From Dictyostelium purpureum (Eukaryota): 50,327 nucleotides of DNA. The notes below the pieces were generated by a model that worked only from the letters and a program-made list of their open reading frames with translations, searched no databases and was not told the DNA's origin. Where the stretch lies: the NCBI RefSeq assembly GCF_000190715.1, contig NW_003519574.1, positions 1-50,327 on the forward strand, in the 5' to 3' direction. Below, piece after piece: positions 1 through 50,327 of this stretch. Within the stretch, counting starts at the first letter, position 1. Each line of letters begins with the position of its first letter. The translations under genes were made by a program, and so were the position numbers.

Positions 1-442
1 AAAAAAAAAAAAAAAAAAAAGAGGGGCGGCCAAAATTTTGTCACAATGAGAGCTCGATCGGGGGAAGTTGGGATATTTAAGCGGTCAGACTGGCAGGTAT
101 TGAGAAAATTTATTAAAAGAATCAGTAAAAAATGCAAATTTATCGGTAATCAAATTACTTTTTAAATTATATCCAACATATTTTAATTACAGTTCAGTTG
201 ATGAATTGGGCCAAAATAATAGACACTTTTTTTTAAAAAATATGATACTGTATAGATTTGTTGAAAATAATTTAACTAAACAATAAAAAAAGAGATATTT
301 TGAATTCTCTGAAAAAAAAAAAATCCAATTTTAATTTTTTTTTTTAGGAATATTTTTTAAATTTTTTTTTTTTGTATACAATCATTTTTATTTTTCTTTT
401 ATTTTATTTTATTTTATTTTATTTTCTTTCAAATGTGTAATA

Positions 443-3400
443 ATGACCCCTCAAAATAAAAAAATTAATAGTTTTATTTTTTTTATATTATTTATATATA
501 TTTTTCCTGTTGTAAAATCTAGTACTGATGAACTAGTTTGTTTAGGAAAATTATTAAATAAACTATTTCCAATACCCATTTCAGAAGTAACAACTTTATG
601 TACAGGCGATCCTGGTTATGATTACCTAAATTATGGATTTTCAATAAAAACAACATGTATTGTCGATCTTAACTCTTTGTAAATATTTCAAATTCCAAAA
701 AAAAATAATAAAAAAAAAATAAAAAAAATAAAAAATAAAAAAAATGACTCTAATTTTTTTTTACTTTTTTTTCACATTTTAATTATTAGGAAAATTGCGT
801 CCCATGAAAAAAATAGCATTATAATAACCTATGATGATTTAAAATGTTTTGAAATAGGTTTATATGAAATGTTGGTAGATATAAAGACTCTTTATTAATA
901 ACATTATTATATACTAATTTATTATTATCTTAATATAGACATTTAAGTAATTTATATTTAGATATAGATGCTTTAGGTACCACTGATGACAAAAGAGTAG
1001 CTACTAAAATTTATTTGGATGATTGTACTTTTAAAGATCAAAGAATTTCATCAATCGGAAACTCAATACCAACAGCAACAGAACATTTGAGTATTGCAGT
1101 TACCGATACTTCAAATTTACTTTTTATTCCATTCTCTTCTTTAAAATATTTGAAAATATTGTAAGTAAACCCATATTTCTTTACACTAACCAGATAATAC
1201 CCAAAAAGCATTGTATACTAACATTTTTAAAGTATTCTTGCATATAAAAATATTGAACAATATTTCCCAAAAATAGAAAATGACCTCTCAACTTCAGATG
1301 AAACAAATTTCTATAATGTGTATGTATTTTTATTAAATTTCAATTCTTTATTATTAAATTAGTATTAATATTTTTAATATTATTAGAATAATAGATTCAA
1401 ATGAAATCCCATCATTTTTAAATATGAAAATACAAAATTTGGAATTATCATTAAAAATTTACAATACAATTCCATCTTTTGACAACTTAGATACCCTAGA
1501 AAGTGTCGATTCATTCAATTTTATTTTTAATGGTGAAATAGAATACCCTAATGCCTTAGGTTCACCAAATAATAAAATTAGAGTGTTAGATTTAAAAGGC
1601 TTATTTAGTCCACCTTCACAAGCTTTAACCCTTCCAAGTGATATTGAAGAGTTTACAATTTCCAACTCTCCATCATTTAATAACAAAGGTTTATTCCCAT
1701 TTGCATCACTCTCAAATATTTTAACCAAGATTTCAATTGGAAATCTTGGTTTAACTAAATATCCGATGGATTTAATTCCCCCAACTGTTAAAACTATGTA
1801 TGTGTAGGAATTTATTAAAATGATATATTTTGTAAAAATTTTAATTAATAATCAAATCTTTTTTATAATAGAATTTTATATCAAAATAACATAGGATCTC
1901 CATTACCAGATATAGAAAAGTTTTATAAACTTAGTTCATTTTCTTTAACCAATTCGAAAATGATTGGATCAATTCCAGAGAATTACTGTAAATTAGATTT
2001 TTTACTATTAGAAAATAACAACTTGGAAGGTGAATGGAATCAATGTTTTGCTTGCTATCAAGAACATTACAGTGATTCTTCTTTTAGTGGTAACCCAAAA
2101 CTAATTAAAAATGATTGCAGTATGTATTATTATCAGTAATTTCAAAATTTTTTTTTAATTCTAAAAAAAAATAAACAAATACTAATAATTTTTAATATTA
2201 CAGAACCAGGATCAATTGTACCATATATAACATATAATCAAGATAACTATATTTTAAGTTTAAGAGGAAAAAATCTTGGTATAGATACACCAGTTATTAA
2301 AGAAAATCTTTCAATAAAACTGGAAACTATTGTACCTCAGAGTCATTTTGAAGTTTTTTGGGACCCAAGGGTATATGGAGTTTTACCAAATATTATTAAT
2401 GTTATGCTAGGCAATCATGAATTTATTTTGGCAACCTCGCCATTAGTACCAGAAATATTAAGTATAACGAAATCAGGAAATCAGTTTGTTTTTAAAGGAA
2501 TACAGTTTTCATATGATTTAGATGATATCATAATTAAAATTTCTGGAGTAAAGTGCTCAAATACATACATAGATTTTAATACCCTCAATTGTCAATTTTC
2601 AGCAACGGATCAATTAAAAATAGGTCAAGATATTCCCTCGACTATCCAAAACATCAAACTAACAACCATATCTATGTTTACAGTAAATACAGCTCAAGAT
2701 AAAACAACAATTATTAAAACCTGTAGTTCTTGTAATGAGGGCTCTGGCAATGGTTTATGCTCAAGTACAACTGGTAAATGTATATGTAGCCAATACTATA
2801 CAGGAGAATCCTGTAATTTACCAAATCAATTTTTAACATCAGCTTCATCAGCATTGTCATCGGGCGGTTTAGTTAATTTATATGGTTGGTTTGGATCACC
2901 AAATGAAGGTTTGACAATTACAATTGGTTCTTTAAATTGTCAAATACATTATTATAATACAACTTTTGCAAATTGTACTATTGGTGCAGGATCAGGTACT
3001 AAATCAATAAAGATTATTCAAAACAATCAAGAATGGATTGGTGAAAATATGTTCCACTATACAGAAACAACATATAGATGTCCAAAAGACTGTTCTTTAA
3101 ATGGAGTTGCAAATGGTGAATGCAATAGCTCTTCAGGTCAATGTAAATGTTTTATTGGTTGGGGTGGGTATGACTGTAATTCAAAATCGACAACTGGAGG
3201 TTCGACATCAACTAGTTCGGGATCATCTACACCAACACCAACAAAATCACCAGAAATTGAAATCCCTGAATCAAATACAACCATCAATAATGGTTCAAGT
3301 TCTATTAGCAATCAACAAACAACTTACGAAATATCAATTTTATCACTAATTGAATATGATGTCACTGATGCAATAGTTATTACACATAACCTAACTAACA

Positions 3401-4122
3401 AATGGATCAGCATAGGAGATACTGATAAGAACATTCATAAATTCAATCAAAATATTTCAGAAACATGCAGAATAACATATATTATTGAAGATATCAAAGA
3501 ATCGAGAGATTATGAATTTGCAGGTTTACAATTAACTTTAGAAAAAGATTCAATTAAAATAACAGTAAACATTGAAAACTATCCATTTACAAGTGTATTA
3601 AATAAATTACAACTCAGATTAGAATCTATAGTAGGTGATAATGGTGCAAATATTGAAAATAATCAATGCAACAATAAAGAAACGTCTATCAATAAAGACT
3701 TATTAGATAATAATCAATTATTAAACTATATTACAATTTCAAAAAATGAAAAAGTATTATATGGTAGATTTATAAACAGAGTATTAAGTGATCACAGACA
3801 ATCATTTATTACAACATCATTAATTTCAAATACCACAACAACATCAGCAAATAAAGAATCATTTATTATTGGATTAAATTTACCATTTTTCACAGAATCA
3901 TTAAGCATCGATCCTGATTTTTCAGTACTAGTATCCCCATCGTTCAAGAAATGCAAATCAAATGATCGTGCAAAGTGGGTTTTACCTGTTGCCATTGTTG
4001 TACCTTGTGTTGCTGTTGCCACCATTATAATAATAAGTGCCATTATTTACAAAAAAAATCGTACCACAGTTTTATTGGTTAAAAATAAATTCAAACTAAG
4101 GGCATTACCAAAAAAAGAATAA
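443..4122 (+). CDS. Paralog A of the LRR / IPT-TIG / EGF-like single-pass membrane protein family (multi-exon gene)
   Basis: Exon 1 (443..~678) encodes a signal peptide plus Cys-containing N-domain (MTPQNKKINSFIFFILFIYIFPVVKS...). Approximate exons are ~962..1160, ~1278..1317, ~1395..1797, ~1872..2122 and ~2204..4122, joined by short AT-rich GTAAGT/GTATGT..AG introns. The middle exons encode LRR-like repeats (LxxLxLxxN, '..NNNLEGEW..'). The last exon encodes IPT/TIG-like folds, EGF-like Cys repeats (CSSCNEGSGNGLCSSTTGKCICSQYYTGESC; CPKDCSLNGVANGECNSSSGQCKCFIGWGGYDC), a Ser/Thr-rich stalk, a ~250-aa membrane-proximal domain, a TM helix (WVLPVAIVVPCVAVATIIIISAII) and a short basic tail. Confidence 0.7.
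2821..4060. repeat. ~1.2 kb segment ~98-99% identical at nucleotide level to 6971..8210 (paralog A vs B 3' exons)
   Basis: Direct comparison shows only scattered single-base differences (e.g. gggtgggtatgac vs ggggtggatatgac; aacattgaaaac vs aacatcgacaac), including at synonymous sites. The N-terminal halves of the two genes are much more diverged. Confidence 0.9.
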
Positions 4123-4470
4123 AAGTGATCTTTATATGCCAAACAAAGCCTCAAGAAACTAATAAATAAAAACAAAATAATATTTTTTCATTCCAAAATT
4201 ATTAATTATTATAATAACCATTTGATTTTTTATTAATATCCAAAGAAATTTATAAATAATTAAAATTCTATTCTTGTCGTATTTTTTTATTCTTGTCATA
4301 TTTTTTATTTTTTTATTAAATTTCCAGGTTGGTGAGTCTGGTAACCGCCCACAAAATTTTAATTTTTTTATTTTTTATTTTTTAAAATATAATTTTTGTT
4401 TTTTTAATTATTTTCATTTTTTCTTTGCAAATTATGAATTTTCTCTTTTTTTTTTTATTTTTAACAAATA

Positions 4471-7400
4471 ATGAAATTAAACATTTTTTTATTATTTATT
4501 TTTTTAGTTAATATTAGTTTTGTAAAATCATTACAGGATGAAGATTGCTTAAAAGCATTATTGGCCAAATTATTCAATATAAATGATGTTGAATTTTGTG
4601 GAAACCCAGTTATTACAAGGGACTATTATTATGAAAGTAAATGTTCAGATTCCAATACAAAAATTCTTGAAAAACTGTATGTTTTATTTCTATTTATTTT
4701 ATAAAATTTTATATTAATTTATTTTTATTTTTTTATTTTTTTAAATTTTAGATCTATCAAAGGGAATGTACCCACTCCCAGTAATCCATCCCCTCCATCT
4801 TTAGTATATGGTGATTTAAGCTGCTTTGAAAATATTAATCAATTGTAACTATAATTATAATAATAAATAATCGAAGAAAATTTAAATATTAATTTTTTTT
4901 TTTTTTATAAAATAGAAATTTATCATTAATAGCAATAAAAAAAGATGCACTAGGTGCAGATGATCAAAAAAATGTTGCAAAACAAATTATTTTAACCTCG
5001 TGTATTTTTGATGATGGAATAATTGTATCTGAAGGCTCTATTTTGCCAAAAGGTCAATTCTATTTAGAAATTTTTATAGATTCATTCTCAAACTTTAAAG
5101 AATTACGTTTTAGATCTATTAAATACATAACTTCTTTGTAATTATCTTTAAAAATAATATTTAAGACAATATAAACAAATATTAATATATTTTCTTCACC
5201 ATTTATTTAGGGAAATTAAAATTGTTGAAAATATAAAATTAAATAACTACCCAAAATATATAAATGATTTAGAAGGTTTAGAAACCAATTTTATTTATAT
5301 GTAAGCATTTTCAACATAAAGTTATTTTTTTTAAATTAAAAATATATTTAATTAATATTTCATTTTTAGTAATTTGTATTCAAATGCTGTCCCAAAATTA
5401 ACAGATCTAAAGATATTTAATTTCTATTTAAAGATTATTGGGGATTTATCCTCGGAGTCAATTGATAATTTAGGTACTTTAAATCAAGTTGAACTATTCA
5501 CATTTTCAAATGATAAAGAAATTGAATTTCCCAAACAAATATTTTCACCAAATAATAAATTCAACCAACTATCTCTAGTACCTAAATTTAAACCTCCAAC
5601 AGAATACATAACCTTACCAAAAACAATACTTGTATTTCTATTCATAGCAGAAAATCCAACATTCAATATCAATGGAAAACTTCCATTTATTTTCCCAGAT
5701 AATATGGTTTATTTGTCTTTAAATAACTTAGGTCTTGTTGAATTTCCAATTTTACCAAAAGATATTAATACATTGTATGTATATAATAAATATATTAAAA
5801 AATATTTTATATTAATTTTTTTTTTTGTTTATTTTTAAAAAAAGAATAATTGTTGGTAATAATTTTGTTATAAATGGTCCAAAACCATTACCAGATCTTT
5901 CATCTTATAAAAGTCTGGCACAAGTTCAACTTACTAATACTGGTTTCAGTGGACCAATTCCTGAAAGCTATTGTTTGTTTGTAAACTATTTATCAAATAA
6001 TAATTTAAATGGTAAGTTCACTGTATAAAATAATAATAAAAAATTAACTGTTTTTTATTAAACCAATTACTAATTTAATATTTTTAATAAAGGAAAACTT
6101 CCAATGTGCAAATCTTGTTATTTAAATCCATATTTTGATGACTATAGAAATAATCCTAATTTAGATTATGGAGTTTGTGGTATGTAGAAAATAAAACTAT
6201 TATTATTATATTTTTATTTTTTTAAAAACATTATTATATTTACTAATTATTTTTATTAAAAAGACGAAAGTTCGATCATTCCTAATTTCGATATATCTTT
6301 TGAAAAAGAAATAACTATATATGGAGAAAATATCGGGTTGAGTTTACCCCAAATTTTCAATTATCCAATTGCATTTTCAACTATCAAAGGAAACTCAATG
6401 TTTAAAGGAAAATGGAATGATATGTGGGGCCAAATTCCAGATACTGTAGTAGTTTCTTTATCGCCAAGAAATTTTACATTTAATACAAAAAACTTATTAC
6501 CATCATTAAATAATATTACAAAATCAAATCTCCAATTTATTTTTGAAGGTTCAAACTTTTCATATAACAAAAATGATTTTGAAATTAAAATTGCAAATGA
6601 AATTTGTTTAATTTCATCGATAACATTTAATAAAATCATTTGTAACTTCCCAAATCAAAAAGTATTACCTGTCAAAAATGATGTCCCAACAACTATTAAG
6701 AATACTAAATCTGGAGAATTCATTTCATTTACTATTAATACACTCGAAGATAAAACAACAGTTGCAAAAGAATGCCCAAATCAATGTATTGAGGGTATTT
6801 GTTCAATTAACACTGGTACATGCATATGCAATCCGGGCTATAGTGGTGAAACATGTAGTCCCATACCATGTAAATCAAACTGTGGTACTCAAGAAGGTAG
6901 AGGCGAATGTAATGGTAAAGTAGGTGTATGTGTTTGTAATCTAAAATGGAAAGGTGAGTCTTGTGAAATACCAAGTCAATTTTTAACATCAGCTTCATCA
7001 ACATTGTCATCGGGCGGTTTAGTTAATTTATATGGTTGGTTTGGATCACCAAATGAAGGTTTGACAATTACAATTGGTTCTTTAAATTGTCAAATACATT
7101 ATTATAATACAACTTTTGCAAATTGTACTATTGGTGCAGGATCAGGTACTAAATCAATAAAGATTATTCAAAACAATCAAGAATGGATTGGTGAAAATAT
7201 GTTCCACTATACAGAAACAACATATAGATGTCCAAAAGACTGTTCTTTAAATGGAGTTGCAAATGGTGAATGCAATAGCTCTTCAGGTCAATGTAAATGT
7301 TTTATTGGTTGGGGTGGATATGACTGTAATTCAAAATCGACAACTGGAGGTTCGACATCAACTAGTTCGGGATCATCTACACCAACACCAACAAAATCAC

Positions 7401-8311
7401 CAGAAATTGAAATCCCTGAATCAAATACAACCATCAATAATGGTTCAAGTTCTATTAGTAATCAACAAACAACTTACGAAATATCAATTTTATCACTAAT
7501 TGAATATGATGTCACTGATACAATAGTTATTACACATAACCTAACTAACAAATGGATCAGCATAGGAGATACTGATAAGAATATTCATAAATTCAATCAA
7601 AATATTTCAGAAACATGCAGAATAACATATATTATTGAAGATATCAAAGAATCGAGAGATTATGAATTTGCAGGTTTACAATTAACTTTAGAAAAAGATT
7701 CAATTAAAATAACAGTAAACATCGACAACTATCCATTTACAAGTGCATTAAATAAATTACAACTCAGATTAGAATCTTTAGTAGGTGATAATGGTGCAAA
7801 TTTCGAAAATAATCAATGCAACAATAAAGAAACGTCTATTGATAAAGACTTATTAGATAATAATCAATTATTAAACTATATTACAATTTCAAAAAATGAA
7901 AAAGTATTATATGGTAGATTTATAAACAGAGTATTAAGTGATCACAGACAATCATTTATTACAACATCATTAATTTCAAATACCACAACAACATCAGCAA
8001 ATAAAGAATCATTTATTATTGGATTAAATTTACCATATTTCACAGAATCATTAAGCATCGATCCTGATTTTTCAGTACTAGTATCCCCATCGTTCAAGAA
8101 ATGCAAATCAAATGATCGTGCTAAATGGGTTTTACCTGTTGCCATTGTTGTACCTTGTGTTGCAGTTTCTGCCATTATAATAACAAGTTCTATTTTATTC
8201 AAAAAAAACCGAACAACTCTATTACTAGCCAAAAACAAACTAGTGTCACAATTCAAAACACAAGAACTATATATGCCAAGAGAAGAGGAATTAAAATCAA
8301 ATAATTTGTAA
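4471..8311 (+). CDS. Paralog B of the LRR / IPT-TIG / EGF-like single-pass membrane protein family (multi-exon gene, ~8 exons)
   Basis: Approximate exons are 4471..~4676 (signal peptide MKLNIFLLFIFLVNISFVKS plus Cys N-domain), ~4753..4846, ~4917..5139, ~5210..5300, ~5368..5776, ~5838..6010, ~6092..6178 and ~6262..8311. LRR exons are followed by IPT-like folds, two EGF repeats (CPNQCIEGICSINTGTCICNPGYSGETC...CKSNCGTQEGRGECNGKVGVCVCNLKWKGESC), IPT/TIG, EGF, the membrane-proximal domain, TM (WVLPVAIVVPCVAVSAIIITSSILF) and a tail. The 3' ~1.2 kb is nearly identical to paralog A. Confidence 0.7.
6971..8210. repeat. Second copy of the near-identical 1.2 kb block (see 2821..4060)
   Basis: Same as the first copy. 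The block covers IPT/TIG, EGF, the S/T stalk, the membrane-proximal domain and the start of the TM helix. Identity breaks down in the cytoplasmic tail. Confidence 0.9.
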
Positions 8312-8669
8312 ATAAAAATAAAATTGGGTCTTTATTTTTTTTTTTAAAAATTTTAATGACATACATATAATAAAGAACTCTGCAAAACTAAGGGGTGAAT
8401 AGAAAATGTTATTTCCTAATTTATATTATTTAATTAATTTGAACTCCTATTTTAAATGATCAAACCAAATAAGTAGTTAAAAGAAATTATAGGAAAAATA
8501 TTTAATACCAGAATCAATATCCCAACTTATAAAAAACAATCCTCCATAATATGCTGAATTTATTTAAATAAATAAAATAAATAAACAAATAATACTATTG
8601 TCATAAATTACAAATTCTTTATTTCTTTTTTTTTTTCTTTTTTTTTTTATGTTTATTTTTCTTTATTGT

Positions 8670-9526
8670 TTAAATATTAATTAATAAAATTATTTGAATA
8701 ATAAAAATTAAAATTAAATACCTTGAAATATTATTTTTTAAAGAGTAGGAATTATTATTATTGTTATTGTTGTTTCCAAAATGAGGTTCTGAACCAATAA
8801 AATCTACTCTAAAAGTTAAACCTCTTTTACCGCCAATTATCATTTGAGCTGCTGAATTTAATTGAAATAGTTGTGGGTTTATCATTGTGCAATCTATGAA
8901 ACCAAATGTTGCCTTCTTTACTTGACAAATTTCACCATCTGATGTTATTTTTATATCAGTTGCATTATATGTGAAAAAACGACCTTGAATATATAAATCT
9001 TTGCCACTTTTACGAATACTTTTAAATTCTGGTTTATGATTTTCATCAGTTGCTAAAAAGAAATCCTTATTATGAATCTCTAAAAAGAGTATATCTGGAA
9101 GTGGAACATTAGTTTCTAACCATTTGGATTTAAATTCTTTAGTTACATTATTATACACCCAATTTAATTTTGGTGTATTCGATGTAAAACTTTGATTCCC
9201 TAACCCAATACCATATAGTGTAAATTCTTTTAATGTTGAATCATATTTTAAATTTGGTATAATTAAAACATCTTCATTTTCTGTAATATTTATTTGCTCC
9301 TCACTCTTTGTATTATTATTTTTACTTTTGCTACTATTGCTGTTACTACTTGTATTATCTAAACTATCTAAAAATATAATTTTTAAAATAAATTAATATG
9401 ATGGTTTTTAAAACCATAATAAAAATGATTTTTCATTTTTTTTTTTTTTTTACCCTGGGAATGTATAAATGATATATTTAAAGAAATTATTAAAACTGTT
9501 ATTAAAAAAATATAAAAAACTTTCAT
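8670..9526 (-). CDS. Hypothetical secreted protein (2 exons)
   Basis: The minus-strand ATG at 9526 gives a signal peptide (MKVFYIFLITVLIISLNISFIHSQ). A GTAAAA..TTTTAG intron (~9385..9452) joins in frame to the ORF 8670..9158, with an S/N-rich linker and a C-terminal globular region. The ORF ends in an N-run and a hydrophobic stretch (possible GPI/anchor-like tail). No family recognised. Confidence 0.55.
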
Positions 9527-11145
9527 TATATTATTTTGATTTATTGTTTTTTAGTATTAAGTTTGTTTTTTTTTTTTTGTTTAAATAAATTTTTTTTAAA
9601 TATTATTTTTAAAAAAAAAAATATTAAAATTATTTTATTTTTATTATAATGTTTAATTTAATATTACAATTAAAAAAATAATAAAATAATAATAGTATTA
9701 ATTTTTTACTTAAGTTCTATCCTTGTTTTTTTTTTTTTATTTTATGATTTAAAAATTATTATTTATTATTATTTTTTTTTGGTTAATTCTCTTAATTGTT
9801 ATTATGTTGTTAATTTAACAAATATAAGTTTTTTTTTTTTTTTTTTTGGCGAGAGTGTTGTGTGTGTTTAATAAATAATATTTAAATTGTTCTTCAAAAA
9901 GATTTATTATTATTATTATTATGTATAAAACATTTATATCTATTTACTTTATATATACATGTTTTATCCACACCAATATCCCCCATCAAATTCCTAAAAA
10001 AATAAATTATTATTATTATTATTTTTATTATTTTTTTTTTTAAAAGTGGTGTGTTACTTAAATTTATCAAAATTGCAAATAATACATCACATAAAAATAT
10101 TTATTTAAAATATAAAAATAAATTAGATTATTAACATCACAATCATTCAATCGAAATTAAAAAAAAAATAAAAAAATAAAAATAAACAAATAATATTTAT
10201 TAACCTTTTATATACAGAATTTATTTTTTACAAAATTTTAATATATTTTATGGCAATCATTCACTAATATTAACACATCATAACCACTATTATCATATAA
10301 TTTTTCCATTAAAAAAAAATCATTTTATTTTTATAATCAATAATATTTAAAATAGCTTTTATATCTTTATTTTTTTGATTTCACTAAAATAATAATAACA
10401 ATAATAGTAATAAATCTTATATATGCATATAAAAGTTTAACGAATAATTATGCCCAGTGAAAAAAAAGATTTTTTTTTTTTTTTTGGATTGTGTAAAAAG
10501 ACAAAAATAATTTTTTTTTTTTTATATATTTTAGACAAAAGTTATTTACATAAAATAAGAATCAAAATTGTTTTAAATAAAAGTGATCATCATGATTTTA
10601 AAATGTGTTACATATTTACCTAAATATCTAAGAGGGGTTACAAAAATAATAATATCTTTCAAAATGTGTGATAACATACAATGATAAACATAAACCTTAT
10701 ATAGAGATGTTTCACATAAAAAAAATAAAATTTTCCCCAAAAAAAATTAAAAAAAAATTTAAAAAAAAAAAAAAAAATAAAAAAAAATAATTTTTTTTAT
10801 ATTAAAAATTTAAAAAAAAAAAAAAAAAAAAATAAACACAATCTCTGTTAAAAAAAAAAAAACCCCCACACATTAATACTTTTCAAATTATACAAAACCC
10901 CTATATATATATATTTATTTGTTTATTTGTTTTATATTTTTTATTTTGATTTGTGTTTATTTTAAAAATAATAATATACTTTAGTTAATCAATAATCACA
11001 AGATTTAAACAAAAAATATATAGATCATAAAGATAGAGATTGATTTTATCGACAATAGTAATAACAATAATAGATAAAATAATAACTTTTGTTTATTTAA
11101 AAGAAATTTTATAAAAAAAAACAAAAAAAAAAAACAAAAAAAAAA

Positions 11146-13219
11146 ATGATAATTGTGAAATTTTTATCAATAATATTTATATTATTAAATATATTTATTT
11201 TTGAAAATGTACAATCACAAACTATTACAAATTTTGTTAGTAACCCAGATATATCACAACTACAATATGATCAATCCTATTTAAGAGTTATATCAAATGT
11301 TCCACAAGAAATTAGTCCAAATACCACCCTTCATTTTGAATATGTTTATGATGCTTGTGTATCATGTAGCTATCAACTATTGGTCGAATTAAAGTATATA
11401 CATAAACTATAAATAATTATAGACTCTTTATAAAATACTAATACTAATACTAATTTTATATATAGCTCCACAAATACAAATTATTTTATTATGCCAAGTA
11501 CATTTGGTTATAAATTTAATGTATCCATTCTAAACAATGGAGTTAATACAAGATTTATGTATTTATCTTTTTATCAAAAATTTAATGAATATGGCGTTTA
11601 TGATTTAAGTGTTAATATTTCATCAGTAAATAAAACAACAAAGTACGTATACCTTATAACATTTCAATAACAATATTTAATACCATATATTAACCATTCT
11701 TTTTAGGAGATTATTTCATTCCGTAAATATTTTATCAAAAGAATATAACCCAAACATACCAATTGCAGTAATGTTTTCAATATTAACCGCTATGGCAATA
11801 GTTTGGCCAATGATATTATACCTCTATAAGAGATCAAAGAGAGATTCTTTAGAATATCAATTAATATCAAGTGTGGAAAGAGAAAATAATAAGAAAAAGG
11901 ATAGATTAAAATCATTGGATGTTTTTAGAGGGTTTTCAATTACAATTATGATTTTTGTAAACTATGGCGGCGGTGGATATTGGTTTTTCAATCATAGCTA
12001 TTGGAATGGTTTAACTGTTGCTGATTTGGTATTCCCATGGTTCGTTTTTATTATGGGCATTGCAATGCCATTATCTTTTAATGCTATGGAAAGACGTGGA
12101 ACCACCAAACTAGTTATCGTTCAAAAGCTAGTTCGTAGATCAGCTATACTGTTTGCCTTAGGTTTGTTTATCAATAATGGTGTCAATTTACAACATTGGA
12201 GAATTTTAGGTGTTTTACAACGTTTTGCAATTTCTTATTTAATTGTTGGTCTTATAATGCTTTTTGTACCACTCTGGAGATTTAGACCATCACCATCAGA
12301 TATAAATTTAAATATAGATCAACAACAGCATGTCATTGCACCACTAGATTTCAATATTGACCCAGCCCAACAACAATCAATAAATAACAATAATAATAAT
12401 AATAATAATAACAATAGTAGTGATAAAATATATAGCGGTAAAAACAATAGTTTTATTAATAATTATTTAGCTGATTTGGCACCATATTGGATACAATGGC
12501 TTGTTGCATTGCTATTGCTTGCTGGTTGGTTTTTATTAATGTTTTTAGTTCCAGTACCAGGATGTCCAAAAGGCTATTTAGGTCCAGGTGGAATTGGTGA
12601 TAATTCATTATACCCAAATTGTACTGGTGGAGCTGCTCGTTTAATCGATATGAAGATCTTTACAAACAACCACATATTCCAATCTCCAACATGTCAAGAT
12701 ATCTATAAAACATCATCATATGATCCAGAGGGTACAGTTGGCTACTTAACTTCAATTTTCATATGCTTCATTGGTGTTCAAGCTGGAAGAATTATTTTAA
12801 TTTACAAATCAAATAGATCACGTTTAATTCGTTGGATGGTTTGGTCTGCTGTCTGCTGTGGTATAGCAGCTGGCCTCTGCGGTCTTTCCCAAAATGATGG
12901 TGTTATCCCTATAAATAAAAATCTATGGTCTCCATCATTTGTCTTCTTAATGGCTGGTTTTGGTTTCTTTGTGCTCACAATCATGTTTATAGTCATAGAT
13001 ATTAAAAAAATTTGGAACGGTTCCCCATTCATCTATGTAGGTATGAACCCTATTACAATTTACTGTGGCCATGAAATTTTAGGTGGTTATTTCCCATTCT
13101 CTTTCAGCGTCGAATATCAAACCCACTCTCTATATTTACTTTCAAATTGTATTGGTGTAGGTTGTTGGCTATTAATTGCTTATCTAATGTTTTTAAATAA
13201 AGTATTTATTAATATTTAA
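11146..13219 (+). CDS. Heparan-alpha-glucosaminide N-acetyltransferase (HGSNAT / DUF1624)-like lysosomal transmembrane acetyltransferase, 3 exons
   Basis: A signal peptide and lumenal N-domain (11146..~11390, ~11461..11642) are followed by exon 3 (~11708..13219). Exon 3 matches the conserved HGSNAT core: RLKSLDVFRGFSITIMIFVNYGGGGYWFFNHSYWNGLTVADLVFPWFVFIMG, VPGCPKGYLGPGGIGD..YPNCTGGAA, DPEGTVG, NKNLWSPSFV, GMNPITIY.GHE. Multiple TM helices. An Asn-run insertion sits in a loop. Confidence 0.85.
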
Positions 13220-13563
13220 TAAATATACAAAATAAATAAATAAAAAATTAATAAATTTATGAATATAAAAATATAATTCCAAATGTTGATGCCCTATTCC
13301 AAAATATATTTTTATACTAAAAAATTGATGGAATTTTGGACAATGAATAAATATCTGATTGATTGTCGTTGATTATTAAAAAAAAAAAAAAATATCTTTT
13401 ACGAGAATTTTTGAATTAAATTTTATTTTTTTTTTTTTTTTCTAAATTTTAAATATTTTTTTCTAAAATTTAAAAAAAATATTTTTTTTATTTTTTTTTT
13501 TTTATTTCTTTTTAATATTTATCAAAATACCCCCAAAAAAAAGATAAATCCTTTATTATTATA

Positions 13564-14488
13564 ATGATAACTCAAAATAATAATGAAAATATAACTAGCA
13601 ACAATAACTTTAATATTTTTATAACTTTACAATCATTAATATCATCAAATGATTTAATTAATACAGCATGGGAAAAAGATTATATTAATATAAATACACA
13701 AATAAATGAAATTAATAATCAAATTATAAACAATAGTGATAATAACAATAAAAACAATACCTGTAACATTAATAGCAATAATAACAATAACAATAATAAT
13801 ATAGATAATTACTTTGCTTATGAAAATTCAATAGAATTTATAATATCTTTTATATTACAAAAACTTATAATTTTTGGTGATACCGTAGAATTTACTGCTG
13901 TTGGTGTATTTTATAATCCTCAAGGTATGAAACCATCCATTTCAATCAGTGACTATGTAAAGAGATTAGTTCAGTATTTAGGGTGCAGCAAATCATGCTT
14001 CATAATTGCATTAATTTATTTAGACCGTATTGTAAAAGAAAAACAAGTTCACATCAATTCGTACAACATTCATAGACTTTATTTCTCAAGTATACTTGTA
14101 TCAATTAAATTTTATGATGATTATTTTTATCCATTAGAAATCTATTCAAGAGTTGGTGGTGTCTCAATTCAAGAAACAAATAAAATGGAAAGAGGTTTAT
14201 TGGAACTATTAAATTTTAATGTTAATATTTCTTTAGGTGAATACAACGAATATCTCTACTATTTAGATAAGAAGGGCTATATAAAGCAGGAAATTGATAA
14301 TCAACAATCCGATGTAGAAGATGAAGACGAGGATTATGATGAAGAAAATGAAGATGATACCGAAGAAGAAGGGTATCTAAGTGAAAACTATAATGAAAAT
14401 CATTATGAAGTCAATGATTTTATTCACAATAATGGCTTTAACTCTATGTCACCTTCATTATCTCTAGATTCCTCCTCACCCCAACTAT

Positions 14489-14543
<55 letters not shown>

Positions 14544-14988
14544 CCAAATCAATCGTAGTAATAGTAGCGGAATTCACCATATTGAAAAACCACATAAAAA
14601 GTCAAATGCAATTCATAACTCTGATTCCCTGTTAATAGTAAATAAAAACCATCAAAATAGCAATGATCAAACATCATCCTCCTGTAATATTAGTAGCCAT
14701 AACCATAACAAACCATCAAATAAAAGTAGTAACAGCCTATCAAGTTCTAAAGCAATCACCATTGAAACCAAATTTAAAAATAGTTATATTTCATTAAGTC
14801 AATCATTAGATAGTAAGGATATATTTTTCAAATCAAAGAAATTTCCAACACAACTATCAATTTCACCAAATCTAAAATCAAAATTTCAGGGATCACGTAT
14901 TAATAACGGTAGACCGCTAAGTGATCACTTATCATCATCAATTATTATAAAGCAACATCAACAACAACAAGAAACTGATAATAAATAA
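13564..14988 (+). CDS. PHO80-like (PHO85/CDK5-interacting, cyclin U/P-type) cyclin with long N/Q/S-rich low-complexity tails
   Basis: The single ORF contains a cyclin-fold core: DYVKRLVQYLGCSKSCFIIALIYLDRIVKEKQVHINSYNIHRLYFSSILVSIKFYDDYFYPLEIYSRVGGVSIQETNKMERGLLELLNFNVNIS. This is the PHO80-family signature. It is followed by an acidic block (DEDEDYDEENEDD) and poly-N. Confidence 0.75.
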
Positions 14989-16373
14989 ATTTTAATATTA
15001 TTAATATATTATTTTAAATATTAAAATATTTTTTTAAGGTCAAAACACAACTTTTTAAGCCCCATTTAATTTTTAAATAGTATCTTTTTAAAAAATTCTA
15101 TTTTTGTCAGAACATCAAATATGTATTTTATATTATTGATCGATCTATAAAAAAAAAAAGTTTTATTTTTAAATTAAACTATGAATTTAAAAACAAAATA
15201 AAACTAAAACCCAACCAATTTTTTTTTTTATGCGAGATACTAATTTAAAATTTAGACTTTTCTTTTAAAAATATTAATAGATGCTTTTTTTCTTTTTGTT
15301 TGTTTGTTCTTTGCAAAATATTTTTAAAAATTAAATATCTTTTAAAAAAAAAATAATCGTTGAATTAGAAATTATGTGAAAGTATTGAAAAAAAAAATTT
15401 GCAAATTTTTTTTGCGATTTTTTTAAAAAAGTCGTGGTATTAAAAAATATTAATAATCATAAAAATAACTATGGTATTAATAATATTTATTATGTGTAAA
15501 TATTTTTTATTTTAATTTATTAATTCAAAATAATTTTTATTTTTTATATAGTTTTAATTTTTCAAATTTTAATAGTTTTATATTTTTTTTATTTTTTTTA
15601 TTTTTTTTATTTTTTTTATTTTTTTTTTTTTTATTCATATACATTGCACCTGAACATTCTCTTAAAAAAAAAATAATAAATGAATAAATGAATAAATAAA
15701 TAAATTTAAAAAAAAAATTGGTTAAAAGAATTATTTTTGTTCAAGAAATAATTATGAGTTTATGAAAAGAAAACTCTCAATTCAATCGTGTTCCTTTGGT
15801 TTTTATTGATAATACACAAAAAAAATATTTTTATAATAATAAATTTTTTAATCAAAATCATTTATTTTTAATTTTTTTAAATTTTTTATTTTCATATGTT
15901 CCAGAAAATAGGAACTAAAACTTTTTTTTGAAATAATTTTTTTTTTTTTTCTTTGATATTTTTTATAAATAGAAGCAAAAAAAAAAACTTTAAAATAATT
16001 TTTTTTTTTTTTAAAAGTTTTTTTTTTATTTTTTTCATTATTTATTAATTTATTTTTTATTTTTTTTTATTTATATCCCAAAGAAAAAAAAAATCAAAAC
16101 TTTTTTTTTTTTTATAAGCTTGTCAAAATATAAAAATAAAAATATAAAAATAAAATATAAAATCAAACACACACAGGCCACCACACTTATCTCACAAATT
16201 TGTATATACGTTTTTAATATTTTTTTTTTTTTTTCATTTTTTTTTATTAAATTATTTATATTCCAAAGATTATTTAATATTATTTACTATACACATTAAT
16301 TTTTATAATAACTAAAATAAAAAAATTTCATATTGTATATATATTTCACAACATTAGCACTAATAATATCATA

Positions 16374-16404
<31 letters not shown>

Positions 16405-16407
16405 AAA

Positions 16408-18328
16408 ATGGAAAAAGAAATCTTAAATTTCCTAAATGAAGGTATCCAATCGAAGGATAATATTTTTATTTTATCAAATGTAAATAAAACCAGTAAATTA
16501 GAAGAGATGGTTTCAGGCCAACTCTTAAGAAAATGTTCAAAATGGTCAGTTTCGGATTTTAAAAAAGGAGTAGAACAATTTATTTCAGAGAAATCATTAA
16601 ATGCAAATCAAATTATTAGTACAGTCAATTCTGTTACTATTTTTATGATTTCAAAGAAATTACAAATTAATGGTAATATTAATATATAGATTTATATATA
16701 TAAATTTATATATCATTATATCTTTTTAGCTATTAATTATTAATACAAATTATTTTTTTATATAGAAATGGAGGAATGGACTAAAAATAAAAATTATGTA
16801 TTAAGAGCATTTTCAACATGTTTCTTTATTAAATACTATTTCGAAAGTGAACAAAAATTCACAGACCTTTATGAAACTTTGGTCACATTAGAAACTTTTG
16901 ACCTTGTTAAATTTTATTCAATCCAAACCATTTCATCATTAGATATTATTGGTAATTATAAAAATGAAATCTTCGAAATTTTAGTTAATGTTTGTATCAT
17001 TGTATTTTATTATAGATTACGTATAGACCCTATATTAATAAGTTTATTTTATTTTATATTTTATATTTTTATAATTTTTTATAGTATTTAGATTTATATA
17101 AGGATCTCGATAACGGTGATGGAGAAATTGCAATTAAAACAATTAAAGTATTTTTATCAAGAGTTGGTTTAATTATTGGTCAAGATGAAAAAGGATTTAT
17201 TGATCAAGCACATGATAAAACACCATTTGACCTTTTAATGAAGGTATCATCAGTAGATATGATTTCAAAGACCACCCAAAACATGGCTTGTATCATTTCT
17301 TTATCTTTAAGTATTTTCAATGGTAACCAATCATTATGCGACGAAAGAAAACAATTATTATCAAATCATTTAGTCAAGAATCTCACATACTATTTACCAG
17401 TACTTTGCCAAAGAGGTTTAACAGAAAAAGGTTGTTACTTTATGTCAATTTGCCGTTTCTTAACTGAAGCTGACCAAACCGAATATTATAAACAAAATAT
17501 TGAAGTCATAAGGTAAGTTATAGTTTAGTTTATTTCATTTAAATAAACCTTTGATATTTATTAATAATCAATTATAAAATATTTAGAAAAATGGCAAAAG
17601 AATCATACGATAGAAATAAATTTGACTTTTTATTCCGTGAAAATAAAGTTTTAAGTTTATATCTTCAAGATTTTAGTGATGATGTCATCGAGTTTTTAAA
17701 TCATTATATTCAATCGTGCGATAAAGAAGAGGTTTCAACCGATTTCCTCAAATTATTCCACTCTGTTTTAAGAAATGGCTCATCAAATGAATGGGTCAAT
17801 AAGTATTACCCAGTTTTATTAGAATACATAAATTTATTCGAACCAAACGAAGATTTCTTTACACTCGATGAAACTCCAGAGCTCTTTTATATCTACACCT
17901 CTATTGATAAAGAAGAACGTTCAAGAGTTACCAGACTATTGGATATACACGAAACAGCTATTTCAAATGAAATCCTTGTTTGTTTAGACAGTGGCGACCT
18001 CGACGATATCTTAGAACCAATGGAATACTATTTACAATTAATGCAAGAATGCCCAGAAGAATGTAAAACAATCTACATGAACACTATTATGAACCATCTC
18101 TCATCTTACTATGTTATCCTTTTCGAAGATTTTGAAGGTGGCGAAGGCGGTTTCTACAACGAATATAAAGATGAAGATAAAGAAACTATCGATAAATTAT
18201 TTGACAATTTCCTCAAATTAAAATCCCAAACATGCACAACAAAAGAATCCAAGCGCCAATTCTTTAAAGACTTTGTAACCCAAGAGTCTAAATACTGCCC
18301 TTTATTTAAATTGTACTTTGAACTTTAA
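16408..18328 (+). CDS. Hypothetical alpha-helical protein (4 exons: 16408..~16669, ~16765..16958, ~17092..17513, ~17588..18328), ~540 aa
   Basis: Four ORF-track pieces sit in a consistent frame across GTAA(T/G)T..AG introns (exon 3 begins LYKDLDNGDGEIAIKTIK... and continues into ORF 17238..17516). Codon usage is Dictyostelium-like. No diagnostic motif recognised. Confidence 0.5.
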
Positions 18329-18548
18329 TTTATTTATAAATAAAATAAAATAAAAAAAAAAAAAAAAATTAGTTTTTAGAAAACTTGTTTTGTTAATAAT
18401 AATAAGGTTGCATTGTAATAAAATTAAATAAATAAAATAAAATTGTAGTTTTAGTTTTTATAAAGAAAATATTTTATTTCTTTTTTATAAATAAATCATG
18501 ATTTTTGTTTAAATGTACAATTTGTTAATATAAATAGATTGATTTGGT

Positions 18549-21500
18549 TTAAGCTTTTTCGGCCCCTTCTTTTCCATTTGGCATGTATAATTCACCTTTA
18601 TCTTTTCTTGATAGTGATTTTAAAGAAAATTTATATTTGTCTTTAGCCATTAAAATAGTCATACGATGTTTTCTATATAAATAAGATACAATAATAATAA
18701 GAGCAGCAACTGTAACACATGGAACTACGATGGCAACAGGTAGTACCCAGGCAGCACGGGTCTTTTTACAATCTGAGAAATTTGGAGAAACTAATACAGA
18801 GAAATCTAAAATCGTGTAAAGAAAAAATATTAGAATTTGAGATAGAGTTTCAGTTTATTTTTTTAAATGTTTTGCTTACCTGGATCTATTAAACATTCTT
18901 CTACACAATGAGGAAGTTCAATACCAACAATTAATGTATCACTTGAAGTTGAAACAGCCTTTGTTTTCATAAATGTTGGTCTTCCATCACTTATGGCTCT
19001 ATTAACAAATCTTCCAGTTAAGACCTTTTGGTTTTTAGTGATACTAACATAGTTTAATAATTGATTTTTATCCAATTCATCTGTTGAAAAATTTGTATCT
19101 CCAGAGTTACAATCGTTACCATTTTGATTAACACTAACTTTTGATCTAAATTGAAGTTGAATGGTATTGAAAACACTCTCGTATTGATAGTTTTTAATGG
19201 ACACAGAAATTTTAATTGAGCCCTCTTTAAGTTCTAGTGAAAGGCCTGCAAATTCATAATCTCTATCTTGTTTAACTTCTTCGATGGTATATGTAATAGT
19301 TGATACATTGTTTTCGCCAATATATTGGTAATAAACGTATTTGGTTTCTGTGGTTAGGTTGTTTATAGGGATCCATTTTGAATTTGTTAAATTATATGAT
19401 TTTGTTAAGCTGCCATAAAGATCATATTCTTCGAGATTTGAAATTAATATTTCATATGCTAGTTTATCATCGTTGATAATTGCAGAGCCATCATTAATAG
19501 TGGTATTAGTATTGGTTTGTTTGTTTTTACAATCAAAACCAGACCAACCTTCGTTACATGTGCATAAGCCTGTAGCTGTGTTACATTTACCATTTGATCC
19601 ACAGTCATTTGAGCATTTCATACTTCCAGAATAGTGGAATTTATCTGTACCAGTCCATACAATACCATTTTGTGTAATTGAAATGTCATGGGTTCCTTCG
19701 CCTGGGGGAGCTGTGCATACAATGGTTTTGTTATTAACTTCTTTTATTGGGGCTTTAATTCCTTTAATTAATATCATAAGGGTATCATGGATTTCGCCGA
19801 ACCAACCGATGATGGTTACATCTCCACCTTGTATTGGTGGTGAGGATATAGAGGTTGCATAAATTGAGGCAAAGCCACAATTAGGAGTATCATATAGCGG
19901 TATACAGGCACAAATACCTGTAACATTGTTGCAACTACCTTGACCTAAAGAAATACTGCAATTTGAAGTGCATTCTTTGTAGGTTATACTACAATCACCC
20001 GATTGCCAATTTGAAGTACAGTGACATTGACCTATATCTGTGTAGCATAAGCCACCATTTAGACATGTTTTTTGGCAATAGGTAACATCTTGACTTAAAG
20101 CACTACTAGAGTCAAATGTAATTTGAGAAGAAAGATCCAGAACTTTAATAACTACAGGAACATTGGCGCCGGTTGGGAAAACTTCAGCGGAAGAGCACTC
20201 TATTGAATCAAATTTAGCCAATGAGACCACACAGTCAATATCAGAACCAACAGTAACTTTTATTTCACTTGGGTTATATGAAAAGAATTCACCATTAATT
20301 GTTAAACCTTTATTATTACTATTTTTTGTTATAGTTTTGGCAAATGGATTGGTTGGTTTAGTTGCAACTTTATAGATATCATTATCAAATGAAAAAGAAA
20401 AATAGCTTGGAATAGAGTCTTGGTTCCATTGAGCTGTAAAAACTGAAGAGTATTTAACTACCTTAAAGTCTATTGATCCTGTAGTACCTGATAAAATGTA
20501 TGTTGCTGTTGGATTTTTAAAACCTAAATTTTGACCTGATAAAGTTAATAATTTATTTGAATCATAACTAAGCTTTGGATAAATTAAACCTTAAAATTAA
20601 AAAAATAAAATTTATTAATAAAAATAAAAATTGTGAATAAATAAAAAATTTTAAATACATACCACATCCAGTGGCTTTAGAGCCATCTAAAGTTTGAGTA
20701 ATATCAGAAATGCCACTAAATGTGTCCATCAAATTACTATATAGTGATCTTTGGTAACACAAGAAACAGTCTGGTAATGGAGCTTTTAATTCTAAGTTTT
20801 CACCCAATTTTAATGATAGAGCATTTAATTGGCAGAATGATTGGGGAACAGTGCCTTCAAGGATATTATTATTTAATATTAAATCGGTTAACTGTGTTGA
20901 GCTAATATCTGGTAAAGTACCAGATATTTGATTATTATTTAAGTCCCTAAATTAATTTAATTTTTAATGATTGTTAATAAATAATATAAATAATAATAGT
21001 ATAATTTATTAATAGTTACAAATATGTTAATCTCAAAGATGCATCCATGGGTGGTAAACTAACAATTTTAACTTTTGGGAGTACTCTGACAAAAAAAAAG
21101 TAAAGTTAATTAATGAATTATAGTATAATTTTAAAATTGACCATAAATAATTACAATTTTTTCAAAGAGGGTGGAATAATGCTGAATGGGATGGATCCTT
21201 GAAAGCTAAATGTTTCACTCGCATCAAAAATTGAGAGTGATGTAAGTTTGAGATTTTCTGTAAGTTCAATTAATGAAGTTGGTGCTTTTAATTGTGCCCA
21301 AATATTACTATATATAAATATTAAAAAAAAAAAAATTAGTTTTTTCAAATAACAAAATCATCAATTACAACTTACATCTCTGTGGTGCTAGTTAGTTTGG
21401 TTAGTTCGATTGGATATGTAAGGCCAGTATTAATATCAAATGAAAGTGACCTAATTTTAATAAAAAAATAAAAATAAGTAAGTTGTTTCTCACATAGTTT

Positions 21501-22621
21501 AGAGTTTATATACTACAAACATTTTATTAACATTATTAAATGTTGATATGTTAGAGAGAGATGGTAAATCAAATCCATTAATATAATCTAAAGATCTAAA
21601 AATTTAAAATTAGTATTTTTTTTTTTTTTTTTTTTTTAATTTTTTTTTTTTTTTCATACAATGAATTAATGGTTACAAAATTAAACGAAGGTGTTTCTCC
21701 AATTGATGATGAGCTAAATAAAAGGAGTTATGTGGTTAGTATAATAAAAATTTAGGTTTTTTTTTTTTTATATTATAATTACAATGAGTCTAAAGAAATT
21801 GGACTTGTAAGATCATTGTTATATTTTACATGTTTAGTGATTGTGGGTGTATCTGAAAAAGAAAAAGAACTATAAGAAAGGATTAGTATCAATTTAAAAC
21901 TTTATATTAAGAAAATAAAACTTACAATGTTTTAATATTTTTTAAAGATGATAATGGGAGTTTTGAAATAGAGTAATCTGGGGAATCAGTATTAACAACG
22001 ATAGAGAATTTATTTGTTGGGGATGGAATAGCTGGAAGTTTATCAAAATTTCTTAATCTGCAGTTTTCAACATTTCTGTAATAAAAATGATAAATATTAG
22101 TTTCATTTTATATGGTAAATTTCTTTTATTGGTTATACATACATAATTGGAGAGTAGCCAGTATCAGTAAGGTCATTTCCGAAAAGTGTGTAGTTGGCCA
22201 ATAAACTAGTAAAAGAAATTGATGTCAAATGTTTAAAATTCTTAAAATAGCTATAATCTAAATTAATTGTAGAGACAGTTTCTTGTCCCCTTACTGTCAT
22301 TGTGGATGCATAGTATTCCCCTCCGATAGATATACATTCGAAATCTGAAGAGGAACAAAAATCCCAAAAAGTATTAACTCCTACAGTTAGCGTTTGGAAT
22401 CTGGTTGAAAATTCTGATTCAACTAAAACAACCTTTAACAATTTTTCTACACGATTGTCTAAAATTAAGAATAAAAATGGTTAGTATTTTAAAAATTAAA
22501 ATTTTTTTTTTCTTTTTTATAAAACTATTTACATTCATCTATTTGTAATATTGATTGAGAGTTTGAAATATATACAAAATTTGATATTACAAGTAATATA
22601 AAAAAATGAAGAATTTTCATT
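18549..22621 (-). CDS. Paralog C of the LRR / IPT-TIG / EGF-like single-pass membrane protein family (many exons)
   Basis: The minus-strand ATG at ~22621 gives a signal peptide (MKILHFFILLVISNFVYISNSQS) and a Cys N-domain exon (22133..22441). A series of ~70-100 nt LRR exons lies between ~21300 and 22100. The large exon 18863..20230 carries IPT/TIG, EGF repeats and the membrane-proximal domain. A 62-nt intron (18801..18862) joins the final exon encoding DFSVLVSPNFSDCKKTRAAWVLPVAIVVPCVTVAALIIIVSYLY-RKHR..ELYMPNGKEGAEKA*, with the stop at 18549. Confidence 0.65.
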
Positions 22622-23052
22622 TTTTTATTGTTGTTAAATATTAATATTCAATTTATAACATATAAAATAAATAATACAAAGATAAAAAATTAAAAAATAA
22701 AAAATAAAATTATAAAAAAAAAAAAAGATATTTTAAAAAAAAATTTTTTTTTTTTTTTTTTTTGAAACACTTCCACAAATTTCATTTTTTTTTCTTTTAT
22801 TTCAAATAATAATTTTGTTATCCATATCAAATTATTTGAATTTAATAAATTAAGATTGGATACTTTTTGATTGGATTTATTTTTTTTTTTAAATTTTAGA
22901 GGTAAATAATTTTAATTTCCAAACATATTTATAAAAAGAATTTACTTTATTTTTTTTTTTTTGATTATTTTTTTGTTGTGGTATTTTTGGGTTGAAAAAA
23001 AAAATCGGAAAAAGAAATAAAAGCAAAAAGTTATTATAGAAAATTTTTATTT

Positions 23053-26000
23053 TTAATACATATTTTCCAAAGTTACAACCCTTTTTTTTCTTTTTTCGAA
23101 AAATAAATTAATTTTATGTCTTTTATATACATATATTATACCAATAATATTGGCGACTACAATGACTGTACAGGGTAAAACGATTGCTACTGGTAAAATC
23201 CAACTGGTTTGTTCTTCATATTTTTTTGTGCCTAAAAATTTTATACGATCTTTACTATACCATTCTATACCATTTTGGGTAATATTTACATCTTGGAAAC
23301 CTGTTTCTGGACCAATAGTACAATTTATAAATGAATCATTGAATTTGTTGAGTGTGCAATTTTGATTTCCAATTGAAATTGTTAAATTTTCGTGAATAAA
23401 ACCAAACCAACCATCTATTATAATATCACCACCTAATACTGTTGGAGTTGAAAAACGAGAGGCATAATGATTTGGAATTGAGCAATCTTCAGTGGTATAA
23501 AATTCATTACAATCACAGGTACCAGTTTCATTTTTGCAAATACCATTGGAAGGACCACTACAATCACCTGGACATAAAAAGTATGGGATTGAACAATCTA
23601 CACCTTGATAATCATCACCACAATCACATTGACCAATTGATGATATGCAAATCTTTTGATTCATACATGGCTTTTCACAGGGAATTAAAGTTTGTTCGGT
23701 TTCTGATGTTGAGTTAATCGTAATTTGAGTTGAAAGGTCGTCTACTTTAACGATTACTACCATATTTTCATTATTATCTAAATCTTGGCTAATTTGACAT
23801 TCGATGGCATCAAATGATGAGCTTAAAATTTGACAATCGACTTTAGCTCCATCATTATTGGTAAAAGTAATTTGAACTACCGATGGTAAATAATATTCAA
23901 AGTATAAACCCATAAACAAAAATGTATTATCGGTTCTTAATACTGTTTCTACAGTTGGATTTTGTTTCGATGTTGCAACTTTATATTGTTCACTATCAAA
24001 ACCAATTGAGAAATATCCTGGTTTCCAGTCGCTTGTCCATTGTGTTTTAAATAGGGTTGAATATTTGACTGCATTAAATTGAATTGTCTTATCTGAGCCG
24101 TTTTGATCTATATATGCTGCTGTTGGATTGATAAAACCTAAATTATTTCCGGATAATGTGAACTCTTTGTTATTTGAATTATAATCTAATGTTGGTTGAA
24201 TTTTTCCTAAATTATAAAAAATTATTAATAACAATTACCAATAAATAAGAATTTGTAAAATATTATTTAATAAACCTACCACAAGCTGTTACATCAATGG
24301 AAGCAGAGTTTACCCAATTAATAATATTTGTTGCACCATCAAAGGCTGTTTTATAATAACTTCCCAATGTTCTCTTATAGCATCTAAAGCAATCTGGTAA
24401 GGGTGTTACTAAACCAGTATTACCTGATAGATCTAATGTCTGAATATTTAATTGACAAAATGATTCTGGGACTGATGTTAAACCATTATTAATTAATTTT
24501 AAATCTACAATATTTGTTGAGCTAATATCTGGTGAAATTGTAATTCCAATTGATGCTAATGATCTACATATATAAAATAAAATATTAATATTAATGGAGA
24601 TAAATTAATAAATTTGTTTTAAAAAATCAAAGAATAGCTACAAATAAGTTAGTGTTGATGGTAAGTTTTTAAATGGTATTTTTTTGTTAAAATTAAAAGT
24701 TGCTGAATTTGAATCAATTGATAACTTTTGTAATTTTGGGATACCAGCTAAATCAATTTCTTCAGTTGGTACATTAAAACTTCCTTTTATTGTTCTAAAT
24801 AGAAAAAAAGTAAATAGGTAAATATATAACTAATAGTTTTTTATAATTATAATAAACTTACAATTGTGTAGTTTTATCTAAATTAAAAGTTGGGAAATCG
24901 ATATTACCAAAAGCTACATCTAAATTACTGTTAAAAAAAATAATTAATAATAAATCCACTTTATAAAGAGTGTATATCTAAACAATATCTACATTAATTC
25001 TGATCCTCCTAATGTGTTTAAATTTGTAAGTGAGGCTGAATCAAAATTTCCAATTAAATTCATGTACCTATTTTATATTATTATAAGAAAATTAATATTT
25101 AATTAATTATTTCATCATTTAAAAGGAATTTATAACTTACAAATCTTTAATTGCATATGATTCAAACGATGGAACATTGGATGTTGAAATATAGCTAAAT
25201 ATTCATAATTAGTTTTTTTTTTTTTTTTTTTTTTTAATTTGTAAAACAATTTTTTAAAAACCTACAATGAATTCATATATTTTATATTTGATGGGACTAT
25301 ATTATTTTTATATTGTGGTGCTGTGTTTGAGTAAAGGTTTACATATTTACTAAGGTTTAAAAATAATTAATATTTTTTAAAATAAAATCTAAATAAAATT
25401 AAATTAAATTAACCATACAAATCCAATATGTTTTCAAGAATACTAAAATTGATAATAGAAGGTTGAGGATCTAAACTATTTAATGTTAAATTTGAAGTTG
25501 GTGAAGGAAGAGTTGCAATGTCGCTCATTCTACAATTAATTAAATTTCTAAATATAAAAATATAAATTAATAAATTGTAATTATATTATTATTTAAATTT
25601 AACATACAATGCTTTGGTAACACCGGTTTTAGTTGGATCAGATTTATCTCCAAAAGAATCTTTAGTAAACCTCATACCATAATTTGAACCATTTAATTCC
25701 AGGTATGAAAGTTTAAATGCTTTGAAACTACTGTAATCTAAATCGGCTGATTGTGATGCTGCTGTAATATATAATGTGTCAATAGTATCACCAATACATG
25801 TAACTTTTAAAAATGCTTTATTTTGAGAACAAATATCTGCTGGTTCATTTTGGTAAATACTTAAATAATCTGTTCCTGATAAAACTGAACCTAAAATATT
25901 TTTTAATGAAATGTCTATGTGATTAAATAAAAATAAAAAAATTAATTTATAAATTTTAAATTTTGATTAAAAAAAAATAAATAAATTAAATACACACATT

Positions 26001-26107
26001 GCGGGTCAGAGGCTGGCAAAAGTGCGCTTATATAAAACTCCTTATTATTACTAATTAAAATAATAATAAATAAAAAATAAAAAATATTATTGGTTTTTAA
26101 TTTCATA
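23053..26107 (-). CDS. Paralog D (short subtype, lacking the membrane-proximal domain) of the LRR / IPT-TIG / EGF-like membrane protein family
   Basis: The ATG at ~26107 (-) gives MKLKTNNIFYFLFIIILISNNKEFYISALLPASDPQCV, followed by a GT intron. Multiple short LRR exons lie between 24250 and 25900. The terminal exon 23053..24234 carries two IPT-like folds, EGF repeats (CEKPCMNQKICISSIGQCDCGDDYQGVDC; CPGDCSGPSNGICKNETGTCDCNEFYTTEDC), IPT/TIG, a TM helix (WILPVAIVLPCTVIVVANIIGIIYVY) and a basic tail. Confidence 0.65.
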
Positions 26108-26669
26108 ATTTATTTTTCTAAGATTTAAGATATATATTTCTATATACCTTAAATAAATATTATTGATTTGAAGAAAAAGAAAAAATATATTTTTCTATTA
26201 CACAATAAATAATAATGATTAAAAAAAAAATTTAAGCATCGTTTTTTTTTTTTTGAATTATAAAATAAAAAAAAAATTTAAAATTTATATTTTATTGATG
26301 ATTAAAAGAGATAGAAATAGATATTTTTTAATCAAAACATTATTAATTTCAAATAATATAAACTCTACCACCAACCATTATTTTTTTTTTTTTTCAGATA
26401 ATCAGTTTGCAAAAAATAAAAAAATTTTAAAAAAATTAAAAAAATTTTATTTATTTTTTTTAAAATTTCATAGAAAACCATTAACGGATTACCCTTATAT
26501 AAAAACTGGGTAAAGTGTTGAATTTTTTAAAACCACACGAGTTTCTTTTTTTTAATATTTAACTAAAAATAGAAAAGTTATTTATATATAACATAAATTA
26601 ATCTCAAACCAAAAAAAAAAAAAAAAATTGAAAAAAAAAAAAAATTTTTATTTATCGCTATTATTATTT

Positions 26670-29600
26670 CTATATTATATTTTTTGAAAGATTCTTTAAA
26701 GAGAATTTACTTTTTTTTGATGGATCATCTTTTTGTTTTTTATAAATAAAGAAACCCAAACCACCAACAATTGCAGCAGCACCAATCGGTACAACGATAG
26801 CAACAGGCAACACCCATGATTTTTTATTTGAGCCCTCTTCATAGTATTGCTCTGATTCTTCTAGTCCGCTATTACTACTTTCATTTTTAACACCACTGCT
26901 ACTATTACTGTTGTTATTGCTACTATTTTCTTTACTACTTTGACTTCCTGAATAAATACTTTTATATTTGAATAGGTTATTATTTGACCGAGTTATATTA
27001 TTTTGTGTTATATGTATTGGTTTAGTTCCTTCTTCGCCTGGGCCTATAGTACATGTTATTTTTGAGTTTGTTACATTTTTAATTTCACAATAATTGTCTA
27101 TATCAACTAAAATTGTTAAGTTTTCATGTACATCACCAAACCAACCAGTTATTATAACTTCGCCACCAGTGGTCAATGGAGATGATATGAATTGAGCATA
27201 GTGATTGGGTTTAGAACAATCATAATAAGTGTATAGAGGGTCACATGAGCATTCTCCTTTGACAGAATCGCACCAGCCTTTACTTGAAGAATAACTACAA
27301 TTGTTTGGACATGGTTTTAAAGGTAAACTACAATCTATAGATTGCCAATCTTCGGTACATCGGCATTCTGAGGTAGATGTTAAACAAATACCTCCATTTT
27401 GGCAACTAGTTGGGCAATAGTTAACATTTTGGGTGGTATCTCTATTTGAATCAAAGGTAATTTGGGTAGAAAGTTGGTCGACTTTAACAATTATTATTAG
27501 ATTTTCTTCTTTTGGTATGGCTTGTATACTTTCATCCACTTTACATAAAATAGTTTCAAAAGTGGATGTTAAAACTTGACAGTAAATATTTGGTACATGT
27601 TCATTGCCGCCCAAAGAGATACTAATAAGGGTGGTATCATAGTTAAAGAATGATCCATTGAATGTAAATGTATTTGATGATTTAGTAACACTTTTTACTA
27701 TAGGCTTGTAGTTTCCAGTTGAAACTGTATAGTCATCACCATCGAAATTAAATACCATTGTTGGTGGTAATGGTCCACTTTTATCCCATTGAGCGGTAAA
27801 TAGAGATGAGTATTTAACTGGTTTAAAAGTAATAGACGAATTTAAATTTGAATCTGAATATATACCAATTGGGTTTGTAAATCCTAAATTTTGACCTGAT
27901 AAAGTTATAGTTTTTGAAGTTGAGCTATAATTAATAGTTGGAAAAATTAATCCTAAAATAGAATGGTATTAGTTATTTTATTTAAGTTGTTTTTTTAAAA
28001 ACTTAAACATACCACATGACTTAGTTGGTAAATTATCTAAATAGTTTATAATTTCAGAAATTCCAGCAAAAGATGTTTTGTAGTAATTATTTAATGTTCT
28101 TCTATAGCATTCAAAACAGTTTGGTAAAGGTAATGCTAATCCAACATTATTTGCTAGATTGAGAGTTTGAATATTTAGTGAGCAGAATGATGTTGGTACA
28201 GTTCCGGTAAATTTATTATTATTTAAAACTAAATCTATCAAATTTCCTTCGCTAATATTTGGTAATGGTCCTGTAATTGAGTTATAACCAATATCTCTAA
28301 AATTTTAAATTAATATTCATTGTATAAAATAAAATGAAAAATAGTTTACTTACAAAAAAATGATGGAGTTTAAAATTGTAGGGAATATAGTTAAACCAAC
28401 GTTTTCTAAAATTCTATAAATATAAAATATTAATATTTTTTTTTCTTTTTTTTTTTTTTTTTTAACTTACAATTGTTTTAAAGAGGTTGGGTAGTTTGAA
28501 AATGGTACTTCACCATTATAGTTAAAAATATTATCATTAGATTTTATATTTAACTTAATTAAATTTAAACTACTTGATAGATCCATCTTATTATTAATTT
28601 TATTAAATTTACCTTTTATTTCCCTATATATTTCTTTAAAAGTCAGTATTTAAAACAACATTAAAAAAAACATTAAATTAAACTTACACATTATTAATAT
28701 TATTCAATGATGTTAATTGAGCAGGAAATTCAATTGGGTCGATAGGGAATTCTAGGGTACTATAAAATTTAATTTAGTATTTTTTTTTTTTTTAAAATAT
28801 TATATTGAAATACTTACAATGTTTTAACATTTGAAATAGTTTGTATATTTGATAATGTAGTTTTATCAAAACCTGTAAATAAAGTTATTTTTCTATAAAT
28901 TAAATATTAAAATTTAGATTAATAGGAAAGATAAAAATTTATTGAATAAATATATTTACAAATCGTTTATGGTTGTTCTGGAAAAAGTGGGAATACTCTT
29001 AAGTACTGAATAGCTTTAATAAAAATAAACTATTAATATTAAAATTTAGTTTATATATTTATTTAATAAATATGATACATACAATGAATTGAAAGCTAAG
29101 TTTAAATTTTTAGAAAGTAAATCATTATTATATGTTGGTATATAAGTATTTATTGTTCCATTGAATAAATAGGTGCTGTAGTAAAAAATGAAATAAAAAT
29201 TTAATTATTTATGATTTAAAATTAAAATTTAAAATAAAAACTTACAAGTCTTTAATATTTTTAAAAAATGAAAAATTAATAATTTCAATAGTTTCTGTAT
29301 CTTTATTATTTAGTGTGAGTTTATTTGTCGGTAAAGGTAGTATGCTTGCTGCACTAAATGAAGTGTCTAAAGTAATTCCATTTAAATATCTAAAAAAAAA
29401 AAAATTAAAATTCTATTATTAAAAATAAAATAATGAAACTACTTACAATTCTTTACTAATTCCTTTATTTGATAGAGAATTTCCCTCATCACCGAAATCA
29501 CTGAAATCGTATTTACAATCATTTGCCCTAAAGAAATCTAAAGAGGTAAAATTTTTTAAATCGGAATAATAAAACTTTGTTTTTGATTCACAACTTAATG

Positions 29601-29903
29601 TAACTTTAGAAAGAGTTGTCCCAATACATATAATATTTGGTTTATATTTATCATTACAAAAATCAATATAGCCGTTGGTCAAAGGATACAAGCTTTCAAA
29701 AGTTTTATACGAATACATTCCTTTCAATAATTCAGATAGGGTGTTATCTATATAATAATCAAAAAAATAAAGTTATATTTAAAATTTATAGTAGTTATTG
29801 ATAGAATCTATAAATTATTTTATATTTACAATCTATATCATTTAATTTATCTGCAGCCAAAACCAATGTTATATATATAAATATAAAAAAAATATTTTTT
29901 TTC
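26670..29903 (-). CDS. Paralog E (short subtype with an S/N-rich stalk) of the LRR / IPT-TIG / EGF-like membrane protein family
   Basis: The ATG at ~29903 (-) gives MKKNIFFIFIYITLVLAADKLNDIDC, followed by an intron. The exon 29443..29727 carries the Cys N-domain. LRR exons lie between 27980 and 29400 (e.g. 27978..28241 '..LNLANNVGLALPLPNCFECYRR..'). The terminal exon 26670..27758 carries IPT-like folds, EGF repeats, IPT/TIG, an S/N-rich stalk, a TM helix (WVLPVAIVVPIGAAAIVGGLGFFIY) and a KKQKDDPSKKSKF tail. Confidence 0.65.
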
Positions 29904-30119
29904 ATTTTTTATCTCTTTATAAAAATACAAATAATTAAAAATACATAAGATAAAAGATTATTAAATATAAAAAAAAAAAAAAAAAAATTTGATTATAAAA
30001 AATTTAAAAAAATAAAATAAAACTTTTAAAAAATGTTAATGTTTGTTATTTTATATTTTATTTTTTTTGTAAAAAAACAAGGCACATTGTTGCCAAACCC
30101 CTAACCACTTGAAGGAATT

Positions 30120-30190
30120 TTTAGTGTGGGTGTGGGTTTTGATTATTTTTTTTTTTACAAAAATTTTAAGGTACACCCACATTTTATAAT
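30120..30190. promoter_or_regulatory. G-box / CA-element-like motifs (TAGTGTGGGTGTGGGTTTTG and, inverted, AAAATGTGGGTGTACC) ~220-290 bp upstream of the paralog E start codon (29903, - strand)
   Basis: These G/C-containing islands sit in an otherwise >90% AT intergenic region. GTGTGGGTGTGGG matches the GT-rich G-box half-sites bound by G-box binding factor in Dictyostelium post-aggregative promoters (established consensus, not tested here). Confidence 0.4.
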
Positions 30191-30431
30191 TGTGGATTTT
30201 ATTTTTAGATTTCTAGAAATGAGATGAATAATTATTTTTATTTGAAATCTAGATTAAGCAATAAAAAAATCAATAAAAAAATCAATAAAAAAAAAATACA
30301 AGTTATTTTAATTTTTGAATAAATATATAAGGGGAGGTATGTTTATATATGAAAATTCATATATAATTGAAAGAGTTTGTTTATTTATATATATAAAAAA
30401 AAAAATTATTGTTAATATTTTTTTTTTTTTT

Positions 30432-31700
30432 TTATAAACTTGTAAAATCATAATTATTTTCCAATAATAAAAGTTTGATTTTTGGATATTCATAAATTTT
30501 TGAAGTTGATGGTAAATGTTCTTTGCAAAATCTGTAAGTGTCAATAGAGATAGTTGTCAAAGTATTTCTATGGTACTTTAGTAATAGGTCGATTAAAGGA
30601 TTATCGAAACAACTCTTATAGTGTTTCAAATAGAGATAATAGAAGTCGGTCAAACGGCACTTTGAATATACCAATATGTAATCTACTAAACCTTTGAAGG
30701 AACCAGACCATTTATCTTGTTCGAATGAATGACCAATGATTTTTAAAGACTTTAAATTCGGAATTTCGGTTGGGTAGGTATGAACGCTCTTTTGAAAATT
30801 AAATTTATTTAAATGACATGACTCCATTCTATAATCGTGGGAGTGTAACTCTAATTTAGTTAGACTTTTAAAAACACTTGAAATATTTTCAAATGGTGAA
30901 CTCTTGAGTATTGTATAATAATCAAAATCAGACTTTGGTATTTCAACAATTGGACTCTTTTCTTTTTTACTTGATTTCTTTCTCTTCTTTTCAACTTTAT
31001 TGAATTCTTTTTCTTTTTTAATTGTGTCGTTATTAAATATTAAATTATTAACTTTTAACTCTTCTTCTTTAATATGTTCATATGATTGTTGATTTATTAT
31101 AAGCTGTTGTGGTTGTTGTAATTGATAGCCATTGAAATTCAAAAAGTTATTATTACTATTATTATTACTACTATCTAAAAATTGTGATGTTTTATTAAAA
31201 TGTTGCTGTTGTTGTTTTTCTAAATAACTTGATATAGTATTATTAAATAATTCTATTAAATGATTTACTGTATTTTGTAAATTATTATCATGTTCATCGT
31301 TATCTTCCTTATCCTCTTTTTCTTTTTTTTCCTTCTTTTCTTTCTTTTCCTTTTTTTCCTTCTTTTCTTTTTTTTCTGATTTCTCTGGGTTATCTTCATT
31401 ATCATTACCAATATTATTATTATTACTATTGTAATTATTTAATGGTGACTTATTTATTTTTTCATTTGTTTTTGTTAATCTTAATCTAATTCTATCAATT
31501 ATAATTTCTTTTTCTTTTATATAAATGTCCTTTAATCTTAAAATTAATTTATATTGTGATTCCGTTTTTGGATTATAGTCTTCTAAATGATATGGGAAAC
31601 TATAGATATATTTATTAAACATTTTCTTTAATCTATATTCGATTTCATCATTTGAAAAATTTGAGAATAAACTATTTAAATTCTATAAACGTATGTAAAT
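30432..31700 (-). CDS. Hypothetical Lys/Glu/Asn-rich protein (probably the 3' part of the same gene as 31720..32949, or its tandem paralog)
   Basis: The ORF 30432..31622 extends upstream in frame to ~31700 (NLNSLFSNFSNDEIEYRLKK-MFNKYIY...). It contains a (KEKKEK)n block, poly-N, and a C-terminal ~130-aa globular region resembling the C-terminal region of the upstream ORF. Confidence 0.5.
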
Positions 31701-31719
31701 AAATTAGTATGTTTCTATT

Positions 31720-32489
31720 TTATATTAATAAATATTTATTATTAGGTATACAAACATTTTCGCTATAATATAATTTTTCAAATAAAATAACTTTATCATA
31801 ACCCAGATGAGATAATGTTTGAAAAACCAATTTTGATGGATCAATGAAAACTTTTATTAGGAAGCCATAGTACTCTTTCCAATTGATATTAACTTCAACT
31901 CTTTTGCAAATTCCATAGTGTGTGTATTGCTTGGTTTCTTTGAATGATTGCTTATTTTCAAAAAATATAAAAAATTGTAAAGCAATGTAGAGTCTGATCA
32001 ATTCATTTTTAGAATTTTGAAAACTATTAAATAACTTGATAATACAATCGTATGGTAATGTTAAAACTTTGTTAAATGTTGAATCATAACCAATCTTTTC
32101 GAAATGACTTCTGTTAAATTGTGACAAACCAATGCTATTATCTTCTATTAAATCCATGATCTTTTTATTGTAGTTGGTATATTTCTCTTCTGATTTTTCA
32201 AACAATTCAATGGCCTTAAAATTGATTTTATAATCTGTTGCATATGCAGTCTTTATAAATTCATCAAACAATTGATCAACAATTCTAATCTTTTCTGTAT
32301 CATCTAAAATTGATTTTGACTTTGATTTAGATTTTGATGGCACCGATGATGAGTTCTTTTTATCTTTTTTACCTTCAGTATCTTCAGCCTCTTCTTTCTT
32401 ATCTTTTTTCTTTTCTTTTTCACTATCTTCTTTAATGATATCATTATAGTTATTGTTTATATTTACATTTTCATTATTTACATTATTAC

Positions 32490-32571
<82 letters not shown>

Positions 32572-32947
32572 TGAAAATATTTGAGATGGTACCACATTAT
32601 ATATTTGTTGATACCCTAAAGATGATTGATAAGGATTTGTCACATTTTGAAAATTTGTATTTTGAAAAGAGAAATTTTGGACTTGTGGATTCTGATATTG
32701 TTGCTGTTGTGATGGCGGTTGGGGTGTTTTTTGATGGTTGGGGTTACTATCCTTTATTTTTTCATTGATAAAAACCAATTCTTTTTCTTTTTTCTTTTTT
32801 GGTTTAGAAGAACTGTTTTTAGATTTTGATGATTTATTGGCACTAGCCCCACTATTATTTGTTGTAACTGGAGTACCATCATTATCTTCTTTTTTATTTA
32901 TTTCATTTTCCTCTATTTTTAACTTTTTTTTAGATGATTTTAAAGTC

Positions 32948-32949
<2 letters not shown>
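31720..32949 (-). CDS. Hypothetical Lys/Ser/Asn-rich protein with ~35-residue poly-Asn tract
   Basis: The ORF opens with MTLKSSKKKLKIEENEINKKED... and contains KSKSKSKS, Q-rich and N-run segments ((AAT)n at 32470..32570). A C-terminal globular region follows. A possible phase-0 GTTTGT..TATAG intron at ~31723 would fuse it to the downstream ORF. Confidence 0.5.
32465..32575. repeat. (AAT/ATT)n trinucleotide repeat encoding ~35 consecutive Asn
   Basis: The run attattattatt... lies in the coding region of the 31720..32949 gene. It is a typical Dictyostelium poly-N tract. Confidence 0.9.
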
Positions 32950-32980
<31 letters not shown>

Positions 32981-34174
32981 CTCCAAAAAAAATTATAAAA
33001 AAAAATAAATGTTTATTGGTGTTTATGTTTTGATTTTATAATAACCGTTACTATTATATAATTTAAATTATTATTATTATTATTATTATTATTATTTATT
33101 ATTATTAATTATTATTACTATTGGGTAGATATTTGGTTTTGGGTAAAGTTGGACGTGTATATTTATTTTTAGCTATCGGATACAACTACAACTGTTTTTA
33201 TTTTCTTTATTTTAAATTTATTTTTGAAATTTTTGCAATAATTAATTGGTTTGGTGTTTTATATGATATATTATTTTGATTTAAAAATTTTATAAAAAAT
33301 TAAAACATAAATAAAAAAATAATAAAAAATTACTGTTATCAATTTTTTATTTTTTTAGGGGGAGAATATATATAAAGGTTGTGTGTTTTATTTTAATTTT
33401 TTTTATTGAATTGATATAATAAATGATGGTGATGGTGTGTTATATTTTTAGTCTTTTTATTTATTATTACACAAATTTGAGTTTGGACTAAATAAAAAAT
33501 TAAAAAAAAAAAATAAAAAAATAAAAAAAATAAAAAAATTTTAAAATAAAAAAAAAGAAAAAAATATATATATAAATATGGGGTTATGTAGTTATTATGT
33601 GGGTGATTGAATTATAATAATTGAAATCTTATTATTATTATTTTATTTTATTAATTTAATATGTGGGTTTGGCAGTTAAGAGGATATATCAATCGTATAT
33701 AACAAAAGTTTAATATAGATATTATTTTATTTATTTATAATTTTATTTTAATTTTTTTTTTTGCCTAATATTTTATTTTATACTTTTTTAGAACTAAAAT
33801 AATCTTCTATATCTTAATTTATTTTTAGAAATTTAATACTGATCAAATATTATATATGATGACACAAAAAAAAAATAAAAAAATTTGTTACACGTCGCAC
33901 ACAAGCTGAATGGTGGATCACCACGCTCTGTACCTCACTTTTTTTTTAAAAAAAATTTTAAAAAAATAAAAAAAAAAATAAAATAAAAACTTTTCAAAAA
34001 AGAAAAAAAAAATAAAAATAAAAAAAAAAAAAAAAAAGTTTCTGTGGTGGTGCGATAAAAATAACTTTCAACCATTGCATATCTTTTAATTTATTTAAAC
34101 AAAATAAAAAGATATCTCTGATAAGCAATAAAAAAAAAAATAAAAAAATAATTTAAATAATGGTGTTTATTATT

Positions 34175-37100
34175 TTAAAATTTTAATAAATTTTTGTTTG
34201 ATGAAGTTTTTAAAACATTTTTGATGTATGCACGATCAACTCCATAGCTTAAAAGACTCGATTCACAAGCTAAAATTGGAATATCTCTGGTAATAAGATC
34301 GATGTCATAAGTTTCATCGGTAAGCATACTTAAGAAAACAAAAATGAAAAGGTATAATAAGTTTTTAAAAGTTTTTGATTGTAAACCGCCAAGTTTTCTT
34401 TCGTATTTATAAAATTCCATTTCAGAGATGCCTAATGCAGCAGCAGTTGGTGAAATTTTGAATGATGAAGAACCTAAGTCACTAACAACTTTTCTTAGTT
34501 GAGTACATACTTTAATTGTTAGGCTTGAAATTGAATGTTTTGAGGATGAAGAGAGAGATGAAGATAAAGGTGAGGGAGATACAAAGGAGGATATGGATTG
34601 TGCTGGTTTTACTTTTAGTTTCTCTTCCACAATTTCTGATCTCTCTTTTAATTTTAAATCCTTTTTTTCTTTTCTCTTTTTTTTCTTTTCATCTTTTGCT
34701 GGTAGTGTGTCTTCACTTTTAGCTTGATTACCTCTAGATAGTCTCCTTCTTGAATACTCTTTTATTTCATAACTTTCTTCTTGATATTTGTGGGATACTG
34801 GTTTGGTTGGGGCAGATACCTGGTTGATTGGAGTAGATGCTGGTTTGGTTAGAGTAGATACTGATTTTCCTTGTGGTTTATCATCATAGTCTCCAAATAA
34901 ATCAAAACCCATATCTTCATCACTTTCTTCTTGATATAAACATACTGCTGGTTTGATTGGGGCAGATACTTGGTTGATTGAGGCAGATACTGGTTTTTCT
35001 TGTGGTTTATCATCATAGTCTCCAAATAAATCAAAACCCATATCTTCATCACTTTCTTCTTGATATAAACGTACTGGTTTGGTTGGGACAGAAACTGGTT
35101 TGATTGGGGCAGATACTTGGTTGATTGGGACAGAAACTGGTTTTTCTTGTGGTTTGTCATTATAGTCCCCAAATAAACCAAAACCCATATCTCCATCACT
35201 TTCTTCTTCAGATTCATGAATTTTTGGTTTATCAGGCAATTTTTCGTTGGACATTTGAGGTGTATAGTAATCATATTCATCAAACAACCCAAATCCTATA
35301 TCATCATGGCTTTCTTCTTTCTTTTCTTTCTTTTGTTGTAATGGTGCTGCTGCTGTTAATGTTGATATTGATGTTCCATCATAACCACCATCTGAATCTG
35401 ACCAATCATCTTCATCATCTTCATCATTATCTATAAAACAAGTTGACATTCTACGTAAAGATAGTGCGGACGAAAGTTTGTTTAATAATTCACTATTTGG
35501 CTGGGTAGGTTCTAATTGATTAGCATTTAAAGCAGAAGATTGACCGGCATATTTAAAACTTACACCACTACGAATCGATGAAAGAAGATCACTACGGTCG
35601 GAAGCTAATGATTTAGAAGCAGCCAAGCCACCAAATGAAGGTAGAGGTGGAGGTGGAGGGGCTGGGGCTGATGGGGCTGGGGCTGATGGTAAGGATGTTC
35701 TTGGGGCCATCGAGCCACTACTCTTTCCGCTAATAGAATTGAATCTGTGATCAGAAGGAGCTCCTGGTGAAGGGTAATTGGAATTATTGTTATTGTTATT
35801 TTGTTGATATTTTTGTGGAGCTTTTGGTACACAGCTACCGACGCCTCTGCCTCCACCAAAAAATCCAGACAATGCTTCAATAGGTAATGTTGGTGTTGGA
35901 ATTACTGTTGGTACTGGTGCTCCGCCTACTGCTCTTGAAATGAATGTTTCCCTTTTTGACTGGGGAACGTACAAATTGGGTGGTGGTGGTGGAGGTGGTC
36001 CAGAACTTATTGGAAATATTTTTTTACTGTAAACAGTTGGTAAGGGTAGAAAAGGTGCACCAATTACTTGATTATATACAAAGGGCTCCAATGATTCTTT
36101 GACCTTTGTGCCCAAAGATACAATATGCCTTGGTTCAAGTGGGTGATTTGGAGAGAATGTGATTGATGTTAGAGGAGATGGAGAGTAACTTGGGGATGTT
36201 GGAGAGTAGCTTGGGGATGTTGGAGAGTAACTTGGGGATGTTGGAGAGTAACTTGGGGATGTTGGAGAGTAACTTGGGGATGTTGGAGAGTAGCTTGGGG
36301 ATGTTGGAGCGTAGCTTAGGGATGTTGGTTTATAAATGGGATCTTCATCGTTTATCAATCTAATATTTGTGTCGATTTCAATTTTTGGTTTAAATGATTT
36401 TTGTTTTAGGGTAATATTACTGACTTGGGCAGCTTTTAACCATTCACCGGCACTGGTTTGTGGTATAGTATTTATTTCTTTTTCAGCATTTTCGAAATCA
36501 CTAACTTTACTGGGTATCTCTTTAAGATCTGATAAAGTATAGTTTTCTTCTTCTAATTCTTCGACAATTTCATCTGAATAAACGGTTAATTCATTTAAAT
36601 AGTCTCTTAGTTTTTGGAGTTCTAAAGTTGAATCCTTGTATGAGCTTTCCTCGAGACAATCTAGCTCTGAAATTCCATTATCAAAAGCTTGTTTTGAAAT
36701 TAAAATTGCTTTTTGGGTATCACCATTGGCATGGTAGAAGTGAGAAACTGAATGATAAAACTTGATTAAAGTAGAGTTTGTTGGTGGTAATGGGTTTTCT
36801 TTTGACTTATTTATAAATTGATTATAAAGATTTTCAATTTTTTCTTGCCATTGTTTTTTAGAATATTTGTTATCGTCACATCTATAAAGACCAGTATAAA
36901 TTGAATATTGAGATTCTATTAAAGATAATAATTTCTCTTGATTGGCAAAGGAACTATTCGACATTGAATTATAGCTACTTTCTAATAACCTTAATAATCC
37001 TTTACCTTCGTAAATAATTTCATCTTTAAGTTTCTTTTTTAATCTTTGTTGTTTAGAATTTGCTGATGATAATGGTTTGGTGGGTGTTGTTGGTGCAGAA

Positions 37101-40100
37101 ATATTGATGGAGATTAATGAAGTTACTTTTTCTGAAATCAATTCACTAATAGTATTTGAAAGTAATGATAGTTCATCATGTGAATAGTCACCAAAAGTTT
37201 CATTAAGTTGATAGAATATTCTAATTGAGTCAGAGTATCTATTATTTGAATGGTACTCTTTAATTAAATTAATTAATTGATCACGTTTACTTACAAGTGA
37301 TGGGTCATTTAAGTCTTGATCAAATCCTTCCCCTTTGTTTTCCCATGCAACATATGGTAATGAATCGACAGCAGTTTGGGATATAATCGAATGGATTGAA
37401 TCGATTTTTTTAATTTGTTCGCCAGCTTCTCTTTTTTCAATGGCTACAAAACTTGTGAACTCGGTTACAATGCTATACTTTATGGAAAGATCGATAACAT
37501 CTTGTTTCTTTTTCATTTTAATTAAGTCATGCTCGTGCTTATTTGAGCTATAGGTACCATCGTTATATTCTCTAATCATTGAACGTGCAGCCAATCTATG
37601 AATCAAATTACCTTTGATAAATCCAATTTCGGGTGTATGAACAATGTTTGAAACAATACCCCCACCTGGAGCATGACATACAAGTGTTGCACGTGTACAT
37701 ATACCAGAGAATGCATAAATAACTTGTCTTTCTGATTTAAAAATTGAAGAAATAGTTGCAGGAGATTGAACAATTTTATCAGTACTATCGAATGCTACCT
37801 CGATATTTGACATTGCAGGTTGGAGTACACGTTGGATCATATCAACAATCTTTTTAGGATTTGGACGTTTATTAGGGACAATAAAATCTGCATAGCCACT
37901 ACCAATTCTTGAAATTTGTTTAATGAAATGTCTGGAACAATGTTCACCAATACCAAATGTGAATAAACGACAGAAATTTGAAGCCTTTTTTGCTAACATC
38001 AAAGATAACTCTTCATTTGAAACATTACCATCGGTAAACAATAGAATATTGTGTGGGTTGGTTGGTTTGGCTTTTTCTGATAACAAATAAATTGATTCCA
38101 ATGGAGAGTGTAGTTTTGTACCACCACTAATTGGTTTTAATTTGTTGATGTGGTTCCATGCAATTTGGAGATTTTCTTCGGTTGGTAGGACATCTTCAAC
38201 AAAAAGCCAATCATAATTGTCACCAAAATCACAAATATTGAAAAGTAATTTTGGTACACCACGTAGATTCCTAACAGTTAAACGAACTGCTCTTAAAAGA
38301 TCTTCAAATGTATCACCAGCCATAGATGCAGATAAATCGATGAGTAAAGTTAAGTGAGTGAATGATTCTTGAGTGCTATCGATATCTAATTTTGGATAGA
38401 ATGCCAACATACTGGCATGATGACCTTTATCATCTACCTCTACCCACATACGTGGTGAATAGGGTTCTTCTAGGCCAATTAATAGTTGGAAATTTTTATC
38501 TAAATAGCTCTTATCACCTGGTTGTAGTTCGATAGTAGCTTTTGTGTGAGTTCTTTTGATCTTGATATTATGGGTTGGTGAGGTTAATTTTACAATATTG
38601 TATGGCATATCAATACCAACTTGGATGGTAAGATCTGAATCTTTTTGGTCTTGGTCACTGATTGAAACAGTTTTGGTAACATTTTGTGTAACATTTGAAC
38701 CAGAGGATAAACGTTGTCTAGGTGTGATTGAACGTGGTAATACAAAACTAATATCCAAGCCATCAACTGATAACTCTGTGACATATGTGATTTTAATAAG
38801 AACATCACACTTTGGTGGTAGGTTTCCAACACTAACTGTAAACACATCAGGTTTATCTTCGTCCATTAGATAAGCACCATGGCCTGCAGCTACAGCCTCT
38901 CGATATTCACGATGAGCCTTTTCTTTTTCTTTTACTTCACCAATAATATGTTTACCATTGATAAATGCTTCAAAACCGCAAACTGCACCCATTTCGTCTA
39001 ATGGAAAAACATATTTTGCCTCAATAGTTGACGAGGAACAATTTTGATAGTGTTGATAGATAGTGACTTCTCCAATAAGATCTAATACTCTAGCTCTAAC
39101 ATGAACAGATTTTAATGGAATATCATCTTTGCCAGATGATGATTTTGAAACCAGACCAATTTCTTTTTGCTCTTCTTCTTCTTCAATATCTTTTTTATTT
39201 TCTGATTTTTCTGGAATAGTGGTAGGACATTCATCTGGTTTAATTGTTGTTTGTGGACTATTTGAAACATTTAAGACTTGGTTGGGAATATTTAATAATT
39301 CTTTTCTTAAATTTGTATCTTGAAATTCAATTAAGTATTGTAGTTTTTGTTGTTTTGAATTATAAATTACAATTTCATCATCTAGAAATTCAGATTTTAA
39401 ATTTGAGGTAGATTGGACACCCTGAACACTATTAAATCCTTTTGGTGGTTGATTTAATTGAATTTGATGAGTTGTATATTTCTTGCAATTACCCAATGCA
39501 ACTTGACAAATAAACATATATTTATGATGATTAATTTCTGAATCTTTGCAGTATTGTGCGCTTGTCATTGCTTTGGTACCAAAATAAATGCCAGAACCCA
39601 AATAACCAATGTCTCTTCTTCCAGAACCAATTGATGTTGAAACATTTGGTGGTAATAAACCCCTAGATAAAATACCTAAAATATTTGAAGGATTACTACC
39701 ATGATATAGTGTTTTAATATTCCCTAGTTGGAACTTTAAATTCTCTTCATCATTTCTGCTTATTTTATAAATTGATTTAATTGATAATTTCTGAATATTA
39801 ATTTAAAAAATTAGTATGAATTACAAAACAAAAAAAGAAAAAAAAAAAAAACATACATCATCTAATTTTAACTGATCTAATAATCTTTTATAATCTTTGC
39901 TTGAATCATCTAGCTTGGTAATATTACAATGTAATGCTCTATATCTTTTAGCTTCATTATTTCCAACTGAAAATGATAAACCACTTAATGATTCACCGAC
40001 TGATAAAATATCCTTCATAACTTGGATGGACTCTTGAATATCAGATAAATGTTCATAGTCGAATGGCTTGGATGAGCTTGGTTTAATTTGTGGCAAAGCT

Positions 40101-41521
40101 TTGTAAACTTCATTAAATAGCTCCACCGATTTATTTTCATCAATTTTGGTATTTGTGGTTCTAAGTAAAGTGGATAATTGGAATAAAGCCAACTCAGCTT
40201 TATCAACTTGAGCCAATGTGATATCACCCATTGATGTTTTAATGGTACCCTCTGGTGAAAGTGATAATGTATTACCATTACCAAATTTACTGGCTAACTC
40301 TACTATGGCATTATCGTAGAGCATTTTGATTAGTGATTCAATTGACTTTGGTAATGAGTTTGGTGGCAATGGTTTTTGTTGTGATAAATCTTCACTTTGA
40401 GTTTGATAAAGTTTTTTTAATTTATCTGAACCTACTATAACAGAGCTTAATTGTAATTTTGAATAGTCATTTTGATTTAGATACTCCAATAATATTTGAT
40501 TATAAATTGATAAAGCGCTCTCGATGCTATTTGCTGATATCCATTCTTTGGTTTCTTCACTAATTTCTTTATAAATTCCACCAGAAATTGTACCATAGTT
40601 GAGAAAAACTCTATAAAATGATGATGTATCATCATCAGATGAATCTTGGCCACTATTATTCGAGCCACCACCAACTTGAATTAAATTTAAACTTTTACCT
40701 GCCACATGTAGTTCGATACAGCAAAACCTATCAGAAAGCCTATCGTGTTTGGATAAAATATTATGTTTGACAATATGATATTTTGATTCTGGAAATAAAT
40801 CTGATTTTTCATCATATTTTATTCTATCAAATTTTTTATTTTTGTTTTCACTACCTGAATCATTGTTGTTATTATCCCCCAATAAATTTGAAAAGTCAAA
40901 TGATTTATAGTGATATTCTTTAATGTTGTATTTTGATACAAGTGAATATTCGTCATGAGATAATAAACTGCCATATGAAGCTGAATCGTCTAAATATCTT
41001 TTTGAAACAATTGGAATATTTAGTTTGATTGCCTTCTTAATCCCAAAAGATAAATCTTCAATATTAACATCATTATTATTTTCAACTTTGACTAAATCTT
41101 GAAAGTCACCATAGAATACATAATAATTAACCTAAAAATAATTGTTTTAGAATATTAATAAATTTTTTTTTATAAATAAAAGTTGTAATTGAATGAAGTT
41201 GTAAATGATAAAAAATAAGTTAAAATATTTTAGAAAAAAAGAAGATAATTAAAAACCCCTTTGTTATTATTTTAAGGTGTTTAATTCATTTGTTGAAATT
41301 ATAAAAAAGTGTTATTAAATATATAAATATCTCTAACAAAAGAGTTGAATTATAATTACCTTTTGGTTTAAAATCATTGAAACAAGACCACCATTTGATT
41401 CAATAAATGTTTGTAGTTCTTTTTTAATTTTATACCCAGATGATGGACCACAATCAAGATAAAATGTATTACCATTGAGTATATTACTCTTCTTTTGAGT
41501 GTTATTAAATCCTGATGGCAT
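34175..41521 (-). CDS. Vault poly(ADP-ribose) polymerase (PARP4/vPARP)-like protein: BRCT - PARP regulatory+catalytic - VIT - vWA - long repeat-rich tail (>=3 exons, ~2300 aa)
   Basis: Exon 1 (41521..~41367) reads [11 protein letters not shown]...[37 protein letters not shown], the first half of a BRCT domain. A GTAATT intron leads to exon 2 (~41142..39865), which holds the second half of BRCT plus a helical PARP regulatory region ending ...[40 protein letters not shown] intron leads to exon 3 (~39812..34175). Exon 3 carries the PARP signature ([18 protein letters not shown]...[17 protein letters not shown]...[10 protein letters not shown], an H-Y-E triad), then VIT ([25 protein letters not shown]...[32 protein letters not shown]) and vWA ([26 protein letters not shown]). 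The ORF-track entries 39821..40882 and 41333..41521 are therefore exons of this gene. The exact 3' end may involve a further small intron. Confidence 0.8.
34850..35335 (-). repeat. ~150-nt coding tandem repeat x3 (+1 degenerate) encoding '..[39 protein letters not shown]..' inside the PARP-like CDS
   Basis: The near-identical nucleotide units create a spurious antisense ORF (34849..35292) with internal repeats. Protein copies are [35 protein letters not shown] (x2) and [18 protein letters not shown]. Confidence 0.85.
36170..36335 (-). repeat. 8 x 21-nt exact tandem repeat (ggagagtaacttggggatgtt) encoding (PTSPSYS)n, which gives seven canonical YSPTSPS heptads inside the PARP-like CDS
   Basis: The + strand shows ggagagta(a/g)cttggggatgtt repeated. 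The - strand translation is [48 protein letters not shown]. Confidence 0.9.
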
Positions 41522-41574
41522 TTTTTTAATATTATTACAAAAAATTATTTTTATTTTATTTATTTTAGTTTAAG

Positions 41575-41660
41575 TGATTTTATTTATTATTTATTATTTA
41601 TTATTATTTATTATTATTTATTATTATTTATTATTTATATTATTTATATTATTGTGTTTA
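41575..41660. repeat. (TTATTTATTA)n-type AT minisatellite immediately upstream of the PARP-like gene start
   Basis: Sequence ttatttattatttattattatttattattatttattattatttattatttatattatttatatt. Confidence 0.8.
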
Positions 41661-42037
41661 AATAATAAAAAGTTTTTTTTAAACTCCAAGATATTTAATT
41701 TTCTGAAAAAAAAAAAAAAAAATTTTAAAAATTGCAATATTAAATTAAAAAAATTAAAAATATGGAAAAAAAAATAGAAAAAAAAAAGAAATAACTTTTT
41801 TTTCCTATTTTTAATCTAACAATATATGAAAAGTAAAAAATAGATAAATTAAATTTAATACATCAATTTTAATTTTTATTTATGGAAATGAATTTTTTTT
41901 TTTATGAAAAAAAAAATAAAGAAAAAAAAATAATTAAAATATATTATTATTTTATTATTATAAATATTTGTTAATTGTTTGGTTTTGTAAAAATGATTAT
42001 AATAAATATTATTATTGAAAAAGTTTTTTTTTTTTAA

Positions 42038-43599
42038 TTATTGTTTATAGTAAAGTTGAGAAAGTTGAGATTGATAATGACCATTTTGGGGAGATGAAGA
42101 TGGTGGTGGTTGTGGTGGTGGTGATTGAAATTGTGGTAATGATTTTGGAACTTGTTGATTATTGTTTGATTGTGGTGAAGATTGTTGTTGCTGTTGTTGT
42201 TGTTGTAAAAACTGTTGTTGATTTTGTCTTATAAAATATTGAACTTTTTTAACAGTGGCCTTGATCATAAACTGATCTCTTGAGAGAGAACGAACATTTT
42301 TTAAGTATTCATCTAGAGAAATTCTGTTACTGTGTAAAGCTTTATCTAAATAATATAAAAGATCCTCAATGGTTGAATCGTCAGAAACTAACTTTAATAA
42401 TTGTTTGGATAATGGATCTTTAGGACCCAACATGGCATCGATATCAATATCAGTTTCAGGTTTATCATTCTCCTTAATCCATTTCTCTAACTGGGTAATA
42501 TTTTCATTTAATTGATCAATTTGACTATTATAAAGTGCCAATTGTTCTTGAAGCTCTCCTTTTTCGAGTTGTTGTTTTTTTGATAACTCTTCCAATGATC
42601 TGTTGTGAACTTGAAAATCTTTAATTTCTTTTACGGTTGTGTCATAATATTGTGATAAAATCTCTTGTAATTTTATTGTACATTCGTCTATTAATTCTTT
42701 CTTTTTATCGATTACAGGTTGTGGAGGAATTTGTGGTAATGATTTAGTTGGTGGTGGTTGTGGTTTTTGTGGTATTGGTGGTGGAATTGCTATGGATGGA
42801 TCACCTAAACCTTTTGATGCTGCTGCTGCTAATGCTGCATTCTTTTTTTGAATTGATGAATCGTATGATGGTGGTGGTACATAATTTGAAGAAGCTCCTG
42901 GTGATGAGCCATAGGGTGGTGGGGGTATAGATCCTGTATTATTATTTCCATTACTATTAACTGGAGAACCGCTTGGAGATGATCCATATGGTGGTGGGGG
43001 TTGATTATATTGTGATGATGTAGTTGATGGCGATGAATTTGGTGATTTGGTTTCTAATGGTGGTTTAAAACTAAAAGCATCACATAATAATTTTAAACAT
43101 TGCCCTAAAGTTGATGCACTGTTCCAACTGCTGATATATGGATGATAAACCAAACCCTGTAGGTTTGCATGTTGATGACTTTCCACTATTCTCATTTCTG
43201 GTGTTGGATCTAAAAATATGGTTGGATATTCTAATGGATAGTTTAATGGTACCCATACGATAATTGGTAAATAATAATTTATATTTTTAAAACAAATTGG
43301 TATTGTACCTTTAATATTAATTAAATTTATATTTCTACCTAAATTTTAAAATTGAATAAGTATTATAAATTAAATTATTATTATGGAGGAGTATTGTAAT
43401 ACTTACTTGGTATATTTTCATAATATGGTGATAAATTTGGGAATAAATGAAAGGTTTCTTTTAAATCCTTTGCAACTCTTAAAGGATCCCTATATGCTCT
43501 AATATAATTTAAATATGTATTCAAATTATGCATTTTACCATCAACAACACTATGTGTTGGTTGTGGCATTTGCTGTTGATAACCATGATAGCCATACAT
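42038..43599 (-). CDS. tsg101: ESCRT-I subunit TSG101/Vps23 (UEV domain - Pro-rich linker - coiled coil - steadiness box), >=3 exons
   Basis: Exon 1 (43599..~43408) reads MYGYHGYQQQ...NTYLNYIRAYRDPLRVAKDLKETFHLFPNLSPYYENIP. A middle exon (~43200..43310) reads GTIPICFKNINYYLPIIVWVPLNYPLEYPTIFLDPTPE. The ORF 42038..43195 reads MRIVESHQHANLQGLVYHPYISSWN.... These are the conserved UEV-domain strands of TSG101. A PPPY-type Pro-rich linker, a coiled coil (ELIDECTIKLQEILSQYYD..) and a C-terminal S-box (ISLDEYLKNVRSLSRDQFMIKATVKKV) follow. Confidence 0.8.
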
Positions 43600-44314
43600 T
43601 TTATTCTATTAAACTTTTATTAATATATATCCTAAACTTTGCTGTTTTAAAATTTTTGGGAAGTTATTGAAAATTCTAAACTCCTATTAATTAACTATTT
43701 CGCTATTTTATTATAAACTATTATATTTCTATCCTTTTTTTTCTTTTTTTAAAATTTACTATATAACCTTTTAAATTATATAAATAAATTATAAAATTAT
43801 ATTATATTTTATTTAATAAACAAAAAAATAAAAAAAAAAAAATTAAAAAAAATAAAAAAAAAAAAAATATTATTTTTAAAAAATTTTAAAAAAAAATAAA
43901 AAAAAATAAAATTAAATTTTATTATTTTTTTAAGTTATACAAAAAAAAAAATTATAAAACTAGGTAGGTATTCAAAATAATAAATAAAATATCTTTTTCC
44001 CTTAATTTATATATATACACATATTCTCTCATTTTCTTTTTATTGGTCTTTCTATTTCCTCTTTACTTTTTTTTTTTTTTTTTTATAATAACAAAAAATA
44101 ATAACAAAATTATAAAAAAAAAATTCTTTGAAAATTTGATTTTGCACCTTTTTTTTCAATTTAAGTTACTTTTTTTTTGTCACTTTTTTTACTTCAAGTT
44201 GATTATTAATTTATTTTTTAATATAAATACTAATAATTACTTTTGTTTTTTTTATAAACAATAAATAATAACTTATAATAATAAATAAAACTAGATATTA
44301 ATAAATAGATCAAT

Positions 44315-45343
44315 ATGGAATTTTTTAAAAATATTCTTCCAAAGTTTCATAATTATAATGATGATTTGGGCAATAAAGATGTTACATATGAACCAGTTAA
44401 AGAGATTTTAGAAGGAGAATTCGAACATCCAACTACAACTATTAGAGGAGAACCAATAGATCCAAATAAACCAAAAAGAATATTTAGATATGCATCAGAT
44501 ATACACTTGGAGATGAGAAAATTTTTACAAGTTCCATCAATGGATGCATTAAAACCTCTATATCAATTTGAAAAAGAACCAAATACCAGATACTTTTTAG
44601 CACTCGTTGGTGATATTGGTAGTCCGTTTGTAAAGTCCCAAAACCTAAGAGAATTCTTTGAACTATGCTCGCAAGCATACGAATATGTTTTCTTTGTAAT
44701 GGGTAACCATGAATACTACAACAATGGCTCCTTCACAATGGAAGAGGTTCACTCTGAGCTAAAGTCAATGTGTAGCGAATTTAACAATGTCATTTTATTA
44801 GAGAACGAGTCATTCCAATTGGACGAATATAAAATAGTTGGAACTACTCTATGGAGCAATGTTCAAATCAATCCTCAACACGTCGAAAGATGTCTCAATG
44901 ACTATAGGCTAATTAAAACATACGATTTAGAGCATAATGACTCCAATGGTTTAAAAAGCAGAAGAATCAAAATAGAAGATACAAATAAATTGCACGAAAT
45001 AGCCATTGATTTTTTAAAAAAAGAAATATTCGAAGACTCAAACCCCACCAAATCTCCATGCATAGTTTTAACCCATCATGCTCCGCAATTTAATGACCAC
45101 AAAAGAGGTCTCTTCACATCCCATCCAAACTACACAGCCAATGATCCAATTGGTGAAGCTTTTTCTACAAATCTTTCAAACTTTTTGAAAAAACCTGTTG
45201 TAGCATATATCTTTGGTCACACCCATTTCTCCACCAGATACAAATATAATGGTGTTTCAATTTTAGCAAATCAATATGGTTACGAATTTGGCGAAGATTT
45301 ACAATCAAATAAATTTAATCCCAATCGTTATTTTATTTTATAA
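44315..45343 (+). CDS. Calcineurin-like metallophosphoesterase domain protein
   Basis: The single ORF carries ordered metallophosphatase motifs: FRYASDIHLE (D-x-H), LVGDIGSPF (GDxxD), VMGNHEY (GNHE), VLTHHAP and IFGHTHFS (GHxH). Confidence 0.7.
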   Translation: MEFFKNILPKFHNYNDDLGNKDVTYEPVKEILEGEFEHPTTTIRGEPIDPNKPKRIFRYASDIHLEMRKFLQVPSMDALKPLYQFEKEPNTRYFLALVGDIGSPFVKSQNLREFFELCSQAYEYVFFVMGNHEYYNNGSFTMEEVHSELKSMCSEFNNVILLENESFQLDEYKIVGTTLWSNVQINPQHVERCLNDYRLIKTYDLEHNDSNGLKSRRIKIEDTNKLHEIAIDFLKKEIFEDSNPTKSPCIVLTHHAPQFNDHKRGLFTSHPNYTANDPIGEAFSTNLSNFLKKPVVAYIFGHTHFSTRYKYNGVSILANQYGYEFGEDLQSNKFNPNRYFIL

Positions 45344-45509
45344 ATAAAACAAATAATTTTATTATTTTATAAAGAGTTTTTAATTAAATTTATTATTTTA
45401 TAAATAGTTTTTTTATTTATTAATTTTTTTTTTTAAAGCTAATTTAACAACATGGAGGAATTATTTTTTTTTTTTTTTTAAAAAAAAAAAAATAGTAAAT
45501 CTGAATGAT

Positions 45510-46607
45510 TTATAATTTATCGTGGTGGTGTAAATGATTATTTTCAACAGCTTCTAAACTAGCAAGTTCCTTTTCTTTCTTTTCAAGTTTAGATGCGAGG
45601 GCAAAGTATTGATCTTTTGGGAAATTATATCTTCTAAAGAGTTTTTCTTGTCTCTTTGAAAAAAGTCTGTTATGTAAAGCTTCATAGGTAAATTCAGTTT
45701 TGGTAACAGCGAAATAAGTATAAGCAATAAGAACGCTTGCAAAAGTAACTTGATATGAGACTGGTTCTAAAATATTAAAATATAAAGAAATATTTTGTCA
45801 GTAAAAAAAGAAAAAAAATCAATTTTTTTAATATTTGATTATTTACCAATAACATCCCATGATAAATCCCACCATGTTAATCTAGCTAAAACTGCGGCTT
45901 GAGCAAAACAATAACCCAAACCCATCCAAATAAGACTAGTGGCTCTTCTTTGAGATTTTCTATCAATGATATCTTTTTTTTCTTGTAATGGTTGAATTTC
46001 TTTTTTTAATTCCGCAATATCGCTTTTTTTAAATTCAATTAATTTATGTAAACCAACACCTTTATTTTCAATATCTAAAACTCTAAAAAAATAGAAATCT
46101 GTTAATGCCTATAATTTATATATTTTGTTTTTGCTTTGTATATTATTATTTATTTTTTTGAAAACATACTGCTCTAATGATTGGTAAATATGTGATGGTT
46201 TTAAAAATACACTTGTTTTTAAATTTTCATTAACACTATTTGGTAAATAAATAATTGAACCAGTTTGGGAAAGTGCATTTGATACAGTTTTGATATCACT
46301 TTCATTGATACCAAAATCTTTGCAAATACCTTCAAATTCGGTAAAGGTGATTTTAGTTCTTGGGTCTAATGAAAGTCTTTCTTGTAATTTAGCGACCTTA
46401 GCTTGTTTTAAAATTTCGCTTAATTCATTTCCTAAAACTATAAATTTTATAATAGTTTTAATAAATTAAATTTAGGAAAAAATAAAAAAAAAAAACCAAA
46501 AATAAAAAAAAAAAATAATATTTACCTTGGGTGGAGTATGATCTTAAAAATGGTTTGGTAGTAATATTTCTACCAACTAAAAAAGTATTTCTAATTACAA
46601 AGTTCAT
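45510..46607 (-). CDS. mcu: Mitochondrial calcium uniporter pore subunit (MCU), 4 exons
   Basis: The ATG at 46607 (-) gives MNFVIRNTFLVGRNITTKPFLRSYSTQ (mitochondrial presequence-like). Introns (GTAAAT/GTATGT..TAG) join exons encoding the N-domain, coiled coil 1, TM1-pore-TM2 (..LIWMGLGYCFAQAAVLARLTWWDLSWDVIEPVSYQVTFASVLIAYTYFAVTKTEF..) and C-terminal coiled coil 2 (..LEKKEKELASLEAVENNHLHHHDKL*). WDVIEP is the D-phi-phi-E ('DIME') selectivity motif. The ORF-track entry 45554..45742 is in a different, wrong frame of the last exon. Confidence 0.85.
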
Positions 46608-46969
46608 TTTGTTTAAATAATGATAATAAAAAAAAATATAAAACTATAAAAAAAAAACAATTTGATCAAAAATAAAAATCAAAAATTTTTAAAAAAAAAA
46701 AAAAAATTTTAAAATAAAAAAAAAAGTTAGATTTTTTTGTGAACAAAGCTGTGCATACCTAACGAAAATAAATTAATTTGATCATTTTCTCTTAAATGAT
46801 TGTTATTTGTGAATGGATGTGTAATAAAAAATATAAAATAAAAACATTATTAATTACATTGAAAAAAAAAATTTTAATAGAGAATTTTAAATTTTATCTC
46901 TATTTTTTAATTTAAATTTTATTTTAATTTTTTTTTTTTTTGGTTGATTTGATACTATCTATATATTTT

Positions 46970-49692
46970 TTATTGAATGAGATAATCTTGAGGAATTTGG
47001 TTATTGGCCTATAAAATAAAAAATGAATTAATATATATTTATATGTATTTTGTTTTTTAGCTATATCAAGTGCTTACCTTAAGATTACTAAATGTTTCTA
47101 ATGCTTTATTTTTATCCCAACCTGACATATTTAGGCATTCTTTTGCGAATTCTGGTTTTAATTTAGTGTAGGCTGAAAATTCATTTATAATTGCTTCTTG
47201 TTCAGCGGAAGAGGGTTGAGATACTACTGGCTCGACTCTTGGAAGTCTAAGGTATGGTCTAACATTAAGCTGTTCATTTAAAACAATTGCTTCCCATCCA
47301 CCTTTAGCGGCATCAGAACCTGGTGGTGCTGGTGCCAATACAAAGGTTCTATCGAAAGATCTCTTTATATTAAAGGTTGGTTCGAGGAAGTGACCATGTA
47401 TAATAACAGTTAATAACTAAAAAGAAAAAAAAATTAATATATTTTTTAAAAAGGCAAAAAAAAAAAAATTTTATACTACATACTTGAGTTCCTGGAGCCA
47501 AAAATGAATCAATAATCGATGAAGACAAGGCATGTTGTGTTTTTGGATAGAGTTTGAAAAAATTATATATATTATCATATCCTGAAAATAATAATTGGGT
47601 TTTTTTAACTAAATAAAATTGAATTAGTATTGATATAAAACAATATTGTTTTTGGTTTTATTTTAAACTTACCAGCATCCATTGGCTTCTTAAAATTTCT
47701 ATTTGATCTTTGGTAGACTTTATTTGAACCTCTCATTGGGAGAGACCCACTATCAGCTACATAGGTCATCGAGAATTTGGATTCATCAGTATAAGCTTTA
47801 ATGATATCCTCTCTAGTACCATCAAATATTTTGAAAAATCTCTCCAAAAATTTATATGCGAATTGTTGTCTATCCGGACTATCGCAATAATTTGGTCTTA
47901 ATGGAGGAATTGGACTTGGAGGGAAATCCTCTGGACCAATTTCCTTACCATCTAAAAATTTTAAATCTGGGAATTTTCTTGCTACTTCCCTATAAAAACA
48001 AATAAAGTGTTATTAAATATTTAATTTGATTTATTTATTTTATTTAGTTTTTTTACTTACATTCTATAATTAGGTATTTGACAAATTGGATTATTTGTAA
48101 AAACTAACTCTCTTAAAGTTAAATCTGATAAACAATCAAGTTCATTGATATCGCTAATTTTATTTGAATCGAAATTAAAATTGATAACATGATCCAACGA
48201 ATATTTAATCATAAATCTAAATGGAGCTAAAGTTGTAATATTATTATGCGAAAATGAAACTGTATTTGCCTATATTAAAAAACATAAAAAAAAAGTTAAT
48301 TTAAAATTAAAAAAAAATGTTAGTAGAATCGAAAAAATAACAACCACAAAAAAAAAACAATTTATAAAAATAATTATTATTATAAATTATTAGATTGATA
48401 ATTGGTTATAAAAATTATATGAATAAAAAATAAAAAAGTGAATTAATATTTGACTTATTATAGTATATTGATATTATTATATTATTATATTATTATTATT
48501 AATATTATTATTCTCTAACTATATATCTGGTGGTTGTTAGGTTTATTTAAAAACCCAAGTGAGTAGTTATGTTTTACAAACAAAAAAAAAAAAATGTAAA
48601 AAAAAACTAAATAATCTAGATTTGAGCTTTGTTGGAAACCTATAAATAATATGTGATTAATTTTTGATTATTTGCTTGGAGAAGTTGATATAAAAAAACG
48701 AAAACATGAGAATACAATAGCCACTTCTTGGGTTCCTAAAACCTTAACCAGTATAAGCCAACTATACAAATGAATGGTTGATTCATTAACCAATTTGGTG
48801 TTATATAAAGCTATTATTATATAACACAACACACAATATAGCATGGGTTGGTGGTACATATGTGTGTGAAAATGATTCTGTTCCATATTGCTTTGATGGT
48901 AATAATAATAATAATAACTAGGTTTGAACTATTTTATAATATATAAATGGTGAAAGATTATTATTATTATATACCTTTAAACATTTTTCTGAAATAACAC
49001 GGAAAATTTGTCTGAATGTTTTAATGTCGTTAAAATTAATATCTTTGGTGGAGTGAAGATATGAAAAATCGACAACTTCTTGATTTGCATTGTCTACATA
49101 AGAGGAATTAACGTGGTCTTCAATACTCTTTAATTGTTTTGTGTTTGAAATTTTATCGGTATTATTTGTAAACGTTCTAATTTGGCCTCTTTGGGTTGGT
49201 TTGTTTTGTCTGTTTTGTCTAACAGAGTTTTTATCTTCTTGTGAAATCGAAACTTTAACACCACCATATCTTATTCCACTTAAACCAATAAGTGAAGGAA
49301 TATCCTCTGTATTTTCTACACCCAAAAATAAATTACCATTTCTAAATTCATACTATGGTTATTTATATTTAAACAATATTAGTATTTCGTTTTATAATAA
49401 AAAAAGATATTTATATATTTTTACTTACACCTTTAAAATTGATACCTGGTTTAAATGATTTAAGTTTAAGATACTCCATAAGATCATTTCTATCTACAGT
49501 TTTTGGTAAACCACTAATACAAATTCTTGAATATTCATCAGACATTGAATCAGAGGTGTTTCTATTAGTTACAACTTGAAATCTATTTCTAGTGGCTGCT
49601 TGTCTAGCACCACCTCCACCACCTCTTGGTCTACCGCCACCTCCACCACCACCTCTAACAATTCTAACACCACGTTTTTTATTTCCTGACAT
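46970..49692 (-). CDS. Nuclear RNA export factor (NXF1/TAP/Mex67 family): RGG-rich N-term - RBD - LRR - NTF2-like - TAP-C(UBA-like), ~7 exons
   Basis: Approximate exons are 49692..~49423 (MSGNKKRGVRIVRGGGGGGGRPRGGGGG...), ~49353..48990 (RBD: YEFRNGNLFLGVENTEDIPSLIGLSGIRYGGVKVSIS..), ~48275..48066 (LRR: ..LDCLSDLTLRELVFTNNPICQ..) and ~47993..47682 (EVARKFPDLKFLDGKEIGPEDFPP...KFLERFFKIFDGTREDIIKAYTDESKFSMTY: NTF2-like). Further exons are ~47600..47494 and ~47419..47066 (..FLEPTFNIKRSFDRTFVLAPAPPGS...KECLNMSGWDKNKALETFSNLK: TAP-C). A terminal micro-exon 47008..46970 reads ANNQIPQDYLIQ*. Confidence 0.8.
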
Positions 49693-50105
49693 TTATTATA
49701 AAATATCTATTTTGTTTAAAAATATTGGATTATTTTTATTTATTAATTTATTTATTGTGGAATATATATAGTATTTTATATAGTTATATATTTTAGATTA
49801 GAATATAAAAATTAAATAGCTTAAAAATAAATAAATAAAAAATGAGTAATTAAGAACGAAAATAAAATAAATAAAAAAAAAAAAATTAAAAAAATTTTAT
49901 TTTTTGAAAAAAAAATTAAAATAAAAAATAAAAATAAAAAAAAAATAAAATAAAAATAAAATAAATTTCTATTATAAAATTTTTTTGAATAATAATATTT
50001 TTATCTATTTCTTTTATAACAAAGAAAAAATAACAAATTAGACCTCAATCAATTTTATAACTATAACTTTAAAAGAAGTTATATATATAAAAAGGATTTT
50101 TTCTG

Positions 50106-50154
<49 letters not shown>

Positions 50155-50327
50155 CCCCCCCTTTTTTTTTTTTAAAAAAAAAAAAAAATTTTGGAAAAAA
50201 AGAAAACCAAAATTAAAAATTTTTTTTTTTTTTTTTTTTCAAGGGGGGGCCACCCTGGAAAAAAAACGGTAAGGCGAATTTCCGTTTTTAAAAATTTCCC
50301 TTTTTTTTTTTTTTTTTTTTTTCCCCC

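Follow-up and report, generated by a model that had tools for sequence, protein, structure and literature searches.

A cluster of predicted ComC-family surface proteins in Dictyostelium purpureum with divergent repeat heads and a partly homogenised stalk

The analysed window, which is a complete scaffold of Dictyostelium purpureum (50,327 bp), contains five intact multi-exon genes (A to E) and a truncated relative (F) between positions 443 and 29905. Spliced models were built with a purpose-made GT-AG/codon-usage dynamic programme, which, applied to several D. discoideum genes, recovered proteins of the annotated length. Genes A (443-4122; 7 exons, 1064 aa) and B (4471-8311; 8 exons, 1105 aa) lie on the forward strand, while C (18549-22620; 12 exons, 1104 aa), D (23053-26106; 10 exons, 798 aa), and E (26670-29905; 11 exons, 864 aa) lie on the reverse strand; all five were modelled as ComC-like paralogues. 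The orientation of two arms converging on the middle agrees with a preliminary description of this DNA, and the end coordinate given there, 29903, was essentially right (the ATG of gene E occupies 29905-29903). The deposited protein DICPUDRAFT_155266 is 100% identical to residues 107-1064 of model A, and DICPUDRAFT_21469 equals the 3' part of gene C. Genes A to E are homologous to one another over their whole length; their N-terminal halves alone match pairwise at BLASTP E-values of 3e-11 to 4e-64 (4e-64 for D and E). The full alignment contains 81 invariant columns, and the cysteine framework, a GWFG motif, and the transmembrane (TM) motif are invariant throughout. BLASTP of the family members places the two arms in two clades, and tandem duplication gave rise to these clades.

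Searches with Pfam HMMs bore out the LRR, IPT/TIG, EGF, and single-pass assignment made earlier from the letters alone, together with the order of the domains. All five proteins consist of a signal peptide, a Cys-capped LRR region, two IPT-like beta-sandwiches, EGFs, TIG, a TM helix, and a short tail (signal peptides, N-glycosylation, and the GPI signal mentioned below were read by eye and from sequon counts rather than with dedicated predictors). In gene A a single EGF precedes TIG, which is followed by another EGF, ComC_SSD, the TM helix, and a 24-aa tail; gene B has the same architecture but two EGFs ahead of TIG, and gene C carries the full ComC domain set. Gene D is devoid of the third EGF and SSD, and in gene E a Ser/Asn-rich linker takes their place. 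The additional membrane-proximal domain noticed previously in A, B, and C and missing from D and E is about 220 aa long and was identified as the ComC supersandwich (ComC_SSD, PF22933; E 6e-50 to 9e-59). It scores 170 bits in A (E 6e-50), 171 bits in B (E 3.5e-50), and 199 bits in C against a cut-off of 24, and occupies 18792-19516 on the reverse strand in gene C, with equivalents at 3271-3930 in A and 7421-8080 in B; the third EGF beside it is likewise extra in these three genes. PF22933 was not found in D, E, or F by the Pfam search, so these three would be SSD-less derivatives.

The remaining modules were recognised to various degrees. N-terminal LRR_ComC (PF24141, cut-off 27) scores 65 bits in C and 74 bits in E, with no direct match in A, B, or D, in which the region is nonetheless homologous to that of C and E by the BLASTP comparison of N-terminal halves. 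Beta-sand_ComC_2nd (PF24143, cut-off 27) reaches 29.2 bits in C and 27.4 bits in D, and Beta-sand_ComC_1st (PF24142) was matched by C alone, at 16 bits, below cut-off; both sandwiches, situated between the LRR region and the EGFs, align through in all five genes. TIG scores 34 bits in C, 26.8 bits in E, and 20.2 bits in D, exceeding the curated cut-off in C and E, and EGF_2 or EGF_Teneurin exceed theirs in A, B, and C (EGF_2 31 bits in C; EGF_Teneurin 28.5 bits in B). The motif W[VI]LPVAIV[VL]P at the start of the TM helix, pointed out previously, is present in five of the five genes: as WVLPVAIVVP at 18720-18749 (reverse strand) in gene C, and family-wide at the equivalent positions 3976-4005 (A), 8126-8155 (B), 23173-23202 (D), and 26787-26816 (E). 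Of the 174 proteins retrieved, many of them fragments, 58 contain a relaxed version. The cytoplasmic tails are basic, 24-42 aa long, and without a catalytic domain; an ELYMP motif closes the tail of B and is also present in that of C, while gene A has lost this end through an earlier stop codon.

Since the extra domain is the ComC supersandwich and the rest of the modules form the set curated by Pfam for ComC, these comparisons show genes A to E to be, on sequence grounds, paralogues of the known gene comC. The family is thus not an unnamed one, but already defined by the Pfam entries LRR_ComC, Beta-sand_ComC_1st and 2nd, and ComC_SSD. An exhaustive HMMER search retrieved 141 cluster representatives (clusters at 50% identity) at E<1e-30, and all 20 of the higher-ranking matches checked by name came from Dictyostelium species. 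ComC, a single-pass surface protein rich in EGFs, is required for normal aggregation and for communication between cells; the comC mutant shows aberrant aggregation and streaming and forms spores in chimeras with the wild type, though not by itself (PMC4931340 supplement; PMC2873529). It is the only family member with a described mutant phenotype. In D. discoideum comC is DDB_G0271692, and its D. purpureum orthologue is DPU_G0062190 (DICPUDRAFT_39367, 1513 aa), with which we equated the protein P0014, since both have this length and P0014 contains every domain of the ComC set. P0014 is encoded on a different, 43-kb scaffold, and so the window genes are paralogues. The module order of ComC (signal peptide, LRR_ComC, two sandwiches, EGFs, TIG, EGF, ComC_SSD, TM, short tail) is that of the window genes, and gene C is colinear with P0014, with 38% identity over the C-terminal 478 aa (E 7e-90) and a match in the N-terminal half at E 2e-20. 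That one of the window genes is the comC orthologue itself was considered and rejected: they encode 798-1105 aa with one or two EGFs before TIG, compared with about 1500 aa and about 14 EGFs in ComC. The SSD-less D and E and the two-sandwich fragment F also differ from ComC.

Gene F (8670-9526, reverse strand; 2 exons, 256 aa) lies between the two arms, in what had been described as a housekeeping core; that label needs amending to accommodate a sixth, truncated family member. In its product, a signal peptide is followed by the two beta-sandwiches of ComC type and a run of Asn, and the C-terminus is hydrophobic and resembles a GPI-anchor signal. Its residues 59-207 match the sandwich region of A to E at BLASTP E-values of 1e-10 to 3e-5, and Beta-sand_ComC_2nd is hit at 22 bits (Pfam E 2e-4), below cut-off. 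The reading frame is open and the intron intact, and gene F is predicted to be a relative cut down to a small protein, either secreted or of GPI type.

The two clades differ in the structure of their LRR exons. The arrangement of one LRR per exon, attributed earlier to the whole family, is found in C, D, and E; in A and B the central LRR units are fused in one exon (1387-1797 in A, 411 nt; 5370-5774 in B, 405 nt; both forward strand). The LRR exons of C, D, and E measure 54, 66-75, and 60-66 nt, with one LRR each, 84-93 nt, and 153 nt, with two LRRs, and all are flanked by phase-2 introns. In gene C the array extends over 20663-22075 on the reverse strand (exons of 150, 87, 54, 75, 75, 153, 66, and 284 nt), and its introns, all in phase 2, interrupt the repeat at its first hydrophobic residue; equivalent arrays on the same strand occupy 24280-25529 in D and 28013-29389 in E. 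A and B have four introns fewer than C and E across the LRR stretch, and they also have none at the place just past SSD where gene C has one. Gene D is one 60-66-nt LRR exon short of C and E, and the phase-2 pattern recurs in D. discoideum DDB_G0286417. The proposal that this exon structure eases repeat shuffling is upheld by the uniform phase of the LRR introns and by the difference of exactly one LRR exon between D and C/E, which show that LRR units have come and gone as symmetric phase-2 exons.

Divergence of the N-terminal parts is graded, with identities of 14-37% in the cap, 22-42% in the LRR region, 35-46% in TIG, and about 50% in SSD. A divergent N-terminus and a conserved C-terminus, as described previously, hold family-wide as a gradient, but the sharp contrast between A and B stems mainly from gene conversion. 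The tract covers TIG, EGF, a Ser/Thr linker, SSD, and TM (2802-4089 in A and 6952-8239 in B, forward strand) and aligns over 1288 bp (1.29 kb) without gaps at 96.6% identity. Differences are few in its interior (about 14 differing codons between 2851 and 3970) and clustered at both ends, and its 5' edge, near 2820, is sharp. The synonymous divergence between A and B is 0.03-0.07 within the tract and 1.0-1.8 upstream, a more than 20-fold step, and dN/dS in the shared block is 0.23. The sharply conserved C-terminus of A and B thus reflects recent sequence exchange and not N-terminal acceleration alone. The step in dS shows that conversion has homogenised the stalk from TIG to TM between the neighbours, while the heads remained old and divergent.

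The same mosaic is present in D. discoideum. On chromosome 4 of strain AX4, three tandem ComC_SSD genes around DDB_G0283853 form the subfamily nearest to A and B (44-52% identity), with the same 8-exon structure and fused LRR exon (411/417 nt there); D. cf. discoideum has a counterpart of this cluster. The paralogues are homogenised over the 3' 1.4 kb or so, from near the EGF/TIG boundary, with 88-90% identity there vs 65% or less upstream, which makes the conversion older than that of A and B (96.6%). All three genes are on the same strand, members of the C/D/E type are absent, and the flanking genes (a cysteine protease and an rRNA dimethylase) differ from those in the window; the cluster is therefore not syntenic with it.

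It is this sister cluster, not the window genes, that provides the evidence for rapid evolution, so that the earlier suggestion of a rapidly evolving family is supported only by proxy. Between D. discoideum and D. cf. discoideum, whose DNA differs by about 14% over a whole locus, dN is 0.125 in the LRR region, 0.100 in the sandwiches and EGF, and 0.040 from TIG to TM, compared with 0.009 in the flanking genes. The cluster has thus changed 4-14 times faster than its neighbours at non-synonymous sites, and the LRR head the fastest. Nevertheless, no pooled region reaches a dN/dS of 1 (range 0.25-0.62, with 0.25 in the stalk; 0.10 in neighbouring genes), and the sole single-gene block above 1, the sandwich and EGF part of the first D. 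discoideum gene (1.32), is too small for significance.

The raised ratios could also mean that most copies became non-functional or redundant after tandem duplication and that their divergence reflects relaxed constraint. The truncation of F, the loss of the terminal ELYMP from A and of a domain from D and E, and the partial or missing deposited annotation for several members would fit such decay. We find it highly improbable: the reading frames of the five long genes stay open over 7-12 exons, every intron is bounded by GT..AG, the cysteine framework, GWFG, and the TM motif are unchanged, the stalk dN/dS of 0.23-0.25 is well below 1, and even F retains its signal peptide, intact intron, and open frame. 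With intact reading frames, regular introns, and a dN/dS of 0.23 in the block shared by A and B, genes A to E look functional.

An AlphaFold2 model had a mean pLDDT of 74, with about 85 for the two Ig-like sandwiches; it was built from a 7-sequence alignment and reached a pTM of 0.39, which makes inter-domain geometry unreliable. Foldseek matched the sandwiches to the IPT regions of plexin A and Met (probability 1.0) and the extra domain to galactose-mutarotase-like supersandwiches. The identity of the plexin/Met IPT stalks and the GLMP luminal domain to the family is 8-21%, a resemblance at fold level only. Plexins and Met have a Sema/PSI head and a kinase or GAP domain, and membership of this Sema-PSI-IPT group was rejected on the grounds of purely structural matches and the absence of Sema, PSI, GAP, and kinase domains in Pfam searches.

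IPT-type domains also recall the Tiger (tgr) proteins, e.g., tgrB1/tgrC1, which like the window genes encode clustered, fast-evolving single-pass surface proteins of dictyostelids. By this analogy, polymorphic heads of neighbouring paralogues would bind one another between cells and thereby settle the choice of co-aggregating strains. Rescue of the comC mutant in chimeras places ComC in intercellular signalling, and the protein products of two paralogues, DDB_G0289863 and DDB_G0286417, differ by 6-10% between genomes labelled D. discoideum, although these figures come without a control from housekeeping genes and the strains could represent cryptic species. To our knowledge, Tgr proteins have no LRR head, EGFs, or supersandwich. 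Membership of the Tiger family, which needs a repeated IPT/TIG/Ig-like (E-set) ectodomain, was rejected for the window proteins, which combine one TIG match each with LRR, EGF, and SSD. The tgrB1/C1 pair is defined by extreme polymorphism and ligand-receptor pairing, whereas the window family is known here from the genes of one D. purpureum genome, and the dN/dS below 1 also speaks against such allorecognition, which we judge very unlikely. Tgr ectodomains are arrays of IPT/Ig/E-set repeats, and D. purpureum has 26 tgr genes of its own (PMC3188802).

The combination of an LRR ectodomain, a single TM helix, and a short kinase-less tail in tandem clusters is also that of plant receptor-like proteins (RLPs), such as those of the tomato Cf-4/Cf-9 loci. 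In these plant clusters, variation lies in the repeats far from the membrane, the part next to the membrane is conserved, and paralogues exchange sequence. The window proteins might accordingly act as pattern-recognition or phagocytic receptors for bacteria, with an LRR head that, like plant RLPs or the ectodomains of animal TLRs, binds microbial surface molecules and owes its fast evolution to an arms race against prey and pathogens, not to cell-cell recognition. A variable head, a conserved stalk, and sequence exchange are typical of such loci; the LRR and sandwich regions have the highest non-synonymous rates in the sister cluster, and the SSD fold is common to carbohydrate-binding and carbohydrate-processing modules. 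Plant LRR receptor-like proteins or kinases made up nine of ten database matches for full-length C, but these matches, with E-values between 1e-7 and 5e-4, span just 4-19% of the query and are due to generic LRR words, so that the search detected no common ancestry with plant RLPs beyond generic LRR. Plant RLPs are also devoid of the IPT, EGF, or supersandwich stalk. A Toll-like or plant RLP-type receptor proper was rejected (LRR_8 15-19 bits and LRR_1 14-19 bits, below cut-off; no TIR or kinase), the overall topology being RLP-like. The developmental cell-communication phenotype of ComC, the sole characterised member, the lack of TIR or any other immune signalling domain, and a dN/dS below 1 in each pooled region make a bacterial receptor rather unlikely. 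D. discoideum encodes more than 150 LRR proteins, the roles of which in pattern recognition are undetermined (PMC5758549).

We therefore favour, with a probability of about 0.6, the reading of positions 443-29905 as a cluster of six ComC-family paralogues, surface receptors that evolve by duplication, exon change, and conversion. The full-length members are predicted to be glycosylated type I membrane proteins with a Cys-capped, irregular LRR solenoid as the likely ligand-binding head and a rigid stalk of two IPT-like beta-sandwiches, one or two EGFs, and TIG. To this A, B, and C would add an EGF and the membrane-proximal galactose-mutarotase-like supersandwich, ahead of the TM helix starting with WVLPVAIVVP. 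The head may bind a ligand presented by another cell or by the matrix, and the signal may be relayed by partner proteins recruited via the conserved TM/juxtamembrane segment and, in B and C, possibly also via the terminal (D/E)LYMP motif. A function for the family would be transferred by analogy from one distant paralogue (23-38% identity, about 14 EGFs vs 2-3). One function common to all six genes is unlikely, because D and E are without SSD and F is without nearly everything.

A bolder view, which we regard as improbable, is that ComC-like clusters constitute a second, unrecognised diversifying surface-recognition system of group-4 dictyostelids, directed at self/non-self, species, or bacteria, in which new specificities would arise as phase-2 LRR exons are shuffled in an old, divergent head, and the TIG-EGF-supersandwich-TM stalk would be kept uniform by repeated conversion. 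A uniform stalk would let every head variant couple to the same signalling partner, a logic like that of plant Cf/RLP loci that would have arisen independently in Amoebozoa.

The cluster is a well-characterised case of a known family rather than a system of a new kind. Few genes have been placed, as comC has, upstream of the machinery for adhesion and allorecognition in Dictyostelium development, and yet the large paralogue family of ComC is annotated merely as hypothetical or EGF-like domain-containing. The locus yields clean gene models for six members and documents an SSD-less sub-clade and symmetric phase-2 LRR exons that vary in copy number, and its mosaic of diverging heads and homogenised stalks recurs in two species. 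Should diversifying selection on the heads be demonstrated in wild isolates, the family would become a candidate for recognition functions beyond tgrB1/C1, such as bacterial sensing, for which we know of no LRR receptor in amoebae, or the strong kin preference of D. purpureum.

The window is a complete scaffold of the Dictyostelium purpureum genome and shows the 18%–35% G+C and the short AT-rich GT..AG introns usual for a dictyostelid. Exons were assembled by a small dynamic programme that combined codon log-odds, trained on long ORFs within the window, with obligatory GT/AG borders, a score for GTAAGT-type donors and the AT content of introns. The five genes encoding LRR/IPT-TIG/EGF single-pass surface proteins were resolved as A (443–4122, 7 exons, 1064 aa) and B (4471–8311, 8 exons, 1105 aa) on the forward strand, and C (18549–22620, 12 exons, 1104 aa), D (23053–26106, 10 exons, 798 aa) and E (26670–29905, 11 exons, 864 aa) on the reverse strand, which confirms the converging layout of the preliminary description. 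The models are supported by the deposited protein DICPUDRAFT_155266, which is 100% identical to model A from residue 107 to the end, and by several D. discoideum genes, whose annotated lengths the same programme recovered. Together with the partial DICPUDRAFT_21469, this protein is identical to portions of the window; a literature search found no published mention of the specific gene IDs. Only 443 bp (1–443) separate gene A from the scaffold's left end, so the cluster may extend past the assembled sequence.

The five proteins can be aligned over their full length with 81 invariant columns, which take in the Cys framework, the GWFG motif of the TIG domain and the W-LPVAIV-P motif at the start of the TM helix, and even their N-terminal halves alone gave significant BLASTP matches for all pairs (E 3e-11 to 4e-64). 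The family and its conserved TM entry, as previously reported, are thus real and well above chance. The LRR, TIG and EGF assignments also hold in profile searches. Matches above the curated Pfam cut-offs were obtained for LRR_ComC in C and E, Beta-sand_ComC_2nd in C and D, TIG in C and E (0.7 bits too low in B and D) and EGF_2 or EGF_Teneurin in A, B and C. The extra membrane-proximal domain of about 250 aa noticed in A, B and C proved to be the ComC supersandwich, ComC_SSD (E 6e-50 to 9e-59), which is absent from D and E together with the third EGF. All five proteins carry 9–15 N-glycosylation sequons, 22–34 Cys residues in the ectodomain and cytoplasmic tails of 24–42 aa without any catalytic domain. 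The domain architecture and the folds can be taken as shown; structure prediction covered contiguous exon sequence on the membrane side of the LRR head, the part farthest from the membrane.

What the preliminary description overlooked is that this family is already defined, by the ComC domain set of Pfam. The D. discoideum comC gene (DDB_G0271692, 1501 aa) has a recorded D. purpureum orthologue, DPU_G0062190, of 1513 aa (PMC4931340 supplement), which we identify as DICPUDRAFT_39367, a 1513-aa protein encoded on another, 43-kb scaffold. Its modules follow the order LRR_ComC, sandwich 1, sandwich 2, a long EGF array, TIG, EGF, ComC_SSD and TM, and gene C is colinear with it in both the C-terminal (E 7e-90) and the N-terminal half (E 2e-20). 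It follows that the window genes are paralogues of ComC with a short EGF part, and that ComC itself is encoded elsewhere. When the large exon of C was used as a query, exhaustive HMMER searching of 1.84 billion representatives returned 616 matches at E ≤ 1e-3, including 141 at E < 1e-30. All 20 of the higher-ranking matches looked up by name belong to group-4 Dictyostelium species and are labelled just hypothetical or EGF-like, and ten weaker ones are proteins of 1500–3900 aa from Cavenderia, Heterostelium, Tieghemostelium and Synstelium, with 25%–31% identity chiefly across the SSD region. A relaxed TM-entry motif, W[VIL][LIV]P[VIL][AVSG][IVL][VIL][VILA], was present in 58 of the 174 retrieved proteins, many of the others being fragments. 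The word-index protein search with full-length C gave one weak Dictyostelium match and plant LRR receptors, the index being swamped by LRR words; with the large exons it found just three proteins for C and no match for E.

The genes have duplicated into two clades, and these are the two arms, as BLASTP scores reach 119–202 bits within an arm versus 53–86 bits between arms. The idea that one arm arose recently by inverted duplication of the other was rejected, because DNA likeness between the arms is confined to patches of 123–349 bp with 67%–71% identity, and because the arms are two old clades of unlike intron content. Introns differ in the LRR region. The central LRR exons of C, D and E measure 54, 66–75 and 60–66 nt (one LRR each), 84–93 nt, and 153 nt (two LRRs), and all introns of this region are in phase 2, each falling within the codon for the repeat's first hydrophobic residue. 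The one-repeat-per-exon structure proposed for all five genes therefore applies to C, D and E but not to A and B, in which the same stretch is a single exon of 411 and 405 nt, respectively, with four introns fewer than in C and E. The LRRs have changed at the exon level: D lacks precisely the 60–66-nt exon found in C and E, i.e., one whole repeat. The phase-2 pattern also occurs in D. discoideum DDB_G0286417, with different exon fusions.

The preliminary description contrasted diverged N-terminal with conserved C-terminal parts. Pairwise identity indeed rises in grades, from 14%–37% in the cap and 22%–42% in the LRRs through 20%–55% in the sandwiches and 35%–46% in the TIG domain to about 50% in the SSD of A, B and C. 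In A and B, however, the conserved C-terminal part is an exchanged tract. A gapless block of 1288 bp (2802–4089 in A, 6952–8239 in B) is 96.6% identical, with few mismatches inside and crowding at both ends; its 5′ edge is sharp, at about 2820, where the last EGF meets the TIG domain, and BLASTN found no match between A and B outside the block. The synonymous divergence is 1.0–1.8 in codons 1–622 and 0.03–0.07 in codons 623–1022. Such a step, more than 20-fold, cannot be produced by selection on the protein, so gene conversion or a chimeric crossover must recently have swapped the 3′ module (TIG, EGF, linker, SSD and TM) between two genes that are themselves old. Positive selection on the head alone was rejected as the source of the A/B contrast, since synonymous divergence itself leaps at one point. 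Inside the block dN/dS is 0.23. Pseudogenisation of cluster members is unlikely, as the frames are intact, the structural residues are invariant and the stalk, the part from TIG to TM, is under purifying selection. A (D/E)[LF]YMP motif lies near the C-terminus of B and C, and of a few family members in D. discoideum; a relic of it (…CTTTATATGCCAAAC…) follows directly after the stop codon of A (4120–4170, compared with 8240–8311 in B). A has therefore lost its cytoplasmic (D/E)LYMP motif, either to an early stop codon or through a small indel.

Homogenisation of the stalk is found in a second species. The nearest relatives of A and B (44%–52% identity) are three ComC_SSD genes that stand in tandem around DDB_G0283853 on chromosome 4 of D. 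discoideum AX4, which share with them the 8-exon structure, the fused LRR exon (411/417 nt) and a 3′ stretch of roughly 1.4 kb that is 88%–90% identical among the paralogues, compared with at most 65% upstream. This stretch begins in the EGF just ahead of the TIG domain. Within this locus (1,090,851–1,112,810), the deposited models at 8209–9852 (394 aa, the LRR half, without a Pfam match) and 10001–11960 (DDB_G0283853, 628 aa, the sandwich-to-TM half) look like parts of a single ComC-like gene divided by annotation; its counterpart in D. cf. discoideum is divided elsewhere, into 173 and 855 aa.

The AX4 locus and its syntenic D. cf. discoideum counterpart served as a proxy for the evolutionary rate of the D. 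purpureum cluster, with flanking genes as internal controls. Pooled over two full-length ComC-like genes, dN was 0.125 in the LRRs (95% bootstrap interval 0.108–0.148; dN/dS 0.47), 0.100 in the sandwiches and EGFs (dN/dS 0.62) and 0.040 from TIG to TM (dN/dS 0.25), compared with 0.009 (dN/dS 0.10) in the flanking cysteine protease and rRNA dimethylase. The non-synonymous rate is thus 4–14 times that of the neighbours and highest at the membrane-distal end. By this proxy the proposed rapid evolution of the head is borne out, but dN/dS stays below 1 in all pooled regions, and single windows exceeding 1 (2.09 and 1.42 in D. discoideum g1) were not accepted as positive selection, since synonymous changes in them are very few. 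For DDB_G0289863 and DDB_G0286417, the proteins differ by 6%–10% among genomes labelled D. discoideum, which is suggestive, although this comparison has no control and may involve cryptic species.

The genes between the arms had been described as a housekeeping core. They include a cyclin of the PHO80 type containing long Asn runs (13564–14988, forward strand), a multi-pass membrane protein that weakly matches DUF5009 and one gene of unknown identity, but also a truncated sixth family member. This gene, F (8670–9526, reverse strand, 2 exons, 256 aa), encodes a signal peptide, a region with homology to the two ComC beta-sandwiches (E 1e-10 to 3e-5 versus A–E), a run of Asn residues and a hydrophobic C-terminal end which, read by eye, resembles a GPI-anchor signal. 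Beyond the cluster, two neighbouring ORFs at 34175–40882 (reverse strand) probably form a single large PARP gene. Its downstream ORF (34175–39601) encodes VIT, vWA and PARP catalytic domains (vault-PARP-like) as well as a 14-3-3-like region, some seven YSPTSPS heptads as in the RNA polymerase II CTD (21-bp repeat, 36179–36328) and, in a 129-bp repeat (34820–35122), a stretch resembling the acidic tail of ribosomal P proteins; the upstream ORF (39821–40882) has a weak PARP regulatory-domain match. An ordinary tsg101/Vps23 homologue (UEV and Vps23 core) lies at 42038–43195 (reverse strand). No tRNA genes were found within the window.

The A–E proteins would be glycosylated type I proteins of the cell surface, acting as receptors or in adhesion, with a ligand bound by the LRR head and signalling via partners recruited by the invariant TM/juxtamembrane segment, as tails without a catalytic domain would require. 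Mutants in comC show aberrant aggregation and streaming and form spores only in chimeras with the wild type (PMC4931340 supplement; PMC2873529), and by analogy with ComC the cluster genes may act in cell–cell communication. The main alternative is the recognition of bacterial patterns, with which the RLP-like topology, the likeness of the SSD to carbohydrate modules and the fast evolution of the head are consistent; it would also match an acknowledged gap, as the pattern-recognition status of the LRR proteins in D. discoideum, more than 150 in number, is unknown (PMC5758549). Allorecognition of the tgr type is possible, but the cluster proteins do not show the Tiger architecture when tested for it, and D. 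purpureum already has 26 tgr genes (PMC3188802). What is new here are further members of the already defined ComC family, and the points worth pursuing are the mosaic in which the head diverges while the stalk is homogenised, and the phase-2 LRR exons.

Follow-up and report, generated by a model that had tools for sequence, protein, structure and literature searches.

The functions of the vault particle and of the vault PARP form a decades-old puzzle, and a gene in the 50,327-nucleotide stretch of Dictyostelium purpureum DNA analysed here (contig NW_003519574.1; hereafter the window) raises it in a particular form. Does a vault-PARP-like protein carry copies of the peptide with which the ribosomal stalk proteins uL10 (P0), P1 and P2 end and, if so, which partners could such copies bring to it?

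A PARP4-like protein with four stalk-tail-like copies

The minus strand of the window encodes, in a gene model of three exons read from the sequence, a BRCT-PARP-VIT-vWA protein of 2350 residues (Table 1). The spliced coding sequence is in frame with one stop codon only, placed at its end, and the product is identical to the annotated D. purpureum protein DICPUDRAFT_155275 (NCBI; 100% identity over 100% of the length). All four peptides described below lie within one unbroken open reading frame of 1808 codons (34175..39601, minus strand) that is part of exon 3. The repeat region has a G+C content of 0.35-0.37, whereas the neighbouring intron and intergenic sequences have 0.09-0.20; this indicates that the region is coding, as the first-pass annotation of the locus had supposed.

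The domain order given in that annotation was confirmed by Pfam (BRCT, PARP_reg, PARP, VIT and vWA). The closest non-amoebal relatives of the protein are animal PARP4s, and the order of the domains is that of human and other vertebrate PARP4s, as is the succession of a long disordered linker and a small C-terminal helical domain. Identity to vertebrate PARP4 amounts to 33-37% over the N-terminal half and reaches 45% in the catalytic domain (BLASTP, Siniperca PARP4), where the segments LYHGS/LLHSS, GIYF/GIYF and DDEIVIY/DDEYVVY are aligned. The catalytic triad (His, Tyr and Glu) is intact and falls on the corresponding fish residues, and the amoebal enzyme is plausibly active. Unlike vertebrate PARP4, the D. 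purpureum protein additionally holds a 14-3-3-like domain, RNA polymerase II CTD-type heptads, a WH2-C-A module and the stalk-tail array. Perina et al. 2014 reported PARP4-like proteins with VIT and vWA domains and an appended 14-3-3 domain from D. purpureum, D. fasciculatum, P. pallidum, A. castellanii, lancelet, sea urchin and Capsaspora (PMC4245714). The protein studied here belongs to that type and is the very D. purpureum member treated by these authors.

Table 1. Features of the PARP4-like gene, in window coordinates.
Feature	Position	Strand	Residues	Remarks
Whole PARP4-like gene	34175..41521	(-)		three exons, stop included
Exon 1	41360-41521	(-)		GT..AG introns read from sequence
Exon 2	39857-41131	(-)		GT..AG introns read from sequence
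Exon 3	34175-39790	(-)		contains the stop and all four stalk-tail-like copies
BRCT domain	40946..41491	(-)	11-116	split by intron 1; Pfam BRCT 22.5 bits (cut-off 21.3), BRCT_2 24.3 bits
PARP catalytic domain	39323..39790	(-)	480-635	Pfam PARP 92.1 bits
VIT domain	38783..39115	(-)	705-815	Pfam VIT 125.4 bits
von Willebrand A domain	37871..38353	(-)	959-1119	Pfam VWA_3 52.6 bits, VWA 39.9 bits
14-3-3-like helical domain	36593..37261	(-)	1323-1545	Pfam 14-3-3 47.5 bits (cut-off 33.2)
CTD-type heptads YSPTSPS, about 7	36173..36313	(-)	1639-1685	start of disordered linker
WASP-type module	35390..35662	(-)		upstream of the stalk-tail array
Polyproline of WASP-type module	35627-35662	(-)
WH2-like helix of WASP-type module	35543-35602	(-)
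C-like amphipathic helix of WASP-type module	35444-35494	(-)
Acidic stretch with Trp of WASP-type module	35390-35431	(-)
Stalk-tail-like copy 1	35273..35317	(-)	1971-1985	preceded by hinge-like run KKEKK
Stalk-tail-like copy 2	35162..35209	(-)	2007-2022	sequence and Pfam
Stalk-tail-like copy 3	35015..35071	(-)	2053-2071	starts RLYQ; sequence and Pfam
Stalk-tail-like copy 4	34886..34942	(-)	2096-2114	starts CLYQ; 60-nt core identical to that of copy 3
Decayed fifth unit	34754..34792	(-)		repeat start kept, MGF.LF core lost (direct-repeat family and translation)
C-terminal seven-helix domain	34178..34522	(-)	2236-2350	possible counterpart of the vault-anchoring MINT of human PARP4

The four peptides proposed at first pass were located without ambiguity and share the consensus EES[DH][DEG]D[MI]GF[GD]LF[GD][DE]Y. 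The Pfam family Ribosomal_60s (PF00428) matches them in four stretches (E 4e-11; 43.7 bits, curated cut-off 28.1), the best-scoring of which covers profile positions 67-88 of 88, i.e. the tail end. Compared by phmmer with 177,635 PDB sequences, the repeat region gave 24 matches at E<10, 23 of them to P0, P1 or P2 and the remaining one to intersectin-1. The alignment reaches the end of the chain to within one residue in 22 of these 23 and stops two residues short in the other (8q87_Bs); copy 1 aligned to human P2 serves as an example (EKKEESEESDDDMGFGLFD). The tail peptide typical of P1/P2 (PF00428), about EESDDDMGFGLFD, can be recognized in all four copies, and on sequence grounds their match to the stalk tail exceeds chance.

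As in the tails of uL10, P1 and P2, an acidic run with a CK2-type serine precedes M-G-F-G-L-F in the amoebal copies, so that the close resemblance suggested by the first-pass annotation was confirmed by both searches. Copies 3 and 4 match the human uL10 terminus at 11 of 13 residues (terminus as given in PMC11624264). Two differences are clear. The true tails are terminal, whereas the amoebal copies are internal (373, 336, 287 and 244 residues before the C-terminus for copies 1-4) and continue with G-D-Y or D-D. Moreover, their carrier is an ADP-ribosyltransferase lacking the uL10 body and the P1/P2 dimerisation domain: Pfam detects no such N-terminal helical, uL10-binding domain in the D. purpureum protein, and the repeat region is predicted to be disordered. 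In the AlphaFold2 model the repeats (residues 1966-2175) are devoid of secondary structure, with pLDDT values of 30-48, whereas the neighbouring WH2 and C helices are folded, as is the C-terminal domain. The repeats thus lie in the disordered context usual for short linear motifs, a setting shared with the ribosomal stalk, as is their multivalency (four copies against the five tails of the stalk).

At the DNA level, the units are spaced by 111, 147 and 129 nt, and not by the approximately 150 nt given at first pass; TRF describes the array as a period of 129 with 2.4 copies and 87% matches. Only copies 3 and 4 have identical 60-nt cores; that of copy 2 is 92% identical to both, and copy 1 is 73% identical to copy 2 (taken as reference). 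The recent expansion proposed at first pass is limited to copies 3 and 4, the motif itself being old (see below). Copies 1 and 2 encode conserved residues by synonymous codons (AGC/AGT for Ser, GGA/GGT and GGG/GGT for Gly, TTG/TTA for Leu), so that the peptide is under selection and more than a young DNA duplication.

Conservation and spread of the motif

Absence of the motif from orthologues had been named at first pass as an outcome that would count against the proposal. The four other dictyostelid orthologues recovered (Heterostelium album, Synstelium polycarpum, Cavenderia fasciculata and one further dictyostelid) all keep it at the same place, in the same disordered linker and in one to three copies. 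In these orthologues the resemblance to the stalk tail is weaker than in D. purpureum, the only dictyostelid of the set whose precomputed Pfam annotation already carried PF00428 (in DICPUDRAFT_155275). The spacers between copies are poorly conserved, and the columns that are invariant in the alignment are concentrated in the motif. Across the five dictyostelid proteins the motif is therefore kept in one to four copies while its flanks diverge, the behaviour of a short linear motif, and it appears to be under purifying selection.

The motif also occurs outside the amoebae. In a set of animal PARP4 and PARP4-like proteins retrieved through the VIT-vWA region, and thus independently of the motif, four strict matches were found, whereas 300 local shuffles gave none (mean 0.0, maximum 0). 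Less exact matches are present in Epinephelus, Sparus, Simochromis, Elysia, Batillaria and Saccostrea. The PARP4s of some fish and molluscs carry the motif, unlike the mammalian PARP4 sequences fetched. No copy was seen in those sequences or in the bird and amphibian ones fetched, many of which are truncated to fewer than 1500 residues, and the motif would thus be dispensable for vault PARPs in general. Metagenomic PARP4-like fragments contain one to four copies, two of the fragments passing the PF00428 cut-off, and share further parts with PARP4-like proteins (the end of the 14-3-3-like domain, the WH2-C-A module and an animal-type MINT-like terminus). Arrays of the motif are present as well in a protein with RING and Deltex-C domains (DTC 199 bits) and in a Diplonema protein with a DUF3626 domain (SopF-like ADP-ribosyltransferase). 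The 33 distinct non-ribosomal instances gathered in this way give the consensus E-E-E-[ED]-S-D-E-D-M-G-F-G-L-F-[DG]-D, with Ser at position -4 in 17. Searched on its own against an index of 5.8 billion proteins, the repeat region yielded 399 candidates, none of them at E<=10.

Judged from these occurrences, the motif is old and widespread, and its combination with a PARP4-like protein is not unique to D. purpureum. The first-pass statement that this combination had not been described holds in part: our literature search, which covered open-access papers, found no prior description of a stalk-tail motif in PARP4-like proteins, although PF00428 was already precomputed for this one. Perina et al. 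2014 make no mention of a ribosomal-tail motif ('60S' and 'WH2' are absent from the text and 'ribosomal' occurs once; PMC4245714).

A neutral origin of the array, with tandem duplication having produced it incidentally and without specific function in a Dictyostelium gene of low complexity that is prone to repeats, would agree with the identical cores of copies 3 and 4, with spacers made of 21-nt microrepeats and with the abundance of simple repeats throughout the gene. It does not agree with the retention of the motif in five dictyostelid genera, with its recurrence in animal PARP4s against no match in the shuffles, or with the synonymous substitutions at conserved residues. The conservation data largely refute this explanation, which is considered extremely unlikely.

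D. discoideum apparently lacks a gene of this type. No orthologue was present among the matches of the full-length search or in an exhaustive profile search of 1.84 billion proteins, in agreement with reports that this species is devoid of the VIT-vWA-14-3-3 type of PARP (PMC2964712, PMC4245714). A search with the VIT-vWA-14-3-3 region, whose listed matches were all below 1500 residues and included no dictyostelid, is neutral in this respect. D. discoideum has two BRCT-PARP proteins, Q54HY5 and Q55GU8. Mammals and D. discoideum seem to be without the stalk-tail motif. D. discoideum is the species in which ribosomes have been seen inside vaults, which counts against the reading preferred below.

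Other docking-type peptides in the linker

The stalk-tail array is not the only borrowed-looking element of the linker. The CTD-type heptads at its start form a tandem repeat with a period of 21 nt (TRF; 7.1 copies, 96% matches), are recognized by the Pfam family RNA_pol_Rpb1_R (21.8 bits, cut-off 20.3) and are also present in the proteins P0002 and P0003 and in Cavenderia P0132. Between the heptads and the array, the polyproline, WH2-like helix, amphipathic C helix and single-Trp acidic stretch follow one another in the order of the VCA region of WASP/SCAR proteins. Among 1.84 billion proteins searched, the alignment profile matches, over its positions 2-69, a Polysphondylium violaceum WASP (P0141, E 8e-5) and the WASP-like protein P0142 (E 1.2e-4), and the WH2 and C segments are both predicted to be helical by AlphaFold2. 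In D. purpureum itself the WH2 is degenerate (Pfam WH2 12.1 bits, below the cut-off), whereas that of the related fragment P0143 scores above the cut-off (23.9 bits). In contrast to WASP/SCAR proteins, the amoebal protein has neither a WH1 domain nor a GBD/CRIB regulatory region. The module fits the link of PARP4-like proteins to actin and actin-binding domains pointed out by Perina et al. 2014 (PMC4245714). Because the heptads and the WH2-C-A module also copy known docking peptides, the entire linker resembles an array of baits by which the clients of the vault or of the PARP would be chosen. Borrowed docking peptides of this kind might represent a general principle of cargo choice by PARP4.

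The vicinity of the WASP-type module bears on a further explanation, in which the repeats are functional docking peptides that resemble the stalk tail by convergence and whose real partner lies outside translation: the inner surface of MVP, the actin and Arp2/3 machinery, an endocytic adaptor reading acidic-Phe peptides, or a domain of the same protein. In the dictyostelids, as in the fragments P0134 and P0143, the motif directly follows the VCA-like module, and the conserved residues past LF (G-D-Y or D-D-D) are missing from the true tail, which stops at this point. Convergent evolution is, besides, easy for short acidic-hydrophobic motifs. Some PARP4-like proteins also contain actin fragments or actin-binding domains (P0144; PMC4245714). 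The resemblance involves, however, some 13 positions, among them the serine and the M-G-F-G-L-F core in its exact form, and goes far beyond a generic acidic-aromatic motif. Regarding a partner within the protein, the repeats are not docked onto the C-terminal domain in the AlphaFold2 model of residues 1876-2350 (where they remain at pLDDT 30-48), this being a weak test based on an alignment of four sequences. Convergence is regarded as a rather doubtful explanation. The conserved positions of the 33 instances, compared by eye with the patterns for the clathrin box, FxDxF, DPF/W, LIR and FFAT, do not fit any of these.

Candidate readers of the array and the vault

The explanation that we prefer, at a confidence somewhat short of even, is that the repeats are functional docking motifs that copy the stalk tail and recruit its readers, such as eEF2 and eEF1A, probably inside vaults. 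Each repeat would act as a short linear motif, in which the acidic run with its CK2-type serine is followed by the hydrophobic M-G-F-G-L-F face, and the four together would offer a multivalent landing pad comparable to the five tails of the stalk. The array sits in the disordered linker between the enzymatic and VIT-vWA/14-3-3-like body and the small C-terminal helical domain, by which the protein may be fixed to the vault wall from inside. The translational GTPases eEF2 and eEF1A are the foremost candidate readers, eRF3 and eIF5B also being candidates; a GCN2-type kinase or ABCE1 is a further possibility. Such readers, or 80S ribosomes loaded with them, could in this way reach the lumen of the vault or the vicinity of the PARP catalytic domain, either as substrates to be ADP-ribosylated or as cargo to be sequestered. 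We infer the binding of readers, the residence in vaults and the fate of the clients from the motif, its conservation and its context.

The internal position of the copies appears compatible with such binding. When read by EF-2, EF-1alpha and IF5B the stalk tail is helical, and the only contacts are hydrophobic ones to G, L, L and F (PMC5887453); since the terminal carboxylate is not among the reported contacts, an internal copy could work. Other readers may differ in this respect. Ricin A uses the free terminal carboxylate of the tail, which a motif that continues with G-D-Y or D-D does not provide, and the set of partners may therefore not be that of the true tail.

The D. purpureum protein may be a vault resident, by homology and by analogy with human PARP4, which is anchored inside the vault through its C-terminal MINT while the remainder is tethered by long disordered linkers, and whose depletion alters the vault interactome (PMC12280208). 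The seven-helix domain of the amoebal protein is at best a tentative equivalent of MINT. Regarding possible clients, a 2026 cryo-tomography study shows 80S ribosomes enclosed in a fixed orientation in D. discoideum vaults, and its proximity proteome of these vaults includes 69 of 79 ribosomal proteins, several PARPs and a mildly enriched eEF2 (log2FC 0.45, against 1.37 for eL30; PMC13100048).

A variant in which the array acts on the ribosome itself is distinctly unlikely. The array would compete with the stalk for GTPases, or hold idle, eEF2-bound 80S ribosomes, and so silence or position the ribosomes of the vault. In its favour, the four tails of the array come near the five of the stalk, and the ribosomes in D. 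discoideum vaults lie within a narrow range of orientations, with no holding factor named by the authors (PMC13100048). Against it, the exit tunnel faces the vault wall in the observed orientation and the stalk is never mentioned in that study, and the stalk tail is not known to bind the ribosome itself. D. discoideum, moreover, apparently lacks this gene (PMC4245714).

The stalk tail is also the target of toxins, and the array might serve as a decoy or sponge that traps ribosome-inactivating proteins (Shiga-type or plant-type RIPs) in vaults and so shields a bacterivorous amoeba. RIPs dock on SD[DE]DMGFGLFD (PMC3280276) and bind the tail about 200-fold tighter than EF-2 does (PMC5887453), the array is multivalent, and vaults have long been tied to drug and toxin resistance (PMC7916137). 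Since the motif is likewise kept by some PARP4s of fish and molluscs and by ADP-ribosylation enzymes from unrelated protists, a common anti-toxin role becomes less likely. The copies also lack the free carboxylate used by ricin A. A decoy of this kind is judged very unlikely.

If the preferred reading, recruitment of stalk-tail readers, holds, a conserved multivalent copy of the stalk tail in the lumen-facing linker of a vault PARP offers a concrete hypothesis joining vaults, ADP-ribosylation and translation factors. The array suggests a possible link between vault PARPs and the translation machinery. The repeats would be, as far as we could find, the first cellular mimics of a peptide otherwise known only as a target of translation factors, GCN2 and toxins.

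The recurrence of the array in further enzymes allows a broader and quite unlikely extension, in which the motif is an ancient targeting device of several ADP-ribosylation enzymes. SopF, which contains the DUF3626 domain (PMC6682159), belongs to the ADP-ribosyltransferase superfamily (PMC11937434). In PARP4-like proteins, the SopF-like ADP-ribosyltransferase and the Deltex-type E3, the motif would direct ADP-ribosylation or its read-out to the GTPases that read the stalk; in vault PARPs it would load eEF2, eEF1A or factor-bound 80S ribosomes into vaults. A cellular activity that ADP-ribosylates eEF2 was reportedly described decades ago and its enzyme never identified. Were this extension correct, vaults and PARP4 would gain a role in translation control, and the PARP4-like protein would become a candidate for that activity.

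Coding status and the match to the ribosomal stalk tail

The motif region lies inside an uninterrupted open reading frame of 1808 codons (34175..39601, minus strand), and the spliced coding sequence of the three-exon gene remains in frame to give a protein of 2350 residues that matches the annotated DICPUDRAFT_155275 of D. purpureum along its entire length at 100% identity. AT-rich, Dictyostelium-type DNA extends throughout the window; the G+C content of the repeat region (0.35–0.37) is typical of exons here, while intron and intergenic stretches range from 0.09 to 0.20. No tRNA genes were detected in the whole window.

The Pfam profile of the 60S acidic ribosomal proteins (PF00428), already among the precomputed domains of DICPUDRAFT_155275, matches the protein with an E-value of 4e-11 and 43.7 bits (curated cut-off 28.1 bits). 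This match consists of four stretches, the best-scoring of which covers the last 22 of the 88 profile positions. A phmmer comparison of the repeat region with all PDB sequences returned 24 matches at E<10, of which 23 are P0, P1 or P2 and the other is intersectin-1. All but one of these stalk proteins (22 of 23) align up to the chain end or to one residue from it; 8q87_Bs stops two residues short. Copy 1 and its Lys/Glu lead-in align with human P2 EKKEESEESDDDMGFGLFD. The likeness to P-stalk tails pointed out in the first-pass annotation is thus borne out by alignment to the C-termini of P0/P1/P2, and at the sequence level the array is a mimic of the stalk tail.

Our leading, if tentative, reading, to which we give somewhat less than an even chance, is that the repeats are docking motifs copying the stalk tail, a multivalent handle for the vault-type PARP on stalk-tail readers. 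Derived from 33 distinct non-ribosomal instances, the consensus E-E-E-[ED]-S-D-E-D-M-G-F-G-L-F-[DG]-D is the same as the stalk tail except that an acidic or G-D-Y continuation replaces the chain end; this internal position, devoid of a terminal carboxylate, weakens the docking reading. With no dimerisation domain and with its tail in an internal position, the protein falls outside the P1/P2 family; it belongs to the PARP4 family and bears this tail as a motif.

The stalk tail itself is textbook knowledge, but no description of the motif in PARP4 or in any non-ribosomal cellular protein was found in the open-access literature; in vault PARPs it represents an unexpected mimicry that has been conserved. 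The type of protein is already known: Perina et al. 2014 (PMC4245714) report PARP4-likes in D. purpureum, D. fasciculatum and P. pallidum in which a 14-3-3 domain is added to VIT and vWA, as well as actin-related domains in PARP4-like relatives.

Coordinates of the gene and of the features in its linker
Feature	Residues (aa)	Position (nt)	Strand	Remarks
Three-exon gene		41521-41360, 41131-39857, 39790-34175	-	upstream sequence reading
RNA polymerase II CTD heptads	1639-1685	36173-36313	-	~7 perfect YSPTSPS; Pfam 21.8 bits vs 20.3; TRF 21-nt x 7.1
WASP-type VCA module	1856-1946	35390-35662	-	polyproline, WH2-like helix, amphipathic C helix, acidic-Trp
Stalk-tail copy 1	1971-1985	35273-35317	-	
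Stalk-tail copy 2	2007-2022	35162-35209	-	
Stalk-tail copy 3	2053-2071	35015-35071	-	with preceding xLYQ
Stalk-tail copy 4	2096-2114	34886-34942	-	with preceding xLYQ
Decayed fifth repeat unit		34754-34792	-	YQEES start retained, MGF.LF core lost

The repeat units and their protein surroundings

Translation and mapping of the coordinates placed the four annotated peptides exactly as written. The underlying DNA repeats, described as nearly identical units of ~150 nt, departed from that description: they are spaced by 111, 147 and 129 nt, and copy 1 shares 73% identity with copy 2, the reference copy. Copies 3 and 4 do not differ in their 60-nt cores, to which copy 2 is 92% identical. At a conserved Ser, two Gly and a Leu, copies 1 and 2 encode the residue by different codons. 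Therefore, the proposed recent expansion holds for the last duplication only, and it is the peptide, not the DNA, that is being kept. The decayed fifth unit shows copy turnover inside the array. The spacers between the copies (34794-35143, minus strand) carry 7-residue repeats, VS[AV]P[IT][KN][PQ] (TRF period 21 nt).

The annotated BRCT-PARP-VIT-vWA context was recovered by Pfam in that order, with a weak PARP regulatory domain after the BRCT and, behind the vWA, a 14-3-3-like domain (47.5 bits, cut-off 33.2), the CTD heptads, a weak WH2 and the four tail matches. The PARP catalytic domain is 45% identical to that of fish PARP4, and the triad His, Tyr and Glu align. The CTD heptads, which all but one of the four other dictyostelid orthologues retain, are a second 'borrowed tail' in the vault-PARP linker. 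Directly upstream of the stalk-tail array, the polyproline, WH2-like, amphipathic helix and acidic-Trp stretches share the layout of the WASP VCA region; in a search of 1.84 billion proteins, a profile of the C-terminal module matched, via the VCA positions, a Polysphondylium violaceum WASP (E 8e-5) and a second WASP-like protein (E 1.2e-4). Two metagenomic PARP4-like fragments, P0134 and P0143, carry the VCA module as well. The rival reading of an acidic-aromatic motif that arose by convergence and whose partner lies outside translation, for example MVP or the actin/Arp2/3 machinery, has to be weighed against the stalk-protein matches, and we consider it rather unlikely. With CTD heptads and a VCA module in it as well, the entire linker resembles a set of borrowed docking peptides, which may serve client selection.

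In an AlphaFold2 model of residues 1876-2350 helices are predicted for the WH2 and C segments, and the stalk-tail array is disordered, with no predicted structure (pLDDT 30-48). For the last 115 residues a confident seven-helix fold is predicted (pLDDT 88, pTM 0.84).

Proposed docking on stalk-tail readers

The stalk tail recruits translational GTPases (PMC5887453; PMC3280276), and crystal structures place it as a short helix on EF-2 and EF-1alpha, bound only by the hydrophobic contacts that G, L, L and F make (PMC5887453). The conserved serines of stalk tails are constitutively phosphorylated (PMC11624264). A helical MINT domain at the C-terminus anchors human PARP4 within the vault, long disordered linkers tether the remainder in the lumen, and depletion of PARP4 alters the proteins that co-purify with vaults (PMC12280208). 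As a docking array, the repeats would capture stalk-tail readers, eEF2 and eEF1A foremost, and would bring these readers, or ribosomes to which they are bound, to the PARP catalytic domain or into the vault, where the protein may reside and ADP-ribosylate its clients. The motif turns the question of vault-PARP function into simple peptide-binding and knock-out experiments.

An 80S ribosome lies within about 1 in 10 D. discoideum vaults, its orientation confined to a narrow range, and of the 79 ribosomal proteins 69 are present in the vault proximity proteome, along with several PARPs (PMC13100048). Entries of its MVPA-TurboID data (supplementary file 4) give a mild enrichment for eEF2 (log2FC 0.45, q 4e-5) and higher values for the PARPs Q54HY5 (3.49), Q8I7C6 (2.83), Q55GU8 (2.32) and Q54LJ4 (1.37). 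An action of the array on such enclosed ribosomes, by competition with their stalk, is improbable in our estimate. Ribosome-inactivating toxins bind the same tail peptide ~200-fold tighter (PMC5887453; PMC3280276); that the array is a toxin decoy seems distinctly improbable.

Conservation and spread of the motif

The full architecture is common to four further dictyostelids: Heterostelium album (P0003), Synstelium polycarpum (P0004), Cavenderia fasciculata (P0132) and a EukProt species (P0002). All four carry one to three clear motif copies (e.g. DDGAMGFGLFDY) at the same site, downstream of the acidic-Trp stretch and ahead of the C-terminal domain, so that the absence from orthologues foreseen as a refutation was not observed. 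The spacers are poorly conserved among these orthologues. The motif is under selection, and a neutral repeat, largely excluded by these conservation data, is very improbable.

Among 126 animal PARP4(-like) sequences, collected via the VIT-vWA region and so independently of the motif, strict matches ([ML]GF[GDSAC]LF after an acidic run) occur in 4, and none arose in any of 300 composition-preserving local shuffles (mean 0.0, maximum 0). Carriers identified with a motif HMM or with less strict patterns include fish (Epinephelus, Sparus, Simochromis) and molluscs (Elysia, Batillaria, Saccostrea). The mammalian, bird and amphibian sequences of this set, many of them incomplete, showed no copy. Docking on stalk-tail readers is weakened by the absence of the motif from these mammalian sequences and by its apparent absence from D. 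discoideum, for which no orthologue was found among the full-length search matches or in an exhaustive profile search. PMC2964712 and PMC4245714 describe D. discoideum as lacking the VIT-vWA-14-3-3 PARP type altogether.

The exhaustive profile search also yielded metagenomic fragments with one to four motif copies, two of which pass the PF00428 cut-off; they bear further PARP4-like parts (14-3-3-like end, WH2-C-A or an animal-type MINT-like terminus). Motif arrays are likewise present in a RING and Deltex-C E3-type protein (P0138/P0149; DTC 199 bits) and in a DUF3626 protein of Diplonema papillatum (P0140). DUF3626 is present in SopF (PMC6682159), a protein from the ADP-ribosyltransferase superfamily (PMC11937434). 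With the PARP4-likes, three families linked to ADP-ribosylation bear the motif.

The PARP4-like protein P0144 combines an actin N-terminal fragment (Pfam) with stalk-tail-like copies and a MINT-like end, and the animal PARP4-likes P0014, P0019 and P0022 carry a precomputed actin domain (PF00022). The upstream neighbour gene (42038-43195 and 43381-43599, both on the minus strand) encodes a product with a Pro/Gln-rich middle and a coiled-coil C-terminal half that, judged by eye, may resemble TSG101/Vps23.

Follow-up and report, generated by a model that had tools for sequence, protein, structure and literature searches.

The window analysed, a 50,327-nucleotide stretch of the Dictyostelium purpureum contig NW_003519574.1, contains the gene DICPUDRAFT_155275, which encodes a 2350-aa protein on the minus strand (the strand of all features given here) and for which a three-exon model agrees with the NCBI protein at 100% identity and 100% coverage. 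Exon 1 (41360..41521) carries the start codon and the beginning of a BRCT domain; exon 2 (39857..41131) the rest of the BRCT domain and a PARP regulatory-like region; and exon 3 (34175..39790; 5.6 kb, including the stop codon) the PARP catalytic, VIT, vWA and 14-3-3-like domains, a disordered tail and a C-terminal helical domain. The domain order is BRCT, PARP, VIT, vWA and 14-3-3-like, followed by a tail of ∼700 aa. The BRCT domain (aa 11–104) is recognised by PF00533 at 23.9 bits (cut-off 21.3) and the PARP catalytic domain (39323..39790; aa 480–635) by PF00644 at 96 bits, with human PARP4 chains as the best PDB matches of the latter (E 1e-33, vs 6e-13 for PARP1) and the H-Y-E triad kept, YHGS, GIYF and DDEIVIY aligning with LHGS, GIYF and DDEFVVY of human PARP4. 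Pfam further delimits the VIT (38783..39115; E 8.5e-37) and vWA (37871..38353; VWA_3, E 5e-14) domains, a region that shares 33–44% identity with animal PARP4. The 14-3-3-like domain (36563..37306; aa ∼1308–1555) scores 48 bits against PF00244 (cut-off 33.2), matches 14-3-3 zeta at E 2.4e-14, and is predicted by AlphaFold2 (AF2) to be all-helical, with a pLDDT of about 85–95. The host is assigned with high confidence to the PARP4 (vault-PARP) family, in the subtype to which a 14-3-3-like domain has been added; the type was already on record for D. purpureum as PARP clade 5, PARP4 subtype with 14-3-3 (Perina et al. 2014, PMC4245714).

Adjoining the 14-3-3-like domain is a tandem array of RNA polymerase II (Pol II) CTD heptads (36167..36334; aa 1632–1687; 168 bp with its decayed edges). 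A degenerate first unit, YKPTSLS (36314..36334), and a single-substitution unit, YAPTSPS (36293..36313), precede five perfect copies of YSPTSPS (36188..36292; aa 1646–1680), after which a truncated YSPSPLT (36167..36187) brings the total to eight units, with the five perfect and one singly substituted in register. A sequence-only reading of the locus had given the position and peptide of the repeat correctly, its 48-aa string being exact in the translated minus-strand protein at aa 1638, and the repeat it observed is real, although unit count and DNA identity were overstated: the ‘seven perfect heptads’ are five, the count of seven having likely come from the 7.1 copies given by Tandem Repeats Finder, and the supposedly ‘nucleotide-perfect’ copies show 96% matches, the perfect unit being spelled TACTCTCCAACATCCCCAAGT in four of five cases and differing by a synonymous AGT>AGC change in the other. 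The identification of canonical Pol II CTD heptads stands, with Pfam RNA_pol_Rpb1_R scoring 21.9 bits on the D. purpureum protein (cut-off 20.3), as does translation in frame, the array lying within an 1808-codon open stretch free of frame breaks. It is exonic rather than intronic, since its GC content is 0.48, vs 0.14 in the two introns of the gene, and the three-exon model equals the NCBI protein. AF2 gives the segment a pLDDT of 30–37 and no secondary structure. From composition, 0.0007 exact occurrences of YSPTSPS are expected by chance across 76 long PARP4-family proteins (148,384 residues), and the D. purpureum array is far above this expectation. It can be stated with high confidence that the array consists of genuine, translated, canonical Pol II CTD heptads in the disordered tail of a PARP4-family protein. 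A separate proposal, that the neighbouring 14-3-3-like domain binds the heptads in cis once they are phosphorylated, is unsupported; the four phosphate-binding residues are not conserved, K49, R56, R127 and Y128 (zeta numbering) facing S, V, E and S in a phmmer alignment that is of low confidence at R127/Y128.

The ∼700-aa tail as a whole is predicted by AF2 to be disordered, and the description of it as a modular interaction-motif tail is a fair one, with ribosomal P-stalk-type motifs, proline runs and a WASP-VCA-like WH2/C/acidic-W module all found alongside the heptads in D. purpureum. The VCA-like module (35393..35614; aa 1872–1945) comprises a WH2-like helix, a central helix and the acidic stretch DEDDEDDW; weak AF2 helices are seen at both the WH2-like and central segments, and WH2 falls under the Pfam cut-off in all tails (13–17 bits vs 23.1, E 0.006–0.012). 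The acidic-W stretch is retrieved by pattern match in four of five dictyostelid orthologues, the Synstelium version reading DDGDDNW by eye. Four ribosomal P-stalk-tail-like motifs of the form D[IM]GF[GD]LF (34895..35302; aa 1976, 2013, 2062 and 2105) lie partly inside a 129-nt tandem repeat. FG-type repeats occur in the tails of orthologues, there is a KKKKRK run that resembles a nuclear-localisation signal, and grouper PARP4 tails also contain D[MV]GFGLF and EDDDEDW motifs.

Beyond the tail, the C-terminal helical domain (34178..34534; aa 2232–2350) is conserved in dictyostelid orthologues. It was considered as a vault-docking MINT domain and was recognised as such neither by sequence, profile nor fold: a PDB sequence search returned no match to PARP4, hhalign against fish PARP4 C-termini gave a probability of 0.1, and Foldseek against the PDB gave no match at E<=0.001 with an AF2 model of low confidence (pLDDT 55).

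Canonical heptads recur in the orthologous protein of other dictyostelids, a comparison that the sequence-only reading had proposed. The Heterostelium album orthologue has YSPTAPS followed by six perfect heptads in near-identical DNA units, its tail scoring 33.5 bits with RNA_pol_Rpb1_R; that of Cavenderia fasciculata has three perfect heptads, in three different synonymous DNA spellings, together with decayed YEPxSPS units; a EukProt dictyostelid has two perfect heptads and YAPTSES; and Synstelium, with the remnant SPTSPS, has nearly lost the array. No orthologue from D. discoideum was among the homology-search matches, and only PARP4-related proteins without VIT/vWA have been described for that species (PMC4245714). 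The function of the array would be dispensable, given its near loss in Synstelium and the lack of this gene type in D. discoideum.

Between species, three to four of the seven codons of the consensus units differ, every difference being synonymous with none non-synonymous, a count that is partly circular in that units were picked as heptad-like. The array occupies one of two sites: in D. purpureum and C. fasciculata it precedes the proline runs, and in H. album and the EukProt dictyostelid it separates the WH2-like helix from the central one. When the D. purpureum and C. fasciculata arrays are aligned together with their flanks, only the heptads match, so that positional orthology rests on the order of landmarks; with two array positions and non-aligning flanks, conservation is not separable from repeated gain. 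From these comparisons, we infer that the peptide is under purifying selection and that the array has been kept across Dictyostelia through selection, while copy number would turn over by slippage or unequal exchange, homogenising the DNA units within each species. The earlier suggestion of a very recent expansion is retained for copy number, which looks recently homogenised, and fails for origin, with arrays and synonymously diverged codons present in other dictyostelids; judged from the sequences compared, the array is not a recent accident, and recent expansion applies only to the number of copies.

Outside Dictyostelia, a PARP4 of the sponge Sycon ciliatum has six perfect and about five variant heptads (a gene prediction, of which a transcript fragment covers the N-terminus), and a PARP4 of the mussel Sinanodonta woodiana has two (also a gene prediction), in both cases in the same inter-domain region as the amoeba arrays. 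Exact heptads are carried by six genes from three lineages among the 76 long PARP4-family members scanned; the vertebrate PARP4 sequences scanned showed no arrays of CTD heptads, and the 120 listed matches to the VIT–vWA region, all <=1225 aa and mostly tail-less, include no further carriers. Across 185,579 prokaryote genomes and 2.9 million viral contigs, a degenerate two-heptad DNA scan found almost no tandem heptads; it matched Rpb1 tails of giant viruses, a single contig that is probably a eukaryotic contaminant and, less exactly, one GC-rich Streptomyces sequence. The motif had been described as essentially restricted to Rpb1, which agrees with these near-empty scans but not with its recurrence within the PARP4 family. 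When the array by itself served as a protein query, the single match was a 60-aa fragment of Rpb1, scores having probably been suppressed by the HMMER composition-bias correction.

The tentatively favoured explanation, with a probability a little short of even, is that selection maintains the array as a CTD-type docking and phospho-acceptor platform within a multi-motif tail, a reading that rests on orthologue conservation, the synonymous-only codon changes, the sponge and mussel recurrence and the chance expectation of 0.0007. That amoebae, a sponge and a mussel share this repeat in one protein family makes a retained docking site probable, in preference to an accident, and its conservation speaks for the motif being in use. 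Its Ser-Pro sites would be phosphorylated by CTD or other proline-directed kinases, and five to six heptads would present several di-heptad units to readers of the Pol II tail, candidates for which include WW/Pin1-type isomerases, CID proteins, capping enzyme and CTD phosphatases. Such readers may be tethered to a PARP predicted to be catalytically competent, as partners or ADP-ribosylation substrates, or the PARP may be tethered to them, with the array acting as one module beside the P-stalk-tail motifs, the proline runs and the VCA-like actin/Arp2/3 module. Against a docking platform, five to six heptads are far below any functional Pol II CTD.

An array read only by kinases is an unlikely alternative to docking, in which the S/T-P-rich heptads would serve as MAPK/CDK-type sites without CTD readers, tuning the conformation or charge of the linker as well as how active neighbouring motifs such as the VCA-like module are. 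The disorder of the tail is in keeping with this, as is the finding that the arrays of H. album and the EukProt dictyostelid fall precisely in the gap separating the WH2-like helix from the central helix, a place at which the properties of a linker would count; a generic S/T-P linker, however, needs no exact YSPTSPS, whereas three dictyostelids retain that consensus despite synonymous codon changes and it recurs exactly in sponge and mussel.

Display of host hub peptides (Pol II CTD, P-stalk tail and WASP VCA) as bait, or as an integrated decoy, is likewise doubtful; putative viral or bacterial factors would be captured by the tail and then ADP-ribosylated or sequestered. P-stalk tails are targets of ribosome-inactivating toxins and phospho-CTD is a target of influenza polymerase, both of which count towards a decoy, as do the joining of three or more hub-type motifs in the amoeba tail and the patchy recurrence of these motifs in PARP4 tails from distantly related taxa, a pattern that an arms-race region would be expected to show. 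The equivalent region of vertebrate PARP4 is moreover under positive selection and has been proposed to bind pathogen factors (PMC4038475). Against a decoy, the heptads appear to be under purifying rather than diversifying selection, although the decoy of a conserved host peptide would also be conserved, and the C-terminal domain has no MINT match in the PDB sequence, hhalign and Foldseek comparisons. A wider version, in which the PARP4 tails of amoebae and animals alike would be racks of CTD, P-stalk, VCA and FG-type hub peptides that capture hub-grabbing pathogen or toxin proteins for ADP-ribosylation or sequestration, possibly in vaults, is slightly less probable again.

Heptads may instead act as weak multivalent stickers, addressing the protein to Pol II CTD-type condensates or low-complexity assemblies rather than to folded readers, a role that is given a low probability. 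CTD heptads reportedly phase-separate in a length-dependent manner (bioRxiv 10.1101/316372), and the long disordered tail, the FG-type repeats of orthologue tails and the KKKKRK run would suit such an address tag; the five to six repeats here nevertheless compare with the 26–52 that drive CTD phase separation.

A neutral minisatellite, in which a 21-nt repeat grew by slippage without function and the likeness to the CTD is a coincidence or reflects an ectopic rpb1 copy, is already disfavoured and is held to be just as improbable as a condensate tag. Dictyostelid genomes are rich in coding repeats, D. purpureum and H. album each have almost uniform DNA units, and Synstelium shows a decayed array while D. 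discoideum lacks the gene, all of which would fit neutral growth; yet a founding heptad is expected only ∼7e-4 times over the 76 long members and is found in six genes of three lineages, the codon differences between species are all synonymous, and in C. fasciculata the copies remain perfect in spite of synonymous divergence. An artefact, whether assembly collapse or expansion or a mis-annotated intron placing the repeat outside the protein, is close to refuted, for although the array is known from the genomic sequence of one D. purpureum assembly, its 168 bp lie inside a 5.6-kb open exon with no frame break and with an exon-like GC content (0.48 vs 0.14 in introns), independent dictyostelid genomes encode the same motif in the orthologue, and the assembly is Sanger-based, with reads that exceed the array in length.

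The D. purpureum PARP4–14-3-3 protein type was known already (PMC4245714); what is new is the presence of CTD heptads in PARP4, no paper tying PARP4 or vault PARP to YSPTSPS or heptad repeats having been found in the literature searched. Pol II CTD heptads are among the most specific eukaryotic linear motifs, and their occurrence in amoeba, sponge and mussel PARP4 may point to an unrecognised link of ADP-ribosylation, and possibly of vaults, with CTD readers. The array also offers a handle on the purpose of the variable PARP4 tail, a question open since the unusual evolution of the vertebrate tail was shown. In practical terms, anti-CTD antibodies in these species may also detect a non-polymerase protein of ∼260 kDa (estimated from 2350 aa), and the wider decoy, if true, would give the PARP4/vault system a role in innate-immune sensing older than animals.

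Among known systems, the Rpb1 CTD (PF05001) is similar in its identical Y-S-P-T-S-P-S consensus, in tandem and in register, with units that decay at the edges of the array, a segment predicted to be disordered and a passing Pfam gathering score; functional CTDs, however, have about 15–52 repeats, vs eight units here (five perfect), and the array is internal (aa 1632–1687 of 2350) to a PARP4-type host without Rpb1 domains. The CTD has 26 repeats in yeast and 52 in mammals, with the di-heptad as its functional unit (PMC6548728).

PARP4/vPARP shares with the host the BRCT, PARP, VIT and vWA order, the kept H-Y-E triad and a long variable disordered region after vWA, although the MVP-docking MINT domain of human PARP4 is not recognised in the D. 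purpureum protein. Vault-association data exist for D. discoideum (PMC13100048), and heptads, Rpb1, WH2 and P-stalk motifs are not mentioned by Perina et al. 2014 (PMC4245714). In vertebrates, strong and recurrent positive selection acts on the disordered PARP4 region (human exon 30), which has been proposed to deliver the pathogen factors it binds to vaults or ADP-ribosylation (Daugherty et al. 2014, PMC4038475). Like the amoeba tail, it lies between vWA and the C-terminal domain, is disordered, varies in length and sequence and is a proposed interaction surface, but selection there is diversifying, in contrast to the apparently purifying selection on amoeba heptads. The Nrd1-interacting motifs (NIM) of yeast Trf4 and Sen1 are CTD mimics (PMC4186968, PMC7110113) and share the functional logic of the docking platform proposed here, in that a non-polymerase protein carries a short linear motif for the site of a CTD reader; whereas the NIM is a single, non-heptad imitation of the phospho-CTD, the D. 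purpureum array is a tandem run of the true consensus.

The heptad array, a run of repeats like those of the CTD (the C-terminal heptad tail of Rpb1), lies in the tail of DICPUDRAFT_155275, a 2350-residue Dictyostelium purpureum protein encoded on the minus strand by a three-exon model with GT..AG introns (exon 1, 41521..41360; exon 2, 41131..39857; exon 3, 39790..34175), whose full-length translation (100%) matches the NCBI protein with 100% identity. In Pfam and PDB searches the first domain is BRCT (23.9 bits; cut-off 21.3). After it come a weak PARP regulatory-like region, the PARP catalytic domain (96 bits), VIT (E 8.5e-37), vWA, the 14-3-3-like domain and a tail of ~700 residues, an order that is the PARP4/vault-PARP architecture. 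The best solved relatives of the catalytic domain are human PARP4 chains (E 1e-33; PARP1, 6e-13), its His, Tyr and Glu positions align with human PARP4, and the enzyme carrying the array looks catalytically competent. The subtype with an appended 14-3-3 has already been listed for D. purpureum, D. fasciculatum, P. pallidum and others, the PARP4 relatives of D. discoideum all lacking VIT and vWA; heptads, Rpb1, WH2 and P-stalk motifs are not mentioned in that paper (Perina et al. 2014, PMC4245714). The upstream neighbour (42038..43195, minus strand) encodes a protein rich in P and Q whose C-terminal half is coiled-coil. It may be the terminal part of a Tsg101/Vps23-like ESCRT-I gene.

Tandem Repeats Finder detects a single array of 21-nt units at 36179..36328 (7.1 copies, 96% matches, no indels), which, with both strands read, is contained as coding sequence in a minus-strand ORF of 1808 codons; the plus-strand ORF across it (36163..36363) is merely an antisense reading of the repeat. 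Unit by unit, the minus strand translates as YKPTSLS (36314..36334), YAPTSPS (36293..36313), five perfect YSPTSPS (36188..36292) and YSPSPLT (36167..36187), with four of the five perfect units sharing the DNA TACTCTCCAACATCCCCAAGT and the remaining one ending AGC. Frame breaks are absent across the array, and its GC content of 0.48 (exon, 0.34), against 0.14-0.15 in the two introns, marks it as exon sequence. The 48-residue peptide of the sequence-only reading is exact and was found at residue 1638, and its translation is borne out by frame, exon GC and the identity of model and NCBI protein; the peptide holds five perfect heptads where seven had been claimed, and the DNA repeats, described as exact, include only four identical units.

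Upstream of the array, the 14-3-3-like domain (36563..37306, minus strand; Pfam, 48 bits; 14-3-3 zeta, E 2.4e-14) is a confident helical fold in AlphaFold2 (pLDDT about 85-95), with the C-terminal helix signature FDxxISELDxLxExSYKDSTL nearly intact. It probably does not read phosphopeptides in the canonical manner, and canonical phospho-heptad binding by this neighbour is unlikely, K49, R56, R127 and Y128 of 14-3-3 aligning opposite S, V, E and S. In an AlphaFold2 model of residues 1300-2000, with an alignment of three orthologues, pLDDT is below 50 from about model residue 268 onward, and the heptads, at model residues 333-388, score 30-37 and are modelled without secondary structure. Two weak helices coincide with a 15-residue WH2-like segment and the next, amphipathic segment, also of 15 residues, downstream of which lies an acidic stretch with a terminal Trp, DEDDEDDW; these segments (35393..35614, minus strand), which come after proline runs and are present in five of five dictyostelid orthologues, look like the VCA (WH2/central/acidic) module of WASP proteins, the Pfam score for WH2 being under the cut-off in every orthologue tested. 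Actin or actin-binding domains have been noted on other PARP4-like proteins (Perina 2014, PMC4245714).

Further downstream are four P-stalk-like motifs, D[IM]GF[GD]LF (34895..35302, minus strand), which match the ribosomal P-stalk C-terminal peptide (Pfam Ribosomal_60s, 45.9 bits). The motif, in the wider form D[IMV]GF[GD]LF, also occurs in PARP4 tails of groupers (alongside EDDDEDW), Mastigella, Euglena and several metagenomic proteins, and may be ancient and widespread in PARP4 tails rather than peculiar to dictyostelids; its recurrence is suggestive because D. discoideum vaults enclose 80S ribosomes, and these vaults label several PARPs (PMC13100048). A vault link of DICPUDRAFT_155275 itself is only a possibility, since this gene type is absent in D. 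discoideum and MINT, the vault-docking C-terminal domain of human PARP4, is not demonstrable in the protein. The heptads are one element among several short linear motifs in this disordered tail. FG-type repeats like those of nucleoporins (TFxGMFGA plus a proline run, as well as SLFG, SFG and PFG) occur in four orthologue tails at about residues 1790-2100, D. purpureum having traces alone (SGFFGGG, PSFGG). A KKKKRK run at residue 2181 (34670..34687, minus strand) resembles a classical nuclear-localisation signal, and the tails of H. album, Sycon and Sinanodonta contain lysine-rich runs too.

A canonical, accessible and conserved heptad array is present in a PARP4-type enzyme, adjoined by other hub-type motifs, and we infer that it would be a docking site of the CTD type and a phospho-acceptor. 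The minimal functional CTD unit is a di-heptad, according to PMC6548728, so that five to six repeats would amount to several binding units. A more novel reading, less likely than docking, makes the tail a bait capturing pathogen factors: in vertebrate PARP4, recurrent positive selection acts on the equivalent disordered region, which has been proposed to catch viral proteins (PMC4038475).

Five full-length dictyostelid proteins have this architecture in its entirety, down to the 14-3-3-like domain. At the upstream position, which lies after the 14-3-3-like domain and before the proline runs, D. purpureum has five perfect units plus variants, Cavenderia fasciculata has YEPSSPS, YEPTSPS and then three perfect units, and Synstelium polycarpum retains LPSPTSPSNSP only; between the WH2-like and central helices, Heterostelium album has YSPTAPS and six perfect units, and a EukProt dictyostelid two perfect units and YAPTSES. 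In the dictyostelid phylogeny Cavenderia belongs to group 1, Heterostelium to group 2 and D. purpureum to group 4, and the motif, carried by all three, therefore spans the crown of Dictyostelia. Array flanks do not align between species, positional orthology of the heptads being read from landmark order alone. The H. album unit TACTCACCAACCTCACCATCT occurs five times unchanged and once as a synonymous variant, whereas all three perfect C. fasciculata units differ at the DNA level, synonymously only. Between species the consensus units differ in 3-4 of their 7 codons, always synonymously (0 non-synonymous differences), a partly circular count, the units having been picked as heptad-like, which in our reading suggests that the heptad peptide is held by selection. 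Ser7 is encoded by AGT in two upstream arrays and by TCT in the H. album array, a split that fits two separate array sites. We read the copies as homogenised in some species via slippage or unequal exchange, and strain copy-number polymorphism is plausible. The very recent expansion proposed from sequence thus stands for copy number and fails for origin, given heptads across Dictyostelia and synonymous-only divergence, while the accompanying idea of a modular interaction-motif tail is supported by the P-stalk-like motifs and VCA-like segments that share it.

Beyond Dictyostelia, the PARP4 family was queried with the VIT-vWA-14-3-3 region in an exhaustive HMMER search, and the best 150 representatives of 14,862 matches (E<=0.001) were scanned with other proteins retrieved. 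The PARP4-like protein of the calcareous sponge Sycon ciliatum (XP_065198502) carries six perfect YSPTSPS units plus some five variants (residues 1585-1661) between its vWA region and a C-terminal part that, judged by eye, seems to resemble the vertebrate PARP4 C-terminus; PARP4 of the mussel Sinanodonta woodiana has a 13-residue heptad stretch. Six genes with exact YSPTSPS were observed, against a composition-based chance expectation of 0.0007 in 76 members of at least 1500 residues. A word-indexed protein search was uneven, and its absences are not to be over-read: the full-length query gave 11 matches, the VIT-vWA query missed the query protein itself (among the matches listed, all had at most 1225 residues), and with the heptads alone as query, matches were suppressed, probably because of composition-bias correction. 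A degenerate two-heptad DNA pattern, run on 2.9 million viral contigs and 185,579 prokaryote species (one genome each), matched giant-virus Rpb1 C-termini, one 504-bp contig, a GC-rich Streptomyces near-match and nothing else; special PARP4 enrichment is supported but not proven, these scans covering viruses and prokaryotes.

Two giant-virus IMG/VR contigs show Rpb1 C-termini followed by CTD-type heptads (YSPTSPC five times in L003, 665-747; YSPTSP[TA] at least eight times in L004, 5718-5758). To our knowledge, the usual description of viral Rpb1 is that it has no CTD. The 504-bp contig (NZ_BAABJQ010000156.1, labelled Rugosimonospora acidiphila, an actinomycete assembly) holds a CTD heptad run, four of them perfect, and most likely entered the assembly as eukaryotic (Rpb1) contamination.

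Recurrence across the PARP4 family, with divergence between units that is synonymous only, disfavours a purely neutral repeat. The 1808-codon ORF, the 100% NCBI identity, the exon GC and the heptads in H. album and C. fasciculata DNA make it very unlikely that the repeat is an artefact of assembly or annotation.

The PARP4 family and its 14-3-3 subtype are already known. Neither the array, nor its conservation among dictyostelids, nor its reappearance in PARP4 of a sponge and a mussel turned up in the literature searched, where no paper links PARP4 (or vault PARP) to YSPTSPS or to repeated heptads. The array appears to be short-linear-motif mimicry of the CTD in a variable PARP4 tail, with docking as its putative function. 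Precedent comes from yeast Trf4 and Sen1, whose CTD-mimicking motifs bind a CTD reader, a protein that binds the Rpb1 tail (PMC4186968, PMC7110113): non-polymerase proteins use such motifs there, as proposed for the array.
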